Origin: Conger conger | Taxonomy: Eukaryota | NCBI RefSeq assembly: GCF_963514075.1 | Contig: NC_083761.1 | Location: forward strand, 49,925,777-49,989,776 | Direction: 5' to 3' | Length of the DNA stretch: 64,000 nt | In this document: one piece after another, positions 1-64,000 of the stretch | How positions within the stretch are numbered: the first letter of the stretch is position 1 | Layout of the letters: the number at the start of each line of letters is the position of its first letter | Translations under genes and position numbers: made by a program | The notes under the pieces: generated by a model | Seen by the model: the letters and a program-made list of their open reading frames with translations, nothing else | What the model was told of the DNA's origin: nothing | The model's database searches: none

Positions 1-302
1 CCAGTGCCTGGTAGAGAAAGAGAAACAGATCAAGAATATAAATACAGAAAAACATACTTATGTTCAAGAAGAATGTAGAGAAAATACAGTTGAGTTTAGG
101 CTAAAGATTTGTTTCACTATAGAAAATCAAAGATTAAACATTGCTCAAAATGCTTCAATGACAATGAAGAAAATAAAGCAAACTTAGTGAAAGTTCACTT
201 TACTTTTTAATTGTGCAGAGATGACGGGGTGGAGGTAAAGTCAATCACTGTTCCATCACTAAGGCCACAGACATGGCCAACAAAGAAACAGTAAGCCAGG
301 TT

Positions 303-748
303 AAGTATACACTCAGTGAGCACTTTATTAGTTAGACATGTACACCAGCTTGGAGGATTTTCAGACCAAATGTTAGAACGGGGAAGAAATGTGATTGAAG
401 TGACTTTGACCATGGAATGATTGTGGTGCCAGACAGGGTGGTTTGAGCATCTTGGAAACTGCTGATCTCCTGGGATTTTCACGCACAACAGTCTCTAGTG
501 TTTGCAGAGAATGGTGCGAAAAACAAAAAACATCCAGTGAGTAGCAGTTCTGCGAGCAAAAACACGCTGTTAATGAGAGGTCAGAGGAGAAGGGCCAGCC
601 TGGTCGAAGCAGACAGGAAGGTGACCATAACGCAAATAACCACACATTACATTACAACAATGGCTGCTGTGAACAGGCTACAGCAGCAGAAGACCAAGAA
701 GTAAAATAGAATAGGTCTAATAAATACCTAATAGTGTGCTCACTGAGT
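303..748 (+). mobile_element. Internally deleted Tc1-like element (family A), flanked by TA, with a transposase remnant GQRRRASLVEADRKVTITQITTHY.
   Basis: Terminal inverted repeats tacactcagtgagcactttattag / ctaatagtgtgctcactgagtgtata. ORF 498..704 carries the Tc1 transposase N-terminal motif. A related copy is at 20739-21050. Confidence 0.75.
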
Positions 749-752
749 GTAT

Positions 753-1933
753 ATGGTGCAGTCCGTATGTATTTGGACAGTGGTAAAATTCTGTTCTTTT
801 GGCTCTGTGCTCCAGCACATTGGATTTAAACAATGAATGTGAGGCTTAAGTGCAGACTGTCATCTTTAATCTAAGGGTATTCACATCCATATTGGGTAAT
901 CTGTGAAGGAATTACATCCTTTTTCATACATTTCCCCCCATTTTAGGGTGACCAGAAGTAATTGGACAGTCGGCTTCTCAGCCAATCATGAATAGACAGA
1001 TGTATTCAATCGCTTCCTTAGTGCATGTATAGGACAGACTACAGTATCTATTTTTCATTCTAGGCCTTTGGAGTCTATTATTATCATTTGTCGACATGAC
1101 CACAGTTGTGGGAGAAATAAGAAAAAAAAACTGTCAGAGACATAGGCCAAACAATAGGCTTACCCCCCAAAAAAAGAAAAAAAAATACAATTTTCTATAC
1201 AAAAAACAGTTCAGAACATCACTAGGAAGAAAGAGCATTGGTGTATGTTTGGCATCATTGCCTTGCTGTGGGAAGATGCACCATCCAATGAGTGTGGTGG
1301 CATTTGAGTGAACCAATGAAGGTAAGTGAGCCAGCACCTGTGGCAGCAAAACATGCCAAAACTATAACACCCTCACCATCATGTTTCAGAGAGGGGGGGT
1401 GCTTCGTTTTTTGTTGTTTCTTTTAGCTTTGCACTTTGCTCTTGCCATCAGTCTTTTTCCAGAACTCTGCAGGCTGTTAGTACTATTCATTAAACTGTAA
1501 CCTGGGCACCCCTTTTATGCAGCTAAAGAGTGATTATCATCTTACAGCGTACCCTCTCTTCAGCTGTGATTGCTGAACTCACCAGTGCTCTCTACTTAAC
1601 CCCTTATGGCTTTTCCAAACAGCTGATTTTGGAAGCCTATTGTTTGCCCAATGTCTCTGCCTCTTTTTTCTTATTTTATTTCTTGGCCTCATTATTGCTT
1701 CCTTGACTGTCATTGTCTGTTGTCCTTATTGCCAATAACAGAATCAATTAAAAAGGCAATCAAAAGCTGAAGGAAGTGGTTGAATACACCCAACTAATGA
1801 GAAACAGCCGAGAAGCCTGGTGACAACCTATAATAACTGCATTTTCATTTAATTTCAAATCCAATGAGCTGGAGCAGATAGCCAACAGAAAAGATTATAC
1901 CACGGTCCAAATACTTATGGACTGCACTGTATG
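753..1933. mobile_element. Non-autonomous Tc1-like element (family B), ~1.2 kb.
   Basis: The termini are (t)ggtgcagtccgtatgtatttggacag ... tgtccaaatacttatggactgcactgta (inverted). Internal sequence is homologous to 54483-55470. The same TIR bounds the short copy at 17809-18246. Confidence 0.7.
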
Positions 1934-3032
1934 CTATTTGCAAGGTTACATTTTGTACTTCTGTACTTTCTTGTCTCCCAAGATTTATTTTTAAAAAGCT
2001 TCATCTATTCGGCACCAAAAAACCTCAAACCATACAAATTGACATTTCACGGACACTGTTTAGTCAACTGTCATTTCTGATCAGTCAAAACCATGGTTAA
2101 AAGGGCAGTAGTGCAACATGATGGCTAGGGACCTGGACTTGAAGGCTGCAAGTTACCAGGAGATTTAATGATTTTTTTACTTCTGAGAAAGGATAACCTG
2201 AAATGCTACGAATTCAAGTTTGCTTAAATGGACTGCATCAAAAAAGACTAAGCTGTGCAAGTACAAATACTCGCAATTAAAATGAGAAAATAAGAAATTT
2301 GTTCTCATTCATTTTTATCCAACAGCTTGAAAGGGTTAAAAATTCCTGTCATTTTTATTTACAGCCATTTGCACATTTATTTTATTGAAATGCTTGTTTA
2401 CATTAGGGATGTGACAAATCATCAGTTTTTGTAAATGGTTACCATCCCATTTTTTTAAATGCAATTAAATTTGTCAGTACTCTGGTAAACTGACAAATTT
2501 AATTGCATTTAAAACTTTATTTTGGGCCATCTCAATAGTTAAAAGTCAATATTGCAAGTCAGATAATAGCCTAACTGCCAAATGAAAGATTTGATCGTAT
2601 GTCATTTTTAAAAAATGCATCGGTTAAAATTATCATTCTTCATCTTTTCATCCCTCTGCTCTATGGCTTCTGCCTGATAGACTTGATTGGCACGAAATTA
2701 GTAAATATGCTGCTGTTTATAACTTTGTTATGGACAGGGTTGTGCACTCAAAATTCTGTGGTCACGCAATATTTGCCTGATATAATATGATAACACCAGG
2801 TCCATTTTACCATAGGCGACTGGTCTAATGATTTTACTTTTATGCCAATACAGGTCTCTGTACAATTTGATATATTTTTCTGTAACGGTAAACTTTGCCA
2901 ATGCATTTCATACGGCACGGGACAATTGTGGTGGTGAGATTAACTTGGTCCATTTTTTGCTGAAAGCAGAGAATTTTTGTTTTCAATATCCAATGGATAA
3001 ATAGCCTAATGATAATATATTGTAATATATTG

Positions 3033-3046
<14 letters not shown>

Positions 3047-3094
<48 letters not shown>

Positions 3095-3110
3095 GAACAC
3101 ACACAATACT
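3047..3110. repeat. (AT)n followed by (AC)n microsatellite.
   Basis: atatatat... then acacacac. Confidence 0.9.
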
Positions 3111-6100
3111 GTGCAAAGGTTTTAGGCAGGTGTATTGTATATATTGAATATCAAATCAATATTTGGTGTGACCACCCTTTGCCTTCAAAACAGCATCAAT
3201 TCTTCTAGGTATACTTGCAGTTTTTAAAGGAACTTGGCAGGTAGGTTGTTCCAAACCTCTTGGAGAACTAGCCACAGTTCTTCTGTGGATTTAGGCAGCC
3301 TCAAATGCTTTGTGTAATCCCAGACAGACTCAATGACGTTGAGATCAGGGCTCTGTGGGGGCCATACCATCACTTCCAGGACTCCTTGTTCTTCTTTACG
3401 CTGAAGATAGTTCTCAATGACATTGGCTGTATGTTTGGGGTCGTTGTCCTGCTGCAGAATACATTTTGGGCCAATTAGATGCCTCCCTGATGGTATTGCA
3501 TGATGGTTAATATCTGCCTGTACTTCTCAGCATTGAGGAGACCATTCATTCTATTTGCAGAAATGCAGCCACAAACTTGCAAGGAACCTCCATCATGCCT
3601 CACTGTTGCCTGCAGACACTCAATCTTGTACCGCTCTCCAGCCCTTCGGCGAACAAACTGCTTTCTGCTACAGCCGAATATTTCACATTTTTCTGGACCT
3701 TTGTTTTCGTGCATAGTTGAGTCGCTTTGCCTTGTTTCCACGTCGGAAGTATGACTTTTTGGCTGCAATTCTTCCATGAAGACATTACATTAGATTACAT
3801 TATTGGCATTTGGCAGACGCTGTTATCCAGAGCGACGTACAACAAAGTGCATACCCATAACCAGGGATAAGTGTGCTGAAAGACCCTAGAGGGAAGTACA
3901 ATTTCAGTTGCTACCCGTACAACAAAGATAAGGACCAGGGCCTATCTTTTTTTTATTTTTATTTATTTATTTTTTTTGGGGGAGAGATTCTACAGTTCTG
4001 ACCTCAACGGGGAGTTTGTTCCATCACCGTGGAGCCAGAACAGACAGTAGTCGTGAGCGTGAGGTGGAGGCTCGTAGAGGGGGAGGTGCCAAGCGGCCTG
4101 TGGAGGCTGAACGAAGAGGTCTGGCAGGGGTGTAGGGTCTGATGATTGTTTGTAGGTAAGCTGGGGAAGACCCCTTAACAGCTTGGAAGGCTAGCACCAA
4201 TGTTTTGAATTTGATGCGAGCCATGACAGGCAGCCAGTCAAGGGAAGTAAATTGGGGTGACGTGTGAGTATTTGGGAAGGTTGAAGACCAGACGAGCTGC
4301 TGCATTCTGGCTAAGTTGGAAGGGTCTGATGGCGGACGCTGGGAGGCCAGCCAAGAGGGAATTGCAGTAGTCCAGGCGGGACAGAACCATCACTTGGACC
4401 AGGAGCTGGGTCGAGTAGGGGGTGAGAAAGGGGCGGATTCTCCGTATGTTGTATAGGAAGAACCTGCATGACCGGGTCACTGCCGCAATGTTCTCGGAAA
4501 GGGACAGTCTGCTGTCCATCACCACGCCGAGGTTCCTTGCACTGGGTGATGGCGTGAGTGTGGTATCCCCGAGGGAAATGAAGAGATCCAGATGGGGAGA
4601 GGTATTAGCAGGGATGAATATCATTTCAGTCTTACCTGGTTTGAGCTTTAGATGGTGGTTGTCCATCCAGCTCTGGATGTCACTCAGGCAAGCAGAGATA
4701 CGGGCAGACACCTGTGTATCAGATGGTAGGAATGAGATGAAGAGTTGGGTATCGTCCGCATAGCAGTGGTAGGATAGCCCATGTGCAGTGATCACAGGGC
4801 CAAGGGAACGAGTATAAAGAGAAAAAAGAAGCGGGCCTAGGACTGAGCCCCAGGGAACTCCTGTGGCAAGGGGCCGAGGTGTCGATACCGTACCAGCCCA
4901 GGCAACCTGGAAGGAGCGACCAGAGAGGTAGGACTCAATCCAGTCCAGGGCTGTGCCACAGATGCCCGTTGCTGACAGGGTGGACAGGAGGATGGAGTGA
5001 TCCACAGTGTCGAAGGCAGCAGAGAGAACTAGAAGAATGAGGACAGAGGAGAGGGAGGCTGCTCGTGCGGCATGGAGCGACTCACTGACGAAGAGGAGCG
5101 CGGTCTCTGTCGAGTGGCCCGATCTGAAGCAAGACTGATGGGGGTCTAGCAGGTTGTTGTTAGAAAAGAAAGAAGAAAGTTGAGTAGAGGCAGCTTGTTC
5201 TATGGTTTTAGAAAGAAAAGGAAGAAGAGATACCGGGCGGTAGTTCTGGATGATGGAGGGATCCAGAGTAGGCTTTTTTAGCAGCGGAGTGATGTGGGCC
5301 CTCTTGGAGGATGCTGGAAAACAGCCGGAAGACAGGGAGGAGTTGACAAGGGAGGTGACAAATGGGAGAATGTCAGGTGTGATAGTCTGGAGAAGAGAAG
5401 AGGGGATAGGGTCAAGGGCACAGGTTGTAGGGCGGTGGGAGAGGAGGAGTTGAGAAACATCTGAGTCTGTAAGGGGGGAGAAAGTGGAAAAGGAAGGGAT
5501 GGGCCTGGGGGGGGGGGGAAATGGCACAGTAAGGGAGGCGGTGGTTGTAAAGGATCTGCGGATGACTGTGACCTTCTCATCGAAAAAAATCAGCGAAGTC
5601 TTCAGTAGTGAAGGAGGACTGAGGCGGAGGAGGCGGTGCATTGAGGAGAGAGGAGAAAATGGAGAACAGTTTCCGGGGGTTAGAAGCGGAGTTCTGAATT
5701 TGCGTCTGATAGTATTTCGCTTTGGCGGCAGTGACAGCGGAAGAGAATACCGCCAGGAAAGACCACTTCTGATTAGACTTCTCCGCACAGTAGTTGGGTG
5801 TACCTGGGTCCCACTGGTTTCTGCCAATTCTGAGCTGATGGTACTGCTGGACATCTTCCGATTGCGAAGGGAAGTAAGCATGATGTGTCTTTCATCCAAG
5901 TTTCCTTGGCCAACCACTGGGTCTACGGTCCTCAACGTTGCCCATTTCTTTGTGCTTCTTCAACAGAGTTTGGACAGCACATCTGGAAACCCCTGTCTGC
6001 CTTGAAATTTCTGCCTGGGAGAGACCTTGCTGATGCAGCATAACTACCTTGAGTCTTGTTGCTGTGCTCAGTCTTGCCGCTGTGCTCAGTCTTGCCATGG

Positions 6101-6365
6101 TGTATGACATTAAATCTTCAGCAACCTCACCAGAGTTTGGCTGTTCCTCACCCAGTTTTAAACCAGTTTTTCAGTTAATGATTGCGTTTAAACCTACATA
6201 TTAAATTGATGATCATTAGCTTCTGTTTGGTATAACTGGTTAATCACACCTGACTATATGCCTACAACATCCCTGACTTTGTGCAAGTGTACCTACAAGA
6301 ATTGATGCTGGTTTGAAGGCAAAGGGTAGTCACACAAATATTGATTTGATTTAGATTTTTCTTCT
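3110..6365 (-). mobile_element. Tc1-like DNA transposon carrying a degraded transposase (N-terminal HTH at ~5892-6110, C-terminal DNDPKH/SPDLN region at ~3125-3780). It is interrupted by a LINE fragment.
   Basis: Minus-strand translation gives LSQAEISRQTGVSRCAVQTLLKKHKEMGNVEDRRPSGWPRK (5' part) and ...[23 protein letters not shown].. (3' part). Both halves are separated by a foreign insertion at 3781-5785. Confidence 0.75.
3781..5785 (-). mobile_element. 3' fragment of an L2/CR1-clade LINE, made of the reverse-transcriptase C-terminal half plus the 3' tail. It is inserted into the Tc1 element.
   Basis: ORF 4238..5935 contains RT motifs (YRPVSLLPFLSKTIE, FRSGHSTETALL, LLVLSAAFDTVDH, CYADDTQL). 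The minus-sense 3' tail tgtacgtcgctctggataacagcgtctgccaaatgcc(aatgt)n is shared with the tRNA-SINE at 30868-31099. Confidence 0.75.
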
Positions 6366-7260
6366 GTTCACTCACTTTGCATTTTGTTAATTGATAAAAA
6401 CAAACTATTAACATTTCAATTTTTGAAAGCATTCATACTTTAGCGGTAGTTTGAATTTGCGTGTCAACGAATAAACTCAGATCTTCTGTTAACTTTAAGA
6501 AACGACATAACGTTACAATAAGCCATATTACCAACCAACAGCTACAGAAATTCTCTGATAACTCAAATACTGTAGCATTCAATTCCCTGTTTGGATTTTA
6601 ATTTTAAGATTGCTTGCTAGAACTAGAACTGTAGCTTGTCAATTGCTTGGTTTATAATGTAAACCTGGTGAACGTGCATATATTTCTAACTGAGCTTACC
6701 ATTTCAGCTTCAGAAAACATCTACAAATCAGTTTCAGTTAAACGGTTCACACCCCTAGTTTACAATCAACATTATTTCTTGTTCAGGTAACATTCATTTT
6801 TCAGGAAACATCATTTTCCTGAACCTTATTCATGTGCTCTGTCCTTTTACACTGGTCTGAACTCAGTCTTTCTTGACTCTCGCTATTGTCTTCATCATTG
6901 ATTAAATAATATTGCTGGTAACTATCACTTCCATCTCTTACTCATTCAATTAATTCAATTACTGAGCCATCTAACATCAATATTTTTCACAGCAGCATCC
7001 AAAACTTTCTAGGCTATTATTACCATAATTCATTGGACAGGGACACATTTTTCAAAATTTCAATGACAAAGAAGTGCAGCCTCAGCTTTCATTTGAGCGT
7101 ATTTGCATCAAAAACCTCTTTGTTACTCAAGCATTATATTTCAGGTTGTTGCGTGATGAAGTGTCGTCCAATACGTTTGGAGACATTTGGTTTTATCTGA
7201 CCAGATGAAATATGTCTGTAGACTTTGAGGTGATATGCTTTGAATCATGGGCATTTCCTT

Positions 7261-7700
7261 TTTTGTTCTCTCCACACTTTCTTCTTTCCATCACTCTGGT
7301 ACATTAATCTTTGTCTCATGCGTCCACAAGACTTTTTTTAGGTGCTTTTTTTTTTTTTTTTGTTGCTAACTTTAATCTTGCCTTTCTGTTCAGGCTTATA
7401 AGTGATTTGCATCATGTAGTGTACCCTCTGTAGCCCTGCTGGTGTAGTCTTCTACTTATGGTAGACTTTGACACATCTGCTCCTACATCGAGGAGTGTTT
7501 TCTACACCATAGAGAGTATTCTCCGGTCACCCACTACAGTGGTTTTCCTCGGTCTACCGGGTCTCTTCACATAATTGAGTTCACCAGTTGTTATTTTCTT
7601 GTTGATAATGAACCAAACTGTTGACTAGGGCATGCCCATTTTTTTTGCAATATTTCTGATTGATTGATTTTCATTTCTGAGCCTCAACTCACTGCATCAA
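7261..7700. mobile_element. Tc1 family-B internal fragment.
   Basis: Homologous to 17990-18180 and 32270-32560 (e.g. ...gtagtcttct..atggt.gtctttgacacatct.c.cctacatc...). Confidence 0.5.
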
Positions 7701-10700
7701 CACTGCTGTCTTCTTCATGTTGTCATACCCCAACAATAATCTCCAAAGGCAATGGCAAAGTCAAGAATCAAGACTAGACATCAACAGCTCTCTTCTGCAT
7801 TCACTACAGACACAAATGAATACACCTGCCTAACGAAACATCTGTGAAGCCAATTCAACAATTACTTGTTCTACCTTAAGATGGTGTGGGGGGGAATGTA
7901 CAAAAGGTGCTGTCACCAAAATCACTAAAAATGTTACTGTTCAATTAATTATGCTGCTCACTGTAACTTCTCTAGAATGGTCCTAATTTTAATCTGATCC
8001 TTCACATATTCTAAACCTCAATACATAGAATAGCATAGAGGGTCAATAGAAAGTATGGTTAGTGGTATAAATGGTTATAGTTAGTTAACATTGTGATACT
8101 CTAAAAAGTGCTATTCTTATCCAGAATACTTCATTACTTCATTATATTGAATTGAGGGTTTTTCATACAAGTCAAAATACATTTCTTATTGCTTTTCAAT
8201 TCTTTCTTTATTAATGCAATTGTCAAATTCCCATACAAGTGGGAACACTCTGCTAATCAGCAAGCAATCACAAATTTATAGACTTCTTTGGGTCAACTGT
8301 AGCAAAACAAAAGACAAGGATCCAGTTAAAAATTTTCCTTGGAAAAATAAAATGAAACGAAACATTATTTTTCTTAGATTGCAATTATTGACTAAATAAC
8401 ATTTATAATCATTAAAAATGTATAACAATACATTTTAATTTAGCTTCACTGTGACATTTTCAGGCACACCAACAGACAATTAATTTTTCCTAGAGTGGTT
8501 AGTAAATTAACAGCTACACTCACTAATCAAAACAGATGTTAGATCCAGAGGGGAAAAGCAGACTTCAATTTTAAGCTGAAGTAACGCAGCCCTATCTGTG
8601 GCCACTCAACGTGCCTACAACTTAATTAATTTAAATGACCTGCATCCTAAATGAGATTTCATTGCTGTATATCCGATGCTGTGCACTGCGCAGATGTCAG
8701 CCTGGGAAGCTTGAGTCAGCCTGTTGTTTGTATCATGTCAGAACAGTCACCATAGAGCTCCCTTTAATGGCATCTCTCACTCACCCTCTTTTACAAAGTG
8801 CTGCCAGAAAAAATTAACTACCTGCCAAATACAGATACAATTCACAGACACCCTGATGGACATCCAGTTACATCCAACAACCAACAACCAAGGCATACTA
8901 TCCAATGTCAAAAAAGCAAGTAGCCATAATGAATAATGACAGTATTCTCTTACTGGTCCTCAATGATGTCATCACAGGAAGTTGCAATGATGTAACCCGC
9001 TGAGGAAGCCATAACTGCCTGAATGGAAGAGACCAATCTGAGAACAAAACACAAATGAAGGGCCTCAATAGGTTATATTGTCATAATAACATAACAGCTG
9101 CAATTCAGAACCATTTCTAAACATTGCTATAGAAGGCACTATAATTAATGTTACACATAGGAAGCACTTTTTAATGAAAATGATATAATTGATTTAATAG
9201 TCTTTTAAATGAAGAATACTCACATCACAGAATTCAACATTTGATTTAAAATAGAAAAATGTGACACTCAGCGGCAAAAAAGCTGTCTTACTCCCTCTTA
9301 CATTATTAAGCAACAGCTTAAGTCGAGCAGTCTGATCGAAGAAAAGGTTTAGTCATCTTAATACCTTTAACATATGTAAAACGCACAGCATTTCTGGTCA
9401 CAACCCATTTTGATAACCAGGTAAAACAAAATAATTCAGTTAATGTTTCAAAACCATTTCCTCCATTTTTACCTGGCAGAAACAATAACTGCATCCCCTT
9501 CGCTCCATCTTAGTCCTGGGATGCGTTTGAGACAACGTTTCGACAGCAGGAATAGTCCTGGGAAAAAGATGGATCCCGCGGCTAAAATACTCAACATGGT
9601 CCCAGAATTTGCTCGATAGACAAGTTGCTGTTCCCTCTGAAAACAGTGGCACTGTCTTTAAAAAAAACCTGAATTCAACTAAACTGCACTCAATTTAAAA
9701 AAATACCAGTTACAAAGATGTTTCCACAAGGTTAAAAAAAACATCTTATATCCTAGTATGCTCAGAAATGGGATCCTTATAGAGCAGGGACTTATTGAGG
9801 GATGAGGGCATTATATGGTAATAACCAGAACAACATGTAGGCCTAATTAATACAAATGTGTACTAATGAACAGGGAAAGTAATTTTCTGCATTTTATTTG
9901 TTTTATAAAACAGGACATAAAATATGATTCAAAAATTATTTTCTTTGGAGGGAATGGTCATTAATGTTTTATAATGGTTTAGCAAAGCAATAACAATTTT
10001 TTCTGCTTTCTTTCTTGAATATGCTGACTTCACAGGCCCTCCCACTCCACTATTGACCTGAAAATGAATCCCTATCAAAGCAAAGTGTTGATCAACCTAT
10101 AGAACAAGAAACAGAGAAAGGAGGGACAGAACAAAGAATGGAGGGAAAGAAAAAAATCAGTTAGACAAATATACTCAGGTTACTGTGCAAAGGTAATAGG
10201 CACCATAGATTTTTTCATATTAAATTGGTCTCAGATTTTTTTAAATTATCATTTTCTCAAATTAAATGCAATAGCAAAAACATTTCATTTTGGCGTAGTA
10301 ATATATTGAATACAGGAACAGACTGCTTTTCAGATATAATCTTGATTGCGGCTGTCAGGGATTGCCTGGACAGTGTACCTAAGAAAATTGATGCACAACA
10401 GAATCTTTGCTGCACAGAATGTTTGTACATCTTGTACATCAAATACATTAAACATGAGAAAGCTGAATAATTAAATAGAAATCCACTTTAAACTAACAAG
10501 ACTAACTAACAAGACAAGACCCAGGGTTTCTTTGCGTAACCTGGTTTCACAAAACCAAATAACCGGCTTAACCGGTACTACGAAAGAGGTTACCAACTTG
10601 CTAAGTGAAGACGGGACTTTTTAAGTAAAGAGCTGTGCGCGTACCCGTAAAAGTGGTGGTGTATGCAAAAATTAGCCTATAGCAGGGCAGCTTGGGGCGT

Positions 10701-11099
10701 AGGCTACTTGAGCGGCATTATTTCTCACCTGAGGAATAACTGATAGCCTGACGATAACCAGCCCCGGACCACTTTAGACGCGCAGCATACATTTCCCCGG
10801 AGATATAGCCAGATTGAAAGTAACTCATTTTCGTAGTACGGAAGCCCAGGGTTAGATCTGAAACTACCTCGCTAACCCCGTAATCTTGCTTCGTAGTCGG
10901 CTGATGTGGCAATGAGTAAAATTAATTCCAAGAACCCAGAAAAACAAGGAGAATGTCAAGTAGTTTAAATGAAAGAGCGAAGTTTCCCAGAACATTCAGA
11001 CAAAGGTAGGGAGAGAAAGGGAAACAAGAGAGAGGGGGGAGGGGAAATGTTAAACCAAAATAGATTTGGCACGGATTAGAGAGCAGGAGATTTAGAAAG

Positions 11100-11160
11100 A
11101 TTACAGGGAATGAGAGAGAGAGAGAAGAGAGAGAGATAGAGATAGAGAGAGAGAGAGATT
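11100..11160. repeat. (GA)n microsatellite.
   Basis: gagagagagagagaagagagagagatagagatagagagagagagag. Confidence 0.85.
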
Positions 11161-12872
11161 ACATGCATGGAGAAATTAACACAGAGAACAGAGAACAAGG
11201 ACCTGACGGAGAAAAGTACAAGAGACAAGCCGCAGAATAGTTTTGTTGTCCCAAGACAGACTGATTAAATCACTGGGCCTGTGCTGTGCTGCCTCCCGTC
11301 TGATAGTGATAAGTCATATTTATCATCCGACTAACAAAACAAGACACAATACGACGGACGTAAAGCCAACCGATGTAAAGCATTAAATAAAACATAGTAA
11401 TAGGCTACGGCACTACGCACAACCCAGGACGCATTTAAGAAACTATAACTGATCAATCAATTGGCCCTAAACAAGCCGCTCAGTAAGTAGCTCTGCCGGT
11501 GAAATGCGCAATGCGCTAACACCTCTAGATGAACAGTTTGTAGAACGGAATAACGGTGCGCCCTTCTAAGGCAATTAACGTAACGTTAGCCACTAGCTAA
11601 TATGAGGCAACAATAATAGCTACAGCTAGCAATAGATACGACATATTTAAGCAAATAAACTGGCAACTAATTGGCCAACAATAAATAATTGACTATAGTG
11701 GCAGTAAACTAGCCATCCACTAGTAACGTTAGAGCAGTAAGCAAGCAAAATGTCTGGGAATATATAGCTGGTTTACGTTGTCTTCCTGATGCAATTTGAA
11801 TTTGTGAACTAAAGGACGTTATACATGGTACTGATTTTGTTAGCTAGCCAGTTAATTATCTGGGGAAGTTGGGAAACTACCGTAACCAGTAAAATAATAT
11901 GTATAACGTTACTTATAATCTTACATTAACGATAGATAATCCATGCACACCATGGGTCAAAGCAATGCAACATGTAACTGTACTAACATGCCAACTAGAT
12001 GGCTGAACAGCAATCATAGCTAACCCAAGTGGTGAAATCAGGCCCCTTGTCCTATCAATAATAGCAGTGTGAAATTTGTCAGCAAAATGCCAGTTATACC
12101 TTTAAAAACACAGAAGCACAAAATGGGAGTGATGATGGGAGGATGTCGGGGAAGGTGGGTTGTCCACAGGGAAGAGGGGTTTACAAATGAGTCAGTTAGA
12201 AGGATAAATTTACGTCGGGGTCCCGTGGCGTCCGGTCAGCGGCCCGAAGAAACTTGTACCCCAGGGAAGGCGATTTGCAGGGTCCGGTCGGTATCCGCTA
12301 AGGCGGTCCGCATGGTTTTTGTTTCGTATATTCAATAGCTGGCTAGACAAAACGAAGAAAACCTATGAGGCAACCAAATATGCGAGTTTCCCTCTGCGCT
12401 ACCTTAACGTGCACACCGGTCTCTCGCCTTCTGAACCTAATCTTTTTCTTACACTAAGCTCGCAGATGCTTTCTGATGCAGGCTTTAGGTTCGATTTAAA
12501 TGGTAAGCGCTCACCTTTCTGTTGACTGTTCGCTGCAATCCGACTGCCTCCTATACCGTGTGCATGCTTGCTTGTGTGCGTGCTAGATAGCTAGTTAGCT
12601 AGCTAACGTCAGCTAGCTACAATTCCGCGTTATCGATTGGTGAGCTAGCTAGCTAGCCTACTGTTTGAGATTAGCTAGCTAGGCTATTCAAGAAAACTAG
12701 CCATGTTAGCAAACATTTAACCGATTAAATATTTGCTTTACGTAATCAATTCCGTTTTATTTTGTATATCATTTAAGAGAAACGTAAAACCTGTTTTGTG
12801 TGGGGGGAAATCGAATCATCTACCTCTGTGGCTAGCAAACGTGCCCTAGCTGCTTTTGCCTCCCCCTTTCTC

Positions 12873-12877
<5 letters not shown>

Positions 12878-12933
<56 letters not shown>
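12878..12933. repeat. (CT)n microsatellite.
   Basis: ctctctctctct... run. Confidence 0.9.
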
Positions 12934-12934
<1 letters not shown>

Positions 12935-13548
12935 ATTAATCTCTCTAAATCAGATGTTTTATAGGGATGAATTAATTCCTGTGGTGCTAATCCTTCCACG
13001 TATCACATCGTAATAAAAATAAAATTCAACGCCAAAGCAGCAGTCGACTATGTGATCAATTCAAAACGCAGATGTTTATGAATAGGAAATATTGGATTTC
13101 CCTTTCAGTCATTCATTGGGGAGGTGTCAGTTGTGACTTTTTCTCAGCATGTCTGCTTCCAAGCTATTAACGTTGGTATTTCCCCAATATCATCTATTAG
13201 GCGCATGTTGGTAAACCTTATAAATATCATTGATAATGATAATGATATTTCCATTGTGGGAATTCATTCTCTTTTTGCAAACAGTTGTGTTAATTAAATG
13301 CACAATTTGCAGAAAAATGCCTATAACAGCCAACCTCAAGGAGCAATTCAGAATTTAAACGCGAAATTGATTGTAAATATGCATTTAATTCCAATTATTA
13401 TTGATTAGCCTATTTGCAATGGCAATCCAATCTGAGAGATTTTTTTAAAATAAATTGTTACAAAACTAAATATTATAATTTTACTAATGTTAGAAAGGCA
13501 GACTTTGCCTGAAGAGAAACCTGAAGACAACCAAATATTCCTAAAACA

Positions 13549-16310
13549 CCAGGGGCCTCATTTATAAGCGTTGCGTAGGCACAAAAGAATGCGTACGCCA
13601 CTTTCTAAGCAAACTTTGGCATTTATAAAAAACGAACTTGACGGGAAAATGTGCGGTTCTCCACGGAAACTCTGACCCATGCGTACGCACGTTAACTGGA
13701 GAAATGAGAAACTGTGCCTTTAATGCTCGTGACGTAAGACCAGGAAAACGGGAAGTGAAACAGGATGTAAAAAGGTATAAAGATTTGCCGGGAGTTGTGG
13801 CTGGGTATGGCTGCTGTAAGGACGTGCGTCGTCCATGATATACTTATTAAAGTGTTGTATTGTTGAATCTCGCTATACGGGTTCTCTCCCTTCCTAAGTG
13901 CAACTCAACATTTGGCGACGAGAGAAGTCGAAAATGATATACGACAGATACCACTGTGTAAAATAAATCGAAATTGATTGTTGTTGATTGTACTCTTAAA
14001 GGGTTCTGATTTTCTGCATGTTTACCCTAGGACTCGGAACTATACTGTCCTCTCAGGTCCTCTTTGCACTTGTTTAATTTGCACTTCGTTGTACGTCGCT
14101 CTGGATAAGAGCGTCTGCTAAATGCCATGCAATGTAATGTAATGTAATGTAATGTAATGAAATATCACCTCTCACGTATCATATACGAAGAGTTAATTTG
14201 CAAAAACGTTTAAAAGCCTCTCTTACAACGAATAAACAAACAGCTGTTTGATTGATGCTCCCTGGAGTGCCCAAAAAATGATTTAGGATGATAAATATAA
14301 ACGGAGATGTTGTTGTAAAATAATCCCTCAAATATGTAGACGAATTGTTAAACAATACTTAATGTTATTAAATGTATTCTCATAAATAATATGGTGAACA
14401 GTCGGACAAATTGCGCTGCAAAGTGCAAATTTCGATTTATTTTACACAGTGGCATCTGTTGTATATCATTTTCGACTTCTCTCGTCGCCAAATGTTGTGT
14501 TGCACTTAGGAAGGGAGAGAACCCGTATAGCGAGATTCAACAACACAACACTTTAATAAGTATAACAGGGACGAAGCACGTCCTTACAGCAGCCATACCC
14601 AGCCACAACTCCCGGCAAATCTTTAAACCTTTTTACATCCTGTTTCACTTCCCGTTTTCCTGGTGTTACGTCACGAGCATTAAAGGCACAGTTTCTCATT
14701 TCTCCAGTTAATGTGCGTAGGCATGGGTCAGAGTTTCCGTGGAGGACCGCACATTTTCCCGTCAAGTTAGTTTTTTATAAATGCCAAAGTTTGCTTAGAA
14801 AGTGGCGTACGCATTCTTTTGTGCCTACGCAACGTTTATAAATGAGGCCCCAGGGGCCTCATTTATAAAACTGTGCTTAGGATTCACGTCAAAAGGTTGC
14901 GTAAGCATGAAACCTAGGACGTGCGTACGCAAAACAATATTCTTATTTATAAAACAGTGCATACGCACGTCCCACGCCAGTTTCCTTTATAAATCACAAT
15001 CAACTCTAAATGTGGTGCAACTTTGCCAGCTTCATGTCCCGCCCACAGTTGCCTATAAATAGGCAGTGAAACACCCCTAATGAATATGCATTTCACGAAG
15101 ACGACAATGGCAAACGCTGAAAAGAAGGCCAAGAAAGGGGATTTCAGCCATTTGATTGCCTCTGAAAAGCTACAGGTGTGGGAATTATCCTGATTGATTG
15201 TAAATGACGAACAGTTCTGCACAACGAATGTGATGACGATGATAATAATAATAATAATAATAGTAATACACGTTATTTGTCTAGCACCATTGAAAACACA
15301 GTTACAAAATTAAGAGATAAAACGAACAAAAATCCATAACAATAAGCACATTATAAAACATAATATATGAATATGATAACAATATATGAAACTATGCACT
15401 CGTATCTGCCCGACTGACGCATTGTAAACGGCATCAGTGCAGCGCAATTTGTCCGACTGTTCACCATATTATTTATGAGAATACATTTAATAACATGAAG
15501 TATTTTAACAATTCGTCTACATATTTGAGGGATTATTTTACAACAACATCTCCATTTATATTTATCATCCTAAATCATATTTTTTGGGCACTCCAGGGAG
15601 CATCAATCAAACAGCTGTTTGTTTATTCATTGTAAGAGAGGCTTTTATCCGTTTTTGCAAATTAACTCTTCACATATGATACGTGAGAAGTAATATTTCA
15701 TTACATTACATTACATTACATGGCATTTAGCAGACGCTCTTATCCAGAGCGACGTACAACAAAGTGCAAATTAAACACAAGAACAAGTGCAGAGGACCTG
15801 AGAGGACAGTATAGTTCTGAGTCCTAGTGTAAACATGCAGAAAATCAGAACCCTTTAAGAATACAATCAACAACAATCAATTTCGATTTATTTTACACAG
15901 TGGTATCTGTTGTGTATCATTTTCGACTTCTCTCGTCGCCAAATGTTGTGTTGCACTTAGGAAGGGAGAGAACCCGTATAGTGAGATTCAACAATACAAC
16001 ACTTTAATAAGTATAACAGGGACGAAGCACGTCCTTACAGCAGCCATACCCAGCCACAACTCCCGGCAAATCTTTATTATTATTACCTTTTTACATCCTG
16101 TTTCACTTCCCGTTTTCCTGGTCTTACGTCACGAGCATTAAAGGCACAGTTTCTCATTTCTACAGTTAATGTGCGTACGCATGGGTCAGAGTTTCCGTGG
16201 AGGACCGCACATTTTCCGGTCAAGTTAGTTTTTTATAAATGTCAAAGTTTGCTTAGAAAGTGGCGTACGCATTCTTTTGTGCCTACGCAACGTTTATAAA
16301 TGAGGCCCCA
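13549..16310. repeat. Composite palindromic repeat, possibly two adjacent non-autonomous DNA transposons. Unit U (13552-14420) reappears fully inverted at 15410-16310. The first ~440 bp of U are also inverted at 14420-14858. A SINE 3'-tail fragment is embedded in each copy. The remaining ~550 bp (14859-15410) is unique.
   Basis: Direct reading of the sequence shows that both halves begin aggggcctcatttataa and end ttataaatgaggcccc. They contain subterminal tttataaa and gcgtacgc motifs. ORFs 13638..13838(+) and 14553..14765(-) are the same repeat read in opposite orientations. Confidence 0.6.
15049..15175 (+). promoter_or_regulatory. TATA-box (ctataaatagg), followed about 50 bp later by ATG-initiated MANAEKKAKKGDFSHLIASEKLQ and a GT donor (CAG|gtgtgg), inside the unique part of the composite repeat.
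   Basis: TATA consensus at 15049-15060. The ATG at 15107 opens a 23-codon ORF ending at a donor-like site. No downstream exon could be identified. Confidence 0.2.
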
Positions 16311-16445
16311 GGTCTGTTGCAAGGTCTAGGATCATAAAGTAGGATGTCATCAATCATGAGGTCTGCCAGGCCAGTGGCTCCCAAACTCAGTCCCGGAATT
16401 TTTACAAGCAGTTCATTCGGCTTAATTTCGAGGGATTGTGTTAAC

Positions 16446-16796
16446 CACATTATGTCAGATATCGCTATGCATGCCATGAAGTATAACATTGTTCATATTG
16501 TGCTATATTGCTAACAATTACATTAATACATTTTTGACCAAATGAAAAAAACTGCAGTTAATCAGGTTTGGCTCTTTATCATTTTCTTTGTCTGGATTTG
16601 TTTCATTATCTTCCTGATGTTTAGTTTTAGTAGGCAAGTATCCACACTTTCACCAATTAGGAGCATATTGATTCAACTCAGGCTTTTTCTTTTTTTGACC
16701 ATTTAACAATTTACTTATTTTTATGCAGTTGTTTGCAATATAGCACAATATGAACTTATCCTACATGGCATGCATAGCTATATCTGACATAATGTG
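16446..16796. mobile_element. MITE-like element with ~35-bp terminal inverted repeats.
   Basis: cacattatgtcagatatcgctatgcatgccatg at the left end matches catggcatgcatagctatatctgacataatgtg at the right end. The inner portion also shows an inverted pair: ttgtgctatattgc / gcaatatagcacaa. Confidence 0.5.
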
Positions 16797-17808
16797 TAAT
16801 TGCTTTAGCATAAAAAAAATATAATTATATTGTATACAAATGTCTTCTTCACTCATCTTTATTAAGGGTGTGAATTATTTTGGTGGGTGGTATATGTAAG
16901 AAAATACTCATTACTGATACTTTAAGATATTTAACCCCCTTTGTGCAGATGCCAAATCTGGCCAATCCTGTTCCATTATTTAAGGCTTATTCTGTAACTC
17001 CGGATGTGAGCATTAGAGACTTGTAAAATGGCTTAAATGAAGCAAGAAACTTGTACATTTACATTTTACAATACTAACTAGTTTAGTTTCATGATTGTTA
17101 TAAATAATGGCGTACCACAAATACAAAAAATCTAGATGAAAATGCAAATATGAACTTAGTTTGCAATGAAATACTGAGTCACAAATGTAAAACAGACTAG
17201 CTATACATTTCTGGATCATGAACTCCTTGACGTCAAGTGTGTACCCTGGTATCCTTTATCTCCAAATATATGTATATGTATCAACTCCAAAATAAATGTC
17301 CAAAACATATTTGCTTGTGATACCAAGCTGCATTACTCCCTATTTCTTACTAGGCAGTCCAGCAACCGTTTTTTACTAGGCAGTCCAGCAGCAAGCAGAG
17401 TTAATGTTCATGCTTTAGATTTGCAAAATAAGTAATTTCACAGGTGCCTATATCAAAGGAATGGAGATGCTTTGAAATTGTAGTCAGAGCGCTTCGTACT
17501 CACAATCCCACTAACGGGGCAGTACAGAAAGAGTAAACAGAGTGCTGTACAAAGTGAATGAGTGACATTCTAAACCGATATCAAAAGAACTGCAATACAT
17601 TACCTGCCGATGTGACGACAAGCTTTACAGAAGTGCAAACCTAGCCCCATTGTATATTAAATTAACTACATTTCTATTGGGTATATTTTTGTTTGTTTTA
17701 TGTGTCCCTAGAGACAGTACTATTGTTGTATTTCGTTGCTTACTACATTTCAGTTTTCTCTCCACAAGTGGATATTATATGCAGTTTTCTCATTGGCCAC
17801 TGGGCTGT

Positions 17809-18246
17809 ATACAGTGCAGTCCATAAGTATTTGGACATTGGCATCTTTTGTTTTCACTCTATACCCCATCAAACAAACAGTTGAAATGAATTCACATGTG
17901 GTTAAGGTGCAGATTTTTGTTTTTTTTACATCCATATTGGGTTTACAAAATGTTTGCATCTTGTGGTGAACCCTCTGAGGTTATGCTGGCGTAGTCTCTT
18001 GATGGTCATCTTTGACACATCTACGCCTACATCTTGGGGAGTGTTCTTGATCTGTTGAAGTTACAAGGGGATTTTTCTTCACCATTTGAAGGATTCTTCT
18101 GTCTTTCACTACACTGGTCTTCCATGGTGTACCAGGTTGTTTGCCATTTCTGAGCTCACCAGTATGTTCTTGCCTCTTAGCAATGTATCAAACCATTGAT
18201 TGATTCTGACACACCTACTGTCCAAATACTTATGGACTGCACTGTA
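17809..18246. mobile_element. Short (~440 bp) Tc1 family-B deletion derivative.
   Basis: Bounded by tacagtgcagtccataagtatttggaca ... tgtccaaatacttatggactgcactgta. A further 3'-end fragment of the same family lies at ~18345-18430. Confidence 0.7.
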
Positions 18247-20738
18247 TGTATAAAAAGGATGTAATTCCTATACAGATCACCCAATATATCTGTAAATACC
18301 CTCAAATTAAAGGTGACAGTCTGCACTTTAACTTGATATTCATTGCTTCATTTCAAATCCAATGCGATGGATATGAAAAGACCAGAAATTGTGTCATTGT
18401 CCAAATACTTATGGATTGCACCATATATTTCATTGGACACAACCAAAAGCAATACAATGTACAAATGGACACAGAGGCCATTTTAAGTAAATGTCATTCT
18501 TATTGATGCAGTGTGTCTGTACAGGAATTAATGGAGCATTGTATTACAGCAACACAAGCACAGGGGCAGTGAAAAATAAGCTTGATGACAGACCGACAAT
18601 TATGATCACTCACTCTCAGTCATACAGTCTTACACAGAGATATTCACAATATTAGAATGTTTAGTTATCAGCTCATTTCAACTTTGTCAAAATTACAAAA
18701 TAACATCATTGTAATCATGGTCTTAGGAAGCATTAAAACAATACATTTTCAATCTAAGTGTTTCTAGATACATACTGTTGAGAAATATACAAATATAAAT
18801 ATATATGCATTCTATTAATATTGTCAAATAACCCATAACCTACAATGTAAAATAGTTCAGAGTAAAATATATGTGCATTACAGTAAGGCATTAAGATGTA
18901 CTGTCAGAGGTGGGGAGGCTCCTGAAGGAGAGGTATTTTATGGTTTGATCTGATAATAGCATGGCACAAAACATTCCCTTCTTGTCACCCGATTAGCCCA
19001 CTATAATTATTTTTAATTAACTGAACTGACTAAATAAGAGTTCATTCTGATAAACAACAATCCATACTTAATATTGTAACACTGACCAAATTCAAATCAA
19101 ACAAGAACACATTTATTGATATATTCATAAAAAAGTATTTTGTTGGGAAAATATTAGCTGGGTTGTAGCAAGGAGAACAAGTACAGTACCTACTTCAAGG
19201 TTCAGCAGTATATTCTGCTTACATTAGACCATTACACCCTTTAACCTTCCAGTCACAAATTTAATACAAGAACTGCAAAATTTTTGCTACATTAAAAAAA
19301 ACCAACACATGCACACACAACACAAACTGAAAGGCATTACCTATGCAACAAATTAGGCTCTTATGTTTTGAAGATATATATATATATATATATCTTCAAA
19401 AAATAGTGTGAATAAAAAATAAAATAAAAATCTCGCTGTATGCTAAAATATCTGGTGTCATTTTATATGGTACAATGGTTTAACACGGTGGAAATGTAGA
19501 TGAGGGCAGGAATCCCAATGTCCAGTTGCCTGAACCTTTGACGAGTCAACAATATGATGCCAGTACTGATACTTATAAATGGGATCTATGAGAGAATGAC
19601 AACAGCCAAGACAGTCATGCATCACCAACCCTATCAGTGGTCACGATAACAGTTTTGTATGCAGAAAATGAATTACAATTTTATTAGAAATTACAGTGCA
19701 TTCTATAAATGCAGATATTCCAAGGTTTTTTTTTAAAGGTTTTTATTAAATTTATTTTTTTAAGATTAGATGACCTCGACTTGAACCACAACAAAACAAT
19801 AACTGTTTCTTTGAGCCAATCATCTTTCAGTGTTTGAAATTTGTGTTGTTTATTGATCATAATATTTACACAGCCTTTGGTAGCATTGAAAGTGCTGTAT
19901 TTGAATGAAAAGCCAAAAATTTGATGTCACGCTGTAGCTATCTTGCCCAACATTAATTTAGTGTTGTTTTTTTTATATTACTCGTGGCAAAAACCTTTTC
20001 CCCAGAACGCCATAACATTGGTCTATTTGCTTCTTATTTCATCCCACTTCTGTTACAAGTGCCATGATAAAATTATGAATGACATACAATTGTTATTGTG
20101 AGTTGGCACATTATGGCAAAAAGTAATTTTCATCAAAGTGAGTAAATTGGTGTAAAACGCTGATTTTGAAATGTCCTGCATTCCACGGGATAGCGCAACC
20201 ACTGCCTGTTCTATGCACTTCCAGCAAAAGTATTGCCAAAATCCACTGTCACAAAGAAACCTGGATTATACTAGGTCACAGCAAGACTTTAGCTCTGGGA
20301 TAGAGCCATACAATCTGGCCTAGTGTCTGGTGTAGGACAATGCGTCAATGTGGCATTGGCACACAGACACTTCAGTATAATCCTACCACACACATAATGG
20401 CACAGTATCGTGTTCATAGATGAGTCCCTACGACAAAGGAAAAGGAACCAGCCAAGTTGTGTTGTGGAAGTTAACGCATACATTTTTATGAGACACTGCC
20501 AAGTCATACATATCTGTCAATCGATTCTAGCAAAAATCAAAATGCATATGTGACATGGTAATGACATTCAATAGTATACCTACAGACCTCTCCTTTAACA
20601 TTTGCATGTACTGTAATGTCGTAATGCCTCATGACTGTATCTGCCTAATAAAGGTGGAAAGCTATATTGTCTTGGCAACAACCAACTAGTCACATTTATT
20701 TGTTTAATCAATAATGCCTTTCAGGATACTGACATACA

Positions 20739-21050
20739 CTCAGTGAGCACTTTATTAGGTCTTTATTAGACTTATTTTTTTGACTTAAGTCTTCTGCTGC
20801 TGTAGCCTATCCACTCAGGTTTGACGCACTGTGTGTTCAGAGATGCTCTTCTGCATACCACTGTTGTAATGCATGGTTATTTGCAGTACTATCACCTTCC
20901 TGCCAGCTTTGACCCTTCTCCTCTGACCACTCTCATGAACAAAGCGTTTCTGGCCGCAGATTTGCATGAACAAGCCGGTGCACAGGCCTAATAATGTGAT
21001 CACTAAGTGTATATATACTGTATACACATACAGATATACCCCCATTCAGT
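20739..21050. mobile_element. Tc1 family-A deletion derivative with a transposase remnant.
   Basis: TIRs tacactcagtgagcactttattagg ... cctaataatgtgatcactaagtgtata. ORF 20815..21045 contains ...GQRRRVKAGRKVIVLQITMHYNSGMQKSISEHTVRQT, a typical Tc1 transposase segment. Confidence 0.7.
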
Positions 21051-24000
21051 GTTTCCCCATACAAGTTGTCATATGTTTCCTCGAGAGAAAAACATGAATA
21101 TATTTTAAAAATGAAGAAAATCCATAATTCAAAGATTATGACTTTCACCCAGAACACTCACAGCCTGCTGACAGCCACTAGCTTTGTTTACATGTGCAAG
21201 GCCAATGGACTTCAAAAAATATATATATTCCTAAATTAAAAACAGTAAGGAAAAAATTCTGAAACAAAAATCTCTTTGTGAATGCTGTGCTACCAAAACA
21301 AAGGGTATGTACTGAAGCAACCTGAGTGTTACTCAGAGACAAAGCAAAATTTGAGTAAAGGAAAGGAAAGGAACAAATCCCCACAGCACTAAGATTGCAT
21401 GATCTTGTTATGAATGAGCCAGTGGCACTATGGGAAGACATCGTGGCAACCACAAAAACCTGGAGGTCTCCAGAAAGTCACGAGTGTGAAAGCCATGCAC
21501 AGTGAAGCATACTTTAAGAAGTCTAATGTGTCTCTCCAGCAAAGGTGGAATGAAAGCACAATCACTACAAGATGATAATAAGAATATCCAAGTACAGACG
21601 CAATCTTGGCGATATCAGTAACTTGGTGCTGCTCTGACTGCAGTGGACCGTACGCAACAAGTGAAACCTGTGATAACCATTGGGGGCAGGGGGAACACTG
21701 TCCAGGCTGTCAAAACACGACCACAGGCGGTTTGAAAGAGCAGGGTAATTTGAGCATTCGGTTTGAATGCATAATACTTACCCACCAATCAAGAAGAGGG
21801 GCAGAGATGGGGCAATAAATTGCTTATGCTGATTTTAACCTACTTCTACATCAAGAATGTGGGTTGGGCTCCAGGTGAAAATGAACAAATGTTTTCACCT
21901 TTGGGTGGCAATGCATGTTATTTTTTTGCACAAAATGTGGTGGCATGGCTTAATTAGATCTTTTCTTTACTATAGGACTACTGTGATTCCAGGAGACTGG
22001 TTACTCCACTTTAGACCAGTTATTTAGTGTTTGTTACCGCTTTTTTGAGTTGTACTGACCGCCAGCAGCCAAGAATTGAGGCGGTGCAAGGTTGAGCAGC
22101 AGTAATTCAGTCTAGTCGAAGGTGGTGTTCAAAAGAAGCAGACTCAGGGAAAATAAATAACAAAAAAACTATGGGTTAAATCTGATGCCGTGGTTGGGTT
22201 GTAAAATTATGGATCTGAAAAGTGAAACAACATGATGTTGGCCAGGGCTGTTGGGATGGCCTGGAGCATGTGTCAGCAAGACCGCTTCTATGGCAAGAGA
22301 CCCGGGAGAATGAGTCCAGTGAAGACAGGCTTATTGATTAGATCTGTATATAATCTGTTGCTTATACTGATGAATCGTAAATGATGGGGGCAGCAATAGG
22401 ACGCAAGACACAGTTGGTACAAAGGAGGGTTGACACTACGGGACATTGAAAAGACTCCAGGGTTCTGGAGGACTGGCTGGATATGTGGTGACATGACCAT
22501 GTGCGAAGGCTTTGGAGAGGAGGGAGAAGAATCACCAGGGAGGGAAAATGCCATGGATAGTTTTGAAGAGGGAGCTGGAGAGTGAATTAAAGAGTGAGGG
22601 AAAGGTATGACAAAGTTATGGGACGTTAAATTGTAGCCTTCAGATTACATTTTTGGGTTTGGTGTGCAGATAGACACAGGACGCTTTATCATTACATTTG
22701 CAAGTCAGGAGACTAGCAAATTTGTACGTGTTTGTTTTTTATTATGATCATTAAGGGGGTTAGGGATGAAGTGAGCTACCATCTCTGGTGGACTCTGATC
22801 AGTCCTGCTGCTCTACCACCAAGCGACAAACCCAACAGCAGTATGCTTGCAGTCCCTTTCCATATAAGCCTTAAGTGGACTTTCTGTGAGAACATTTTTG
22901 AATAAGTTCATTGCAAACTTTTTAATGGAAAGCTGATATGTTCAAACGTATATGCACCAGAGCTATGCTCAACCATTTCAGTCACAAGCACTGTTCTGAC
23001 AGATTACCCATTCTTAAAGCTCTTACAGTATAACCAGCATCCTGACTACGGATATTTACAATCGCTGTAGCCTACAAACTGACGGTCAGTACTGATAGGA
23101 GTTTGAGAATTTCTCAAGATGAACAAACCATTTTGTGACTGCTATTAATCCATTAATTTAGCTTTTTCATGGTTAAACAAAGACAACTAATGTAATTTTT
23201 AAAGGGACAGTTTGTCTTCCTTGCATGGAATCCCAATTACGCCTAAAACGGTGTATTAATGGGAAATGGCCTAGTCTACAACTTGAAAGCATATCTTTCA
23301 TTTTGCTTAATGTTAATACCTATAGGCCTAATCATTTTAACAAACAAATTACTCTAGTAATTCAAATATTCTCATTTTACAAAAGTTAACAGTATAGGCA
23401 GAAAGTGTATGTGGCAACATCCGCTTTGAGAATCCTGATTTCTATCACAATGCCTTACTTAAAATCAAATCAAAGGCGGATTCTTTAGGAAACAGTAGAA
23501 ATATATGTTGAAGCAGTAGCCAAATAAAATAGGGTGACAATGATGGTTTAAAATTTCTTACAGTTAGCAGGCTATCCAGTCAAACAATGTCTCCAATGAG
23601 AGAGCGTAGGAGCTCCATCTGCAGGTAACATATGTAATTGCACAGAAAATGATTATAAGAAAGCTGTGGTTTGAAAGGGCTGCTACAATAATATCAATTC
23701 ATGGTGAGTTGGCTTAGTTATCCATAACCCTCAATCTGACAAACATGACAGCACTACTCATGCTGCCAAATTCATATAGTAAAGCAGTCAATGCAGCTAT
23801 TTCCCTAATAAATCCTCTTTTCATTGATCAGGGGTGTCCAATCTTATGTGAAAAGGGCTGATGTGTATTTTTCAGTTTAGCACTCCAACTCCTGATTCAA
23901 CTAATTAACTAATCATGGTCTTCAATCAAGATCTTGAACCGTAGATTCAGATGTGAAACGAAAACCTGCACCCACATTGGTTCTTTTTGGGCAAGACTGG

Positions 24001-25433
24001 ACACTGCTGTTATATGAGTTTTGAAAATGTAATAAATATGACAAAAAAGCAGCTCAAGTATCCGATTTCAATAAGTAATACAATTTTTATATTGCATTCA
24101 CGATTTTTAGAATGTTTTGAAGGATATACAAAGCTAAAAGCCAATTAGCCGTCACTGGGATGGACCGCAAGTCCACTGCGAAGCACTGTTCTTCTATTCA
24201 ATAGACTGTTAATTAAATTAGTAATTGTCTAAATTGAGCTATCTACCATATTACTGCCTTCACAGATAACAAGAATTGGCTTCCACTAAGCTATAAGCCA
24301 ATTTAAGACAAAAGCTTTTGACTCAAATTGGCTTATAGGTTAGTGAGAAACAAAAGATGCATTTGGAAAAATGAACACTTCATTCCTACTTTACTTTCAT
24401 CTTATCCTGCAGGGGCTTGAGTCTGAGAGGCTGGGAGACAGTCAGCAAGCGAGTGAGCAAGAACAAGTAAAAGTTTTGGAAAATTTAAACGGCTTTATTG
24501 CAGATTTTGAATATTTCTCCTAGAGTTTGTTTGTACACCTAATTTGTAACTGCTTTTAAAGAATTCATACCATGGGTTTACATGTATTGTGTTCCTTGCT
24601 TCTATAAAGATTTGTTAAAATTTAGCGTTTACCATTCATTGATATGTAACAATGCTGCACGGAACACATCACCAATAAATTAAAGTTAAAATGATGCCCT
24701 TATGTTGTGTTTCGGTTAGTGGTTTTTTCCACTGGAATGCATACTATTTGGAATAAGGGGTATACCTGCATACAGTATATAGCATTACAATACATGACTT
24801 TGCTGCTGAACAAAACTATACAGGTACCTCTTCAGAAGGATCACAAGCCTTCCTAAACAAACCATTCTAGTAGTGTGATTACCGTTTTATTCCAGATAAC
24901 AGTATATTGTTTGTCTCTTCCATTTCCATAACCAGGTTAGCTAGTGTATTTCATGCTAAGTAAATGAGTTCAAATGATGAACCTTCTCTACTTTCTGAGT
25001 CCAAATTCCTGTCTTTTGTTTTCTGTAAAGAGGATGGCTGAGGGGGGGGGTGGGGGTACAGCCACTAGGATTCCATGTTGGATCCTCTGAACACCCTACC
25101 CTCTACAGCTGGCTGAGTGATCGGAGTGAAGGACAGCAACAAACTGAGGACAGAATGAGAGAATGGGTTAGTATGATTCACACACACTTGCAGGACACAA
25201 CAGTACAGTAACACTGACACAGAGAGAAAGGTAACAGCACATACACACGCCGAGTAGACCATACCGTTTCTCTAAACGGGGCGAAGAGAGAAAAAGAGGG
25301 GATAGGCAGAAATTCACGGACATAAAACACATGGCAAGAGCAGAGAAAGGACATGCCCTCCCTCACCTTGACTGTTGCCCACGGTCTCTCTCACCCACCG
25401 GCTCTCTCTCCCCTATCCCTTTAGTCCTTCCTG

Positions 25434-25783
25434 CTAGCTGTGGGACTGGGGGGCTATGCCAGAACAATCGGACACCAGCAGCCCCACCCCGGTGTTCCCG
25501 CTGACAAACACGCTAGGTCCAGACACCATGTTGCCCAGGGAGATGGAGCTGCTGGACGCCGTGGTGGTGGTGATGGGGCTCGGGGTGGTGTGGGGGCTGG
25601 TGTGTGTGCCCATGTGGCCTTGCAGTTGGGTGGGGGTCTTGCAGTGCACCCCGCAGAGTTGACATAACAGGACACCTCCAGGCCCGGTTCCCCCAAATCC
25701 CCCTCTCTGACCCGCACTCTCCTTCCACTCCTGACCGTGGTGCTTCTGTGCGTGGACACGCAGGTATGTAAGAGTAGTAAAGC
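25434..25783 (-). CDS. MAZ: MAZ terminal coding exon encoding (S)FTTLTYLRVHAQKHHG...LLCQLCGVHCKTPTQLQGHMGTH... and ending SHS, with a stop at 25434.
   Basis: Matches human GFTTAAYLRIHAVKDHG...ILCKLCSVHCKTPAQLAGHMQTH. The acceptor is tccccag|GC. ORF is 25434..25808. Confidence 0.8.
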
Positions 25784-26686
25784 CTGGGGAGAAGGAGGGG
25801 AGAGGCACGGTTATACAGCATGCAATGCAGACTCAATGAGAGTGCGTACGGCACACAGGAGGACTAGATGCTATACAGTATACTGAATGAGCAAAGCCAC
25901 ACAGAGGCTCGGAGCTCTCTCGACTCTAGCTCTCTGCTTAAAAATAGGGTAAGCAGTTTAATATTTTGTCGTACAAATATTTATTTTCCTACATGGCTTC
26001 ACACCTGTTCTTCCATGAATGAGGAAACTTGGTTGCGGATTGCAACCAGGGTGGTATCGGCATGGCCATTGGCTAAACCTGGCCAGACAAATATCGGTTA
26101 CTAATGCCAGCGCACAATTTCCATATTCTGCATCCCTAAAAACGGCCTCAATTGCAATGTACAGTAGTAGTAGTGTAACCGGTGTAAAAGCGACATAAAG
26201 TACACACTGTTAATATCTGAACCATGAATTTTCAAGCCTGTTACAGGTGTGTGTAAGTTGCTGAAGTTGTTACATACAAAACATTGCCTGCTATGTACTA
26301 CACAGTTGCCGTTGGTAGAAGTAAACTAGTTTGATGAAACCATGCAGGAAATAAACTGTGGATGTTCATGTTTGACTGCGGGATTATATTGGAAAGAAGT
26401 TACTGATGAATTTTTCTGCACTTTGAAACCACCTTGGTACTAGGTTGAACTAGTGCAAATATTTAGAAAACGCACATTTCAGCAAAACTGTGAGGATGGA
26501 CTGATACTACTCCGGGTAATTAGAAATATACCTTAGAATTAGAAATGTACTTTTTGAGGGAACTGCCCCTTTTAGTTGAATCAGAACTGCTGAGCTAAAA
26601 TAATGTAACTATTATGCAACTCATTTTAAGTGGGCTGAAACAAAAGTGAGTAAATGTTTGAAATAGATGATAGAAATGGAACTCAC

Positions 26687-26858
26687 TGCGGTTGCAGAGG
26701 TGACAGGCATGGTGCTGTGATTGGTTGTGCACCCTCATGTGATCAGTGATGTAGGCTGCAGACAGCAGCTTGCCACAGATGTGACATGGCACTTTCTCCT
26801 CATGGCGGATCATGTGAGCTCGAAGCCGGTCACGTGTAGCAAATGCAGACTCGCACGT
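26687..26858 (-). CDS. MAZ: MAZ exon encoding TCESAFATRDRLRAHMIRHEEKVPCHICGKLLSAAYITDHMRVHNQSQHHACHLCNR.
   Basis: Matches human KCEAAFATKDRLRAHTVRHEEKVPCHVCGKMLSSAYISDHMKVHSQGPHHVCELCNK. The acceptor is gtgtag|ACG and the donor is CGCA|gtgagt. ORF is 26595..26813. Confidence 0.85.
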
Positions 26859-27130
26859 CTACACACAGGGACAAATTAAACGCAATAAAACTTTGACTCA
26901 TTGAACATGTGTCACATACAGTGGGGTGCAAAAATGTGGCCACTCCTGGTTTAAATGTCTGTTACAATTAATCCGTATGCGATCAAAAGCAAACCTGTGT
27001 GTGAAAAAAATCAAAAGTAATTTCATGTGTATACCAGCAGTTTTAAATATATTTAATTAAAAAATAAAAATCTAAATAAATATGGATGAAATCATATATA
27101 TCTTTATTTGTTATTTTATTCTGGAATTAC

Positions 27131-27194
27131 CTCACATTTGAAGGGTCTCTCCTTTGAATGGACCTGTCTTACATGACTGTTCAGATGATCAGGC
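27131..27194 (-). CDS. MAZ: MAZ 64-nt micro-exon encoding (R)PDHLNSHVRQVHSKERPFKCE.
   Basis: Matches human PDHLNSHVRQVHSTERPFKCE exactly apart from T->K. The acceptor is ttttcag|G and the donor is GAG|gtaatt. It restores the frame between the flanking exons. Confidence 0.8.
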
Positions 27195-27346
27195 CTGAAA
27201 AGCAAGGTTCAAACAATGCAAAATCACATCACCAACGATCGCAAGCAACAAGGGGGATTCTGCAGGGATCAGTTCTCTGCTACAAATGAAGCAAGGGCAT
27301 ATGATCTCTCAGTATGTGCAGTCCTGCAGCCTTGCCCTGTTCTCAC

Positions 27347-27594
27347 CGTGAGAAGCCCTTGGCACAGTGGGGGCAGACGTAGGGTTTCTCTACGCCTCCT
27401 TGGTGGGAGCGCACGTGGTAGCTCATGCGGTCCTTCCGCTTGAAGCGCTGCTGGCAGATGGGGCAGGAGTAAGGCTTCTCATCCGAGTGGGACAGCCGGT
27501 GTCTGTTGAGGTGGTACACGTCCCGGAAGGCCTTCCCACAGGCCTCACACGCGTGGTTCTTACGCACCGGGTTTGGGCTGGGGTTAGCTGCACG
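27347..27594 (-). CDS. MAZ: MAZ exon with zinc fingers 2-4 (RKNHACEACGKAFRDVYHLNRHRLSHSDEKPYSCPICQQRFKRKDRMSYHVRSHQGGVEKPYVCPHCAKGFSR).
   Basis: Near-identical to human KNHACEMCGKAFRDVYHLNRHKLSHSDEKPYQCPVCQQRFKRKDRMSYHVRSHDGAVHKPYNCSHCGKSFSR. ORF is 27343..27567. The donor is CG|gtgaga. Confidence 0.9.
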
Positions 27595-28099
27595 CTGCTA
27601 AGAGAGAGAACATTTACTGGCTTTGGATCTCATGAATGAGCGAGGTGGCGGTGTCACTGACTCAAACAAAGGGCCACAAGCGGCGGGAAGAACAGGATGG
27701 AAAGGAACACTGGCATGGCAAGAGGAGTGGGGAAATTTGGGAAGGGAGAGAGAACAGCGAGTCATGGTGTGAAAAATTGGTTGGCTGGTTGGTTATGGAG
27801 GAGGTCAATAGAGCTTTTGCACCTTAAAAGTTATTTCCTGCATTCTAGGACATTAAAACCACCCAAAAAAAGCGTTCCAGCAATAAGGGCTAAGAACCAG
27901 AAATGGTTTAAGCCAATGATGAAAGTAATTTTCTCTGAACATATAGCCTAATAAAAAGTACTACCAAATACAAATATATACAAAATTATTGGAACAGCAA
28001 AGTCAATTCCTTTTTGCTATACAGTGAAGACAATTGAGTTTGATGTCCAAATTGCAGCTTTTATTTCCTGGTATTTTTTAAACAAGATTTGTTCAACAA

Positions 28100-29160
28100 C
28101 TTGGAACATCATCTTTTGTATCAAACCACCCAATGTTTAGGTGAGCTAAAGTCTTGGAACATTGACTGAGGTGTTTCTTGTTGCCCAGATGTGCCTTGGA
28201 TTTTTTCTGTGAAGACTGCATTTGTGTTAGAAAAGATAAACCAACAGAGAGCTGTCTTTGGGTGAAAAGCAAGCCATTTTGAAGAGGGGAAATCGATCAG
28301 ACCCATTGCACAAGCATTGAAAAAGAAAGAAACCGCTGGTGTACTCAGCAACAGAAATCAAACAGGTTGACCAAAAAAAACAACAGCAGTTGATGACAGG
28401 AACATTGTGAGAGCTGTGAAGAAAAACCCCAAAACATCAGTCTGTTACATCACAAACAGGATTGAAGGTACCTCAATCAACCATTCGAAGAAGACTTGGA
28501 GAGTAGTAATATAGAGGCTATACCGCAAGATGCAAACCACTCATCAGTAGTAAGAATCGGAAGGCGAGATTACAATTTGCAATGAAGTACAGAGATAAGC
28601 CACAAAAGTTCTGGAACAACGTTTCATGGACTGATGAAACCAAAATTAACCTGATGGAAAGGCCAAAGTGGAGAAAGAAGGGATCTGCTCATCTGTGAAG
28701 CACGGTGGAGTCATGGCTTGGGCTTGCATGGCTGCTTCTCGAGTGTGCTCAATAATCTTTATTGATGATGTAAGTCATGATTGTAAGTCTACAAAAACAT
28801 TCTGTCTGCAAACTTAGAGAGAAATGCGTCCAAGCTAATTGGGAGGAACTTCATTATGCAGCAAGAAAATGACCCAAAACACACTGCCAACACAACAAAA
28901 GACTTCATTAGGGAGAAAAAGTGGAAGGTTTTAGACTGGCCAAGTCAATCACCAGACCTTAACCCAATTGAGCATGCATTTCACCTCCTTAAGAGGAGAT
29001 TAAAGGGAAAACCCACCCAAAACAAACAACAACTAAAAGAGGCTGCAGTAAAAGCCTGGAAAAGCATCACAAAAGAAGAATGCAAGTTTGGTGATGTCAA
29101 TGGGTCACAGGCTTGATGCAGTTATTGCAAGGAAGGGATATGCTACCAACTATTGAGTGT
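28100..29160 (+). mobile_element. Tc1-like transposon fragment with a degraded transposase, inside a MAZ intron.
   Basis: ORF 28856..29116 is [49 protein letters not shown], the Tc1 DDE C-terminal signature. Upstream frames give the WTDETKINL and HGGGSIMAW-like region with stops. Confidence 0.7.
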
Positions 29161-29349
29161 CATTTACTTTCATTTACTTAAATACTCTCTGTTCCAAAAC
29201 TTTTTCTCACCTTCAATTTGGGAGGTCTAATACCAAAGGTGCTATGTATGAAGCAGTTCAACACATCTCGGTGTAAATAACAGTAAATAAAAGCTGAAAT
29301 TCTGAACTCTTGTCTCTTTTTATCTCAACCCCAAATGTATTCAGTGTAT

Positions 29350-30840
29350 TGCAAAAAAAAGGAATTGGCCTTGCTGTTACAATACTTTGAGGGGACTGTA
29401 TATCATTCCTCTTTAAACCTAATAAAGACCCAACTCTATGCTCAAGCTACCACCCATTATCGCTCATTAACACGGGTATTGAAATTATCAGTAAGGCACT
29501 GCCCATGAGATTAGAAACAGTCCTCCCTTCTATAATACACCCTGATCAGGGTGTATTAAAGGCAGATATTCATCAAGGAACATGCGCTGCCTATTCAATC
29601 TACTCAGTATAACCAATAGATATCTTGTCAATAGATGCTGAAAAAGCATCTGACCGGGTTAATTGGACATTTTTACTTTCCATATTAGAAAGATTTGGTT
29701 TTGGGGAGTCATTTATTCAATTAATTAAAATTCTGTACAACTCGCCAACAGCATCAATAACCACAAATGGTATAATTTCACAACGTTTTACACTTCACAG
29801 GGATACAAGACATCCTTGTCCACTCTCACCCCTATTATTTGCCCTATTTATTGAACCCTAGCAACTGCCAAGACACCAAACCCACTGGTATCACCACCCT
29901 GAACACAACCCATAAGGTCAGCCTATATGCAGAAGACCTATTACTATATACACAAAATCCTGTAACATCACTTCCAGCTATTTTTGTTTTGGACATTTTC
30001 TACCATCCCTGAATATTCAACTGGTCAAAATCCATTATTCTCCCAGTTAACCAGGACCAGTGGAATGCTGTGAACCCCAATCTCTCACTTAACATCCCTA
30101 CAGGTAACATTTGGTATCTCGGCATTGATATGTCCTCCAACCTTTTAGAGTTGTTTGAACTGAACTTCATGCCAAGTCTAAAGACCAGAGGAAATCATTT
30201 AAACTGTTGGAATAACTTATCACTCTCACTTGCTGGCTGCATAGCTGTAGTGAAAACGTCAATCCTACCAAGAATCCTACCATCTTTTTTCTCCCATCCT
30301 TCCAATATCTAATTTAATCTAAAAGAAAATTACTGGAAAAATAAACAACCAATAAAACTCTCAATACTTAAAGCAAGCTGCCTGGTGGCTTAAATGCCCC
30401 AAACTCTTTTCATTACTACTTAGCTCATCAGTTACAGTACATAATGAAATGGATATATTCAGACAAGACCCTTGGCTCTAAATTGAACAGTCAGTATGTG
30501 AAAAACTCTCCATTAAAGACCTACTATTCTTGTCCCAATCAATCAAAAAACATAATTGCTATAAGACCATCGCCATTTCAACAACTCTGGAAGCTTGGTG
30601 AAAAATCAGTAAGATCACTTAATTTCTTAATCAATAAGACCACCTTCATATTTAACTCATGGAAAAGTAAAGGAATTACCCACATACAACACCTATTTGA
30701 AAATGATGGATTCTTAACCATCCAAAGAACTATGATATCACCCAAGAAAACGTACAGTATCTCCCACTTAAGAACACACTTAAAAATAAAATACAACTTT
30801 CCAACAATAATCTGCAACCACCGCCATTAATAGAAAACAT
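29350..30840 (+). mobile_element. L1-like non-LTR retrotransposon fragment (RT and ORF2 C-terminal region).
   Basis: ORF 29625..29861 is IDAEKASDRVNW..., with RHPCPLSPLLFALFIEP corresponding to L1 RT motifs (IDAEKAFD; GTRQGCPLSPLLF). ORF 30444..30830 continues with a further L1 ORF2-like sequence. Confidence 0.6.
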
Positions 30841-30867
30841 AGCATCCATTCCAACATTAAAGAAACC

Positions 30868-31099
30868 TAAGCTGTGGGGTGGCCTGTAGCGTAGTGGTTA
30901 AGGTAAATTACTGGGACACCCAAGGTTGGTGGTTCCAATCCCGGTGTAGCCACAATAAGATCCGCACAGCCGTTGGGCCCTTGAGCAAGGCCCTTAACCC
31001 TGCATTGCTCTAGGGGAGGATTGTCTCCTGCTTAGTCTAATCAACTGTATGTCGCTCTGGATAAGAGCGTCTGCCAAATGCCAATAATGTAATGTAATA
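30868..31099 (+). mobile_element. Complete tRNA-derived SINE with a LINE-shared 3' tail (HpaI/SmaI-like family).
   Basis: The tRNA-like head (ggcctgtagcgtagtggttaaggt ... ggttccaatcccgg) has A/B boxes. The tail is gtcgctctggataagagcgtctgccaaatgcc(aatgt)n. The same tail is found at 3781-3850 (the LINE), 14040-14160 and 15700-15760. Confidence 0.75.
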
Positions 31100-31269
31100 A
31101 GCTATCTAAACTATAAAAACTCATATCACCAAAATAAAAACAAAAACAAATACCTACTCAATGTCGAAAAACTCCCGATTACAGCTAATTCAGTATAAGA
31201 CTATGCACAGAACACACATCACCAATTGCAGAATGCACCTCATGGGCTTCACCAATACAGATATCTGTC

Positions 31270-31450
31270 CACAATAATAAATGGTTGCCATTTATATAGT
31301 ACCTTTATCCGAAGCGCTATGCAATTTATGCTTCTCATTCACCCATTCACACACACTCACACACCAACAGTAATTGGATGCCATGCAAGGCACCAAACAG
31401 CTCGTCAGGAGAAATTGGGGTTAGGTCTCTTGCTCAGGGACAATGCATCC
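31270..31450 (-). mobile_element. Partial copy of the second tRNA-derived SINE family (tail ...cgctttggataaaggcgctatataaatgccaacc...).
   Basis: Homologous to the complete copies at 42785-43047 and 62287-62560 (minus sense) and to the 3' half at 44455-44652 (plus sense). Confidence 0.65.
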
Positions 31451-32269
31451 TCAACACAATAGATTGTTATTATCACTCTTTTTGGTAATGTACACCAACC
31501 CAAAATGTCTGGCAAACTGTAAGAGTTGAACTCTCCAAATTTCTGGGTCACAACATTCCATTGTCCCCATCTCTTTGCCTTCTAGGAGACCACACACCCA
31601 TCAGTCATCTTCACAAATATCACAAACTCATACATACCTTGACCATAGCCAAAAAACAATACTCATGAACTGGAAATACAGGCATAAACTTGCAATGGCT
31701 TAATTTGGTAATAGACTATCTCTCAATGGAATGAATCACAGCTGAATATAATAAACAATCCAAAGAATTCAGTGATACCTGGGAACCTCCTCATAAATCT
31801 GAACCCCCCCCCCCCCCCCCGGCATTCCTTTCTTTCCTTCTTTTTTTGTTATCCATTACCACCATGCATCTGCTTTATAATTATTATGATTTTTGTATTA
31901 TTTGTTATTAGTTATCACTTATTATTCACAATTATTACCAATATTATTATTGATAATGATTATTATTACTGTTACTGTTATTATTTGTTATTAGTAATAT
32001 TACTCTCACCATTAATGATTATCATTGTAACTTATTACAATTAATTATCATTATTATTATGATTGACGATTATTATTACTTCTGAACTGCCATACAATGG
32101 TTCTGAGGCGGTCTGAGGCAAGATGTTTCTGTATACTGCGGCATTCATCCTGCTGCTGCTATCGGCACCAGTAAACACCAGTGAAGTGAGCCAGTTCCAG
32201 TGGCAGCCATACAAGCCCAAGCTATAAAACTAGGTAGTGGTAAGCTTTGAATCATGAGCTGTTTTTTTC

Positions 32270-32560
32270 CTCCACTTTCCTCTTTCCGTCACTCTGGTAC
32301 AGGTTGATCTTTGTCTCATCATTCCATAACACTACAGGTTCCACAACTCTATAGGTTTTTTAATGTCCATTCTATTCTTGAGGTTTGCCAGGGTTTTACA
32401 TCTTGTGGTGAACCTAGGTTATGCTAGTGTAGTCTTCTCTTTATGGTTGTCTTTGACACATCTATGCCTACATCCTGGAGAGTGTTAATGATCTGTTGAA
32501 TGTTGAACAGTTACCATGGGGTTTCAAGGATTCTTCAGTCATACACTACGGTTCTATTTC
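32270..32560. mobile_element. Tc1 family-B internal fragment.
   Basis: Homologous to 7261-7700 and 17990-18180. Confidence 0.5.
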
Positions 32561-33364
32561 ACACCGAATTCGTGATCTAAAAGAATACAATTTGCAAATC
32601 GCAAAGGCTGCGATTTTTTATTATATAAATTAGTGTTTAGACTATTAAATTACGTTGCATGGTTTGCCTCAGGACGCTTCTGAACATCATGAACTCAGTT
32701 TGACAGGCAAGGGCAAGCTGGATACTTATCAGCAAAGGCTGCATGATGTGTCTCAAAGTGCCTCTTGAGAGGTGTGCCTTCTCAGCGTTAAATAAGCATT
32801 TTTAATAGCTACCAAACGTTACTAGAAGCACTTATAAAATAATTTATAACCATTTATCTTTGGCTTGTGTTTAAAAGTCGGCTATTAGTAGCGGACTGAT
32901 CCTGCGTTGGTTTTGATTTTGAGTGAACTTATCATTGAGACATGGGAAATAAGTTCATAAAACGTAGCGTTGCTAAAATAATTTGCAAAGACACAAGAGA
33001 AAAGTGTAATTTAGTCTCACTTTGAAAAAATAAAAGCACTCAACAGTGACCGTCTGATGTCGTAGTAGCCGCGCTATGATGCCCCCTTAAGGAACTTGAA
33101 ATTGTCCACTCTCTACTACCCATCATGTGGTGCTTTTCTGTGATCTTATGTTCTTATAGCCACAGTATTGTGTGGCAAAACTGTACTTTCATGTTGCTAA
33201 AATGTTTAGAGAAGGCTTTAAGTTATCAAAAGATTTTAATGTGAACCTTTGATTTTTCCAATTCAAAAGTGAACTGAAGATTTATTTTTAATCAATGTTT
33301 ACATATCAGTTCATATTGCAATCACAATATTGCTTTGAAAAATCGCAAGTCATTTTCCCAATTT

Positions 33365-33826
33365 GTTCAGCCCTATCACACACTACACTTCCGTGGTCTA
33401 CTAGGTAATTTGCCATTGTTGAGCTCACCAGTGCATTCTTGCTTCTTATCAATATACCAAACAGTTGATTTTGACATACCTATTTTTTTGGCAATGTCTC
33501 TGATTTATTTATTCTGATTTTTCAGCCTTATGATGGCCTGCTTTACTGGCATTGACACATCTTTGGTCCTCATGTTGAGAGACAACAGACTCCCAAATGA
33601 AAATGGCACTCCTAGAATCAACTCTAGCTTTTTAATGCATGAACTAATGATGAAAAAAACCTGCTACAATTTCTACACTGTTCACCCAATATAGATGCAA
33701 CTCTCAAATGAGCTAAAAGCCTGCACTCTAATTCCATAGCCATTGCTGTATGTGTACTTGCTGGAGTACAGAGCCAAAACGCCAAAAAAATGTGTCACTG
33801 TCCAAATGCTTACAGACTGCACTGTA
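33365..33826. mobile_element. Tc1 family-B 3' half.
   Basis: Ends with ...gtccaaatgcttacagactgcactgta, the family-B TIR. Its internal region is homologous to 18100-18240 and 49600-49750. Confidence 0.6.
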
Positions 33827-34153
33827 CCTGTGAAATGTGAATATAAACCGTACCTGAGGCACTTCATCAACACAAGAGCATTACATTTGTTATAACATTG
33901 AAACTGAAATCATGCCCATGTATTCAGCAACGGTGCAGTGCAATTTGTGTGTGTTCTTTTTGTTTTTTATTTTTTACCTCTCGCCTTATTGTCTCTGCAG
34001 GGTTTGTGCTGAAGGAAGATTGCAGAATGTTGTGTTCTTGAGTGCACACAGCACCAATAAAGCACATTAAATGGAAACATTAATGAAGCATAATTGCTTC
34101 TTAAGCAGCTGGGTTTGGATTTACATTTTGACATCTGAAAAGTGAAAACGCAC

Positions 34154-34542
34154 CTGTACCGTTGCCCCAGCGATTACTACAGCAGCAGGAGGAGGAGGTG
34201 GGCCAGCCATGGTAACATTAGCTGTGGTGACTGACATGGCAACCACTTCACCTTCTTGATTTCCTAGAGCAGATGGATGAGGAACTGACATGGCAGGAGG
34301 GGGAAGAGGAGGAGGAACAGAGAGATGGAGTAAGGAGAGAGGTACAGTCTGTCTCTCCACTCGTCCGACTGCTGCTGCCGCTCCTTCCTTCATTCCTGCC
34401 TCCCTCTCTCTGGCAGCTTTGTCCTTCATACGGATTCCTGTGTGGACTGACTGGTGGCGCCGCAGGTTGTAGCTGTTCTTGAACTGCTTGTTACAAAGGG
34501 GGCAGATATGGGCAGCTCGAGCAGGCCGAGACACTGGCTTTG
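34154..34542 (-). CDS. MAZ: MAZ exon carrying the first C2H2 zinc finger (HICPLCNKQFKNSYNLRRHQSVHTG) and a Pro/Ala-rich linker.
   Basis: Matches human YICALCAKEFKNGYNLRRHEAIHTG followed by ...MVPLSLLSVPQL. ORF is 34121..34534. The acceptor is ctcag|CA and the donor is ACAG|gtgcgt. Confidence 0.85.
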
Positions 34543-34705
34543 CTGAGCGAGAAAAAGAGGGATACAGAGATAGAGATTTTATGTGGTTTACCCTGAGAAA
34601 TAACTGCTCTATGGATTATATTGTTAAAGGCAATTACTATGCTATGCAATTTCACTCTGCAGTGTCTTCCACCACACTCTCTCCATTAAGCCCTGCCCCG
34701 CTCAC

Positions 34706-34856
34706 CTGGTAAAGGTTCCTCATTCAGAGCAGCAGTGTCCACTGTGGAAGGAGGTGGGGCTATGTGCTCTGTGGGTGGATTCTGGGCAGAGCCTGTGAGC
34801 ACTGGGAGGAGGTCTGATTGGAGAGTCGCTTCCACTTGGGTTTGAGTGGGCGTATT
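34706..34856 (-). CDS. MAZ: MAZ exon encoding NTPTQTQVEATLQSDLLPVLTGSAQNPPTEHIAPPPSTVDTAALNEEPLP.
   Basis: Contains the MAZ N-terminal motifs (LQVDLLPVLAAAQE ... STVDTAALKQPP in human). The acceptor is ttctcag|AAT and the donor is CCAG|gtgagc. Confidence 0.7.
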
Positions 34857-35224
34857 CTGAGAAACAACAAAGGAGGTGGAACTGTCACCAGAGATGCTTA
34901 GAAACCTTGCTACCAAAAAAATAAAAAAATAATAAAAAAACGAAGACAAGTCAAAATTAAAAACAGTCACTCTGACCACACCTGCTGTAGCAACTGTGCT
35001 TTTCACTCCAAGTATGTTCTGGTACATAACTGCAACTTGGTCCTTTAGCTAAGTATTGAAATCACGAAGTTATGAGTTATACTGATGACAAAGTTCTCAT
35101 TTGACAATAAGCAGTGAAAGGGTAAATGAACGGCGCTGTCCTGGGAGGGGGGAAGGGGATGACCACTAGGCTTACGAACTGTACAGTCTAAATCTAAGAC
35201 ATACTCACAGTGTCAGTAACTTAC

Positions 35225-35257
35225 CTGAAACAGAAAATTACTCCAAGCAGCATCCAT
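35225..35257 (-). CDS. MAZ: Candidate MAZ first coding exon, with ATG at 35257-35255, encoding MDAAWSNFLFQ.
   Basis: An ATG followed by an open frame and a strong donor CAG|gtaagt. It joins in frame to the next exon (NTPTQTQVEATLQ...). No strong homology is visible for this short N-terminus. Confidence 0.4.
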
Positions 35258-35519
35258 TTTGAACCACAACGTTGAAGAAAATAATCGTCCTTATAAAACT
35301 ATTTATACAATGAACAATATCAGCAAAGCCGATATATCCTACTTAACTAATGGTATATAGCCAACAGATCTTAATGAAATCGAGATTGATGATAATCGCC
35401 CTGTTCAAAATGACCTAACTTAAGTTAACGTTAGCTTGCTATCTTATGGCGGTAGCTATAGAGCAGATACTAATATATATGTAATTTGCAATAAATTCTG
35501 TTTCATCAAAATGCACGTA

Positions 35520-35880
35520 GTTCCTTGTTTGCATGTATTAGCTTATAGCTAGCTAGCTAATACGATGCAATCACTTTCAACGGAAAGCTAGCTACATATA
35601 ACTAACCAGCTAACATTAGCTACCTAGATGTTGACAATCTTGTTGCTAGCTAGGTGCTACGTTTTGGTTTGAACACTTAGCTAGGTGGTTAGCAAGCTTA
35701 TTTACTGACTGAAACGCACATAATCCCCGTATACACTAGCTAGTCAACACTATAATATTAGTTAACTTAATTGTAGAATTTCTATATAGCTAGCTACTCG
35801 AAATCACAGTAACTGTTAGCTAGCTAGCTAATCATGCAACAAAACAAAATCTGATTAGCTATTAATAAAATGGCTAGCTA
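35520..35880. repeat. Degenerate (AGCTAGCT)n palindromic microsatellite-rich segment between MAZ exon 1 and its candidate promoter. Similar tracts lie at 11560-11760, 12570-12690 and 43700-43750.
   Basis: Repeated agctagctagctaa / tagctagctagc motifs. Confidence 0.7.
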
Positions 35881-35989
35881 AATATATTTTGAAGACATTA
35901 TTTCAACGCTAATTGTAAGTACTGATTCGAAAACGTATTACAGAACAATAGTTAATTTAGTTTTTATTTTGTTTTCCTTAATAGGCCAA

Positions 35990-36360
35990 GCGAGTCGAAG
36001 CCTCGGGATTGCGTTCAGTCCTGGCCTCAGCTAGAGCGCTCCCACTCGGCCGCAGTTCGACGTTCCACACCGGGTGTTAAATTGAGATGACATCTTTCTT
36101 TTTTTTTTCTATCTCTCTCTCCCTCCCTTTCTCTTTCTTCCTTTTCTTTTTTTAATTTCTTGTTTTTCTCCCCCCTCCTCTATTTCTCCTCACCGTTATG
36201 TCCCACTCGTGTTTAAAGGGAAGGTATTTGGTTGTACACCCCCCCCTCCCCTTTCTTTCTCGACCGTGTATACTAGTGTGCCCGGCCGTCGTTTTCTTTG
36301 TCCCCCCTCCCACTTACAGTTTCGGCCGACTTAAATTTTATAAACAAAATGCTGCTTAAG
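35990..36360 (-). promoter_or_regulatory. MAZ: CpG-rich segment next to a long polypyrimidine tract (polypurine on the minus strand, GGGAGGG-like) upstream of MAZ. It is a candidate MAZ promoter and 5'UTR.
   Basis: CpG cluster (cgagtcgaagcctcggg, cggccgcagttcgacg) followed by a ~230-bp CT-rich tract. It lies ~700 bp 5' of the candidate MAZ ATG on the same strand. Confidence 0.3.
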
Positions 36361-38296
36361 CCGCAACAAACTAAAAAAAAACCCAGTTTCGAACAGTTGT
36401 GCCAAACAGCCACATACTGTTAAATGCATTTTGCCAGTATTAGCTATATACGGACCATAATGCAGACGGTTTATAGAATCACATTTACCGACACAATGTA
36501 CGCATATTAAAGGAAAAAGAGATGCACAGGCGCAGTGTTGTATTCGGGTACTAGGGGATTTAGCGACGTCAAAATGACAGTAGCACTGTGATGTTTAGCT
36601 AGGTATGCCGAATATAGTGGTAGCCTATACGTAATTACATGCACATCACATACACTATAGAAATTTATCCCGGCAGCCAGTCAGTATTTTTATTAATTTA
36701 ATTCAATTCATGGTGCATATCCTTTTTACTACATGCAGATCCACTCAAACTAATAAAAACAAAAAAGGTAGGCTACTACACACACAACATGAGAAATTGC
36801 AACTTTGGCTCATAGATTGTGTTTATTGTGGCTTCATCATTTACCATACTTTGAAACATTCAAAAGTTTAACCGCATGACTGAAGCACTGCACCAAACGG
36901 CTTAAAAGCTTAAACTTTATCTGTATATTAATTCATATACTCCCAAATAAAGTACATCTTAGGAAATAAATACATTGAAAGATCAGCATGGCAAAAAACA
37001 AAACAAACTTGGACTTATCTATAAAATCATTATAGAATGATTTCTCAACAAAATGCTGTTTAGGAGAGATGGTACTAGTCCTGGAGCCCTGGATGAATTC
37101 AAGTGATTATGAGAGATTCTGGACTGTGACCATGAAGAAATGGAGTGGTCAAATCTTTCTGAAAGGCCATTCCCATTTAAGCAAAGTCTGAATACTGTAA
37201 TGAGAAATAAGAACACACCCAAATTTGCATTGTGGCACACAAGCAGAAGCCAGTCCATTCCAAATGGTCCCCGTATGAATCCAATATCTTTGCAGACAAT
37301 CTGTATTTGATTGTGAGCAATTTGGTCTTTTCATGATGGGTGCGCATGTGTAGGATTGTATTTTTGATGCCATTTTCCCAAACTATATTTATGTTCCTCA
37401 GTGACAAATGTGACGCTAAAAGTACAAATGCATGTGTACTGTAATAACTGCATTTTGTTGTCATCACATGATCTAAAACAAAACAAACATGCCCAGAACA
37501 CCTACTTATAATATCAACCAAACAGAATTATCATGAAAAGAACAGCAACAACAAAACTTCAAATAACAGTAGTCTTTCGCTATAATTTGGGCCTGAAGAG
37601 AGGCTGAACTTAATCCGGATAAGGGGGGGTTAATAAACAAATAAACAATAAAAAAGTTACAAATTAATCTATCTAAACTGCAATATGGTAAAGTGGGCAC
37701 ACAATTGGCAATTTTCACAGTTTACATTAGAAAAGCATGATAATAATGTCAAGTCTTCCCATTTGTATAACATTTCTACATTCTCATCCTTAAACTGTTT
37801 TAAAAGTTTCAGTAAAATTGTACTTTTACATTGCAAATGAATAGACTGTGGCATATCTTCAGTAAACTTTTCTTTGAAAATAATTTGAAGAGTAACCAAT
37901 TGTTCATCCTACAATAACTAGCGAGTACTCTTAAATGTGTAGAGGCTGTCAGCACATGGAACTCCACAAATATTATGGATTGTCATGGAGAATGTGATAA
38001 CTAGATTAGCTTGAACATTGTAGCACTTCAAAAGAATAAATTCACTCTCAAATTATGCCATAAAACAAGACTATACTCCTCTAGTGGTCATTCAGAAATA
38101 AATACTTACAGTATAATTTTAAATGGTCCCGATATTTTCTCCATCCTGCCTCTCACAAAAACTCAATTTTGTTCCTTCTACTACATAACCATGCCTATTC
38201 AATGTATTGGCCTTTCCATACATTTTAATCTCATTCCCCATCCCCCTTATCTACCCAACTGTCCACTGCTTTTATTATTTTCCCCATACCCCTCTT

Positions 38297-38442
38297 TCAC
38301 TCAGTCTTGCCCCTTTGCTTCTCCCTGTCAGCAAGATCAATGGCAGCCATGTTCCTGGAAGCAGTGATGAGATGCAGCAGGCTGATCCCAGATTTCAGGG
38401 CACATATCACCCCACATACTACCAGCAGTCCCTGTAGCCACA
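38297..38442 (-). CDS. CDIPT: CDIPT terminal coding exon encoding VWLQGLLVVCGVICALKSGISLLHLITASRNMAAIDLADREKQRGKTE, with a stop at 38297.
   Basis: Matches human GLWVTAPIALLKSLISVIHLITAARNMAALDAADRAKKK. The acceptor is ttctccag|TG. The total CDS is 213 codons, the same length as the human protein. Confidence 0.85.
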
Positions 38443-38974
38443 CTGGAGAAGAAGCAAAAGAACATACATGTATGGAAAGGGAGCCACATATTAACACACA
38501 CACTTAATAAATAGGAGGAAGAGGATCCTGAGGTAAATATCCTGTTACTCTTCAGAGAGGCACTGTGTGCGAGTATGTGTCTTGTTTACCTCAACATAAT
38601 ATATACTGCCCATTTTCAACCTGATAACTAGCAAATGATTTTAGTTAAACACTACACTTACATTTAGCACAGCAACTTGCTTAAGTGCATACATATACAT
38701 TTAGGCAACAAACAGTGTTGATAGTAGACTATAATGATAGAGTATAATCTAAACAATGTTCAGACTTTTCAAAAACCACCAGTGAACATGTCGCCAAACA
38801 CCGTAATCATTACATTACATTAGTCATTTCCATTAATAAGTATAGTCAATACAAATTCCATGTCCTTTTCATTTGGACAAAAAGACAAAAGATGATGAAA
38901 CTACGTAAAAAATGTCCTTTTCTGTCCAAAATAGAATTGAAATATACAATTGAAATATTCTGACATGGCAAAAC

Positions 38975-40875
38975 TACAATGGAGGAAATAAGTATTGAAC
39001 ACATCAACATTTTGTCCAGTAAATGTATTTCCAATGAGCCTATTCAAGTGAAATTTGCACCAGACTTTGGTATTCACTCAAAAAATCCAGACAAAAAAAT
39101 CGAAACATTGAAGTCCATATGTAAATAAAGTTATGTGTAATGAAGTGGAATGAAACAGGAAAAAAGTATTGAACACACTAAGAAAAACAGCAAGGAAAGG
39201 CAAGGAACCAGCTGAAAACCATAACTAATTAGGAGGCAACTCTACCTCCAATCTGTGCTAATTAATGTCAGCTGGGTTGGAATATCCATCCATCCATCCA
39301 TTATCTTAACCCGCTTATCCTGAACAGGGTCGCAGGGGGGCTGGAGCCTATCCCAGCATACATTGGGCGAAAGGCAGGAATACACCCTGGACAGGTCGCC
39401 AGTCCATCGCAGGGCACACACACCATTCACTCACACACTCATACCTATGGGCAATTTAGACTCTCCAATCAGTCTAACCTGCATGTCTTTGGACTGTGGG
39501 AGGAAACCGGAGTACCCGGAGGAAACCCACGCAGACACGGGGAGAACATGCAAACTCCGCCCGGGATTCAAACCCAGGACCTCCTTGCTGTGAGGTGGCA
39601 GTACTACCCACTGCACCATCCGTGCCGCCTTGGGTTAGAATATATTGATGAATTTTTTTTTTTTTGTCACCAAGGTGCCACACAAGAAACATCTAATGAT
39701 GGGTAAAAGTAAAGTGCTCTCTTGAGACCTTCGCAACCAGATTGTTGCAAAACATGAAAATGGAATTGGCTACAGACGTAATTTCACAACTTCTGAATCT
39801 TCCAGTAAGCACCATTGGGGGCATTATCCGTAAGTGGAAGCAACATCACTCCACCATCAACCGGCCACGCACAGGAGCTCCTCGCAAGATTTCTGATCAG
39901 GGAGTCAGAAGGATACTTAGAAGAGTAGCCAAAGAGCCAAGGACCACTCCAGAAAGACTTGGAGGCAGCAGGTACAACTGTGACAGAAAGGACAGTAGGC
40001 AATGCACTCCACCGCCATGGCCTCTGTGCACGCTCAGCCCGCAAGACTCCACTACTGAAAAAAAGACATGTTGAAGCTCGTTTAAAGTTTGCCAAACAAC
40101 ATCTGGACAAGCCAGTGAACTACTGGGAGCATGTACTCTGGTCAGATGAGACGAAAATTGAACTTTTTGGCGGTCACACAACACACCATGTTTGGAGGAC
40201 AAATGGCACTGCACATCACCCGAATAACACTATACCAACAGTGAAGTTTGGAGGTGGAAGTATCATAGCGCGGGGCTGTTTCTCTTCTCGTGGTACTGGC
40301 AGACTTCATATCATTGAAGGAACAAGGATGAGACGTGGGTGGACCTTCCAGCAGGACAACGATCCAAAGCATACAGCAAAGGAAACTCGCAATTGGTTTC
40401 AGAGAAAGAAAATCAACTTGTTGGAATGGCCCAGTCAATCACCTGACTTAAACCCAACTGAAAATTTTTGGAAGCATGTGAAGATCCAGATTCACAAGAG
40501 GGCCCCCTGCAATCTTAAAGATTTAAAGACAATCTGTGTAGAGGAATGGGCCAAAATCACACCTGAATACTGCGGGCGATTAGTTACTTCACACAGAAAG
40601 CGCATTGAAACTGTCATTACAAACAAAGGCTTCTCCATTGAGTATTGAATTAATTTCAGTTAGTGTGTTCAATACTTTTTTCCTATGTCATTCCACTTTA
40701 TTACACATAACTTTATTTACATATGGACTTTAATGTTTAGATTTTTTGTCTGGACTTCTTGAGTTAATTCCACAGTCTGGTGCAAATTTCACTTGAATGG
40801 CCTCATTGGAAATACATTTACTGGACAAAATGTTGATGTACATGTTGATGTTCAATACTTATTTCCCCCATTGTA
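38975..40875 (+). mobile_element. Tc1-like transposon with long (~200 bp) terminal inverted repeats and a near-complete but frameshifted transposase. It lies in CDIPT intron 5 and itself carries a SINE insertion.
   Basis: Left end tacaatggaggaaataagtattgaacac... matches right end ...gttcaatacttatttcccccattgta, inverted over ~200 bp. ORFs 39742..40074 and 39959..40648 encode a Tc1 transposase ([35 protein letters not shown]) containing a frameshift and a deletion. Confidence 0.8.
39284..39629 (-). mobile_element. tRNA-derived SINE of the widespread teleost family (sense begins GGCGGCACGGATGGTGCAGTGGG and ends with a (GGAT)n tail), inserted into the Tc1 element with a ~13-bp target-site duplication.
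   Basis: The reverse complement reads ggcggcacggatggtgcagtgggtagtactgccacctcacagcaaggaggtcctgggtt...tggatggatggatgg. The flanks gctgggttggaatat | ...| ttgggttagaatat form the TSD. Confidence 0.8.
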
Positions 40876-41436
40876 TCATATAGGGCAGGGCACCACTACA
40901 TTACATCTCCTGTAGCCTATCCCATCTAGACACAACCTGATACCAGAGACAAAACCAACCATGTGATATTTGGATGGATCAATTGTATACCAGGGGACGT
41001 GTGTGAACTTGAGAACTGCTTGCAAGCGGTTTGCCCTGGGGGCTCGCACACACCGTGACATACAATCTGAAATCACAGCGTCTTTTTGTTTTTGTCTTGT
41101 TGTTTTTTAGGTTGTTTCTAACAAATTATTTTCTTTAATTTAGAGTATACTGGTACCATACGTCAGTCGGATTGCAAACTGTATTAGTTGTCATTACAAC
41201 AAACATAATGTGTGATGCCAACACCAAAGTTGAAGACACAAGAGGGAAATGGAAACTGTTAACTGTTTGTATTAAGAAAAACTGGATAAGGGACATAGTT
41301 CTAGACATAGTATAGGTTGGTAAATCTATGCAAATAGTCAGTAGAGTTCAGTAGACTAGGTAAATAGATGTAGTGAGAGCTGATGATTCAAATCAGAAAA
41401 ACAATCTTGTTGGTTGGTAACTTTCTGGTAACTCAC

Positions 41437-41518
41437 CGTGTGTCTCCTCGATGTAATACATGAAGTACAGCAGGCAGAAGAAGAGCTCATTGCCCATACA
41501 CATAACAAATAACACCGA
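41437..41518 (-). CDS. CDIPT: CDIPT exon 5 encoding SVLFVMCMGNELFFCLLYFMYYIEETH.
   Basis: Matches human PALFTLCAGNELFYCLLYLFHFSEG. The acceptor is ccccag|TCG and the donor is CACG|gtgagtt. Confidence 0.75.
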
Positions 41519-41633
41519 CTGGGGGAGAAACAACAGTCAGCACAGTATACAACTGCTCACATTGTGTGTATTTGTGTATGCCTGGGTGTATGGTTTACAT
41601 TTGTGTAAAGAGTTTTGTTCCAGCTTTTCATAC

Positions 41634-41715
41634 CTTGGAGGTATAGTAGAGCCTAAGGATGGGGTTCCCAGACAGATCAATCGTCTTGTGGCTTGAAGCT
41701 CCCTTCATCATTGAA
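41634..41715 (-). CDS. CDIPT: CDIPT exon 4 encoding SSMMKGASSHKTIDLSGNPILRLYYTSK.
   Basis: Matches human SSVVRGSESHKMIDLSGNPVLRIYYTSR. The acceptor is cttag|TTC and the donor is CAAG|gtatga. Length is 82 nt. Confidence 0.85.
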
Positions 41716-41821
41716 CTAAGAAAACAATGAAAGAGAATTAACACAGAGAGCGTAAACAAAATGTGAACACCATCTCACTACACATATCCATAGATCAGCT
41801 TTGGTGTTCTGACTGGGTTAC

Positions 41822-41975
41822 CTATGCAGATGCAGCCAGTGACTTGCGATGTCCAAGCTCATACTGAGCTGGAAGAGGAAGGCGTAGGACGGGTAGAGCA
41901 TAGCCAGGTTCACCAGCAGGCACATAGTAGCACAGCGGTCTGTTAGCATGTCCAGCATTGCACCAAACTTAGTAG
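41822..41975 (-). CDS. CDIPT: CDIPT exon 3 encoding (A)TKFGAMLDMLTDRCATMCLLVNLAMLYPSYAFLFQLSMSLDIASHWLHLH.
   Basis: Matches human TRFGAMLDMLTDRCSTMCLLVNLALLYPGATLFFQISMSLDVASHWLHLH. The acceptor is atacag|CT and the donor is CATAG|gtaacc. Confidence 0.85.
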
Positions 41976-42784
41976 CTGTATTTCAAAATAAACAAATAAA
42001 CACAAATGTTATCCAAAAGGTTCAAGCCCCCGTGTAGCCACAATAAGGTCAGCAGTTGAGCAAGGCCCTTAACCCAACATTGCTCCAGGGGGGATTCGCA
42101 GTTGCTTTGGCATCAGCATCAGCTAAATAACTGTACTGTAATCTCTTCTCCATGATGAATGCAATACAAAGCAGTGAGCGATGCTGATAAGTCAGTTCAA
42201 CAAGTGGTAGCCTATTGCCAGCTTTCCAGACAAATAAGCCTGAATGACTGGAGAGGATTTTGCGATTGCGGACAGTGGCTGGGAGTTGAATAGGCTACCT
42301 GAAAAAAGCCGAAAACCGCAAACTTACTTTTTTTGACTTTGGAAAAAGCACAGAGTAGCGGGCAACTCTGTCTACAGGTAGCCGATGTTCCATATCATTC
42401 CTCAGGTAGTGTGCTATAGTTACAATATCTGTTGTTCAGCAAGTAGCATATTGGTATTGATGTTATTGAGTAGGCATTTTTATGCAATCACTCCTTGTCA
42501 GTGTCATGCCTTCGAAATATTAGGAGTTTGAAAATATTACCGGTAAAACACTGTTATAGACATGTTTTGTGCAATCATAAATTAATTGTAATTTTTTTGC
42601 CCAGGTTCTTTCCTAAAATAATCATGTTTACATCAATTTGTTTGAACTATTACTTTAGCTTATTCCCAGAGTTAGGAATGTTTAAAATTATTATTATTAA
42701 ATAATTTCTTATGTTTTCATGGATTGCTTGTTTAGGAAATATTAAAATATTTTCATGTAGTAAGTTACTTTTTTCCAATAATGA

Positions 42785-43047
42785 AATGGTAAATGGTTGG
42801 CATTTATATAGCGCCTTTATCCAAAGCGCTGTACAATTGATGCTTCTCATTCACCCATTCATACACACACTCACACACCAACGGCGATTGGCTGTCATGC
42901 AAGGCGCCGACCAGCTCGTCAGGAGCATTTGGGGGTTAGGTGTCTTGCTCAGGGACACTTCGACACAGCCCGGGCGGGGGATCGAACCGGCAACCCTCCG
43001 ACTGCCAGACGACTGCGCTTACTGCCTGAGCCATGTCGCCCCCAAAT
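42785..43047 (-). mobile_element. Complete copy of the second tRNA-SINE family, inside CDIPT intron 2.
   Basis: The reverse complement begins ggggcgacatggctcaggcagtaagcgcagtcgtctggcagtcggagggttgccggttcgatcccc (tRNA-like) and ends ...tacagcgctttggataaaggcgctatataaatgccaacc. Confidence 0.75.
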
Positions 43048-43174
43048 TTAAATCACTTTAAACTTGGCTGAGAAATATGCAAATATAAAGAGATGCAAAT
43101 ATTATTTAGGTATAGACAAGTACACGTCAACAAAGAATGCTGAACTTATTCATTGCCCTCACAGACTTAGTTAC

Positions 43175-43309
43175 CTTGGTTGAGGGCACGAGCAGCATGC
43201 CCATCGAAGGCATCCAAGAGGGCACTGACAAGATAACAGAGCACTGCTAGAACTGGGCAACATGGCATGAAGTAGAAAGCCAGCAGTGCCAGAACTATGC
43301 GGGCATAGC
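43175..43309 (-). CDS. CDIPT: CDIPT exon 2 encoding GYARIVLALLAFYFMPCCPVLAVLCYLVSALLDAFDGHAARALNQ.
   Basis: Near-identical to human YARIVFAIISFYFMPCCP...LLDAFDGHAARALNQG (the CDP-alcohol phosphotransferase motif DG..AR). The acceptor is ctcacag|GC and the donor is CAAG|gtaact. Confidence 0.9.
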
Positions 43310-43779
43310 CTGTGAGAGGAAAGAAATGTTGAAGGGGTATGATTTTGTAATGACGCACAACAAACATCAAATTAGGTTGTCAATATATTGCCCAAAATAC
43401 GGTGGCAGATGGAATGTTTATAAGACAAGCCAGTAAGCTAAATTGTAATGACTGATTAAAGACAACTTCCTAAATTAATGTAACTACCGATTTCCGGGTC
43501 AGAAAATATGATGAAAATAAGATCAGCGAATAAAGGAAACGCACTTCAAATGAACGCCTTTCTACTCTGAAGATTGCACTGCGTAAGGAAAAACACAGTT
43601 AAATCTTGTCCTAACCTATAATTTACACATTCAGTAGCGCTGTTTCTGTCGTGTTTTGAAATCTTAGCTAATCGGGATATCATTAAAATTTTAGGTAGGC
43701 TGCCATTTATAATTATCAATAGCAGGTAGCTAGCTAGCTCGCTCGCTCGCTATCACATGGTGAACAAATTCGAACTCAC

Positions 43780-43822
43780 CAATCAAATTTGGGACGAAAA
43801 GAAAAATATTTTCTTCAGCCAT
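43780..43822 (-). CDS. CDIPT: CDIPT exon 1, with ATG at 43822-43820, encoding MAEENIFLFVPNLI(G).
   Basis: Matches the human CDIPT N-terminus MPDENIFLFVPNLIGYARIV. The donor is ATTG|gtgagttcg and a CpG-rich region lies immediately upstream. Confidence 0.8.
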
Positions 43823-44300
43823 AGCAGCACCCGTAGATGTGTTCGTTTAGAGATGTTAGCGCTTATTGGAAATATCTTTCCTTATCTCTACTCGGTATTA
43901 AGGAAGGTCTCTTTGGAATTGTTGTATTTTTGACAGTAGGTCAAGTAGGAGACGACATCCGGCGCGGTTGAACGTACAAGGACCGAACATCCCCTTTAAG
44001 TGGAATGACGCATATGGGCTCGTTGAGGCGTTTCGTCGGTTCGTGGTTCATGCTATTGACGTTAAGTCTTAAAAAGGCATCGGCATTGCCTTACGTGGCT
44101 GACGTTAAGATTAAGAGATACGTGTACAAAATTGGTTAGAAAAGCCACAGACTACCTACACTTTGTTTGAAGTATTATGCAATGCTGCCGGCAGATGAAC
44201 TAGAACTACATTTCCTCGCAATGATTCCACCCGAACGCGGGGCGGGGTTGAACTTCTATTCTCAGTGCAAGAAATGTGTCATTTAATGTAAAAATATTAA
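43823..44300 (-). promoter_or_regulatory. CDIPT: CpG-rich region immediately upstream of the CDIPT start codon. It probably holds the CDIPT core promoter and 5'UTR.
   Basis: High CpG density (cggcgcgg, gcgggg, cgtttcgtcggttcg) directly 5' of exon 1 on the minus strand. Confidence 0.4.
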
Positions 44301-44454
44301 TATTAATTTGAAACAATGAGACGCGGTGGTATGTGGTATGCATCACATTTTTGAAACAGTTTGTCAGAACTCATAAATCATGATAGTGTAATAGTTTACT
44401 TTGGGAGGCAAGAGCAGTCTGGCAGTATTTCACACGCACAGTTGCCGATTCAGT

Positions 44455-44652
44455 TCTGCCCTGGGTGTGTCAAAGTGTCCCTGAGCAAGACACTTAACCG
44501 CTAAATGCTGCTGAGGAGCTGGTTGCTGCCTTGCATGGCAGCCAACCGCCATTGGTGTGAGAGTGGGTGAATGAGAAGCATCAATTGTACAGCGCTTTGG
44601 ATGAAGGTGCTATATAAATGCCAACCAGTTACCATTTAGTTTGCATACAGTG
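44455..44652 (+). mobile_element. 3' half of the second tRNA-SINE family.
   Basis: ...gtgtccctgagcaagacacttaacc...tacagcgctttggatgaaggtgctatataaatgccaacc. Confidence 0.65.
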
Positions 44653-46089
44653 GGGTTAGTTTTTTTACATTTAAATATCTTGGAACGTACTGGTGTTAAT
44701 GATCACGTCCAAGATATTTAAATAACAAAACAATGCTCCCTCCCAATGAGCTTACAAGAGCTTCCATCTTCATTTAAAAATGACACTTGATTGCAATTGA
44801 CTTATGATTATCTACATTCTGGAACACTATTTTCATATCTGTGTTAATTTGTGTTCAAATTGTGTTAATTCAAATATAACAAATTATGAAGAGCAAAAAT
44901 TGGCATGCCATCAGGCTAGTGATTCTGTACATTTTCAGCCATCTTCGTGCTTCATGAAAATATCAGTAATGAGTAGAGTACAGATTTCACAGGGCTGGGT
45001 GGATACCCCGCCCCCCTCCCACATCTTGGCAACAAATCCTGGCCTTGCAGATCACACTGAATTCTAATGCTTGCATACTGTGTGGGAGAAGGTGCCATCT
45101 TTCTGGGTGAGGTAAAACCAAGGTCCTGACCCACTGTGGTCATTAAAGCTCCCATGGCACCTGGAACAAAAGCATAGGTGTTCATCACAGCGTCCTGGTC
45201 TTAAATACCAAAAAAAAAAAAAAACACATTTTAAACCGTTTTATGTCTACATGGACAAAATTGTGTTGAGTCAAAGAAAAGCACGATATATATACTTGTG
45301 TTTATTTTTTATTACTTCCTGTACAACAAATTTTGAAAGAATCCCTCAAACCCAAGGCTTTTTAATATTCAGTTTCCATGTGCCATTTTCTAAAGGCCAA
45401 TAACTCTTCCATGCCTCCTATCAGAGAATGAGAAGAGATACAGCAGCATAATCTCTTTGACCGGTCCTGCCTCTGACCCTGATCCTGGACAGCATGCGTG
45501 AATGACCGTTATTTCTATATTAAACTGCAGTACCTATACTTCTAAGGAGATCCACCATATTTGACTGAGAACACAGTGAAATACAGTGACCACACACCCT
45601 CAGGGCACTGGTACATTGAAACTGTAGCATACAACCTGTATGTATTTTAAATGACTGGTAGACGTGGGAAAACTGCTGGTACGTGAATATGCTTGTTTCG
45701 CTCACTTCCAACAGTCTGTACTTTGGACTCAGTCTAGTTTTTTTTTGCCTTTGCTGTTAAAAATGTGTCAGAAGACTGACATAAAGGTACGACACTTGTT
45801 GAGCTGGGGTGATTGTGGAAAAAAGACAGAATTGTAGTCTTTAACATATAGCTACAACTGCACTGTACACATTTAATACTGGTGCTAACATACTGCATAC
45901 TCTTCACAATGCATTTTCCTGGCTCATACCCTGAGGTTTAACAGGGACCGGTGGGTTAGAAACGCCTACTTTTTCTTTTCCTACTCTTCTTAAATCTCTC
46001 TATTAGTCACACGTCACACATTCCCCACCTAGTGGTCAAAATTGGCATTTTTAAAAGAACATTTAAAAATAACAGAATTGGTGTACATC

Positions 46090-46290
46090 ATACATAATTA
46101 CAACAACAATAATAATAATTGAATTAGTAGCAGTAGTAATAACAGTAGTAGCAGTAATAGTAGTAGTAGTAATAATATATTTTTTAAAAGTGTTCCCATT
46201 CTGTGTTTTGCTCATTACACATCATTATCATCATAAGGATAATTATGATAACAATGATTATTATTACTATTATTACTATCGACATATTTT
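46090..46290. repeat. Degenerate trinucleotide satellite (AAT/AGT)n on one side and (ATC/ATT)n on the other. A similar block lies at 31860-32080.
   Basis: aataataattgaattagtagcagtagtaataacagtagtagcagtaatagtagtagtag ... catcattatcatcataaggataattatgataacaatgattattattactattatta. Confidence 0.7.
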
Positions 46291-47168
46291 AGAGTTAGTG
46301 CTTTTATATACACATATATATGTACAATATACGTCAAAAGTGTCAGACAGTGAACAATGCTTACTGTCAATACACTTTTGACAGGTACTATATATATATA
46401 AATGTGTATACTTATGTATACAAATGCTTTGTACATTAATTTCATGCATTGTAGCAACTCCCATAGACGCATACATCTATATGTCATGTATACATATACT
46501 CAGTATGCTTGTAATAGAATACTGGGGAGCTGTCCTTTCATGGTCACAGAAATGCTTGCCTTTTAATAGTAGGTAAATATATGGGGGGAATGTGCCAAAT
46601 TGCTTTACAAGCATTCAGTATATTCACATGAATGTACATATCTATAATTTATTGTTTGGCCAACAATAAAATACACCATGGCAGCACCCCATTAAGAAAC
46701 CATAAAGGCAGTGGTTGGACATGTAGTAGGTGTTTTCGGAGCCACTGTATGGCAGTGTAATTATTTTCATTTACACACTTAAAACGGTTTTAAAAATCAG
46801 CCCACCGCCTCTGCCCACATCAAGTTCAACAAACCGCACTGCTATTAATAATGATCAATTATTTTTCCACTGTTAAGTTATTTACATGAAGCATTTCTTT
46901 CCAATGCATATCTCCCTTTGTACTTTTGAGACATCTCTACTCTGTCTTTTCTCACAGACATCCCTTTTTCTTCCATTCAGTTTTTCTGCACTACTAAAAA
47001 ACAGTCCACAAAATATCAGATTTCCATTGGCGCCACCATGCCCTCTTCTCAAACAGTGTTTGGTGTCTGTATGAAGGTTATATAAATGTTGCCTGCTCTC
47101 TTTCAAGCCACCAGCACTATTATCCACCTGACCCTCTTTCCTCCTTTCCCCTCTCCTTTTAGTCCTCT

Positions 47169-48038
47169 CTAAGAGTATGAGAGGTGTGAGCCGTTGGAAA
47201 TGTGAGAGGTGACCGAGGTACTCCGGCTCAGTCCCCCCTCCCCGCCTCCAGAACCCCCTGGCCCCCCACCGGAGGCAGTTCTCCTCAGGGGCTGGGGGCT
47301 GTTCCTCAGGGCCATCAAACTAGGGCCCCTCACTGCCAGGCCACCACCCCCGCTCCCACTGTAGCCCCCCTGAGAGGAGGAGGACGAGGAGGAGGAGGGC
47401 GGGGAAGAGGAGGAGAGAGAAATTGGGGGTGGGGGAGGCGGAGGTGGGAGGAGGGCCAGGGACTGAGATGAGGAGTGGGAGGGCAAGTGGTGGGAGTGGG
47501 CGTGGGAGTGGGACAAATGGCTCCCTCCTCCCCCCCATTCCCGCTCTCTCTCCCGCTCTCTCTCCCGCTCCCGGTAAAGGTGCGGGGTGCTCTGGTGGTG
47601 GTAGTGCTGTTGGAGGTAGTGGTGGTGGTGGTGGTGGGAGGATGAGGAGGAAGAGGAGGAGGAAGCCGAGGAGTGGGAGGAATGGACGCCCCCCTCCCGG
47701 CTGGAGACGGACTCGGCGCGGCCGAACCCGCTGCTCCCGCTGCAGCTGTTCTGGCTCCTCCAGGAGGGCGGCGCCCCCGAGTTCTGGGGGTGCACGCCGT
47801 GCGTCCAGTGGCTGCCGGAGCGAGGCACGGGGCGCGAGGGCCAGCCGCCTGACGCGGCGGGGGGGTTGGGGTAGCCCTGGTTAAAGGCCTCGGCGGGGAT
47901 GCCCGTCAGCGCCATGTTGCTGAAGCCCAGCCGCATGCTCTCCGAGTCGAAGGCCTCGATCTCGCGGGCCTGGCGCTCCAGCAGGGTCCGGATTCGCTCC
48001 GAGCGCTCGTTCTGGAGAGAGAGCATCTCCTCCTCTAT
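47169..48038 (-). CDS. TAOK2: TAOK2 terminal coding exon of the short (beta-type) isoform. It encodes [51 protein letters not shown]... then a long low-complexity tail (His6, Ser runs, (RE)6, Pro8, Gly runs) ending ...NGSHLSYS, with a stop at 47169.
   Basis: The start is near-identical to the human TAOK2 C-terminal region [40 protein letters not shown]. The end motif [12 protein letters not shown] matches human SHILNGSSHFYS. The acceptor is cctcag|ATA. ORF is 47169..48026. Confidence 0.8.
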
Positions 48039-48117
48039 CTGAGGAAGGGAGGGAGAGGTCAGTACAGAACACGAAACGCTGAAAATGTTGTGAAGCGCAC
48101 TCCGGCCCGCGCCTCAC

Positions 48118-48300
48118 CCTCTGCTCCAGCAGCGCCCGGCGGATGGACACCCTCTGCTCCAGGTCCTTGGCCTCGCGCTCGTGCTGAGAGTCGGTGTGGA
48201 TCTTGATCTTGCTCTGGTAGGCGTTCAGCAGCTCCAGCTCCTGCTGCAGCTGCATGCGCAGCACCTGGTACTCGGCCTCCTGAGACTCATCCAATCGCAG
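48118..48300 (-). CDS. TAOK2: TAOK2 exon encoding [61 protein letters not shown].
   Basis: Matches human [61 protein letters not shown]. The acceptor is cctcag|CTG and the donor is AGG|gtgagg. Length is 183 nt. Confidence 0.85.
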
Positions 48301-48486
48301 CTGAGGGAGAAGATGGGAGGGGCACATCCCTCAGCTGGTGGTGTGGTATCTGTGTAAAGTTTGGTTTCACATACACTATATCTGACCTTTCTCGGAATCT
48401 GAGCAGTCATGCTTACTATTCAGTATTGGTCAAACCCACCTCTTACTCTCTTTGTGATGTTTTATAAAACTAGTTCTTAATAGTAA

Positions 48487-49915
48487 CAATACTACAGTGC
48501 CCTCCATAATGTTTGGGACAAAGACCCATTTGTCTCGATTTGCCAACTTTAAGATTTTGAATAACACAATTATCACATGGTTAAAGTGCACATTCTTAGA
48601 TTTTATTGAAGGAAATTTTTATACGCTGTATAAATTACAGCGGTGTTTATACATAAATTTCTCAGGCGTGTTGAATTGCCTATTTAATGCACATACGAGA
48701 GCTCTTGGCACCTAGTCTTTCCACTCGTCTTTCGATCACCTTTGGAAACTATTATTGCCATTTTACATGAGGAGGGGTCACTCCGCTCTGCACCCTGGTT
48801 CACTCCTGAACTGAGGGTACAGAAATCTGCACGGCACATTCTGGAATGGCGGCTGCTGGGCTTCTAAATTTCAAACTGGCCGATAGAGCGCACCAAAGAG
48901 GTACGATCAACCTTCTTGTCATATGGTCCAGCCTCAGGCCCAGATAGCAAGCGACACCGGACCGGTTCTTGGACCTCGCTATCTGGGACTCCTGTTACCA
49001 TCGCTAACACTTTTTCTGCTGTCAGTTTTGGTTTCATCATTGTACTTCTGGCAAGATGACGGTCAGTTTGACAATTTGATCTTATCTTGTGTGCGCAAGA
49101 TAAAAAATATAACTTTTCGGGACTTTGGGGGCTCCGTAGATTTGTGTAGCAAACACAATAACAAAGATGATGTTTTCCATCCTCGGCTGGCCAGTATCAT
49201 GGGACGTACCAAAACATTCGCACCCATGGGTTATTCCCCCTCCCAATTGTGCTTGACATCGGTTGCATGAAATCTTGCCGATCTAAAAACGCTAAATGCA
49301 TTACAAATTGAAATCCCATTGTATTTAGCATATAGCTATGTATTTAAATCATGAAACATACACTTTGAACCCAGACTTCCAAGCGATGTAGTTTGCTTAA
49401 ATTTAGCTTTCAACGCTCTATTTAATAGGGAGCAGTATACAGGCGGTATCATTGAATGATACCGCCTGTATACTGCTCCCTATTAAATAGAGCGTTGAAA
49501 GCTAAATTTAAGCAAACTACATCGCTTGGAAGTCTGGGTTCAAAGTGTATGTTTCACAGAATAACTTTATCATAAAGAGAATTCATCATGTCATCAGCTG
49601 TGGAGGTCTCTGTCAGTCTCTTTGCGATGAGTAAGCTCACCAGTGCTCCCTTTCTTTTTTACAATGTTCCTAACAGTTAATTTTGGTAAGCCAAATGTCT
49701 GGCCGATGTCTAACCATTTTATTCTCGTTTCTCAGCCTCGTAATGCCCTCTCACTTTCATTGGCACAGTTTTGGTCCTCATGTTGATAAACAACAAAAAA
49801 AGTTTCCAAAGGTGATCAAAAGACATAGGAAAGACTAGGGGCTGAGAGCTCTCTTATACCTGCATAACAAAGTAATTACAAACATGTGTCCCAAAGATTA
49901 TGGTACCCTGAAATG
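48487..49915. mobile_element. Non-autonomous Tc1-like element (family D) with long inverted arms and a central perfect palindrome, in a TAOK2 intron.
   Basis: Left terminus tacagtgccctccataatgtttgggacaaagaccc and a diverged inverted copy ...gtgtcccaaagattatggtaccctg near 49885-49915. Internal inverted segments agtctttccactcgtctttcgatcacctttggaaac (48700-48730) match gtttccaaaggtgatc...ggaaagactagg (49800-49830). Confidence 0.5.
49352..49557. repeat. Near-perfect 206-bp palindrome with ~100-bp arms and a 4-nt centre.
   Basis: Arm tgaaacatacactttgaacccagacttccaagcgatgtagtttgcttaaatttagctttcaacgctctatttaatagggagcagtatacaggcggtatcatt is followed by its exact reverse complement from 49457 on. No mismatches were seen by eye. 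Confidence 0.8.
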
Positions 49916-51077
49916 TACAATACCACAGTAATTTCTAAATGATGAAACCAAAATGTATAAAACTATCCTTTAATAAAATCTGAGAATGTGCACTTTAACC
50001 CCATCCTAATTGTATGATTCATAACATAACATAAGGTAATGGCAAGAACAGGCCATTCAGCCCAGCAATGCTCACCTTTGCCTACCCCTAAGTGTACCTA
50101 CTGCCTAAATTGCCTAAAAGCTAAATAGAATCTAACACCGTATCAAGCCTGGTCTTGAAAACCCCCAGTGTTTCTGCCTCCATTACATGCACTGGCAAGC
50201 TATTCCACATATTGACTACTCGCTGTGTGAAAAAATACTTCCTAATATCTGTACGGAATTTCTCAATTTGAGTCCTCTCGTGCCAATTTCCATTTGGGTC
50301 CTCTCGTTCTGCTAACCGAACTCAACCTGAAGAAATCCCTATACTTCCCTTTGTTAATCCCTTTAATGATTTTTAAAGCCTCAATCAAATCCCCCCTAAG
50401 CCTCCTTTTACTTAGTTTACAGAGATTAAGCATCCTTCCATCCTTTTATACATGGAATGAATCTGGTTGCCCTTCTCTGAACCTTTTCTAATGCCACTAT
50501 GTCCTTCTTATAGTGTGATCCCCAGAACCGTACAGTGTGGTCTAACAAGAGTATTGTATTGTATAAGGTGAGTATAACTTCCTCAGATTTATAATCAATA
50601 CTCCTGGCTATGTATCTAGGTCATTTATGTAAATGAGGAAGAGCAATGGCCCCAGCACTGATCCCTCCCCTGGATAAGGCCCCCTCCTACTACTTTCTGT
50701 GTCCTTTCTCGTAGTCAATTCTGAACCCACTTAGAAATGGCTCCTACAATTCCTACCTTTCTCATTTTGATAATGAGCTTGTCATGTGGTACCTTATCGA
50801 ATGCTTTTTGGAAATCTAGGAATACACTATCATAAAACCAGCTATCATCAAAACACTTGATTGCTTCATCAAAGAATGCCAAAAGGTTTGTCAGGCATGA
50901 ACTACCCTTTAAATGTTATTGTTTTCAATAAATAATTCCAGTTTGTCCCTAATTATAGATTCCAGCAACTAGTGTTGCACCTATGAATGGCTAAACAGCA
51001 TCCTAAAAATGTGGCTGCCTCTGCAACTTAGTGGTTACTGAAGCTCTCCAGTTTCAGGAACAACCATGGGAATATTA

Positions 51078-51362
<285 letters not shown>

Positions 51363-54300
51363 CTAGAAAGAAAGAGAGGCATTCAGACTTTTTTTTTCCT
51401 CCCCTTAACGGTGTATGTGCAGAAACAATGTAGGAAAGCAGATCCAGCAAGGCACTCCACAGCTAAAATGAGTGGGGGAAAGTAAACCATCCCTTACTTA
51501 CAGTTTGTCGAAAGTCAAAATCTGTCAGCAAGGGTTAATATTTAAAATGAAACCTAAAAGGGGCGAAGAGCTGGCAGGTGAGGCTTACACAGAAACTTTA
51601 ACAGTACTGACAAGGCAGATTCTACTCCAATATTTCAGAGCTAAAGTTTGGTTCTGACCAATAGGTTGTGCACAGAATACATGAGACTAATTAGGAATAA
51701 TTAATCAGACCACAGTTTAGTACATTCCTACGGCAAGCACCAAGATGGCTTCTCATTGACCTTAAACAACTACCAACCACATTGTGTGTGCATATGATTC
51801 AAGCTATACACCACTTATCGTGCCTCTGTTGATGTCTTCAGCTTCCACAGACTGTTCAGATTATGTTTTTAAAGATTAACACTTCTGAAAGGTCTGAGTC
51901 AGGTCGATGCTAAGACCAGGTTGACACAGAAGGAGGTGTTCGAGGAAACGGGGTGTAGAGAAAATATGGAGTACAGCAGCACAATCAGACCGAGCAGTTA
52001 TCCCCTTTAAGTGCAGCAACAGTTGTGTGATAATGTATAAGCAACATATCTGAAGTTGGGACATTAATCTTCCAACTAGAAAGCAAGAATGTCAAAGAGC
52101 ACAGAAATATATATATTTTTAAGTACAATGAGAGAGAAGACAAAAAGAGAGAGGTGGAGCAATGATTGGGGAGGGGGGGGATGTATGTACAATGTGCTGG
52201 TTAGAACCAAATACTGGAGGCAGGGAGAATCTGATTGGTCCCTACAGTGTTCTAACATTTCTTAGCACTAGACTTTCTTCCTCATCTGTATAGCAAAGTC
52301 TTGAAGAAATAAATACATCAAAATGATAATGAAAGATAAAGAAATGGCAAATGAAGAAATATAAATTTAAAAATGACCAAGACAAACAAACTAAAATGAT
52401 TTAACAAAAGAACATTTATTTCTGAGTTGAGGAAATTTGTAAGTATAATGAAATATTGCATATACTTACACACTCACACAAATGATGAAATGCAGACAAA
52501 ATGGCCACATGCACACACACACAAACAGTGCAGCATTAATCATATAAATACTGCACACATCACATAGATAAATGTTTCTATATTAAAAACAACACAAATA
52601 AATGACATTAAAACAAGACATATAATAGAACTTATAAAAATAACAATAACATGAACTTATAAAGTACATTCACAGTGAACAGAAACTGATGAACAGCAAA
52701 CTGCTTAGGGATTCTAGTGCAGACTCGATTCAAGCGAATGCACTCTGCTTTTACAAGATGGACAGGCATAAATTCTTGCACATCTGGGCACTGTAATACA
52801 TACTTCAAGTGAAAAAGTACACACAATTCAGTCCCCACATCTTAGTAGCAATTCTGCACTCTTATATGCACTATTTAACATGAATACATAATACATCACT
52901 TCAAAACACAATAAAGTTTTAAATCTGCCTCCCTTCTGCCTCTCTCCAATTTCCAATGCTGTGTTTGATCACCACACACTTGTTGATACTTAGTGAAATT
53001 ACTATGCTGGTCTTTTCCTTTTCTGAACTCATTTTTCATTGAATTGTTTTCTATGGCTTTGTGAGGACTTTGAAAGAGTGCAGGATTCCTACAGAAGAAT
53101 AAAAACAAGAAAACTTTTCCCCCTGTACAGAACATAACAGGAACATAAAAAAAAAAAAAAACTATACTCTCCATTTTCCTAAAGTGTTCATAGTCTTAAG
53201 TAATGTCTCTCAAAGGCAAGTATTTAAGAAGTGAAAGACAGTGCAAACTTCACAAATTTAATAGTTTCTTCATTGGCTATGCTTCTTTGTACTACCTCAA
53301 ATTCTATTTTTGGTTTATTTTATTGCTTTCAATTATGGCTTCAATTACTTCAATACACATTCAATTCCTATAAAGATTGTCTTTATGTTTTGCATATTTT
53401 GTATATATATAAAATTAATCATCAATATTTAGATCTTTTAAAAGAAGAAATGAAACTATTTGAATAAATAGCTGAAATAGAGAATCATTCCTAAATCTTA
53501 CTGATATGGAGGTATTCCTTGCATATTTGAGAAACTGTATAAACAAGCCAACTCTCCAAGTGAACAGTTTAAAACAGACAACTTATATTACTTCATTAAA
53601 AATTGCACAACAAAACAAACACTTGTTTACATGGTAAAACTTGAAAATATGAATTATTGCCAATGGGGCAATAAGAGAAATGTTTATCTTCTAAAAAACT
53701 TAAACACATTTTGACGAATCATCTTCCTCCTCTCCCCTTCTTTGGTGTCCCAATTACCCTCAAGACAAATTACCCTTATGATAATGATCTCCGACAGATA
53801 ATTATCATAATCATATGATTCTGTACTGGCTAATAATGCATATTTACTGAAAAATGTATTCTCATACTTTTACTTGCCGAATCCCATCAACTTTTCCCCC
53901 TAATACCTGCAAATCAAACACTTATGACAACAAAGGGATGCTCTCCAATTTCAGTGTTACCTAAGCATCCCTCCAAAAAGCTGAACATTGAAGACAGAAT
54001 TTTAAAAAGGCCCACTGAAAAACAAGACCACTATATGGTGACCATTACATTAAGATACTGAGCACCAAAAGAAACTTGACACCGAATGTTTTTGGGGAAA
54101 TTAAATGGAAGGAATCTGCATAATGATGAAATATGTTCAGCCTGACTGTATTATGCAATAATGTAACATTCTTGACTGAGCACGATACCCTTGCATGTCT
54201 CAGACCATTCCATAAGCACCACATCACCTCAACAGAAGACTGGGCACAGATGAGGCCATTTAGTCTGGAGTGAAATCAAATGCCAGGGCTTATTAGGAGA

Positions 54301-54482
54301 ACGATAAGTATACTGGAAGCTAGACCAAACTAGCGCACTGCAGCTTATGATCTGGTCACAGCCTGCAAATCTACCAAGATATTACAGCAAAGTTATGGCC
54401 TGTGACAATAAAAGGCCCTGTTCACTTCACTATGAACAAAATGTGCTGAAATGAACAATCAATCCGGCAGATTCAAAAATCA

Positions 54483-55470
54483 ATTAGGCACACGCATACA
54501 GGGCGGTCCGTAAGTATTCGGACGGATTTCTGTTCTTTTGGCTCTGTACTACAGCTGTAGTACGGAGTACTACTACTATTGGGTTTGAAATGACAGAACA
54601 CTGTCACCATTAATTTGAGGGTATTTACCTCCATAACGTATGATCCGTGTCGGAACTACATCCCTTTGTACACATAGTCTGCCCATTTTCTCAGCTGTTT
54701 CTGATTGTATTCAATCACTTCCTTTGTGTAGGAATAATAAAGCTTTCAGTATCTATTCTTGATTCAGGGCTTTTGATTGCCTTTGGAGCCTGTTATTGGT
54801 GTCTATCAACAGGAGTACCAGAGTTGTGCCAATGTAAGTGAAGGAAGCCATTCTGAAAACTACAGTAAGAAACATAGGCCTAGTAATAGGCTTGCTGAAA
54901 CAAGCTATTTGGAATATCATTAAGAAGAGAGAGCACTGGTGCATGTTTGGGATCATTGCCTTGCTGTGGGATGAAGCACCATCCAATGAATTTGGAGAGA
55001 TTCAATTGGACAGAATTAAGAATTAATTCTGATGCAGCTATCAGCAGTTACATTATCAATGAGGACAAGTGAGCCAGCACATCTGTGGCAGCCAGACATG
55101 CCCAAACACCCAAACCACCATGTTTCACAGATGACAGGGGGTGCTTGGTTCTTGGGCAGTTCCTTTAACCCTCCACACTTTGCTCTTGGCATCACTCTGA
55201 TACAAGTCAACCATAGTCTACTCGGTCTACTTTTTTTCAGGACTCAGCAGACACAAAGGCAATCAAAGGACTAGAATGAAGGCTAGACACTGAAAGCTTT
55301 CTTATACCTGTGCTGTCCAATTACTTTTGGTCCCTTAAAATGGGCAAATCCTACACAGATCACCCAATAAAGGCATAAATACCCTCAGATTAATGGTGAC
55401 AGTCTGCACTCTAACCTCATATTCATTGAACAGAAATTGTACCACTGTCCAAATACTCACGGTCTGCACT
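54483..55470. mobile_element. Non-autonomous Tc1 family-B element (~1 kb) in a TAOK2 intron.
   Basis: Termini tacagggcggtccgtaagtattcggacgg ... tgtccaaatactcacggtctgcactgtata. Its interior is homologous to 753-1933 (e.g. catcattgccttgctgtggga(a/t)ga(t/a)gcaccatccaatga). Confidence 0.7.
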
Positions 55471-58043
55471 GTATAACAGTTAAACGTTTCCTTTGATGCT
55501 TAGTAAAAAATGAGTGATTATAACAAGGAGGCATAAAGAGGGGGGGCAATACACACTGAAGACACTGTGGTGATCAGGCTATACACATTGTTCGGAGTAA
55601 ATTCACATTTTAACTGGAATACATATTAACTAAAACTATAACAATAAAAATAATATTCCCAAACCACCAATCTGATTCTACCCAGTGCTTAACCCTACAC
55701 TATATGATGCAGATAAAGGACTGCAATCCATTTGACGCTCCCGAACTTCAGAGTCTTCTGAATGAACTGACAGAGAATTAAATTCCAATTAAGGTGGTAA
55801 CCTGTCTGACAAGAAATTTCAAGTCTTTGAATTGTTAAATCCGTCATGTATAGAATTTGGCAGCTGTAATATCTGGGCTGGGAGTAGTCTGGTTCTTTGT
55901 CAACTGCATCAGCACTGCACCGTTAATAAGGATGCATACCCTGTAGTGTCAATATTACAATATGTTATGGGTATGTAATTTCCTGTGCCAATGACAAGCC
56001 TTCATAACTGACAACCACATTAAAAGTCAATTGATATCATGAGGAGAAAAAACCTCAAGGCCTCTTCATGAGATAAAATCACATTTAACATCCACCATTA
56101 CACCATCATGGCATTATCAGTAACCATACATACAACATGCTTCTTTTAGAATAACAAAATAAACTGGAAACAATATACACTTTTACAAAAAGCAGAATAT
56201 GGATGGACGCTGGAACTACACTGAGCTACAGACAATGGGGAGAAGAGAGAACATTGTATGAGTACATGTTCAATCTCACATACAACATACCGGTAACACA
56301 GAGGAGGCACAAAACATCTTTTTACCCCCTCCCCCCCTCCCAAATTGGAAAGCCCAATAACCCCAATGACTGGGTCCCCGATATAAATTCAGGAGAGTGC
56401 AGTCAAGCCCAAGCTCCCCTCTGAGAGAGGAGTTGGAGGAAGGCACTTTGTGAACAGCTTCACAGGTGGACTCACAGGCACCCAACTGAACAGCAGGAGA
56501 AAGCTGAGACTCGGATCCCCGCTGACTTAATTGGCCCTAACCCCTGGGGTGCTACCAGGATGTGGCCCCAGACCATAGACTACAATGAGAATGGCACCTT
56601 AACTGGATAAGCCACCCCAAAACTTCTCTTCAAGGTAATCATTGCACTCAACCCGATTCTGTTTATGGAGCTTGATTAACAATCCAACAACTGGAAGCAG
56701 AACCAATACCAAAAGATAAGATTACACATCTTATGTAATGCATATTCACAGAAATTGGCCAAATACAAAGCACTATTGCCCAAAGGTTTAACCTACAGAT
56801 ACAGTGAGCAGCATAATTCACTGGACAATGACACATTTATTATTTTGGTTCTGTACTCTGTCATTGTCAAGGATACAATGACAATGAGGAGTGTGGACTG
56901 TTAGCTTTAATTTGGGGGTATTTTCAGCCATATCAGATGAACAGTTTAGAAATGGTCCCCAAATTTTAAGTTAAGTATATGTTGAATTGGCTTCACAGAT
57001 GTGTTTCATGCAGGCAGGTATATTCATTTGTGTCATTAGTAAATGCAGAAGAAAGCTGTTGATGTCTAGTCTTGATTCTAGACTTACAATTGCCTTTGGA
57101 GATTGTTGGGAGTGTGACAATATGAGGAAGACCGCAGTCAATTCAAATTAAGCTGGCCGTCATATGGCTCAGAAATCAATCAATAAATCAGGAACATTGC
57201 AAGAATCCTGGGCATGCCCAAATAAATCAACCGTTTGGTTCATTATTAACAAGAAAAAAAACAACTGGTGAACTCAATTAAGTCAAAAGACCCAGTTGAC
57301 AGAAAAAGACCACTGTAGTGGATGACCCGAGGATACTCTCTATGGTGACAATGGCCTAACAGATCAAAAATCCTCCTGGATGCAGGTGTGTTAAAGTCTA
57401 CCATACATGGAAAACTACACCAGCAGGACTACAGAGGGTACACACTACAAGATGCAAACCACTGAAAAGCCTGAGGAACAGAAAGAGTTATGAATAGCTA
57501 TGTATATATGGTTTTATAATTTCTAAATGGTTAATATGATATGGATGAAAATACCCTGAAATTGAAGCCTACAGTCCCCTTCTGTGTCACTGTCCAATGA
57601 ATTATGGTGCTCACAGTATATAGAAATGCGGCACAGATTTATAATGTAAAGAGCAGTAATGCCGTTGCAACATAATATTGGTATCATCCTAGTGATTTGT
57701 ACTGGTTATTCAGTGAATTAGTTGGATAACAAAACAGATTGTTAATCAAAGACAGTTAATAAGAATATGTTGAGAGTTACGACTGATTTTAAGTTAAGGT
57801 CAGTGCCTCTTCGGTTTCCAGCTCACAAACTACCACTGACACATACAGAACGACATATAGACTTTCAAAATAACATTCATATTCAGTCGAAAAGATGGAC
57901 CTTTTGGGGTTGATGCTGGATCCAACAACAGTGAATCATGATTTAAGAATGAGACAAAAGTGCACGTCACACACATGCATATGCGTACAGACGGACAACG
58001 AAAGAAACGTTTGCAATCACACTCGCACAAACCTCTCTTAATA

Positions 58044-59720
58044 CTATCTCCAGGGAACCACCTTTCCTCTCACGCTTCTCCCTGAAGCTGTTCGTCTCAA
58101 CCCACACTCCCACCTACCCCCATCTCGAAACAACCTGTCCCTCTCCTCCCTCCTCCTCCTCTCCCTCTCTCTTTGCCTCCTCTGCCTCTCTCTCCGTTCC
58201 CGCACCTCACGAGGCAACAGTCTGGGTAACCTGCTGGCTCGCTCTTCTCTCAACAAACCAAAGGTTCTCAGCTTAGCCAAGTAGCCCTGCGGCAGTTCTC
58301 TGAGGACCCGGCTGGCCAGCTTCAGCACTACAGAGTTTGCCCAGTCAGCGAGGACCCCTATCGGGCGCCTAAGAAAACGCCTGACCCAAAGCGTACATCG
58401 AGAAGCCAGAGAGCCTCGATTTTGCCTGGAGTGATACTCCATGGGGAGGGTCCTGAGGGGGACAGGGATTTGGGATTGGCGTACCCCCCAATTCCTGCCT
58501 GCTTTCGGGAACATGTCATACAAACTCCTCTCAGCAAGACCGCCCAGAAGCGACTGACAAACCGTGAATAAGGGCTTGGGGAGTCGGAACAGAAATCTGA
58601 CCCAGAGGCGGTTGAGTTTCTTTGGGGCTTTCTGAAGGAAAACCCGGGCGGGGCGGACCACCAGAACCACGAGGAGGTAGAGGGAGAGGAAAAGGGAGGG
58701 CGAGCTGAGGAAAGAGGCCGAGACCAGAGTCACGGGGATGTAATAGAGGCCCAGGCTTAGCGAAAGACCCAGGCTGAAGAGACCACAGCCCCAAAGAGCC
58801 AGGGACAGGTAGAGGGTAAGGGAGATGGAGCAGCAGGACCGCAGGAAGAGGTAGGAGAAGAAAAGGGCAAGGAGCGCGAGCTCTCCAGACAGGAGGAGCG
58901 AGGAAAGGGAGGGGAGCGGAGGAGAGCGGCGGAGGGAGAGCAGGAAGACGGAGAGGAGGATGAGCACGGGGAGGGAGGGGCGGGCGGCGGCGGAGAGGGA
59001 CAGCAGGAGGCAGATGCAGTGGGAGAGCAGGGAGGAGAGGGAGAGCTGGCCGGGCTGGGGAGGGGGAGGGGCGGGGAGGGGAGGGGGCTCCAAATCTAAA
59101 GAGTCGGAGAAGTAGAACTCGGAGAGCTCGTCGGCCTCCCGCTTCCTCCTCCGCTCGGCACTCCTCCCCTGCTCCACGGAGAGAGACATCAGCTCCGAGG
59201 GACAGCCGTCCCCCACGCCCCGGCCTTCCTCCTCATCGACGTCCGACTCCGTTTCAGTCTCGCTCCCTTCTTCGTCCTCCCATTCCTCTCCCTCCAGCAA
59301 CATCTCGCCACTCCCTGCCCCTCCGCCTCTCCACTGCTCCTCAGCCACCGTGGCCTCCTCTGTCTCCTGCTCTCCGGGGCTCAAACTCTCCCCCTCTCTC
59401 CCCCTCTCTGTGCCGGCGCCATCGGTGGGCCGGCTCTCCTCCCAGCATTCCTCCGCCTCCCGCGTTTCAGTCTCTGCTATCCCCTCCTCTTCCCCGTTCC
59501 TTCCCTCCCCGCCCCGGTCTTCTCCTCTCTCCGCGTCCCTCGGCCCGGACGCCCCCGGGGCCTCCGAGTCCTCCCTCGAAGCGCTACCGTCCTCTCCTCC
59601 GCCCTCCTCCCCCTCCGCCCCGCCTCCCGGGGCGAGGGGCCCTCCCTCCTCCCTCCCGGCCACTCCGTCGGGCTGGTCCCCCTCCCCGGGCCCCTCCTGC
59701 CGCTGCTCAGTCTCACTCAC
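58044..59720 (-). CDS. TAOK2: TAOK2 long-isoform (alpha-type) terminal exon extension. It reads through the 59721 donor and encodes an acidic Gly/Glu-rich region, a long Leu-rich hydrophobic segment and a basic Arg-rich tail ending ...VVPWR, with a stop codon at 58044-58046.
   Basis: A 624-aa uninterrupted ORF (58044..59918) is continuous with the preceding exon. Its architecture and several motifs parallel the human TAOK2 isoform-1 C-terminus: [10 protein letters not shown] vs [18 protein letters not shown] vs RIPRLLPR, and the terminal PWR. Confidence 0.6.
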
Positions 59721-59960
59721 TTTGAGGCTCTTGGGCTGCTGGCGCACCTCCACGGCGTGCTTCTGGCGCAGCTCCTGCTCGCGCCGCTTGTTGTACTCCA
59801 GCTGGTTGGTGAGCTCGGTCTGGTGCTGCGTGCGGATCAGGTCGGCCCGCGTGCGCTGCACCGAGGCCAGCTGCCGGAACTCTAGCTCCTGCGTGGATTC
59901 GTGGTGCCGCAGCAGCATGGCGCACTCCAGGTCCTTCTGCGTCTGCTTCTTATTCAGGTC
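59721..59960 (-). CDS. TAOK2: TAOK2 exon encoding [80 protein letters not shown]. Its donor is used by the short beta-type isoform.
   Basis: Matches human [80 protein letters not shown]. The acceptor is ccccag|GAC and the donor is CTCAAA|gtgagtgag. Length is 240 nt. Confidence 0.85.
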
Positions 59961-60423
59961 CTGGGGGAGGGCGGGGGCATTGGGTCAGACACAGACTCTG
60001 CTTCCACGAAGAAAAGGAACCGACAGTCGCAAAGAGAAACAAGCCCTGAAACAGCACCCCCTTGAGCTGTCGTCGGACAATACTTTACTTGATGCCTGAT
60101 GTTCATAGTAACAATGCAGTTAAAATAAGCTTTAAACAGATAGATGGTAGACTAACTTGAAGTAGTCAGTGCAAGTTCACTATGGTAGCCAAGATGTGCA
60201 TTGTAGACGGTTGCTGCCAACGCTGCAGGTCAAACCGAGACTGACCTAAGTTATAATGGCTTCATTGATGCCTTGTGGCAAACACATAATACTACAGTGT
60301 GACAAACCAACGTGAATCCATAGTCCTCCCCCTAAGGGAAGTTTTTCAACCAGTAACTGCACTGGGAGACATACAAAGGCAGATGTTCAACCAGCGCCCT
60401 CTACAAGAGGGACGCAGCAGAGA

Positions 60424-60516
60424 GTAACCGCAGTGGGAGACAGACAGGCACGCAGGCAGGCATGCAGGCAGGCAGGCAGGCACGCAGGCAGGCAGGCAGG
60501 CAGGCAGGCAGGCACG

Positions 60517-60548
<32 letters not shown>

Positions 60549-60705
60549 CACGCAGGCACGCAGGCACGCAGGCACGCAGGCACGCAGAGCAACCGCACTG
60601 GGAGACACAGGCATAGTAACCGCACTGGGAGACACAGGCAGAGTAACCGCACTGGGAGACACACACAGGCAGAGTAACCGCACTGGGAGACACAGGCAGG
60701 CAGAC
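60424..60705. repeat. Compound minisatellite inside a TAOK2 intron, made of (GCAGGCAG)n with GCACGCAG variants followed by four copies of a ~31-bp unit gagtaaccgcactgggagacacaggca.
   Basis: Tandem periodicity is visible directly. It generates repeat-driven ORFs on both strands (60433..60807+, 60401..60664-). Confidence 0.85.
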
Positions 60706-60728
60706 GCAGAGCCGGGCCGCAGCGGTAC

Positions 60729-60932
60729 CTCTCTCAGCAGGTCCTGCTCCAGGTTGTGTCGCGCCAGCAGCATCTTCCTCTTGTACTGCCTGCACTGCAG
60801 CTCGTAGTACTGCCTCTGCCTGCGCAAGAGCCCGGCCTCCTCCTCCGCCTGCATCTGCTGCAGACACTCTTTCTGCCGCACCAGCCACTCCTGCTTCTCC
60901 CGCTTAGGGGTGGACTGGTTCTCGTTCAGCTC
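60729..60932 (-). CDS. TAOK2: TAOK2 exon encoding [68 protein letters not shown].
   Basis: Near-identical to human [68 protein letters not shown]. The acceptor is cgcgcag|GAG and the donor is GAG|gtaccg. Length is 204 nt. Confidence 0.85.
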
Positions 60933-61697
60933 CTGCGCGCGGGGGGAAGAGTTAAAGCAGCGCGCGGGGGGAAGAGTTAAAGCAGAGCACCGAGGCCAGG
61001 CTTCCCCGCAGAGCCGCTTGCGTGCGTGTAACAAAGCACCGCTCAAACGCACAAACACAGATCAGTGCATTTACTGCTCTTAGAGCAGGGAACCCAGAGC
61101 TGTGAGAGAAACCGGGCAGGGAAAAAATGAAATAAAAGCGGATAAGTCACTGGCAACATTATCTTTGATCAGGGAAAGTTTATGCTGCTGCAGCAAGCTA
61201 GCTTATTAGCGAGCCTGATTTTCATTCCAAAGACTGCCTTACAGCTTGCTCGCTGGGTAGTGAACATCGATTGTGAAACGGCCGCCTAGGAAGCAAGCTT
61301 AACGTCATGCAAACGAGGAAACAGGAGAGCTAGTAACTAAGTTAACTAAATTTAGGTCAAATGCCTACCAACTTTACTTCAAGAATGTTAACAATGTCCC
61401 CAATTAAATATTCCTACGAAGATTCTACACTTCTTGGACAAGACTGACAGATTTCACCTGGCTGAAAAAACAAATGTAAGGTAATGGTGAAGTGAATGCA
61501 GGCAGGCAATATAAAAAATACTATTGTTTAAGAGTATATTAAGAGTAAAATTAAATCAGGCACATTTTCCTGAAAAAAAAAAAAGACAGAACAGAGTGAT
61601 GACACGGGGCTCCATTGGAACGCAGCACGGTTAAACGAGCAGGAACGGAACGGGAGCGAAGGCGTTTTTAGCCAGGCTGCTTTTGGGTTTGTGGTAC

Positions 61698-61826
61698 CTC
61701 CTTGAGCTGCTCCTTGCGCTGGCGGTACTGGCGCTTCTGGGACTCCAGCAGGCTGGAGAGCTCCTTCTTCTGCTGGCTCAGGATGTGCTGCTGGAACTTC
61801 TTCTCCTCAGTCGACGCCGCCTTCGT
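61698..61826 (-). CDS. TAOK2: TAOK2 exon encoding [43 protein letters not shown].
   Basis: Matches human [43 protein letters not shown]. The acceptor is ctgcag|ACG and the donor is GAG|gtacca. Length is 129 nt, phase 0. Confidence 0.8.
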
Positions 61827-62286
61827 CTGCAGACGAGCACACAAACGGGGAGAGAGAGGAGCAGGACGGTCACTCCTGTGATCTGATCCACCGACACGGC
61901 TCAGGTGAGCGGCGAGCGAGTCCACTGTAAACTAGCTCATTCCCAGGGGATCGCTCCCTGCACCTTATTCAGGTTCAGAACGGAAAGGTCCCTACCCAGC
62001 ATTCTGTCCAATCACCTGACTTTGCCAATTAGCAAAATTCTTCAGCCAAGCAGGAGACAAAACTAATAGGTCAAATCAAGTTCATGACAGGGCTGGGTAT
62101 CGTGTAAAAAATAATTCTAGTCCAATACCAACACCTTGACTTTAATTCAAGTTTTTTTCCCCCCATGATACTTTACATATACAATTAAGAAAGGTATTGA
62201 GTTACAAGTCAAATACCTCTTTAAAAAAACTTGGGCATATTCATAAATTCAGTGTTCTCTGTTAGTTACTGCAGTAACTTGATGCG

Positions 62287-62560
62287 ATAAAGCGTAAGTA
62301 AATGGTAAATGGTTGGCATCTATATAGCGCCTTTATCCAAAGCACTGTACAATTGATGCTTCTCTTTCACCCATTCATACACACACTCACACATCAACAG
62401 CGATTGGCTGCCATGCAAGGCACTGACCAGCTCGTCAGGAGCAAATGGGGGTTAGGTGTCTGACACTTCGACACAGCCCGGGTGGGGGATCGAACCGGCA
62501 ACCCTCCGACTGCCAGACGACTGCTCTTACTGCCTGAGCCATGTCGCCCCCCAATTACAG
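62287..62560 (-). mobile_element. Complete copy of the second tRNA-SINE family in a TAOK2 intron.
   Basis: Same structure as 42785-43047. Begins gtaaatggtaaatggttggcatctatatagcgcctttatccaaagcactgtacaattgatgc... and ends ...gactgctcttactgcctgagccatgtcgcccccc. Confidence 0.75.
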
Positions 62561-63176
62561 CATCAGCGTAGCAAACAGTAACGTTACAGGCTAGCCAACG
62601 TTATGTTAGCTACCTGCTAAAGACCCAGTCTTGTATTTGAAAAGCTGAGAGGACTCTGCAGGCTGCGGTCCAGTCTTCTTGCAGTCAAACGGTGCAGCTC
62701 TCTGCTCTTAAATCTATGCTGTGCACAGTCAAATGCTTCAATGAATTTGATGAGCTGTCAGTATTTACAGCGCTTCCCTTCGCATATATATTGCAACATG
62801 TGTAACTGGCATCAAATCCGATAAAAAGCGATGCTTTCTCTTTTCAGATACAGAAGAGAGTCCACAGGAGTAACGTTAGTGTTGTTGTCTACAAATGCAA
62901 GTTAGACAGCCAATCACCAAGCTAGGAACAAGCATGCTTAGACAGACAACTTGGGTCACAAATGCTGATGATGAGCTGATCTGCTTCAGTATTACCTTTT
63001 TTTTTTTTTAAACAAAACTTGATACTGCAGAACATCCTGTTTTTTGATACTCAAAGCAATGTGGCATCGACGCAATTTGGTCAGTACCCCTCTGACCCGC
63101 AGCCAATACCACCCAAACGCAAGGTTAACCCTCAACCATGTACCTCAGGGACTCCATTTCCCATGTGTCCTCTCAC

Positions 63177-63413
63177 CTCCTTCTCCAAGATGCCCTGGTG
63201 CTTCTTGCCCTGCTTCTCCCCCTCCCCTCCGAAGCTGTTCCTCTGGGTCTCCAGCTCCTTGTCGAGCCGCAGCTGGTGCTCGTCCATCTCCGCCTTGAGC
63301 TTGTTCTCCAGCGCCATCAGCTGCTTCTGGTGCTGCCGCCGCATGCGCTTGTAGCCTGACATCTGCTCCCGCAGCGCCGAGCCCTGCTCGTGCTCCTGGA
63401 TCTGCCTCGTCAC
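63177..63413 (-). CDS. TAOK2: TAOK2 coiled-coil exon, the most 5' exon in this window. It encodes [62 protein letters not shown]...GILEKE.
   Basis: Peptide matches human TAOK2 around [36 protein letters not shown]. The acceptor is ccccag|GTG and the donor is GAG|gtgaga. Length is 237 nt, in frame with ORF 63132..63563. Confidence 0.8.
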
Positions 63414-64000
63414 CTGGGGACGGAGCGGAGCTCTCAGACTGCACGCGAGGCAGGGCCTTCTCCCCCTGTCCCAGCCACATCCCCTACCAGCAGCCTGGCT
63501 CTTCCCAGCGGGGCGGCAGGTAGCCCCGGGGTTAAGGTGCGTGACTGGGGCCTGGAACCTCACTGAAAGTGTTGCCTTCTTCCGACTACCTCGTTTTTGG
63601 TTTATCGCTGCTAAGTGTGTAAGTGCGTACGTAGATGTAGTTTGGAAACCGGGTTAACTTGAAGGTTCCAGAAGGTGACTTGTAATTAGAATGGTAGGAG
63701 TAAAATTTTTCAGTACGGGAACCGAGACAGTCAATGAGTCTTTGTTTCAAATGTGTCACACAGGGGCACCAACTGTCATAAAGTCCAGGCAAGATTAATC
63801 TTTTCTGGAACATATATATGTACCATACAGTAAGAACATTAACTGACACCTATGTAAAAGGAAGCTTACAAAGAGAAGGTTTGTGGCATTTATACCATCA
63901 ATTCTGTTACACAAAAACCCTTAATTTCTCCCAGTGTCCAAGCACTCTTTCCACCTAATTTGTGGAAAGCACCGACAGTGAACAGCACTCCGTATGACGG

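Follow-up and report, generated by a model that had tools for sequence, protein, structure and literature searches.

A region of about 2.8 kb within the 64-kb stretch of DNA analysed here (the window) is occupied by long inverted repeats and carries a TATA box, an ATG and a GT dinucleotide near its middle. This arrangement raises the question of whether the region is one palindromic element that carries a promoter. The first-pass annotation had described nested inverted copies of one unit around a unique centre of 550 bp, possibly a foldback-type transposon or a mobile first-exon cassette. We find that the region very probably consists of two defective, non-autonomous PIF/Harbinger copies of one family, inserted head to tail at a single preferred target. 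The locus is ordinary transposon biology of a known kind, and it does not challenge current knowledge.

Two adjoining sets of termini

Comparison of the window with itself gave an inverted repeat of 427 nt with 96% identity (13549-13975 against 14428-14854) and a chain of inverted matches with 94-99% identity linking 13543-14420 to 15438-16318. These long matches and the four termini lie about where the first-pass annotation had drawn its inverted repeats. The terminus GGGGCCTCATTTATAA occurs exactly four times in the window, compared with an expectation of 0.03, starting at 13552 and 14853 on the plus strand and at 14836 and 16294 on the minus strand. The terminal inverted repeat (TIR), GGGCCTCATTTATAA(A), is 15-16 bp long and present at all four termini; it begins with GGG and is within the NuwaI length range. 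Two motifs are iterated near the ends. The motif GCGTACGC is found six times in the window (0.07 expected), each time inside the composite, and eight of the 11 window occurrences of TTTATAAA fall in the composite, which covers 4.3% of the window. The iterated copies of both motifs are restricted to the element ends, and the earlier description of a non-autonomous TIR DNA transposon with iterated subterminal motifs holds. Tandem Repeats Finder at a score of 80 or more reported no array in 13553-16308, where the only iterated stretch is a short (TGTAA)n tail.

The order of the termini does not correspond to nested inverted copies of one unit. Two complete elements, A (13553-14850) and B (14854-16308), adjoin each other in the layout CAG-A-CAG-B-CAG. 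Both have a pair of ends of their own and are flanked by CAG, and a single CAG separates them.

The target site

The trinucleotide CAG stands at 13550-13552, 14851-14853 and 16309-16311. We read the three copies as target-site duplications (TSDs) from the sequence and, for the first, also from the CWG found in relatives; the second is common to both elements (...GAGGCCC CAG GGGCCTC...). The host flanks continue the target on both sides. AAACAC at 13544-13549 matches the left half of the zebrafish Harbinger3_DR target, which has been described as the palindromic 15-bp sequence AAACACCWGGTCTTT (PMC3016246), and GTCTGT at 16312-16317 stands where the consensus has GTCTTT. The reconstructed empty site AAACACCAGGTCTGT (AAACAC-CAG-GTCTGT) is identical to that target at 14 of 15 positions. 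Matches with at most two mismatches are expected 0.47 times per 64-kb window, and none is found elsewhere in the window.

The window alone leaves the TSD length ambiguous, as a 1-bp (A) or a 5-bp (CCAGG) duplication fits it too. The 3-bp assignment rests on relatives and on the literature, both of which favour CWG. Beside the TIR, 37 of 40 ends of relatives have CWG (CAG in 22, CTG in 15), with the final G preset by the search pattern at 33 loci. The half-site logo of these 40 ends reads AAA[G/C]ACCWG. In three complete relatives the flanking trinucleotides are unequal, CAG/CTG in L034 and L015 and CAG/ATG in L036. Excised elements might carry their old 3-nt flank to a new site, comparable to piggyBac.

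For the side-by-side placement, the simplest account would be that one element inserted first and the other then targeted the CAG at its flank. Owing to the initial G of the TIR, each insertion would restore a CCWGG core. With this order of events, the locus would be a clean natural example of how extreme target selectivity of the Harbinger3_DR kind leads to tandem insertions with one common TSD.

Relatives and assignment to the NuwaI group

The terminus was found in 33 independent contigs of metagenome collections, evidently fish DNA, and in chromosomes of Conger, Leuciscus and Salvelinus. Bacterial and archaeal genomes gave zero matches, as expected. A literature search with the terminus sequence found no paper, and one for GCGTACGCA returned unrelated papers only. 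That an eel, a cyprinid and a salmonid share one 15-bp TIR indicates a widespread family. The repeats of the window are 94-98% identical to Conger conger copies, which points to Conger or a near relative as the source of the DNA; a search with the long exon of TAOK2 gave best matches of only about 60% identity. The most informative of these, L034 (9747-12994), is 3,248 bp long and has both TIRs, a Myb_DNA-bind_5 ORF (PF13873, E = 6e-19) and ORF pieces with DDE_Tnp_4 (PF13359, E = 1.3e-17 and 5.7e-21).

The NuwaI group has been described as having a CWG TSD, TIRs of 12-61 bp that usually begin with GGG, and DDE_Tnp_4 and Myb ORFs (PMC4482050). It is found mostly in bony fish, and HARBINGER3_DR is entered in it as NuwaI-2_DRer (Han et al. 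2015, PMC4482050). By their TSD, their TIR and the protein domains of the relative, A and B are non-autonomous members of this CWG-targeting group of PIF/Harbinger. They share with NuwaI, a part of PHIS (PIF/Harbinger-ISL2EU-Spy), the CWG TSD, the GGG of the TIR, the domains encoded by the 3.2-kb intact relative and the bony-fish host. No anguilliform family is among the entries covered of the NuwaI table (PMC4482050). Of the hAT/PIF-like affinity proposed earlier, the PIF part is borne out by the CWG duplication and the DDE_Tnp_4 relative, and the hAT part is not, the locus being without an 8-bp TSD.

Element B and the remnant of a Myb-like gene

Element B (14854-16308, plus strand; 1,455 bp) is what an internal deletion has left of an autonomous element, with a canonical left and right end. 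Two blocks align to L034, 14850-15145 with 9743-10039 (94.6% identity) and 15145-16139 with 11991-12959 (94%). The element is collinear with L034 except for one deletion, in which 1,951 bp (L034 10040-11990) are absent. The left end (14854-15052, plus strand) contains the TIR at 14854-14868 and subterminal TTTATAAA and GCGTA(C/A/G)GC motifs, and the left ends of at least 30 relatives align with it. The right part (15146-16308, plus strand) comprises the transposase-upstream region and the right end, in which the copy U3 spans 15430-16308, GCGTACGC lies at 16173 and 16263, and the TIR at 16294-16308. This layout is canonical, because the complete small relatives L012 (2347-3673) and L015 (308-1375) each have one left-type and one right-type end. 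The limit of the supposedly unique 550 bp at 15410 does not correspond to any real boundary of B.

The deletion breakpoints can be placed exactly. The junction at 15145-15148 reads TTTC|AGC|CATTTG and joins positions 10039 and 11991 of L034; in context (15137-15158) it is GGGGATTTC-AGC-CATTTGATTG. The parent was an autonomous element of about 3.25 kb, and the lost segment reaches from Myb-like codon 13 to where the convergent transposase gene starts. B has retained both ends, the Myb TATA box and ATG, and the transposase-upstream region. The putative first ATG of the transposase-side ORF lies at 15149-15151 on the minus strand and corresponds to L034 11997-11995. The true start could be a downstream Met, and the Conger ORF piece bearing this ATG had no match in a Pfam search.

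The TATA box, the ATG and the GT noted in the first-pass annotation are present as sequence, and their meaning changes with the comparison to L034. The TATA-like box CTATAAATAGG (15053-15063, plus strand) belongs to the Myb-like gene of the element, in a region with 94.6% identity to L034. In L028 and L014, homologous ATAAAT(A/G)G boxes are located about 55-90 bp 5' of the Myb ORF ATG. The ATG at 15107 reads MANAEKKAKKGDFSHLIASEKLQ and has a good Kozak context (A at -3, G at +4). It opens a remnant of the Myb_DNA-bind_5 ORF (15107-15145, plus strand) of 13 codons, MANAEKKAKKGDF, which aligns with MPNSEKKARKRNF of Conger and MANTERKSKKRNF of L028. The parent ORFs match PF13873 with the above E-value for Conger and E = 2.6e-14 for L028. 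The window peptide MNMHFTKTTMANAEKKAKKGDF aligns to the Conger peptide MNMHFTKTTMPNSEKKARKRNF; it is too short to match Pfam. A protein search with four composite ORFs joined as the query gave no matches at E <= 1. Beyond the remnant, the reading frame continues in antisense transposase-upstream sequence as far as a stop codon at 15191-15193. Since B is the autonomous element minus an internal segment that begins after Myb codon 13, these alignments identify the TATA box and ATG as the original start of the Myb-like gene that the transposon itself carries.

The GT that had been taken as a splice donor (15176-15177, plus strand) corresponds in L034 to sequence upstream and antisense of the transposase start, outside the Myb gene. 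The intron of the Conger Myb gene sits much further downstream, after ...APDDS. The GT is probably fortuitous as a donor. The proposed first-exon cassette thus dissolves into the family's own Myb-like ORF, cut after 13 codons, and a GT in antisense transposase-upstream sequence. Neither element has an intact protein gene, and the window keeps the 13 Myb codons only.

Element A and the right-end copies

Element A (13553-14850, plus strand; 1,298 bp) is non-autonomous and built of right-end sequence only: one right end is inverted and followed, after 7 bp of filler, by a second one that is truncated. All its matches to L034 are in the right end, with 13722-14420 matching the reverse complement of 12287-12959 and 14428-14681 matching 12722-12959. 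The left arm and loop, U1 (13553-14420, minus strand), are the family right end reversed, with the TIR at 13553-13567 and GCGTACGC at 13591 and 13681. The right arm, U2 (14428-14850, plus strand), is a truncated, TIR-terminated right end of 423 bp, 96.7% identical to U1 and 97.6% to U3. In a four-way alignment the filler AAAGTGC occupies 14421-14427, where the two right-end copies meet, and the A-specific junction (14414-14434) reads ...GCGCTGC AAAGTGC AATTTCGATT.... The element is predicted to fold as a hairpin with a stem of about 423 bp. The arms that had suggested a foldback-type transposon are the unique right-end sequence of a conventional two-gene Harbinger element.

Among the few relatives compared, no other element ended in two right ends, so that A may have been built once in place rather than represent a mobile subfamily. 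Its double right end would have arisen most plausibly by template switching or abortive gap repair.

The three right-end copies have pairwise identities of 96.7, 96.7 and 97.6% and are 96.0-98.2% identical to the Conger copy, so that they are not nearer to each other than to it. They have 9, 5 and 5 unique substitutions. Divergence among the copies was considered as a means of ordering the events and proved uninformative, the pattern being star-like. Such a pattern fits two insertions and equally a rearrangement in situ during insertion, and it cannot separate them.

The UnaL2-type tail

The first-pass annotation had also reported a SINE 3' tail in each unit. The tail is there in both places. 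In U1, a 5'-truncated UnaL2-type LINE/SINE 3' end with a (TGTAA)n tail lies at 13983-14160 on the plus strand, its extent set by the match to a free copy at L034 19256-19426. It matches Rfam RF00436 at 14078-14131 with 60.6 bits, and the (TGTAA)n at 14131-14160 follows directly. In the right part of B, an UnaL2-type 3' fragment lies at 15695-15871 on the minus strand and matches RF00436 at 15717-15770 with 63.9 bits. Both matches span model positions 1-54 (the full 54 nt) and exceed the gathering score of 55. Separate capture by each unit does not stand. Judged by its position, the tail is inherited from the parent element, because the Conger parent-type copy already has the UnaL2 feature at the equivalent place (L034 12560-12613).

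Alternative explanations

The main competitor to two insertions, less probable by our estimate but worth serious consideration, is a single B-type insertion followed by in-situ aberrant transposition or gap repair, in which template switching to the sister chromatid built A from the right end of B. The near-equidistance of the three right-end copies is what one event would produce, no other A-type copy is present among the relatives compared, and a filler such as that at 14421-14427 is typical of repair junctions. However, A has perfect termini and a CAG at each end, as an independent insertion would. U3 also shares more with a Conger copy from a different chromosome (97.9% identity along the full length) than with U1 (96.1%), and alignment column 505 groups U1 and U2 against U3 and the outgroup. 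In addition, the strong target preference already predicts an insertion at the regenerated CCWGG beside an element. An improbable variant has A and B moving together as a macro-transposon by their outermost termini at 13553 and 16308, which would make the composite of the first-pass annotation a true mobile unit. These ends do form a proper TIR pair with CAG on each side and the 14/15 target match, but the inner junction of right end, CAG and left end would still need an earlier tandem insertion as an extra step, and no second composite copy was found in the data searched.

The remaining explanations depart from two PIF/Harbinger insertions in kind. A functional mobile promoter or first-exon cassette, with a transcript from the TATA box and ATG spliced from 15176 to host exons, would be favoured by the Kozak context and by the 94.6% identity of the Myb promoter region to an apparently coding copy. 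We consider it very unlikely, as the ORF is a 13-codon remnant that ends in antisense sequence and the intact element does not use the GT as a donor. A non-autonomous hAT or Foldback-family transposon is suggested by the CAGGGG..., which resembles hAT termini, and by the long inverted arms. Yet no duplication is seen in the 8 bp outside CAG...CAG (TAAAACAC and GTCTGTTG), the proteins of the intact relative are a DDE_Tnp_4 and a Myb-like one and do not include a hAT transposase, and the arms are without the subrepeat arrays of FB elements, which together make this affiliation close to untenable. We give equally little credence to explanations without transposition, whether a segmental inversion or duplication at the locus or an error of assembly. 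Palindromes are a known failure mode of assembly, but many independent contigs and three other fish genomes have these termini and both types of end, with the same CWG flank, and copies that differ by 2-4% plus indels are not collapsed duplicates. The recurrence of the termini in 33 contigs and three fish genera likewise speaks against the local duplication that the first-pass annotation had named as its own counter-hypothesis. Annotators should mask these 2.8 kb as a pair of non-autonomous PIF/Harbinger copies of the CWG/NuwaI type; an entry as promoter, exon or novel element class would be misplaced.

Comparison with known transposons

The zebrafish elements Harbinger3_DR (NuwaI-2_DRer) and Harbinger3N_DR resemble A and B in the CWG TSD and in the near-identical 15-bp palindromic target (14/15). 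Harbinger3_DR has two genes, DDE_Tnp_4 and Myb_DNA-bind_5, as does the intact Conger relative. It likewise has short TIRs and iterated subterminal motifs, and non-autonomous deletion derivatives that need both proteins in trans. It is nevertheless a different family, compared with A and B by description. The TIR is 15-16 bp here and is given as 12 bp for NuwaI-2_DRer (PMC4482050), the nearest full-length copy here is from Conger conger, and the right end here holds an old UnaL2-type fragment. The Myb-like protein of Harbinger3_DR has been described as recognising a 9-bp motif repeated subterminally (Sinzelle et al. 2008, via PMC3016246, PMC9710019 and PMC4482050). By analogy, the Myb-like protein of the present family would presumably recognise the subterminal motifs, among them GCGTACGC and TTTATAAA, and recruit the transposase. 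A and B would move only with the DDE_Tnp_4 transposase and its Myb-like partner supplied in trans from an intact copy. Tourist-like MITEs such as mPing are likewise deletion or end-only derivatives, mobilised in trans by a transposase and the Myb-like ORF1 (PMC2836001). They differ from the CWG-targeting A and B of 1.3-1.5 kb in their TTA/TAA targets and in a length that is usually below 600 bp.

Element A also calls to mind inverted-duplication derivatives in maize. Double-Ds and Mu killer are such derivatives of DNA transposons, and A is likewise an inverted duplication of one parent end that includes the transposase-upstream region and forms a long hairpin. In B, the Myb promoter reads antisense into the transposase-upstream region, and the two ATGs face each other about 45 bp apart. 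With this geometry the locus, if transcribed, could conceivably serve as a natural trigger that silences the transposon family it belongs to, although we regard this as a long shot. The product would then be hairpin or double-stranded RNA against the transposase 5' region, and by such RNA Mu killer silences MuDR in maize.

Two complete elements at one target site

In the window, an inverted repeat pair was recovered by the repeat finder at 13549-13975 / 14428-14854 (427 nt, 96%), and a match chain links 13543-14420 and 15438-16318 at 94-99%. The 16-mer GGGGCCTCATTTATAA occurs at exactly four sites in the 64-kb window (13552+, 14836-, 14853+, and 16294-), against 0.03 from shuffles. The composite region, 4.3% of the window, holds all six window sites of GCGTACGC (0.07 expected) and eight of the 11 sites of TTTATAAA. 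The repeat structure described in the first-pass annotation is therefore real. Its nested palindrome is not, because the termini run in the order + - + - and bound two complete elements side by side. The single-base reading is AAACAC CAG GGGCCTCATTTATAA ... TTATAAATGAGGCCC CAG GGGCCTCATTTATAA ... TTATAAATGAGGCCC CAG GTCTGT. Element A (13553-14850) and element B (14854-16308) each have CAG on both sides, and the middle CAG is common to both.

Taking out both elements along with two CAGs rebuilds an empty site, AAACACCAGGTCTGT, which matches the palindromic target of zebrafish Harbinger3_DR (PMC3016246) at 14 of 15 positions. Target sites with two or fewer mismatches are expected 0.47 times per whole window, and no further one is present elsewhere in it. 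The inverted repeat of the repeat finder overran the termini by a few bases because the target is palindromic. Since CCAGG is nearly palindromic, a target-site duplication (TSD) of 1, 3, or 5 bp is compatible with the window alone; evidence from relatives and published families fixes it as CWG (3 bp).

As described by Han et al. (2015; PMC4482050), NuwaI is a group in the PIF/Harbinger (PHIS) superfamily with a 5'-CWG-3' TSD and terminal inverted repeats (TIRs) of 12-61 bp, usually starting with GGG. Its proteins are a DDE_Tnp_4 transposase and a Myb/SANT protein, mostly Myb_DNA-bind_5, its hosts are bony fish in 12 of 16 species, and HARBINGER3_DR is listed there as NuwaI-2_DRer (PMC4482050). 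Every testable defining feature of this group was found, and A and B are assigned to it. The defining features of hAT and Foldback elements, both proposed earlier, are absent. Elements of this kind are familiar, as are deletion derivatives, end-only derivatives with long TIRs, and tandem insertions into a specific target; the family may be uncatalogued for the source species.

Copies outside the window

According to the first-pass annotation, termini not repeated elsewhere would mean a local rearrangement. They are repeated, in 33 contigs, evidently of fish DNA, that matched the terminus with the first subterminal motif in a scan of metagenome contigs, and in copies from Conger conger, Leuciscus waleckii, and Salvelinus alpinus. 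The same combination had zero matches in the bacterial and archaeal genome collection. The 33 contigs are filed as metagenomes (MDSQ01, MDSP01, Ga0308020, Ga0213918, and JACCDS01). Forty ends from these loci and the window give the flank consensus AAA[G/C]ACC-W-G, in which the final G was preset by the search pattern at 33 loci and the remaining positions were free. Position -3 is C in 39 of 40, -2 is A or T in 38, and -4 is C in 33; the flanking trinucleotide is CAG at 22 ends and CTG at 15.

Two contigs carry complete small relatives (L012 2347-3673 and L015 308-1375) that pair the left-type end of B with the right-type end, so the layout of B is canonical. The same TIR bounds a 2.6-kb Leuciscus waleckii copy (L035 5661-8288, flanks CAG/CAG) and a 1.8-kb Salvelinus alpinus copy (L036 5748-7555). 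The 15-bp TIR GGGCCTCATTTATAA is thus identical around Harbinger copies of an eel, a cyprinid, and a salmonid, and the interiors of copies sharing it are only 71-86% identical or unrelated. Flanking trinucleotides are identical in the window, L012 2347-3673, and L035. They are not identical in three complete relatives, reading CAG...CTG at L015 and at the Conger locus L034 (9744-9746 / 12995-12997), and CAG...ATG at L036 (5745-5747 / 7556-7558). Point mutation, recombination between copies, or a central W that is not simply duplicated could account for this. At L012 5519-6237, a 0.7-kb element shares the TIR, but its interior is unrelated and its flanks (CAGC / CAA) are degenerate; it may be a different MITE family with the same transposase.

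The coding relative and the derivation of A and B

Next to the left end, contigs L028 and L014 have an ATAAAT(A/G)G box and then an ORF starting MANTERKSKKRNFT or MAEAMRKTKKRNFT, with Pfam matches to Myb_DNA-bind_5 (E = 2.6e-14 and 2.6e-4, respectively). The matches of the L028 ORF in a protein search included a Conger conger protein at locus L034. There, a 3,248-bp element (9747-12994) with an identical TIR at either end carries a plus-strand Myb_DNA-bind_5 ORF starting MNMHFTKTTMPNSEKKARKRNF (E = 6e-19) and minus-strand pieces of a DDE_Tnp_4 ORF (E = 1.3e-17 and 5.7e-21). The window counterpart of the Myb ORF start reads MNMHFTKTTMANAEKKAKKGDF. The L034 copy is without ~130 bp of right subterminal sequence (L034 12959/12955 versus window 16140-16268), including two GCGTACGC motifs, which all three window right-end copies retain. 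Introns or frameshifts divide the transposase of this autonomous-like copy into three ORFs, and the copy may itself be inactive.

Window 14850-15145 aligns with L034 9743-10039 (94.6%) and 15145-16139 with 11991-12959 (94%; terminal 40 bp, 97.5%). From this collinearity, B is the autonomous element with 1,951 bp (L034 10040-11990) deleted. On the left, the break directly follows codon 13 in the Myb ORF. On the right, it lies two bases off the first ATG of the ORF on the transposase side, and the complement of that ATG, CAT, is kept at 15149-15151. The supposedly unique 550 bp comprise a left end of 292 bp and the initial 265 bp of a stretch that continues uninterrupted into the "inverted U", and the boundary at 15410 marks only the end of the right-end copy in A. 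The TATA-like box (15053), ATG (15107, MANAEKKAKKGDFSHLIASEKLQ), and GT (15176) of the first-pass annotation are all present. Because B is collinear with L034 and its breakpoint falls inside the Myb ORF, the box and ATG are, as judged from sequence, native to the element and the start of its own Myb gene. The GT most probably resembles a splice donor only by chance: it sits in antisense transposase-upstream sequence, outside the Myb gene sequence of L034, and the Conger gene has its real intron at a much more downstream position. The frame past the junction reads this antisense sequence to a stop at 15191-15193. An HLIAS(D/E)K segment common to L015 and B is consistent with right-side sequence. 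In B, both 5' regions of the parent have come to abut in convergent orientation, with the Myb ATG (15107, plus) facing the transposase-side ATG (15151-15149, minus) ~45 bp away.

Element A consists of right-end sequence only: an 868-bp inverted right end joined through 7 bp of filler (AAAGTGC) to a right end of 423 bp. Window 13722-14420 aligns with the reverse complement of L034 12287-12959, and 14428-14681 with L034 12722-12959. As RNA, A is predicted to fold into a hairpin of ~423 bp (minimum free energy -870 kcal/mol). Such structures are the expected product of template switching in gap repair, and A may have originated in this way.

The SINE tail of the first-pass annotation corresponds to Rfam UnaL2 LINE 3' elements, above the gathering score, at 14078-14131(+) and 15717-15770(-), each followed by (TGTAA)n. 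The tail was not captured separately by each unit but inherited from the parent element, because the Conger copy has it at the corresponding place (L034 12560-12613), where it aligns base for base.

History and proposed mechanism

The three right-end copies, U1 (13553-14420) and U2 (14428-14850) in A and U3 (15430-16308) in B, differ by 14, 14, and 10 substitutions over the shared 423 bp, with 9, 5, and 5 unique changes; one site unites both arms of A against U3 and the outgroup. U3 shares 97.9% identity with the Conger copy but 96.1% with U1, so the window copies resemble a copy on another chromosome at least as closely as they resemble each other. This pattern fits independent insertion of two family members. 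It is also compatible with an in-situ event at insertion, but an origin of A in situ seems less likely. Because G is the first base of the TIR, every insertion restores CCWGG on both sides, and a second insertion into the CAG flanking a resident copy is expected of a target-specific family. Movement of A and B together as one composite is very improbable. We somewhat favor a second insertion into the flanking CAG, with A and B coming from independent family members.

By analogy with the established picture for Harbinger3_DR and Ping/mPing (PMC9710019, PMC2836001), the Myb-like protein would bind the subterminal motifs and recruit the DDE transposase to the element ends. The element would then be excised and pasted into the CWG of the 15-bp palindrome, and the 3-bp stagger filled in. 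A and B would be passengers, because their ends are present and the genes absent.

Other features of the window

The presence of TAOK2 exons, a Tc1-like transposase, and a LINE reverse transcriptase marks the window as teleost DNA. Its repeats, 94-98% identical to those of Conger conger, suggest Conger or a close relative as the source. Immediately to the right of the composite, an inverted-repeat pair spanning ~350 bp (16446-16526 / 16720-16796; arms of 41 and 36 nt, 93% and 89%) may be an unrelated MITE. Further repeats, at 31034-31087, 3778-3851, 4238-5935, 39959-40648, and 39284-39476, are a third UnaL2 3' element, a partial one, the LINE reverse-transcriptase ORF (565 aa, minus strand), the Tc1-like transposase ORF, and a 193-bp repeat with 96% identity to L034 5734-5926. 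The exons of TAOK2 (TAO kinase 2) lie at 47169-63563 on the minus strand, with a long terminal exon (58044-59918, 624 aa) whose best database matches are only ~60% identical. Tandem repeats of CAGGCAGG (18 copies) and of 27/58 bp lie at 60441-60699, within a GC-rich stretch.

What the first reader, a model, noticed from the sequence alone, without database searches (positions are those of the whole stretch)
25434..63413. Compacted teleost counterpart of the human 16p11.2 block, with MAZ, CDIPT and TAOK2 directly adjacent and all on the same strand
The three reconstructed genes occur in the human chromosomal order MAZ ... CDIPT ... TAOK2. In human they are separated by PRRT2, PAGR1 and MVP (between MAZ and CDIPT) and by SEZ6L2, ASPHD1, KCTD13 and TMEM219 (between CDIPT and TAOK2). 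I could find no exons of those genes in the ~3 kb between MAZ and CDIPT or the ~3.3 kb between CDIPT and TAOK2. In human, CDIPT is transcribed opposite to MAZ and TAOK2, whereas here all three are on the minus strand. Either this is a paralogous (teleost genome duplication-derived) copy of the block that has lost the intervening genes, or a rearranged orthologous block. That matters for modelling 16p11.2 genes in fish.
Basis: partly seen in the sequence, partly recalled or inferred. Interest (0 to 1): 0.6.

Follow-up and report, generated by a model that had tools for sequence, protein, structure and literature searches.

The report
Ancient fish TAOK2–CDIPT–MAZ gene trio
This stretch of European conger eel DNA carries three genes (TAOK2, CDIPT, MAZ) packed head-to-tail; the packing is real, but it is an ordinary gene arrangement shared by bowfin and many teleosts that predates the teleost genome duplication, not a copy that lost its in-between genes.

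Summary
On the minus strand the window carries the 3' half of TAOK2 (63413-47172), all of CDIPT (43822-38300) and all of MAZ (35257-25437). The coding gaps are 3,346 and 3,039 bp, and I found no exons of PRRT2, MVP or KCTD13 in them. The source is Conger conger: the CDIPT and MAZ proteins match deposited Conger proteins at 100%.

The same TAOK2->CDIPT->MAZ tandem, all on one strand, is present in Anguilla, a cyprinid, medaka and bowfin (Amia). Bowfin split off before the teleost genome duplication, so the option "duplicated copy that lost the intervening genes" is refuted. The window is the copy that kept CDIPT. A second copy exists: in Danio aesculapii TAOK2' sits next to MAZ' with no CDIPT, and in Anguilla MAZ' has different neighbours.

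Relative to CDIPT, TAOK2 and MAZ lie on the same sides as in human, but both are flipped. That needs at least two inversions with breakpoints flanking CDIPT. Which lineage rearranged is unresolved, because bichir, sturgeon and frog were uninformative.

This is ordinary, already-annotated microsynteny and of low interest.

The parts
47169..63413 (-). TAOK2, 3' half only. Coiled-coil exons lie at 63413-63177, about 61829-61698, 60932-60729 and 59960-59721. Beta-type exons lie at 51362-51150, 48300-48118 and 48038-47172, with the stop at 47171-47169. The kinase domain lies beyond the window end.
   Evidence: ORF translations. Canonical AG/GT splice context. The annotated Conger gene here is a 1022-aa product with Pkinase that runs off locus L001. 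Homologous exons sit upstream of CDIPT in Anguilla, Amia, Oryzias and Sinocyclocheilus.
58044..59960 (-). TAOK2 alpha-type long exon. The GTGAGT donor after 59721 is read through, giving an acidic and leucine-rich extension that ends ...VVPWR with a stop at 58046-58044. GC content is about 63%.
   Evidence: ORF 59984-58047 and the donor context. The named hits to this region are all TAO2: Amia 'TAO2' P0315 on the same contig as Amia CDIPT, 'TAO2-like', and 'TAO kinase 2b'. It matches the recalled human TAOK2-alpha C-terminus at E=2e-10 (memory probe). GC.
43823..47168 (.). TAOK2-CDIPT intergenic gap of 3,346 bp between coding sequences.
   Evidence: No Pfam family in ORFs of at least 35 aa. 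No gene is called here in the Conger, Anguilla, Amia, medaka or cyprinid annotations.
38297..43822 (-). CDIPT, complete. Six coding exons: 43822-43778, 43307-43176, 41976-41824, 41717-41634, 41518-41438 and 38443-38300, plus the stop.
   Evidence: 100% match to P0001 (Conger conger, PF01066) over all 213 residues. The CDP-alcohol phosphotransferase motif DGHAAR-x8-G-x3-D-x3-D is visible in exons 2 and 3.
39742..40648 (+). Tc1/mariner-like transposase remnant inside the last CDIPT intron.
   Evidence: ORFs at 39742-40074 and 39959-40648 contain ...DNDPKHTAK...[10 protein letters not shown].... The family assignment is from my own knowledge of Tc1 transposases.
35258..38296 (.). CDIPT-MAZ intergenic gap of 3,039 bp between coding sequences.
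   Evidence: No Pfam family in ORFs of at least 35 aa. No gene is called here in any of the five annotations.
25434..35257 (-). MAZ, complete. Seven coding exons: 35257-35225, 34856-34707, 34543-34154, 27594-27346, 27193-27131, 26858-26685 and 25781-25437, plus the stop. The 6.5-kb third intron is rich in transposon remnants.
   Evidence: 100% match to RefSeq P0126 'myc-associated zinc finger protein isoform X2 [Conger conger]' over all 468 residues. All 120 best hits are MAZ-type proteins.

Best explanation
The window is a piece of a Conger conger chromosome. It carries a tight head-to-tail trio, TAOK2 -> CDIPT -> MAZ in the direction of transcription. This trio is an old, conserved microsyntenic block of neopterygian fishes. 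It already existed before the teleost whole-genome duplication. After that duplication, one copy kept all three genes; this window is that copy, as are its orthologous loci in Anguilla, a cyprinid and medaka. The other copy lost CDIPT. The human intervening genes (PRRT2, PAGR1, MVP, SEZ6L2, ASPHD1, KCTD13, TMEM219) were therefore not deleted from these gaps after the duplication. They lie elsewhere on the same linkage groups.

The difference from human comes from small-scale rearrangements since the common ancestor of bony vertebrates. The minimal model, which is my inference, is two inversions that each have one breakpoint next to CDIPT. One inverts the block SEZ6L2..TAOK2 and the other inverts the block MAZ..MVP. 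Which lineage underwent them is not resolved.

Shown here: gene identities, adjacency, species distribution and the pre-duplication age. Inferred: the two-inversion model and the a/b naming of the copies.
For: Source and gene identity: the CDIPT and MAZ proteins are 100% identical to Conger conger proteins. The window is 99.6% identical to GCA_029692045.1 CM056175.1, at about 34.55 Mb.

Same trio, same strand, no gene called between:
- Conger
- Anguilla anguilla
- Amia ocellicauda
- Oryzias latipes
- Sinocyclocheilus grahami
Each was verified by tblastn with exon probes from the window. Adjacent locus tags for CDIPT and MAZ in Albula (AGOR_G00093830/840) and Synaphobranchus (SKAU_G00131880/890) agree.

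Second ohnolog copy: in Danio aesculapii, TAOK2' 3' exons are followed by MAZ' with no CDIPT hit between them. Its MAZ is only 80% identical to the CDIPT-adjacent MAZ of another cypriniform, so it is a paralog rather than an ortholog. Anguilla's second MAZ lies on another chromosome, flanked by a Kelch-BTB gene and a MAPK-like kinase.

Mammal-type contrast: in the marsupial Dromiciops, CDIPT is followed by a convergent MVP.

Empty gaps.
Against: The direction of change is unknown. Bichir and frog showed no informative neighbour within 10 kb of CDIPT. Sturgeon's 'CDIPT-like' gene sits beside NUFIP2, which matches neither the fish-type nor the human-type order. The Latimeria look-up failed.

The pure two-inversion model predicts PRRT2 directly downstream of MAZ. 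Medaka instead has a MAPK-like kinase there, so more events occurred. Blaker-Lee et al. also report that the zebrafish kctd13/sez6l2/asphd1 group has a different internal order from human.

The human gene orientations come from my memory. Only the CDIPT/MVP convergence was checked, in a marsupial.

The flank upstream of TAOK2 could not be examined.
Confidence: 0.85

Rival explanations
1. Teleost-duplication paralogon with secondary loss. After the teleost genome duplication, one copy of a human-like 16p11.2 block lost PRRT2, PAGR1 and MVP, and SEZ6L2 through TMEM219, which brought the three genes together.
For: Teleosts do carry two copies of TAOK2 and MAZ. Differential gene loss did occur, because CDIPT is missing from the second copy.
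Against: Bowfin, which branched off before the duplication, already has the compact trio in the same orientation. Both teleost copies derive from that state, as the Danio second copy is TAOK2'->MAZ'.
Confidence: 0.03
2. A lineage-specific (eel) rearrangement, or an assembly artefact in this window.
For: None beyond the window being a single sequence.
Against: A second Conger assembly, or haplotype, is collinear with the window at 99.6% identity. The same order is found in Anguilla, a cyprinid, medaka and bowfin, all from independent assemblies.
Confidence: 0.01
3. The fish-type trio is the ancestral state of bony vertebrates, and the human 16p11.2 order is the derived one. On this view, rearrangement in the sarcopterygian or tetrapod lineage placed other genes between the three.
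For: The trio has stayed fixed in divergent neopterygian lineages. A MAPK-like kinase, NLK-type by my recall, sits next to MAZ in both teleost copies. From memory, human NLK, NUFIP2 and TAOK1 are linked on 17q11.2. This hints at an old TAOK-NLK linkage that fish kept and the human 16p11.2 region lost. Sturgeon CDIPT-like lies next to NUFIP2.
Against: No outgroup data are available. Sturgeon and bichir do not show the trio within 10 kb. A human-type adjacency, CDIPT with a convergent MVP, is present in a marsupial.
Confidence: 0.3
4. The fish-type trio arose on the actinopterygian or neopterygian stem from a human-like ancestral order, through two inversions with breakpoints flanking CDIPT plus later shuffling.
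For: Two inversions are enough on paper to convert one order into the other (my inference and the recalled human order). Sturgeon and bichir lack the trio in the 10-kb flanks.
Against: The sturgeon neighbour (NUFIP2) is not human-like either. Large genomes may simply have neighbours more than 10 kb away. Medaka has a kinase, not PRRT2, after MAZ.
Confidence: 0.5

Closest known systems
Human 16p11.2 BP4-BP5 core interval (KIF22-MAZ-PRRT2-PAGR1-MVP-CDIPT-SEZ6L2-ASPHD1-KCTD13-TMEM219-TAOK2-HIRIP3...)
   Same: The three genes are orthologues, or co-orthologues, of genes in this interval. TAOK2 lies on the 5' side of CDIPT and MAZ on its 3' side, as in human.
   Different: All three genes are on one strand, so TAOK2 and MAZ are both inverted relative to CDIPT. 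The seven human genes between them are absent. The trio spans more than 38.6 kb (25434 to the window end, with the 5' part of TAOK2 beyond it), compared with roughly 200 kb in human. The human figures and orientations are from memory.
Zebrafish 16p11.2 homologues as described by Blaker-Lee et al. 2012 (PMC3484866)
   Same: The homologues cluster on two duplicated chromosomes (3 and 12). taok2 is duplicated and gene order differs from human. The window fits this picture.
   Different: That paper names only kctd13-sez6l2-asphd1 and mapk3-gdpd3-ypel3 as syntenic groups. It does not mention a taok2-cdipt-maz trio. Its position table was not held in the paper library, so I could not check it.
Teleost ohnolog blocks with reciprocal gene loss after the teleost genome duplication
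   Same: There are two copies of the block. One keeps TAOK2-CDIPT-MAZ. The other has lost CDIPT, seen in Danio aesculapii.
   Different: The compaction itself is not a product of loss after the duplication. It predates the duplication, as bowfin shows.

Membership tests
CDIPT (CDP-alcohol phosphatidyltransferase, phosphatidylinositol synthase) | PF01066 domain and the motif D-G-x2-A-R-x8-G-x3-D-x3-D | tested here: met
   The encoded protein is identical to P0001, which carries PF01066. The motif DGHAARALNQATKFGAMLDMLTD is read directly from exons 2 and 3. The best 120 hits are CDIPT proteins across vertebrates.
MAZ (versus VEZF1 / PATZ1) | MAZ-type C2H2 finger array, the conserved N-terminal LQxDLLPVL...STVDTAAL segment and the alternative last exon, with best matches that are MAZ proteins | tested here: met
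   100% identical to RefSeq 'myc-associated zinc finger protein isoform X2 [Conger conger]'. 84-95% identity to recalled human MAZ in two finger-region exons and 72% in a third (memory probe). A few ostariophysan hits carry the automatic name 'VEZF1-like' but sit among the MAZ hits at the same scores. No gene tree was built.
TAOK2 (versus TAOK1 / TAOK3) | N-terminal STE20-type kinase domain | not testable with these tools
   The kinase exons lie beyond window position 64000. The annotated Conger gene that covers these exons has a Pkinase domain.
TAOK2 (versus TAOK1 / TAOK3) | TAOK2-specific long alternative C-terminal exon (alpha isoform), produced by read-through of a splice donor and ending ...PWR | tested here: met
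   ORF 59984-58047 reads through the GTGAGT donor and ends VVPWR. The named hits are TAO2, TAO2-like and TAO kinase 2b. It resembles the recalled human TAOK2-alpha C-terminus at E=2e-10. Identity of the coiled-coil exons to human TAOK1 versus TAOK2 is mixed and does not discriminate.
Collinear orthologue of the human 16p11.2 block | Same gene content, order and orientation as in human | tested here: not met
   The seven intervening genes are absent. TAOK2 and MAZ are inverted relative to CDIPT. Only linkage and the side relative to CDIPT are conserved (plus the recalled human orientations).
Compaction by gene loss after the teleost genome duplication | The arrangement is absent from lineages that branched off before the duplication | tested here: not met
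   Bowfin has the same trio in the same orientation.
Teleost ohnolog pair (two copies of the block) | A second, paralogous TAOK2/MAZ locus on another chromosome in the same lineage | tested here: met
   Danio aesculapii has TAOK2'->MAZ' without CDIPT, and its MAZ is 80% identical to the cyprinid CDIPT-adjacent MAZ. Anguilla has a second MAZ on a 33.9-Mb chromosome. Zebrafish taok2a and taok2b lie on chromosomes 3 and 12. The a/b assignment of the window's genes was not tested.

The most novel reading that the evidence does not exclude
TAOK2->CDIPT->MAZ, perhaps followed by an NLK-like kinase, may be the ancestral bony-vertebrate configuration, held together for more than 400 million years by shared regulation or transcriptional coupling. 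On this reading, the human 16p11.2 core order arose later, by two CDIPT-flanking inversions in the lineage leading to tetrapods, and the CNV interval is a derived mosaic.
Probability: 0.2. Interest if true: 0.35.

Novelty: already known. Interest (0 to 1): 0.15.

Why it matters
The practical value is small. For fish models of the 16p11.2 CNV, it confirms that the human interval cannot be reproduced by a single contiguous deletion. It also shows that taok2, cdipt and maz are unusually close neighbours in fish, about 3 kb apart on one strand. Lesions or regulatory edits at one of them could therefore affect the others. The pre-duplication age of the trio, and the existence of a second copy without CDIPT, give a clean local example of ohnolog resolution, but not a new principle.

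Tried and rejected
- Pfam scan of the gaps using DNA references failed because of stop codons. I redid it with concatenated ORFs of at least 35 aa. Exons shorter than that would be missed.
- Outgroup look-ups gave nothing decisive. Latimeria CDIPT was not on record. Bichir and the frog Nanorana showed no informative neighbour within 10 kb. Sturgeon gave an unexpected NUFIP2 neighbour. tblastx among these flanks found nothing shared beyond CDIPT.
- I queried MAZ with the bowfin sequence hoping to retrieve non-teleost MAZ genes for look-ups. All 120 listed hits were teleosts.
- The TAOK2 alpha-exon search returned mostly unnamed short contigs and no full-length TAOK2, so the region upstream of TAOK2 could not be fetched.
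- I looked for the kinase that follows MAZ in medaka and Anguilla within window 1-25434. There was no tblastx hit. That 25 kb looks like transposon-rich intergenic DNA, but I did not scan it against Pfam.
- The Blaker-Lee supplementary position table is not held in the library. A literature search for taok2b/cdipt/maza together found no paper describing the trio.
- Percent identity to recalled human TAOK1 versus TAOK2 was rejected as a paralog test, because human TAOK2 has diverged and the results are mixed.


Full report
**Source.** A six-exon minus-strand reconstruction of CDIPT is 100% identical to 'hypothetical protein COCON_G00031280 [Conger conger]' (P0001). The corresponding locus of assembly GCA_029692045.1 (CM056175.1, about 34.55 Mb) aligns with window 53898-28287 at 99.6% identity. 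Three UnaL2 LINE 3' elements, an eel LINE family, fit an anguilliform origin. The window is therefore European conger, an early-branching (elopomorph) teleost.

**What is in the window.**
- MAZ: RefSeq MAZ isoform X2 of Conger (P0126, 468 aa) maps residue for residue to seven minus-strand exons from 35257 to 25437.
- CDIPT: P0001 (213 aa) maps to six exons from 43822 to 38300. It contains the CDP-alcohol phosphotransferase motif DGHAAR-x8-G-x3-D-x3-D.
- TAOK2: only the C-terminal half is present. Coiled-coil exons begin at 63413, all with canonical AG/GT borders. A 1.9-kb alpha-type exon reads through the GTGAGT donor at 59721 and ends ...VVPWR. Beta-type exons end at 47172. The kinase domain lies beyond position 64000. 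The annotated Conger gene here is a 1022-aa product with Pkinase that runs off the fetched locus.
- The CDS-to-CDS gaps are 3,346 bp (TAOK2 to CDIPT) and 3,039 bp (CDIPT to MAZ).

**Paralog calls.** All of the 120 best hits to a MAZ query are MAZ-type proteins. For TAOK2, identity of the coiled-coil exons to recalled human TAOK1 versus TAOK2 is mixed and not decisive. The alpha-type extension is decisive. Its only named database matches are TAO2 (Amia, on the same contig as Amia CDIPT), TAO2-like and 'TAO kinase 2b'. It also resembles the recalled human TAOK2-alpha C-terminus. I did not build gene trees.

**Are the gaps empty?** ORFs of at least 35 aa from all six frames of both gaps hit no Pfam family at E<=1. 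Memory-derived probes for human MVP, KCTD13 and the PRRT2 C-terminus hit nothing in the window. The MVP probe did detect MVP in a marsupial locus, so it works. The annotations of Conger, Anguilla, Amia, medaka and Sinocyclocheilus each call no gene between the three.

**How old is the arrangement?** Fetching 10 kb on each side of CDIPT orthologues showed the same picture in Anguilla anguilla, Oryzias latipes, Sinocyclocheilus grahami and the bowfin Amia ocellicauda. In each, the TAOK2 3' exons lie upstream and MAZ downstream, all on the CDIPT strand. I verified each case with exon probes taken from the window. Adjacent locus tags for CDIPT and MAZ in Albula and Synaphobranchus agree. By established knowledge, holosteans diverged before the teleost whole-genome duplication.

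**The second copy.** In Danio aesculapii a MAZ gene lies 6.8 kb downstream of a TAOK-type kinase gene on the same strand, with no CDIPT match between them. Its MAZ is only 80% identical to the CDIPT-adjacent MAZ of another cypriniform. That is too low for an ortholog, so this is the other duplicate block, which lost CDIPT. In Anguilla the second MAZ lies on a different chromosome, between a Kelch-BTB gene and a 475-aa MAPK-like kinase. This agrees with Blaker-Lee et al., who place the zebrafish homologues on chromosomes 3 and 12 and report taok2 in two copies. The window is the copy that kept CDIPT. I expect it corresponds to zebrafish taok2b-cdipt-maza on chromosome 3, but that rests on memory and on chromosome sizes, not on a test.

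**Comparison with human.** From memory, the human order is MAZ(+) PRRT2(+) PAGR1(+) MVP(+) CDIPT(-) SEZ6L2(-) ASPHD1(+) KCTD13(-) TMEM219(+) TAOK2(+). One piece was checked: in the marsupial Dromiciops, CDIPT is followed about 3 kb downstream by a convergent MVP. With CDIPT as the reference, TAOK2 is on its 5' side and MAZ on its 3' side in both fish and human, but both are flipped in fish. Flipping CDIPT alone does not reconcile the two orders. On paper, one inversion of [SEZ6L2..TAOK2] and one of [MAZ..MVP], each with a breakpoint next to CDIPT, convert the human order into TAOK2->CDIPT->MAZ. This is inference. It cannot be the whole story, because medaka has a MAPK-like kinase directly after MAZ rather than PRRT2.

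**Direction of change.** This is unresolved.
- Bichir and a frog had no informative neighbour within 10 kb of CDIPT.
- Sturgeon's 'CDIPT-like' gene abuts NUFIP2.
- The Latimeria look-up failed.
- My look-ups and homolog searches were then exhausted.

**Verdict.** The gene calls are right, with TAOK2 truncated by the window end. The explanation by loss after the duplication is wrong. 'Rearranged relative to human' is right, but the rearrangement is ancient and shared, and it is visible in existing annotations. A literature search found no paper naming this trio. It is nevertheless ordinary conserved microsynteny, so novelty and interest are low.

Noticed in passing
window 14078-14131 (+), 15717-15770 (-), 31034-31087 (+): Three full-length matches to the UnaL2 LINE 3' element (Rfam RF00436, 60-64 bits). 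This is an eel LINE tail, which fits the anguilliform source. One copy lies in the large MAZ intron.
   Followed up: no
window 4238-5935 (-), with 3475-3777 (-) and 5892-6110 (-): A 565-aa reverse-transcriptase-like ORF, apparently a LINE, flanked by fragments resembling Tc1 transposase. It forms a GC-rich island (53% GC, strong GC skew) in otherwise AT-rich DNA. The 25 kb downstream of MAZ looks like transposon-rich intergenic sequence, and I found no gene there.
   Followed up: partly
window 59960-58044 (-): The TAOK2 alpha-type read-through exon is a single 1.9-kb ORF at about 63% GC. In public collections its homologues are often called as stand-alone 540-650-aa 'TAO2-like' proteins with no kinase domain, which looks like a recurrent annotation split. 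Medaka and Sinocyclocheilus have too little room after the equivalent exon for a 1.9-kb extension (78 bp and about 0.7 kb to the next exon), and the alpha-region probe found no match in those loci. The alpha form may therefore have been partitioned to the other duplicate in those lineages.
   Followed up: partly
window 60441-60699: A (CAGGCAGG)n array of about 18 copies, followed by a 27/58-bp tandem repeat, in the TAOK2 intron just after exon 60932-60729. It produces long spurious ORFs on both strands.
   Followed up: no
L004 20952-22052 (medaka) and L010 18412-25351 (Anguilla second MAZ locus): A 475-aa MAPK-like kinase follows MAZ on the same strand in both duplicate blocks. The best solved-structure matches are MAPK4, MAPK6 and MAPK7. 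By my recall the sequence is NLK-type (…QNLVSCKRVFRELRMLCFFKHDNV…). Human NLK lies on 17q11.2 near TAOK1 and NUFIP2 (from memory), which hints at an old TAOK-NLK linkage. No such exons occur in window 1-25434.
   Followed up: partly
L007 1-9810 (sterlet, Acipenser ruthenus): Sturgeon 'CDIPT-like' (219 aa) lies head-to-head with NUFIP2, about 190 bp apart. There is no TAOK2, MAZ or MVP within 10 kb. This matches neither the fish-type nor the human-type neighbourhood.
   Followed up: partly
window 49466-49555 versus L001 4349: The window and GCA_029692045.1 are 99.6% identical, but the alignment breaks at one point where about 89 bp of the window has no counterpart. The window therefore comes from a different individual, haplotype or assembly than that record. 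A second Conger record with an 89.85-Mb chromosome exists.
   Followed up: no
window 50915-50124 (-) and 28856-29861 (+): Reverse-transcriptase and Tc1-like fragments lie inside TAOK2 and MAZ introns. Examples are ...FLDFQKAFDKVPHDKL... and ...QQENDPKHTANTTKDF.... These are ordinary intronic transposon debris.
   Followed up: no

Follow-up and report, generated by a model that had tools for sequence, protein, structure and literature searches.

Several known processes can place two inverted copies of a sequence side by side. When a DNA break is repaired by fold-back, one end is resected and pairs with itself at a short inverted microhomology. Pol delta then extends it, and NHEJ joins the displaced strand to the other end, with 0-5 bp of microhomology (PMC11724301). 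The inversions that result are 2 to ~150 bp long, and most are under 14 bp (PMC11724301). SD-MMEJ provides related models (PMC5728401, PMC2943611). During replication, a template switch can create a perfect hairpin in one event, and no pre-existing repeat is needed; the described events are 28 nt and up to 83 nt (PMC10710096).

Palindromes of some length are also found in genomes. The human genome contains 718 near-perfect, spacer-less palindromes of over 200 bp, and long perfect palindromes without a spacer are the class most prone to form hairpins or cruciforms, to break, and to be deleted (PMC7999016). Among the human PATRRs, PATRR17 is ~190 bp, PATRR11 is ~450 bp, and PATRR22 is ~600 bp (PMC1851657, PMC4940405). 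Palindromes may be artefacts as well. The fold-back artefacts of long-read sequencing are as large as the read and symmetric around its midpoint; they affect ~0.6% of ONT reads from genomic DNA and ~0 of HiFi reads, and they are not recurrent (PMC12870357).

We analysed a palindrome of about this size in a 64-kb stretch of fish DNA (the window), which contains 0 Ns. The palindrome lies within an intron of TAOK2 and between two fragments of Tc1-family transposons. What stands out is its length, its perfection, and its location just 8 bp from the point where one of the transposon fragments is broken off. Our main reading is that the palindrome is real and young, and that it arose by a local inverted duplication in one step, either by fold-back synthesis at a break or by a template switch during replication. 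We would put the probability of this at about 50%. The features of the locus, in order along the window, are:

48495 to 48775, plus strand: left Tc1-family 5'-end fragment, with the canonical terminus (TA followed by CAGTGCCCTCCATAATGTTTGGGACA) and a leader that runs inward to the ATG
48776 to 49351, no strand: left stretch of 576 bp, which is not Tc1 and is relatively rich in CpG
49352 to 49453, no strand: left arm of the palindrome, 102 nt, the exact reverse complement of 49455-49556
49454, no strand: centre of the palindrome, a single unpaired G
49455 to 49556, no strand: right arm of the palindrome, 102 nt, whose outer border is 8 bp from the end of the Tc1 homology
49557 to 49564, no strand: candidate junction filler of 8 bp (CAGAATAA on the plus strand), between the palindrome and the Tc1 breakpoint
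49565 to 50094, minus strand: right Tc1-family 5' fragment, with the TIR, the leader, and roughly 70 codons from the start of the transposase gene; truncated at 49565

An inverted-repeat finder and a base-by-base expansion agreed that the palindrome is 205 bp (49352-49556), with two arms of 102 nt. A preliminary description of this DNA had reported a perfect palindrome of 206 bp around a centre of 4 nt. The perfection held up when the arms were compared exactly, base by base (0 mismatches in 102 pairs), but the centre is just one nucleotide and the end had been placed one base too far: the C at 49557 does not pair with the A at 49351, and this is where the palindrome ends. Outside the borders, 16 of 60 positions are complementary, which is the level expected by chance, and both borders are abrupt. 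The palindrome thus stands as a unit of its own, as opposed to being what is left of a bigger inverted repeat that has decayed. The same 16 of 60 led us to reject a pre-existing quasi-palindrome that reached past the arms.

Chance alone would produce ~1e-55 such palindromes in a window of this size (64 kb). It is the biggest inverted repeat with a short spacer in the window; the runners-up are a perfect pair of 26 nt and a pair of 31 nt with 90% identity. Folding predictions give one uninterrupted hairpin for the palindrome as single-stranded DNA (-126 kcal/mol, z = -31) and also as RNA (-189 kcal/mol, z = -37). The predicted loop has 3 nt (T-G-A).

The window is teleost DNA, and the host is an elopomorph fish. 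ORFs on its minus strand match TAO2 kinases. The exons that bracket the palindrome (~51379-51120 and ~48308-48181) are 91-92% identical to the orthologous exons in Aldrovandia affinis, a halosaur whose genome is the closest available. Across the Aldrovandia locus, exons are 82-96% identical, and the gene model contains Pkinase. The location in a TAOK2 intron, which the preliminary description had proposed, is confirmed by the match of the flanking exons to this gene model and by protein matches that are named TAO2. The flanking exons have the same order and orientation in both fish. The host intron is ~2.8 kb here vs. 1,119 bp in Aldrovandia, and the Aldrovandia intron has no Tc1 sequence in it and nothing that resembles the palindrome. 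This comparison shows the inserted material in the TAOK2 intron to be lineage-specific. Save for short stretches near both ends, the Aldrovandia intron cannot be aligned to this one, and it is too diverged to serve as an outgroup for the palindrome itself.

To place the transposon fragments in a family, we relied on copies from other genomes. An exhaustive HMMER search with a 45-residue, stop-free stretch of the right flank led to proteins of the same family (P0124 and P0127) and to the contigs that they come from (L003 and L002). L003 is a near-complete Tc1 copy of ~1.54 kb in which the transposase gene can still be recognised, along with motifs of the DDE region, and L002 has an ORF with PF01498 downstream. 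On the minus strand, the right fragment (from ~50020 to 49565) is 73% identical to L002 (blastn, E = 1e-78) and 69% identical to L003 (blastn, E = 7e-56). At the protein level, it is similar to P0127 (tblastn, E = 3e-17) and to P0124 (E = 2e-12). The outermost 45 bp of the right fragment are badly decayed. The left fragment, whose TA/CAGTG terminus is at 48493/48495, shares 68% identity with the right fragment; with L002 and L003, the value is 68-73%. Partial Tc1 copies within the window (at ~33.4 kb, 54.8 kb, and 55.3 kb) were of no use as rulers: they are from other subfamilies and end before the relevant region.

The locus has some of the features of a non-autonomous Tc1/mariner element. 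Two Tc1 ends point outward, ~1.6 kb apart; a terminus with TA and CAGTG is present; and the ends enclose DNA that does not encode transposase. Unlike in such elements or in MITEs, the palindrome lacks both Tc1 sequence and a TA duplication, and the collections that we searched contain no further copy of it. Also, both of the ends are 5' ends, and they are as diverged from each other as they are from unrelated copies. The two fragments could mark both ends of a single old non-autonomous element, or each could stem from an insertion of its own. We consider separate insertions because both arms are 5' ends and because, at 68% identity, they resemble each other no more than they resemble copies from another genome. 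So, of the proposal that the palindrome is embedded in the middle of a Tc1-like element, one part stands: it does lie between inverted Tc1-like arms. However, it is not concentric with them (the centres are at 49454 and ~49295), it is not made of Tc1, and for the reasons above the arms may belong to two elements.

Everything between the two fragments (49564-48776, or 8 bp, the palindrome, and 576 bp) is foreign to Tc1. When we aligned each arm and the left stretch to both strands of L003, the z scores ranged from -0.6 to 2.1, while the right flank, as a positive control, had z = 41.6. Neither the rest of the window nor the loci that we compared it to (L001-L004) contain anything similar to the interior, and it has no match to Pfam, to tRNAs, or, at threshold level, to Rfam. 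Given this lack of matches, we rejected a source in mitochondrial DNA, a tRNA, or a known RNA. Nor does the interior contain a DDE catalytic domain, as judged by Pfam and by similarity to the DDE-bearing gene of L003. Some short segments that look like pieces of transposase are not: for the supposed KPL..RL.FA..W segment of the arms, Smith-Waterman alignments to the family ruler P0135 were not significant (p = 0.31 and 0.62), and the supposed DDE remnants in the left 576 bp (FNL, GGG, and a stretch like SPDLNPIE) had no Pfam hit and z of ~0 in the DNA alignment to L003. A tblastn search with a Tc1 ORF from the window gave noise only, and a word-indexed protein search with a frameshift-stitched translation of the flanks gave no match. 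The patterns of the TIR and the arms had no matches in public collections or in the literature.

The composition of the arms gives a hint as to which one came first. The ratio of observed to expected CpG is 0.71 in the left stretch and 0.81 in the arm; it is 0.21 in the right Tc1 fragment and 0.25 in the rest of the intron. With 3 CpG in each 102-nt arm, the likelihood ratio is ~6 in favour of the composition of the left stretch over that of the right Tc1 fragment. This weakly favours the left arm as the original, continuous with the 576-bp stretch, with the right arm as the new inverted copy. Parsimony points the same way, because the junction would then coincide with the break in Tc1. (CpG content also differs between the two Tc1 fragments, 0.74 vs. 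0.21, but a difference in their ages is not supported: they have 21 and 23 private substitutions.)

These private substitutions are spread over 244 shared columns, or ~9% for each fragment. In contrast, 0 of 102 sites differ between the arms of the palindrome, which puts their divergence below 2.9% (95% confidence). If the arms were as old as the Tc1 fragments, ~18 differences would be expected, and the probability of seeing none would be ~1e-9. Some of the private changes in Tc1 may predate insertion, so this contrast is a strong indication and not a dated estimate. What it strongly indicates is that the palindrome arose much later than the sequences beside it, or that it is being homogenised, or that it is artefactual. 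Polishing of the consensus could account for part of the identity of the arms. Still, the youth that had been suspected from the perfection of the palindrome is borne out relative to its surroundings.

The right border of the palindrome is close to a breakpoint in the homology to Tc1. The alignments to L002 and to L003 stop at the identical base, 49565. Past this point, L002 and L003 continue from ...AAG into AAAAATCCCC... (in the fuller extract, ...AAG and then AAAAATCCCCAAACACC...). The minus strand of the window instead continues from ...AAG into TTATTCTG and then into the palindrome, TGAAACAT... (in the fuller extract, ...AAG, then TTATTCTG, then TGAAACATAC...). If the breakpoint (49564/49565) were placed at random within the interior of ~1 kb, the chance that it would be this close to the right border (49556/49557) is ~0.03. 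We therefore suspect that the two are linked: either one rearrangement truncated the Tc1 fragment and built the palindrome, or there is a local error in the assembly. At this junction, some sequence may have been deleted. As to the source of the 8-bp filler, the best candidate template nearby is a 7-mer that is 155 bp away, but by our own estimate this is within chance expectation, so we rejected it.

These observations can be combined into a model with few steps. A DNA break, or a stalled replication fork, would have occurred beside a Tc1 fragment that was already old. The 3' end of the left sequence would have snapped back and paired with a few bases of inverted microhomology, where the centre of the palindrome lies today, and it would have been extended by ~100 nt, using either its own strand or the complementary strand as the template. 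The new strand, which would be the right arm, would then have been linked to the opposite side of the break, which lay within the Tc1 fragment. In this step, the 8 bp of filler would have been left behind, and the intervening sequence would have been deleted. The product would be a spacer-less sequence that can form a hairpin or a cruciform, and the TAOK2 pre-mRNA would contain a perfect stem of 102 bp of dsRNA. (We infer the mechanism, the identity of the copied arm, and any effects on RNA or on genome stability.)

The locus matches fold-back because the copies are perfect and adjacent with almost no spacer, the borders are sharp, no target-site duplication is present, and a breakpoint with candidate filler is found at one border. 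In the fold-backs at breaks that have been described (PMC11724301; PMC5728401; PMC2943611), the inverted copy likewise adjoins its template, and adjoining sequence is deleted. Only one of the two borders leaves a visible junction, which shows hardly any microhomology, or none, and contains a few bases of filler; the other border is silent. A breakpoint 8 bp from the border is what a junction that combines deletion and fold-back would predict. The length of the copy, 102 nt, falls within the range for break fold-backs (2 to ~150 bp). On the other hand, the documented cases are mostly under 14-34 bp and come from reporter assays in yeast or flies, whereas this one is 102 nt, is in the genome of a fish, and is known from sequence. 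Another difference is that the palindrome has essentially no spacer at its centre. Template-switch hairpins (PMC10710096; PMC8794818) are similar in that perfect arms arise in one step, with no prior repeat, in introns that are transcribed. However, the cited examples are 28-83 nt, which is shorter than this copy, and have stems of 30-55 bp. Also, the sequence that is lost in a template-switch mutation is about as long as the one that takes its place, and such mutations predict neither a large deletion nor a homology breakpoint nearby.

Some observations count against the fold-back model. A copy of 102 nt is in the rare upper tail for fold-backs that are associated with breaks. The model accounts neither for the origin of the 576-bp stretch nor for a second breakpoint, at ~48775, between this stretch and the left Tc1 fragment. 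And the event is known from the derived sequence alone, with the unalignable intron of Aldrovandia as the sole ortholog. Even so, of the three readings in the preliminary description, recent palindromisation has more support than either a hairpin-forming MITE core or an artefact of a foldback read.

Could the palindrome be an artefact of the library or the assembly? A chimeric inverted molecule might form by amplification, by ligation, or by fold-back during end repair, or a local mis-join in this repeat-rich intron might have entered the consensus. The true genome would then have one arm only, and perhaps some other sequence at the Tc1 breakpoint. An artefact would fit with the exact 100% identity of the arms, and the palindrome does adjoin a homology breakpoint in a repeated element, with repeats being the usual sites of mis-joins. 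Exact look-ups of ORFs from the window gave no match and thus no independent assembly or reads to confirm it. Palindromic chimeras are known from long-read libraries (PMC12870357) and from whole-genome amplification (PMC6218980). This palindrome resembles the long-read artefacts in being strictly palindromic, with little or nothing between the halves. But in those artefacts the palindrome takes up the entire read, with the axis at its midpoint, while these arms of 102 nt are too short for that geometry and are set in collinear, unique sequence; two precise switch points would be required. The sequence on both sides is unique, the flanking exons are collinear with those of Aldrovandia, and the window is free of Ns. 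The 64 kb contain no other palindrome that is comparable, and hence no sign of a systematic problem. The usual foldback read, which is on the scale of a read (PMC12870357), is thus not a good explanation. What is left of this idea is a smaller chimera that was taken up at low coverage, or a local mis-join at a repeat, and we consider an artefact of that kind to be unlikely, but far from negligible.

It is quite improbable that the palindrome is a small mobile element, that is, a foldback-type MITE whose halves are perfect inverted copies. Such an element would be a discrete unit with sharp borders, as seen here. The window is rich in debris from DNA transposons, including a 437-bp MITE of the Tc1 type, and there is a 2-bp direct repeat (CA) on both sides of the palindrome. 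Some superfamilies of DNA transposons produce target duplications of 2 bp. But a match of 2 bp would occur by chance 1 time in 16, and the borders have no direct repeat of 3 to 11 bp and no target-site duplication of the TA, TTAA, 3-bp, or 8-bp type. The termini (TGAAACAT...) are unlike those of the local Tc1 family or its binding repeats. We found no second copy in the window, in JGI metagenome contigs, in GTDB genomes, or in IMG/VR (which contain little fish DNA), and ORFs from the palindrome had no exact match among 15 billion proteins, in collections that are poor in fish DNA. Furthermore, MITEs normally have an unpaired interior and imperfect arms, and an insertion would not explain why the homology to Tc1 fails to resume beyond the palindrome. 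The suggestion of a hairpin-forming MITE core is therefore disfavoured by the lack of a target-site duplication, the lack of other copies in the collections searched, and termini that are not like those of a transposon. We think it very improbable that the palindrome is old and has been kept perfect, either by gene conversion between the arms or by selection (for instance, for a hairpin RNA). Conversion between arms is established for large palindromes, this one is inside the TAOK2 transcription unit, and the predicted RNA stem is extremely stable. However, no Rfam family reaches its gathering score: the best match in Rfam 15 is MIR9746, with 54.9 bits vs. a threshold of 79. The other sub-threshold matches are on both strands and are to unrelated miRNA families, and scattered matches of this sort are expected from any long hairpin. 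A stem of 102 bp with a loop of 3 nt is also unlike a miRNA precursor, in which the stem is ~35 bp and the loop has 10 nt or more (PMC10710096). Finally, the region is missing from the Aldrovandia ortholog, and no class of palindrome is less stable than the long, perfect ones that lack a spacer (PMC7999016).

If the one-step duplication is the correct explanation, then how might the palindrome behave? It is similar to the human PATRRs in that it is near-perfect, spacer-less, ~200 bp, and moderately AT-rich (62% AT), with a predicted cruciform or hairpin; in size, it is close to PATRR17. It differs from them in being less AT-rich and in having no sequence relationship to them. By analogy, it would be expected to be a fragile site that is prone to deletion. 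The stem that is transcribed with TAOK2 would be a plausible substrate for RNA editing or for dicing. A more specific scenario is that a very recent fold-back of ~100 nt in the germline, at a break in a decaying Tc1 fragment, created a newborn locus for hairpin RNA (endo-siRNA) that is also a cruciform-prone fragile site. This scenario is speculative, and we would bet against it. If it were true, this would be a natural case from a vertebrate, at the extreme of the size range, in which the one-step birth of a hairpin gene is tied to breakage that is associated with a transposon.

More modestly, if the palindrome is real, it illustrates cleanly, in a natural setting, that one error of repair or replication can be enough to yield a long perfect hairpin within transcribed DNA. 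It would be bigger than the template-switch events that have so far been tied to the origin of new microRNA genes, and it abuts the edge at which a transposon is broken. Sequences of this kind are predicted to be fragile and not to last long, so the locus could be used to study the turnover of palindromes (through deletion polymorphism), and possibly small RNAs, in a non-model fish. If the palindrome is instead an artefact, it marks a local assembly error within the intron of a gene. Either way, current understanding does not change. Mechanisms that generate such sequences are already known, and near-perfect palindromes of over 200 bp are not rare in a finished vertebrate genome (PMC7999016).

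We also made some minor observations about the window. Among Logan contigs, the best match to TAOK2 (L001) is from another species; it is ~75% identical and stops short of the intron. Three UnaL2 LINE 3' elements are present within the window. The 437-bp Tc1-type MITE, at 17811-18245, has perfect TIRs of 27 bp (29 nt if the flanking TA is included).

The Tc1 fragments that flank the perfect palindrome in the TAOK2 intron, 48495-48775 on the left and 49565-50094 on the right, are each the 5' end of the same Tc1 family, and they face outward. The left fragment has kept its terminus well and has a CpG o/e of 0.74. The right fragment has a CpG o/e of just 0.21, and its outermost 45 bp are no longer recognisable. 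Despite this gap in CpG o/e, we counted their private substitutions as equal (23/244 and 21/244). The same family is present on low-coverage fish contigs in a metagenome assembly (ENA ERZ26222911). One of these contigs (L003) has a near-complete copy of ~1.54 kb, and another (L002) has a copy with an internal deletion, which is missing ~240 bp (866-1104 of L003).

Sequence that is not from Tc1 lies between the left fragment and the palindrome:

48776-49351, non-Tc1 stretch of 576 bp
48923-49270 (+), 115-aa ORF within this stretch

The stretch is unusually CpG-rich (o/e of 0.71 vs. 0.25 for this intron). It has no counterpart elsewhere in the window or in the loci that we fetched (L001-L004), and the ORF has no match in Pfam.

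The window also contains other Tc1 and MITE-like elements:

17811-18245, Tc1-type non-autonomous element of 435 bp (437 bp, or 17810-18246, with one flanking TA on each side)
39742-40648 (+), fairly intact Tc1 transposase from another subfamily, in two overlapping ORFs
16446-16796, inverted-arm unit of ~350 bp, with long arms (41 nt at 93% plus 36 nt at 89%) on the two sides of a ~190-bp spacer

The non-autonomous element has perfect terminal inverted repeats of 27 bp (CAGTGCAGTCCATAAGTATTTGGACA...), or 29 nt according to the repeat finder, which includes the flanking TA. These perfect ends suggest that it is a young MITE from a different Tc1 subfamily. The transposase matches HTH_Tnp_Tc3_2 (8e-16) and DDE_3 (2e-10) in Pfam, and its C-terminal end is ...NKGFSIEY. 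The inverted-arm unit looks like a MITE or a foldback element.

We also found LINE and probable LINE sequences:

4238-5935 (-), ORF of 565 aa with a reverse-transcriptase domain (Pfam RVT_1, 1e-32)
14078-14131 (+), 15717-15770 (-) and 31034-31087 (+), three UnaL2 LINE 3' elements, above the Rfam gathering score

The N-terminus of the reverse-transcriptase ORF has a below-threshold match to HTH_Tnp_Tc3_2, which is a Tc1 domain (27.4 bits vs. 31.5), and this suggests a LINE that is fused with, or inserted in, a Tc1 remnant. The first two UnaL2 copies are 1.6 kb apart and on opposite strands.

As its neighbour, downstream on the minus strand, TAOK2 has a putative C2H2 zinc-finger gene, with ORFs that resemble its exons:

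34121-34534 (-), zf-C2H2 match (5e-06)
25434-25808 (-), second such ORF

Smaller palindromes and tandem arrays are present as well:

2453-2514, perfect inverted repeat of 26 nt with a 10-nt spacer
24284-24345, spacer-less palindrome of 62 bp with 90% complementarity
60441-60699, adjoining tandem arrays in the TAOK2 region, (CAGGCAGG)x18 and then a 27-bp unit x4

These arrays give rise to spurious long ORFs of "PACL" repeats on both strands.

Follow-up and report, generated by a model that had tools for sequence, protein, structure and literature searches.

In the TAOK2 gene of Conger conger, a long reading frame continuing past a splice donor is a genuine and conserved coding exon, equivalent to the membrane-anchoring, microtubule-binding tail of human TAOK2-alpha. 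The stretch of DNA analysed, 64,000 nucleotides in length, is referred to here as the window, and its TAOK2 exons all lie on the minus strand. Composite terminal exons arise when splicing bypasses a 5' splice site and the transcript is instead polyadenylated further down the intron, so that an internal exon becomes terminal and supplies a new C-terminus. The region is very probably a composite alternative terminal exon of a teleost TAOK2 gene, encoding a tail of the TAOK2-alpha type. The tail exon is an ordinary ortholog of a known feature and not a new kind of thing. It resembles composite terminal exons and intronic polyadenylation isoforms in its exon logic and changed C-terminus. However, compared with composite terminal exons generally, the extension in the window is exceptional in length, at 558 codons, and its conservation goes back to the vertebrate ancestor.

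The exon common to both forms is a coiled-coil exon at 59721..59960, equivalent to the last exon shared by the alpha and beta isoforms of human TAOK2. It opens at 59960 with the acceptor ...cccccag/GACCTG (slashes mark junctions), and its translation starts DLNKKQ... and ends ...VRQQPKSLK. At the DNA level it is 90% identical (blastn) to positions 1093-1344 of a spliced cDNA from another teleost, Logan contig L001. Upstream coiled-coil exons of TAOK2 lie at about 63413-63162, 61829-61698 and 60935-60729, as located by tblastn with P0025 and blastn with L001; the kinase domain is beyond the window edge. The shared exon closes with a consensus donor, AAA/GTGAGTGAG, which is read as K/VSE when left unspliced. 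The donor itself, GTGAGTGA (59713..59720), supplies codons for Val-Ser-Glu/Asp in the alpha form, and its letters are the same in the window and in the fish loci L001, L003, L004, L005 and L006. The K/V junction is likewise present in L001 and L003-L006, and also in the mammalian genomic ORFs P0078 and P0080 (K/VRAG) and in caecilians (K/VGP). The first residue of the tail is Val in fish, mammals, caecilians and sharks.

The minus-strand ORF spans 58044..59918 and encodes 624 aa counted from the first ATG; an exact look-up of this product among public assemblies gave no match. Beyond the donor, 1674 nt (558 codons) are free of stops, with the frame ending in ...GKVVPWR and a TAG stop codon at 58044..58046. 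None of 20,000 composition-preserving shuffles (150-nt blocks) kept the frame open, the mean being 13 stops, and the other five frames of the identical 1674 nt contain 5-14 stops each. GC content is 54-74% along the ORF and falls to 37% directly past the stop. The initial annotation had described a 624-codon ORF crossing a functional donor at 59721 and remaining open for ~1.7 kb past it, and every one of these features is present at the coordinates it gave. The splice that it proposed, from CTCAAA/gtgagtgag at 59721 to 51362 (QQPKSLK/SKELQIK), also stands, with both junctions in phase 0.

The tail consists of four parts in series. The first is an alpha-specific linker (59091..59720), rich in Gly and Glu (25% E, 19% G) and carrying a net charge of -48. 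This linker is fast-evolving, with a pN of 0.49 against L001 in its acidic part. The exception is a block near its 3' end (about 59231-59091), where EEGRGV(G/A)DGCPSE and DELSEFYF are conserved and Ka/Ks is 0.18; within it GDGCPS is invariant from fish to mammals. The second part is a hydrophobic block of ~140 residues (58629..59048; 32% Leu, 20% Ser), in which Kyte-Doolittle peaks and an AlphaFold2 model indicate six membrane helices (model residues 62-83, 87-102, 109-134, 138-160, 164-176 and 178-201; pLDDT 80-95). It is predicted to be a multi-pass membrane region like the human six-helix segment. The block has a Ka/Ks of 0.15 and can be aligned to the mammalian and hagfish blocks, including the part of human TAOK2-alpha that experiments identify as the ER anchor.

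The third part is a basic helical post-membrane region (58263..58628; net charge +19) with AlphaFold2 helices at residues 204-240 and 275-323 and a Ka/Ks of 0.12 against L001. One amphipathic basic 18-residue segment in this region has a hydrophobic moment of 0.71. Human TAOK2 carries an amphipathic, positively charged helix after its membrane block (1146-1162); the fish segment aligned to it is weakly alignable and falls outside the top amphipathic windows. The first of two Sx[IL]P motifs, SQIPVP, is at 58475-58458, and its columns S..PVP are invariant. The second, SRLP (58224..58235), aligns with the EB1-binding TRIP motif of human TAOK2. Its S and P do not vary in the alignment, fish and mammals alike conserve the flanking LLPR, and AlphaFold2 models the segment as disordered. 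It is a putative SxIP-type EB motif, in a Leu variant, within a basic disordered tail. The fourth part is the Arg-rich C-terminal tail (58047..58223; 38% Arg), which ends in GKVVPWR and has a Ka/Ks of 0.06 against L001. It is the counterpart of the microtubule-binding tail of human TAOK2, and the sequences from fish, mammals, caecilians, hagfish and chicken all end in PWR. Measured composition bears out the earlier description of an acidic G/E stretch, a Leu-rich hydrophobic region and an Arg-rich tail ending VVPWR, and the hydropathy and membrane prediction proposed alongside it yields the ~140-aa hydropathy block and six AlphaFold2 helices. No Pfam family matches the tail.

Homology to the mammalian tail is well supported. 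In composition-adjusted BLASTP the 558-aa tail matches a mammalian TAOK2-alpha tail with E=2e-12 (30% identity over 238 aa) and a hagfish TAO kinase with E=5e-13. A phmmer search of 5.8 billion sequences identified 76 fish homologs at E<=1e-140 and two mammalian alpha tails at E ~1e-13, and ~40 columns are invariant across these 78. Fish and mammalian tails share the colinear motifs GDGCPS, LLSH, SYL, RLWxRxLxRL, (F/Y)PK, SxxPVP, GLLRxERxSRxPRLLPR and terminal PWR. An exhaustive profile search of 1.84 billion representatives matched solely vertebrate TAO2-type proteins, among them a 1276-aa 'TAO2 isoform X1' of Centroberyx and a 1132-aa isoform X1 of a caecilian. Related tails are present in sharks, caecilians, birds and hagfish. 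The chicken protein A0A8V0X2E6 has the colinear motifs but a pairwise E-value of 0.6, and was left out of the evidence. Across the 3' 395 codons of the tail, Ka/Ks against L001 is 0.06-0.18, and the conserved parts of the tail are under strong purifying selection. The proposal that the tail mirrors human TAOK2 isoform 1 is upheld, as the E-value of 2e-12 and the colinear motifs represent similarity beyond composition. Purifying selection, the shuffles and the composition-corrected similarity likewise back the earlier argument that this conservation reflects function and not an artefact of GC/CT-rich sequence. Literature searches on fish taok2 isoforms found no discussion of the alpha tail in fish.

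The closest known system is human and mouse TAOK2 isoform alpha (isoform 1, 1235 aa; PSK1-alpha), in which the tail comprises residues about 746-1235. The human alpha and beta forms are alike up to residue 745 and separate at the exon boundary that is also the branch point in fish, and beta-type exons follow downstream in an intron-exon layout like that of the window (PMC11014455). In both, the read-through follows ...QQPKSLK and its first extra residue is Val. The order of parts is also shared: a variable acidic/Pro-rich linker, GDGCPS, six hydrophobic helices, a basic helical region, SxxPVP, GLLRxERxSRxPRLLPR with its Sx[IL]P motif, and the terminal PWR. However, identity between fish and mammalian alpha tails is about 30-36%, and the fish linker is far more acidic (E/G-rich) than the mammalian one. 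Fish have DELSEFYF, an extra Arg/Glu-rich helix and a 13-residue segment before PWR, all absent from mammals. Where fish have SRLP as the EB-type motif, mammals have TRIP/SRIP; at the upstream Sx[IL]P motif, fish have SQIP and mammals SRLP. Function of the tail is known from mammalian cells only. Experiments there identify the human TAOK2-alpha tail as an ER anchor that also binds microtubules and EB1, with residues 941-1066, containing six predicted transmembrane helices, sufficient for ER targeting, and with the EB1-binding TRIP motif at residues 1192-1195 tested directly (PMC8699727).

The window gene encodes the beta C-terminus in addition to the alpha one, and its beta exons are intact. 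The splice partner of the 59721 donor is the first beta-type exon (51150..51362), which begins ag/TCC AAA GAG at 51362 and ends ...DMLSTQA. The second (48118..48300) ends ...ALLEQR, and the last (47169..48038 including the stop; coding 48038-47172) starts IEEEMLSLQ. These three exons splice in phase to give a 501-aa C-terminus, for which the best match is a Melanotaenia TAO2-like isoform X2 (80% identity over 100% of the length).

A read-through mRNA exists in at least one other teleost. In Logan contig L001, a spliced cDNA, the last part of the kinase domain is followed by the upstream exons, which lead across the unspliced donor into the tail and then into more than 2.4 kb of 3'UTR. As a de Bruijn-graph contig, L001 could in principle chain spliced mRNA with unspliced pre-mRNA through the shared exon. 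At six fish loci the reading frame of the tail continues that of the upstream exon. The intron-retaining transcripts that the initial annotation proposed looking for are thus found in a second teleost, and the alpha form is probably expressed in Conger conger as well. It may be a minor product, because the donor is a perfect consensus. The suggestion that polyadenylation takes place near 58000 fares less well, as there is no canonical signal at that position. A hexamer scan of 58043-51363 found no AATAAA or ATTAAA from the alpha stop down to 56911 (~1.1 kb); the nearest canonical signals are an ATTAAA from 56911 and an AATAAA from 56841 (56836..56911). These are candidate intronic sites, and the poly(A) site of the alpha form would presumably be of this type. 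In blastn the 3'UTR of L001 revealed no conserved 3'UTR in the window, and the positions of poly(A) hexamers are not conserved among the loci compared.

Taken together with the mammalian work, the arrangement suggests two routes. Use of the donor after 59721 would join the shared exon to 51362 and produce the all-coiled-coil beta C-terminus. Skipping of the donor, with intronic cleavage and polyadenylation, would make its GT part of a Val codon and allow 558 further codons to be translated. In the alpha product the kinase and coiled coils would then be followed by a disordered acidic linker and six membrane helices; after these would come the basic helical region, two Sx[IL]P motifs and the Arg-rich C-terminus with its final PWR. 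Judging by homology to human TAOK2-alpha, the protein would anchor its kinase in the ER membrane through the hydrophobic block and bind microtubules and EB proteins through the basic tail, tethering the ER to microtubules. For fish, the membrane topology and the binding to ER or microtubules are inferred.

In humans, TAOK2 maps to the 16p11.2 interval associated with autism, and its two forms differ in role: alpha is an ER-microtubule tether, and the targets of beta are actin/RhoA and translation. The window shows that fish produce the coding sequence for the two C-termini by the exon logic known from humans, and fish models therefore lend themselves to isoform-specific studies. Any knock-down or edit of 'taok2' in fish should reckon with the alpha tail. 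Conservation across vertebrates, hagfish included, points to the residues of greatest likely importance in the membrane anchor and in both Sx[IL]P motifs. Current understanding of TAOK2 is unchanged by these observations, and is extended by orthology.

Existing annotations treat the tail inconsistently: some fish annotations model it as a nested gene of its own, 'TAO2-like', and others lack it. A full-length alpha-type fish isoform is already annotated in RefSeq, and the feature is less novel than the initial annotation implied. This protein, XP_071777646.2 (TAO2 isoform X1 of Centroberyx gerrardi, 1276 aa), matches the tail profile with E=2e-200; it is an automated annotation with no experimental characterisation. 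It has the junction QQPKSLK/VSES... and a tail ending RPWR, and its locus shares with the window a downstream C2H2 zinc-finger gene on the TAOK2 strand. The conserved part of its tail is roughly 70% identical to that of the window, whereas its acidic linker is unrelated in sequence. Models of the tail alone, named TAO2 or TAO2-like by NCBI, have been annotated in Hoplias (540 aa), Amia (577 aa) and Menidia (469 aa), and the Hoplias model is nested, on the same strand, inside a 1123-aa kinase gene model.

The tail could be an ancient semi-autonomous module, inherited from the vertebrate ancestor and also expressed alone in some lineages as a kinase-less ER-microtubule tether. The tail is already present in hagfish, and such expression would account for the nested 'TAO2-like' gene in several fish annotations; even so, we regard this as unlikely. 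A related and quite improbable reading makes the tail a separate nested gene, with an internal promoter, a transcript start within or just upstream of the exon, and a kinase-less membrane protein as product. The tail-only models of Hoplias, Amia and Menidia agree with it, as does the position of the Hoplias model inside the kinase gene. However, the Hoplias model merely begins at the first ATG, 6 codons past the donor. Among the fish loci the first in-frame Met after the donor occurs at 6, 32, 46, 124, 139 or 342 codons. No independent start is conserved, because this position varies and in L003 follows most of the membrane block. In addition, the frame is continuous with the upstream exon at every locus, and both L001 and the Centroberyx and caecilian isoform X1 models in RefSeq join the tail to the kinase. 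For mammals, experiments show the tail to belong to the full-length kinase (PMC8699727).

A third reading would regard the exon as a decaying relic in this lineage, with sequence intact, expression lost and beta the sole product. The perfect consensus of the donor and the lack of a nearby poly(A) hexamer could be taken in this sense. We consider it very unlikely, as the 558-codon frame contains no stop or frameshift and keeps every motif invariant in other fish, and the identical perfect donor is found in L001, where read-through mRNA is seen. Finally, an open frame arising as a non-functional by-product of a GC-/GA-/CT-rich low-complexity intron, its read-through RNA an untranslated pre-mRNA or retained intron, would fit the poor conservation of the acidic part, the lack of a Pfam family and the long open runs in other frames, which reach 252 codons and include an antisense ORF of 249 aa at 59350..60099, but is extremely improbable and effectively refuted by the conservation data (the Ka/Ks values, the invariant columns and the composition-corrected similarity to mammalian and hagfish tails), as well as being at odds with the shuffles and the sharp drop in GC exactly at the stop codon.

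In a neighbour-joining tree, the tail from the window is basal to the otophysan and acanthomorph tails and falls inside Amia, a placement that may point to an early-branching teleost. The tree as a whole resembles that of a single ortholog group.

On the minus strand, the window includes the 3' two-thirds of a TAOK2 gene, whose upstream coiled-coil exons map to about 63413–63162, 61829–61698 and 60935–60729, followed by an exon shared between two alternative C-termini (59960–59721), which starts with GACCTG directly after its acceptor (...ccccag) and ends in ...VRQQPKSLK. The donor described in the initial annotation is present, with CTC AAA (final exon base 59721) running into GTGAGTGAG; the donor sequence GTGAGTGA is identical across six fish loci and matches the consensus perfectly. 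Its proposed partner is likewise found in phase 0 at 51362 (...ctttctag, then TCC AAA GAG CTG CAG ATC AAA), at the start of the beta-type exons (51362–51150, 48300–48118 and 48038–47172). Inside this 8.3-kb intron, the frame remains open for 1674 nt (558 codons) beyond the donor, up to a TAG at 58046–58044, and the encoded alpha tail ends in GKVVPWR. Counted from its first ATG in a mechanical ORF list, the frame (58044..59918, minus strand) comprises the 624 aa originally claimed; a search for identical copies of this ORF in public assemblies yielded none. Since the beta exons, when spliced, encode a C-terminus that matches Melanotaenia 'TAO2-like isoform X2' along its whole length at 80% identity, alongside the open alpha tail, both alternative C-termini are intact. 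A compact version of the layout occurs in a genomic fish contig, L004 (tail ORF 314–2173; beta exons 4417–4632, 4822–5007 and 6000–6824). Within the last beta exon of the window, short tandem repeats produce Ser, His and Arg-Glu runs (47374–47637, minus strand), and this portion is strongly divergent among fish species.

A spliced cDNA from another teleost (L001, a 5366-nt Logan contig of run SRR26148947) begins where the kinase domain ends (...HHFLCRERPMTVVMDL). Its segments match, in order, separate exons of the window (63404–63177, 61828–61694, 60934–60725 and 59962–59711), and it then runs through unspliced GTGAGTGAG into the tail and continues for 2.4 kb more, indicating a 3' UTR of at least 2.4 kb. 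Kinase and tail are also joined in RefSeq models from Centroberyx (isoform X1, 1276 aa) and caecilians (isoform X1, 1132 aa). The fish contigs L003 and L004 contain the upstream intron and acceptor; they are therefore genomic and uninformative on expression. The poly(A) site anticipated near 58000 is not borne out, the closest canonical hexamers being ATTAAA at 56911 and AATAAA at 56841.

Alternatively, the tail could be an independent nested gene with real tail-only transcripts, as suggested by NCBI models that cover just the tail in Hoplias (540 aa), Amia (577 aa) and Menidia (469 aa). In Hoplias malabaricus (CM080107.1, 9982–11623) it is a separate 'TAO2-like' gene in RefSeq (XP_066518861.1). 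This model lies, in the same orientation, inside a 1123-aa TAOK2 kinase gene model, and its start is simply the first ATG, six codons past the shared donor. The first in-frame methionine after the donor ranges from 6 to 342 codons between fish loci, and the tail frame is continuous with the upstream exon at every one of them. An independent gene is thus very improbable, and the tail-only fish models probably come from annotation that systematically splits the alpha isoform.

As a query, the 558-aa tail retrieves 76 fish proteins with E≤1e-140 and two mammalian proteins with E of about 1e-13, both TAOK2-alpha tails with an ALPPWR end. Pairwise BLASTP with compositional adjustment against a mammalian TAOK2-alpha tail gives E=2e-12 (30% identity, 238 aa), so the suggested match to the human long isoform extends beyond composition. 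The short motif matches also hold and are colinear (GDGCPS, LLSH, SYL.L, RLW.R.L.RL, (F/Y)PK, S..PVP, GLLR.ER.SR.PRLLPR and terminal PWR). Two mammalian genomic ORFs (P0078 and P0080) have a junction like that of fish (...QQPKSLK/VRAGQ), and the human isoforms share residues 1–745 and diverge from there (PMC11014455). Judged from these alignments, the fish and human long-isoform tails are homologous.

Only 17 hits came back from an exhaustive profile search covering 1.84 billion cluster representatives. Those that carry names come from teleosts, Amia, sharks (Chiloscyllium, Carcharodon), a ray (Narcine), caecilians and birds (Vidua), and are either TAO-family kinases or uncharacterised proteins; among those without names are mammalian tails (P0080) and, via cluster membership, a hagfish kinase. 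TAOK1, TAOK3 and invertebrates gave no hits, and the tail is specific to the TAOK2 lineage. In hagfish, the protein (Eptatretus burgeri A0A8C4QB92, residues 832–1140) aligns with the window tail over 279 aa (E=5e-13) and ends in HPRPWR. That this kinase has the tail implies that the tail was present in the vertebrate ancestor, before the split of cyclostomes and jawed vertebrates. In the hagfish model a long stretch of acidic tandem repeats precedes the tail, and a TAO coiled-coil region is not evident. Bird TAO2-like proteins (Gallus gallus A0A8V0X2E6; Vidua chalybeata P0085/P0102) show RLWLRFLLRLP, FPRA, SRLPVP, SRIPRLAPR and RRPWR colinearly, after inserts that are highly repetitive and rich in His/Thr or Pro. 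Pairwise, bird and fish tails score below significance (E 0.6), which suggests a very divergent tail in birds.

The acidic, Leu-rich and basic regions follow one another as first described. An acidic linker with a net charge of -48 (25% E, 19% G) precedes a hydrophobic block of about 140 residues (32% Leu, 20% Ser), a helical region that is basic (net charge +19), a brief disordered stretch with SRLP, and an Arg-rich end (38% Arg). In a codon-level comparison with the L001 cDNA (Nei-Gojobori), Ka/Ks is 0.08 for the shared exon, 0.18 for a conserved motif block near the linker's 3' end, 0.15 for the hydrophobic block, 0.12 for the post-membrane region and 0.06 for the basic tail, values that are approximate because synonymous sites are saturated, although their direction is clear. 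The acidic linker is essentially without sequence constraint (pN 0.49 vs L001), yet its frame is kept. When the 78 homologs from the database (76 fish, 2 mammalian) are compared, roughly 40 alignment columns do not vary, and over 100 show conservation of 90% or more.

None of 20,000 shuffles of the 1674-nt stretch that kept local composition (150-nt blocks) was stop-free (mean 13 stops), the remaining five frames contain 5–14 stops each, and GC content falls from 54–74% across the ORF to 37% straight after the stop; the read-through ORF is therefore confirmed as observed, and a chance product of GC-rich low-complexity sequence is ruled out. A compositional artefact is excluded by this result, the mammalian homology and purifying selection. 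A 249-aa Ser/Pro-rich antisense ORF (59350–60099, plus strand) overlapping the acidic linker and shared exon looks like a by-product of the GC-rich coding opposite strand rather than a gene. In the intron 5' of the shared exon, a (CAGGCAGG)x18 microsatellite and an adjoining 27/58-nt tandem repeat (60441–60699) account for long spurious Cys/Leu/Pro/Ala-rich ORFs at 60346–61058.

AlphaFold2, given a 79-sequence alignment, predicts six helices in the hydrophobic block (pLDDT 80–95), then more helices, with SRLP in a disordered segment and a helix rich in Arg/Glu after it; overall confidence is modest (mean pLDDT 69, pTM 0.39). For human TAOK2, the corresponding six helices (941–1066) are sufficient for ER targeting in cells, an amphipathic helix (1146–1162) confines the protein to ER subdomains, residues 1162–1235 bind microtubules directly (KD about 0.7 uM), and TRIP (1192–1195) mediates EB1 plus-end tracking (PMC8699727). 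The fish alpha form would, by orthology, be a kinase that is embedded in the ER and tethers it to microtubules. Isoform choice could reflect competition between use of the perfect-consensus donor and cleavage and polyadenylation inside the intron. Vertebrates share two conserved Sx[IL]P motifs (58475–58458 and 58235–58224, minus strand), with Ile and Leu swapped by lineage: SQIPVP and SRLP in fish, but SRLPVP and S/TRIP in mammals. Tests in human cells have covered the second motif only, so the first may be a further EB-binding site that has gone unrecognised.

The interpretation as a fish alpha-type exon of TAOK2 is supported. The tail is a known isoform type already annotated for some fish; TAOK2 of this species is absent from the protein database searched (best beta C-terminus match 80%), and the window contributes one more alpha-tail ortholog. 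Full-text literature searches found no discussion of the tail in fish, so its conservation there seems to be recorded in databases and undiscussed in the literature searched. The finding is of value for annotation and for fish models of the 16p11.2 gene TAOK2 that take isoforms into account, rather than as new biology.

TAOK2 is followed downstream, on its own strand, by a C2H2 zinc-finger exon (PARAAHICPLCNKQFKNSYNLRRHQSVHTG..., 34121–34534, minus). As this neighbour also occurs in two further fish loci (L004, 11142–11636; L006, 37594–42115), the synteny is conserved. Two transposable-element remnants are a 565-aa ORF, in which a reverse-transcriptase domain (RVT_1, E=1e-32) is joined to a Tc3-type HTH fragment (4238–5935, minus), and a Tc1/mariner-type transposase fragment (HTH_Tnp_Tc3_2, DDE_3; 39959–40648, plus). 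Another comparison sequence, L002 (a Logan SRR25169343 contig), has CTGTCTCTTATACACATCT at its 3' end, presumably the Nextera transposase adapter, in which case the assembly of this public contig has taken in adapter sequence.
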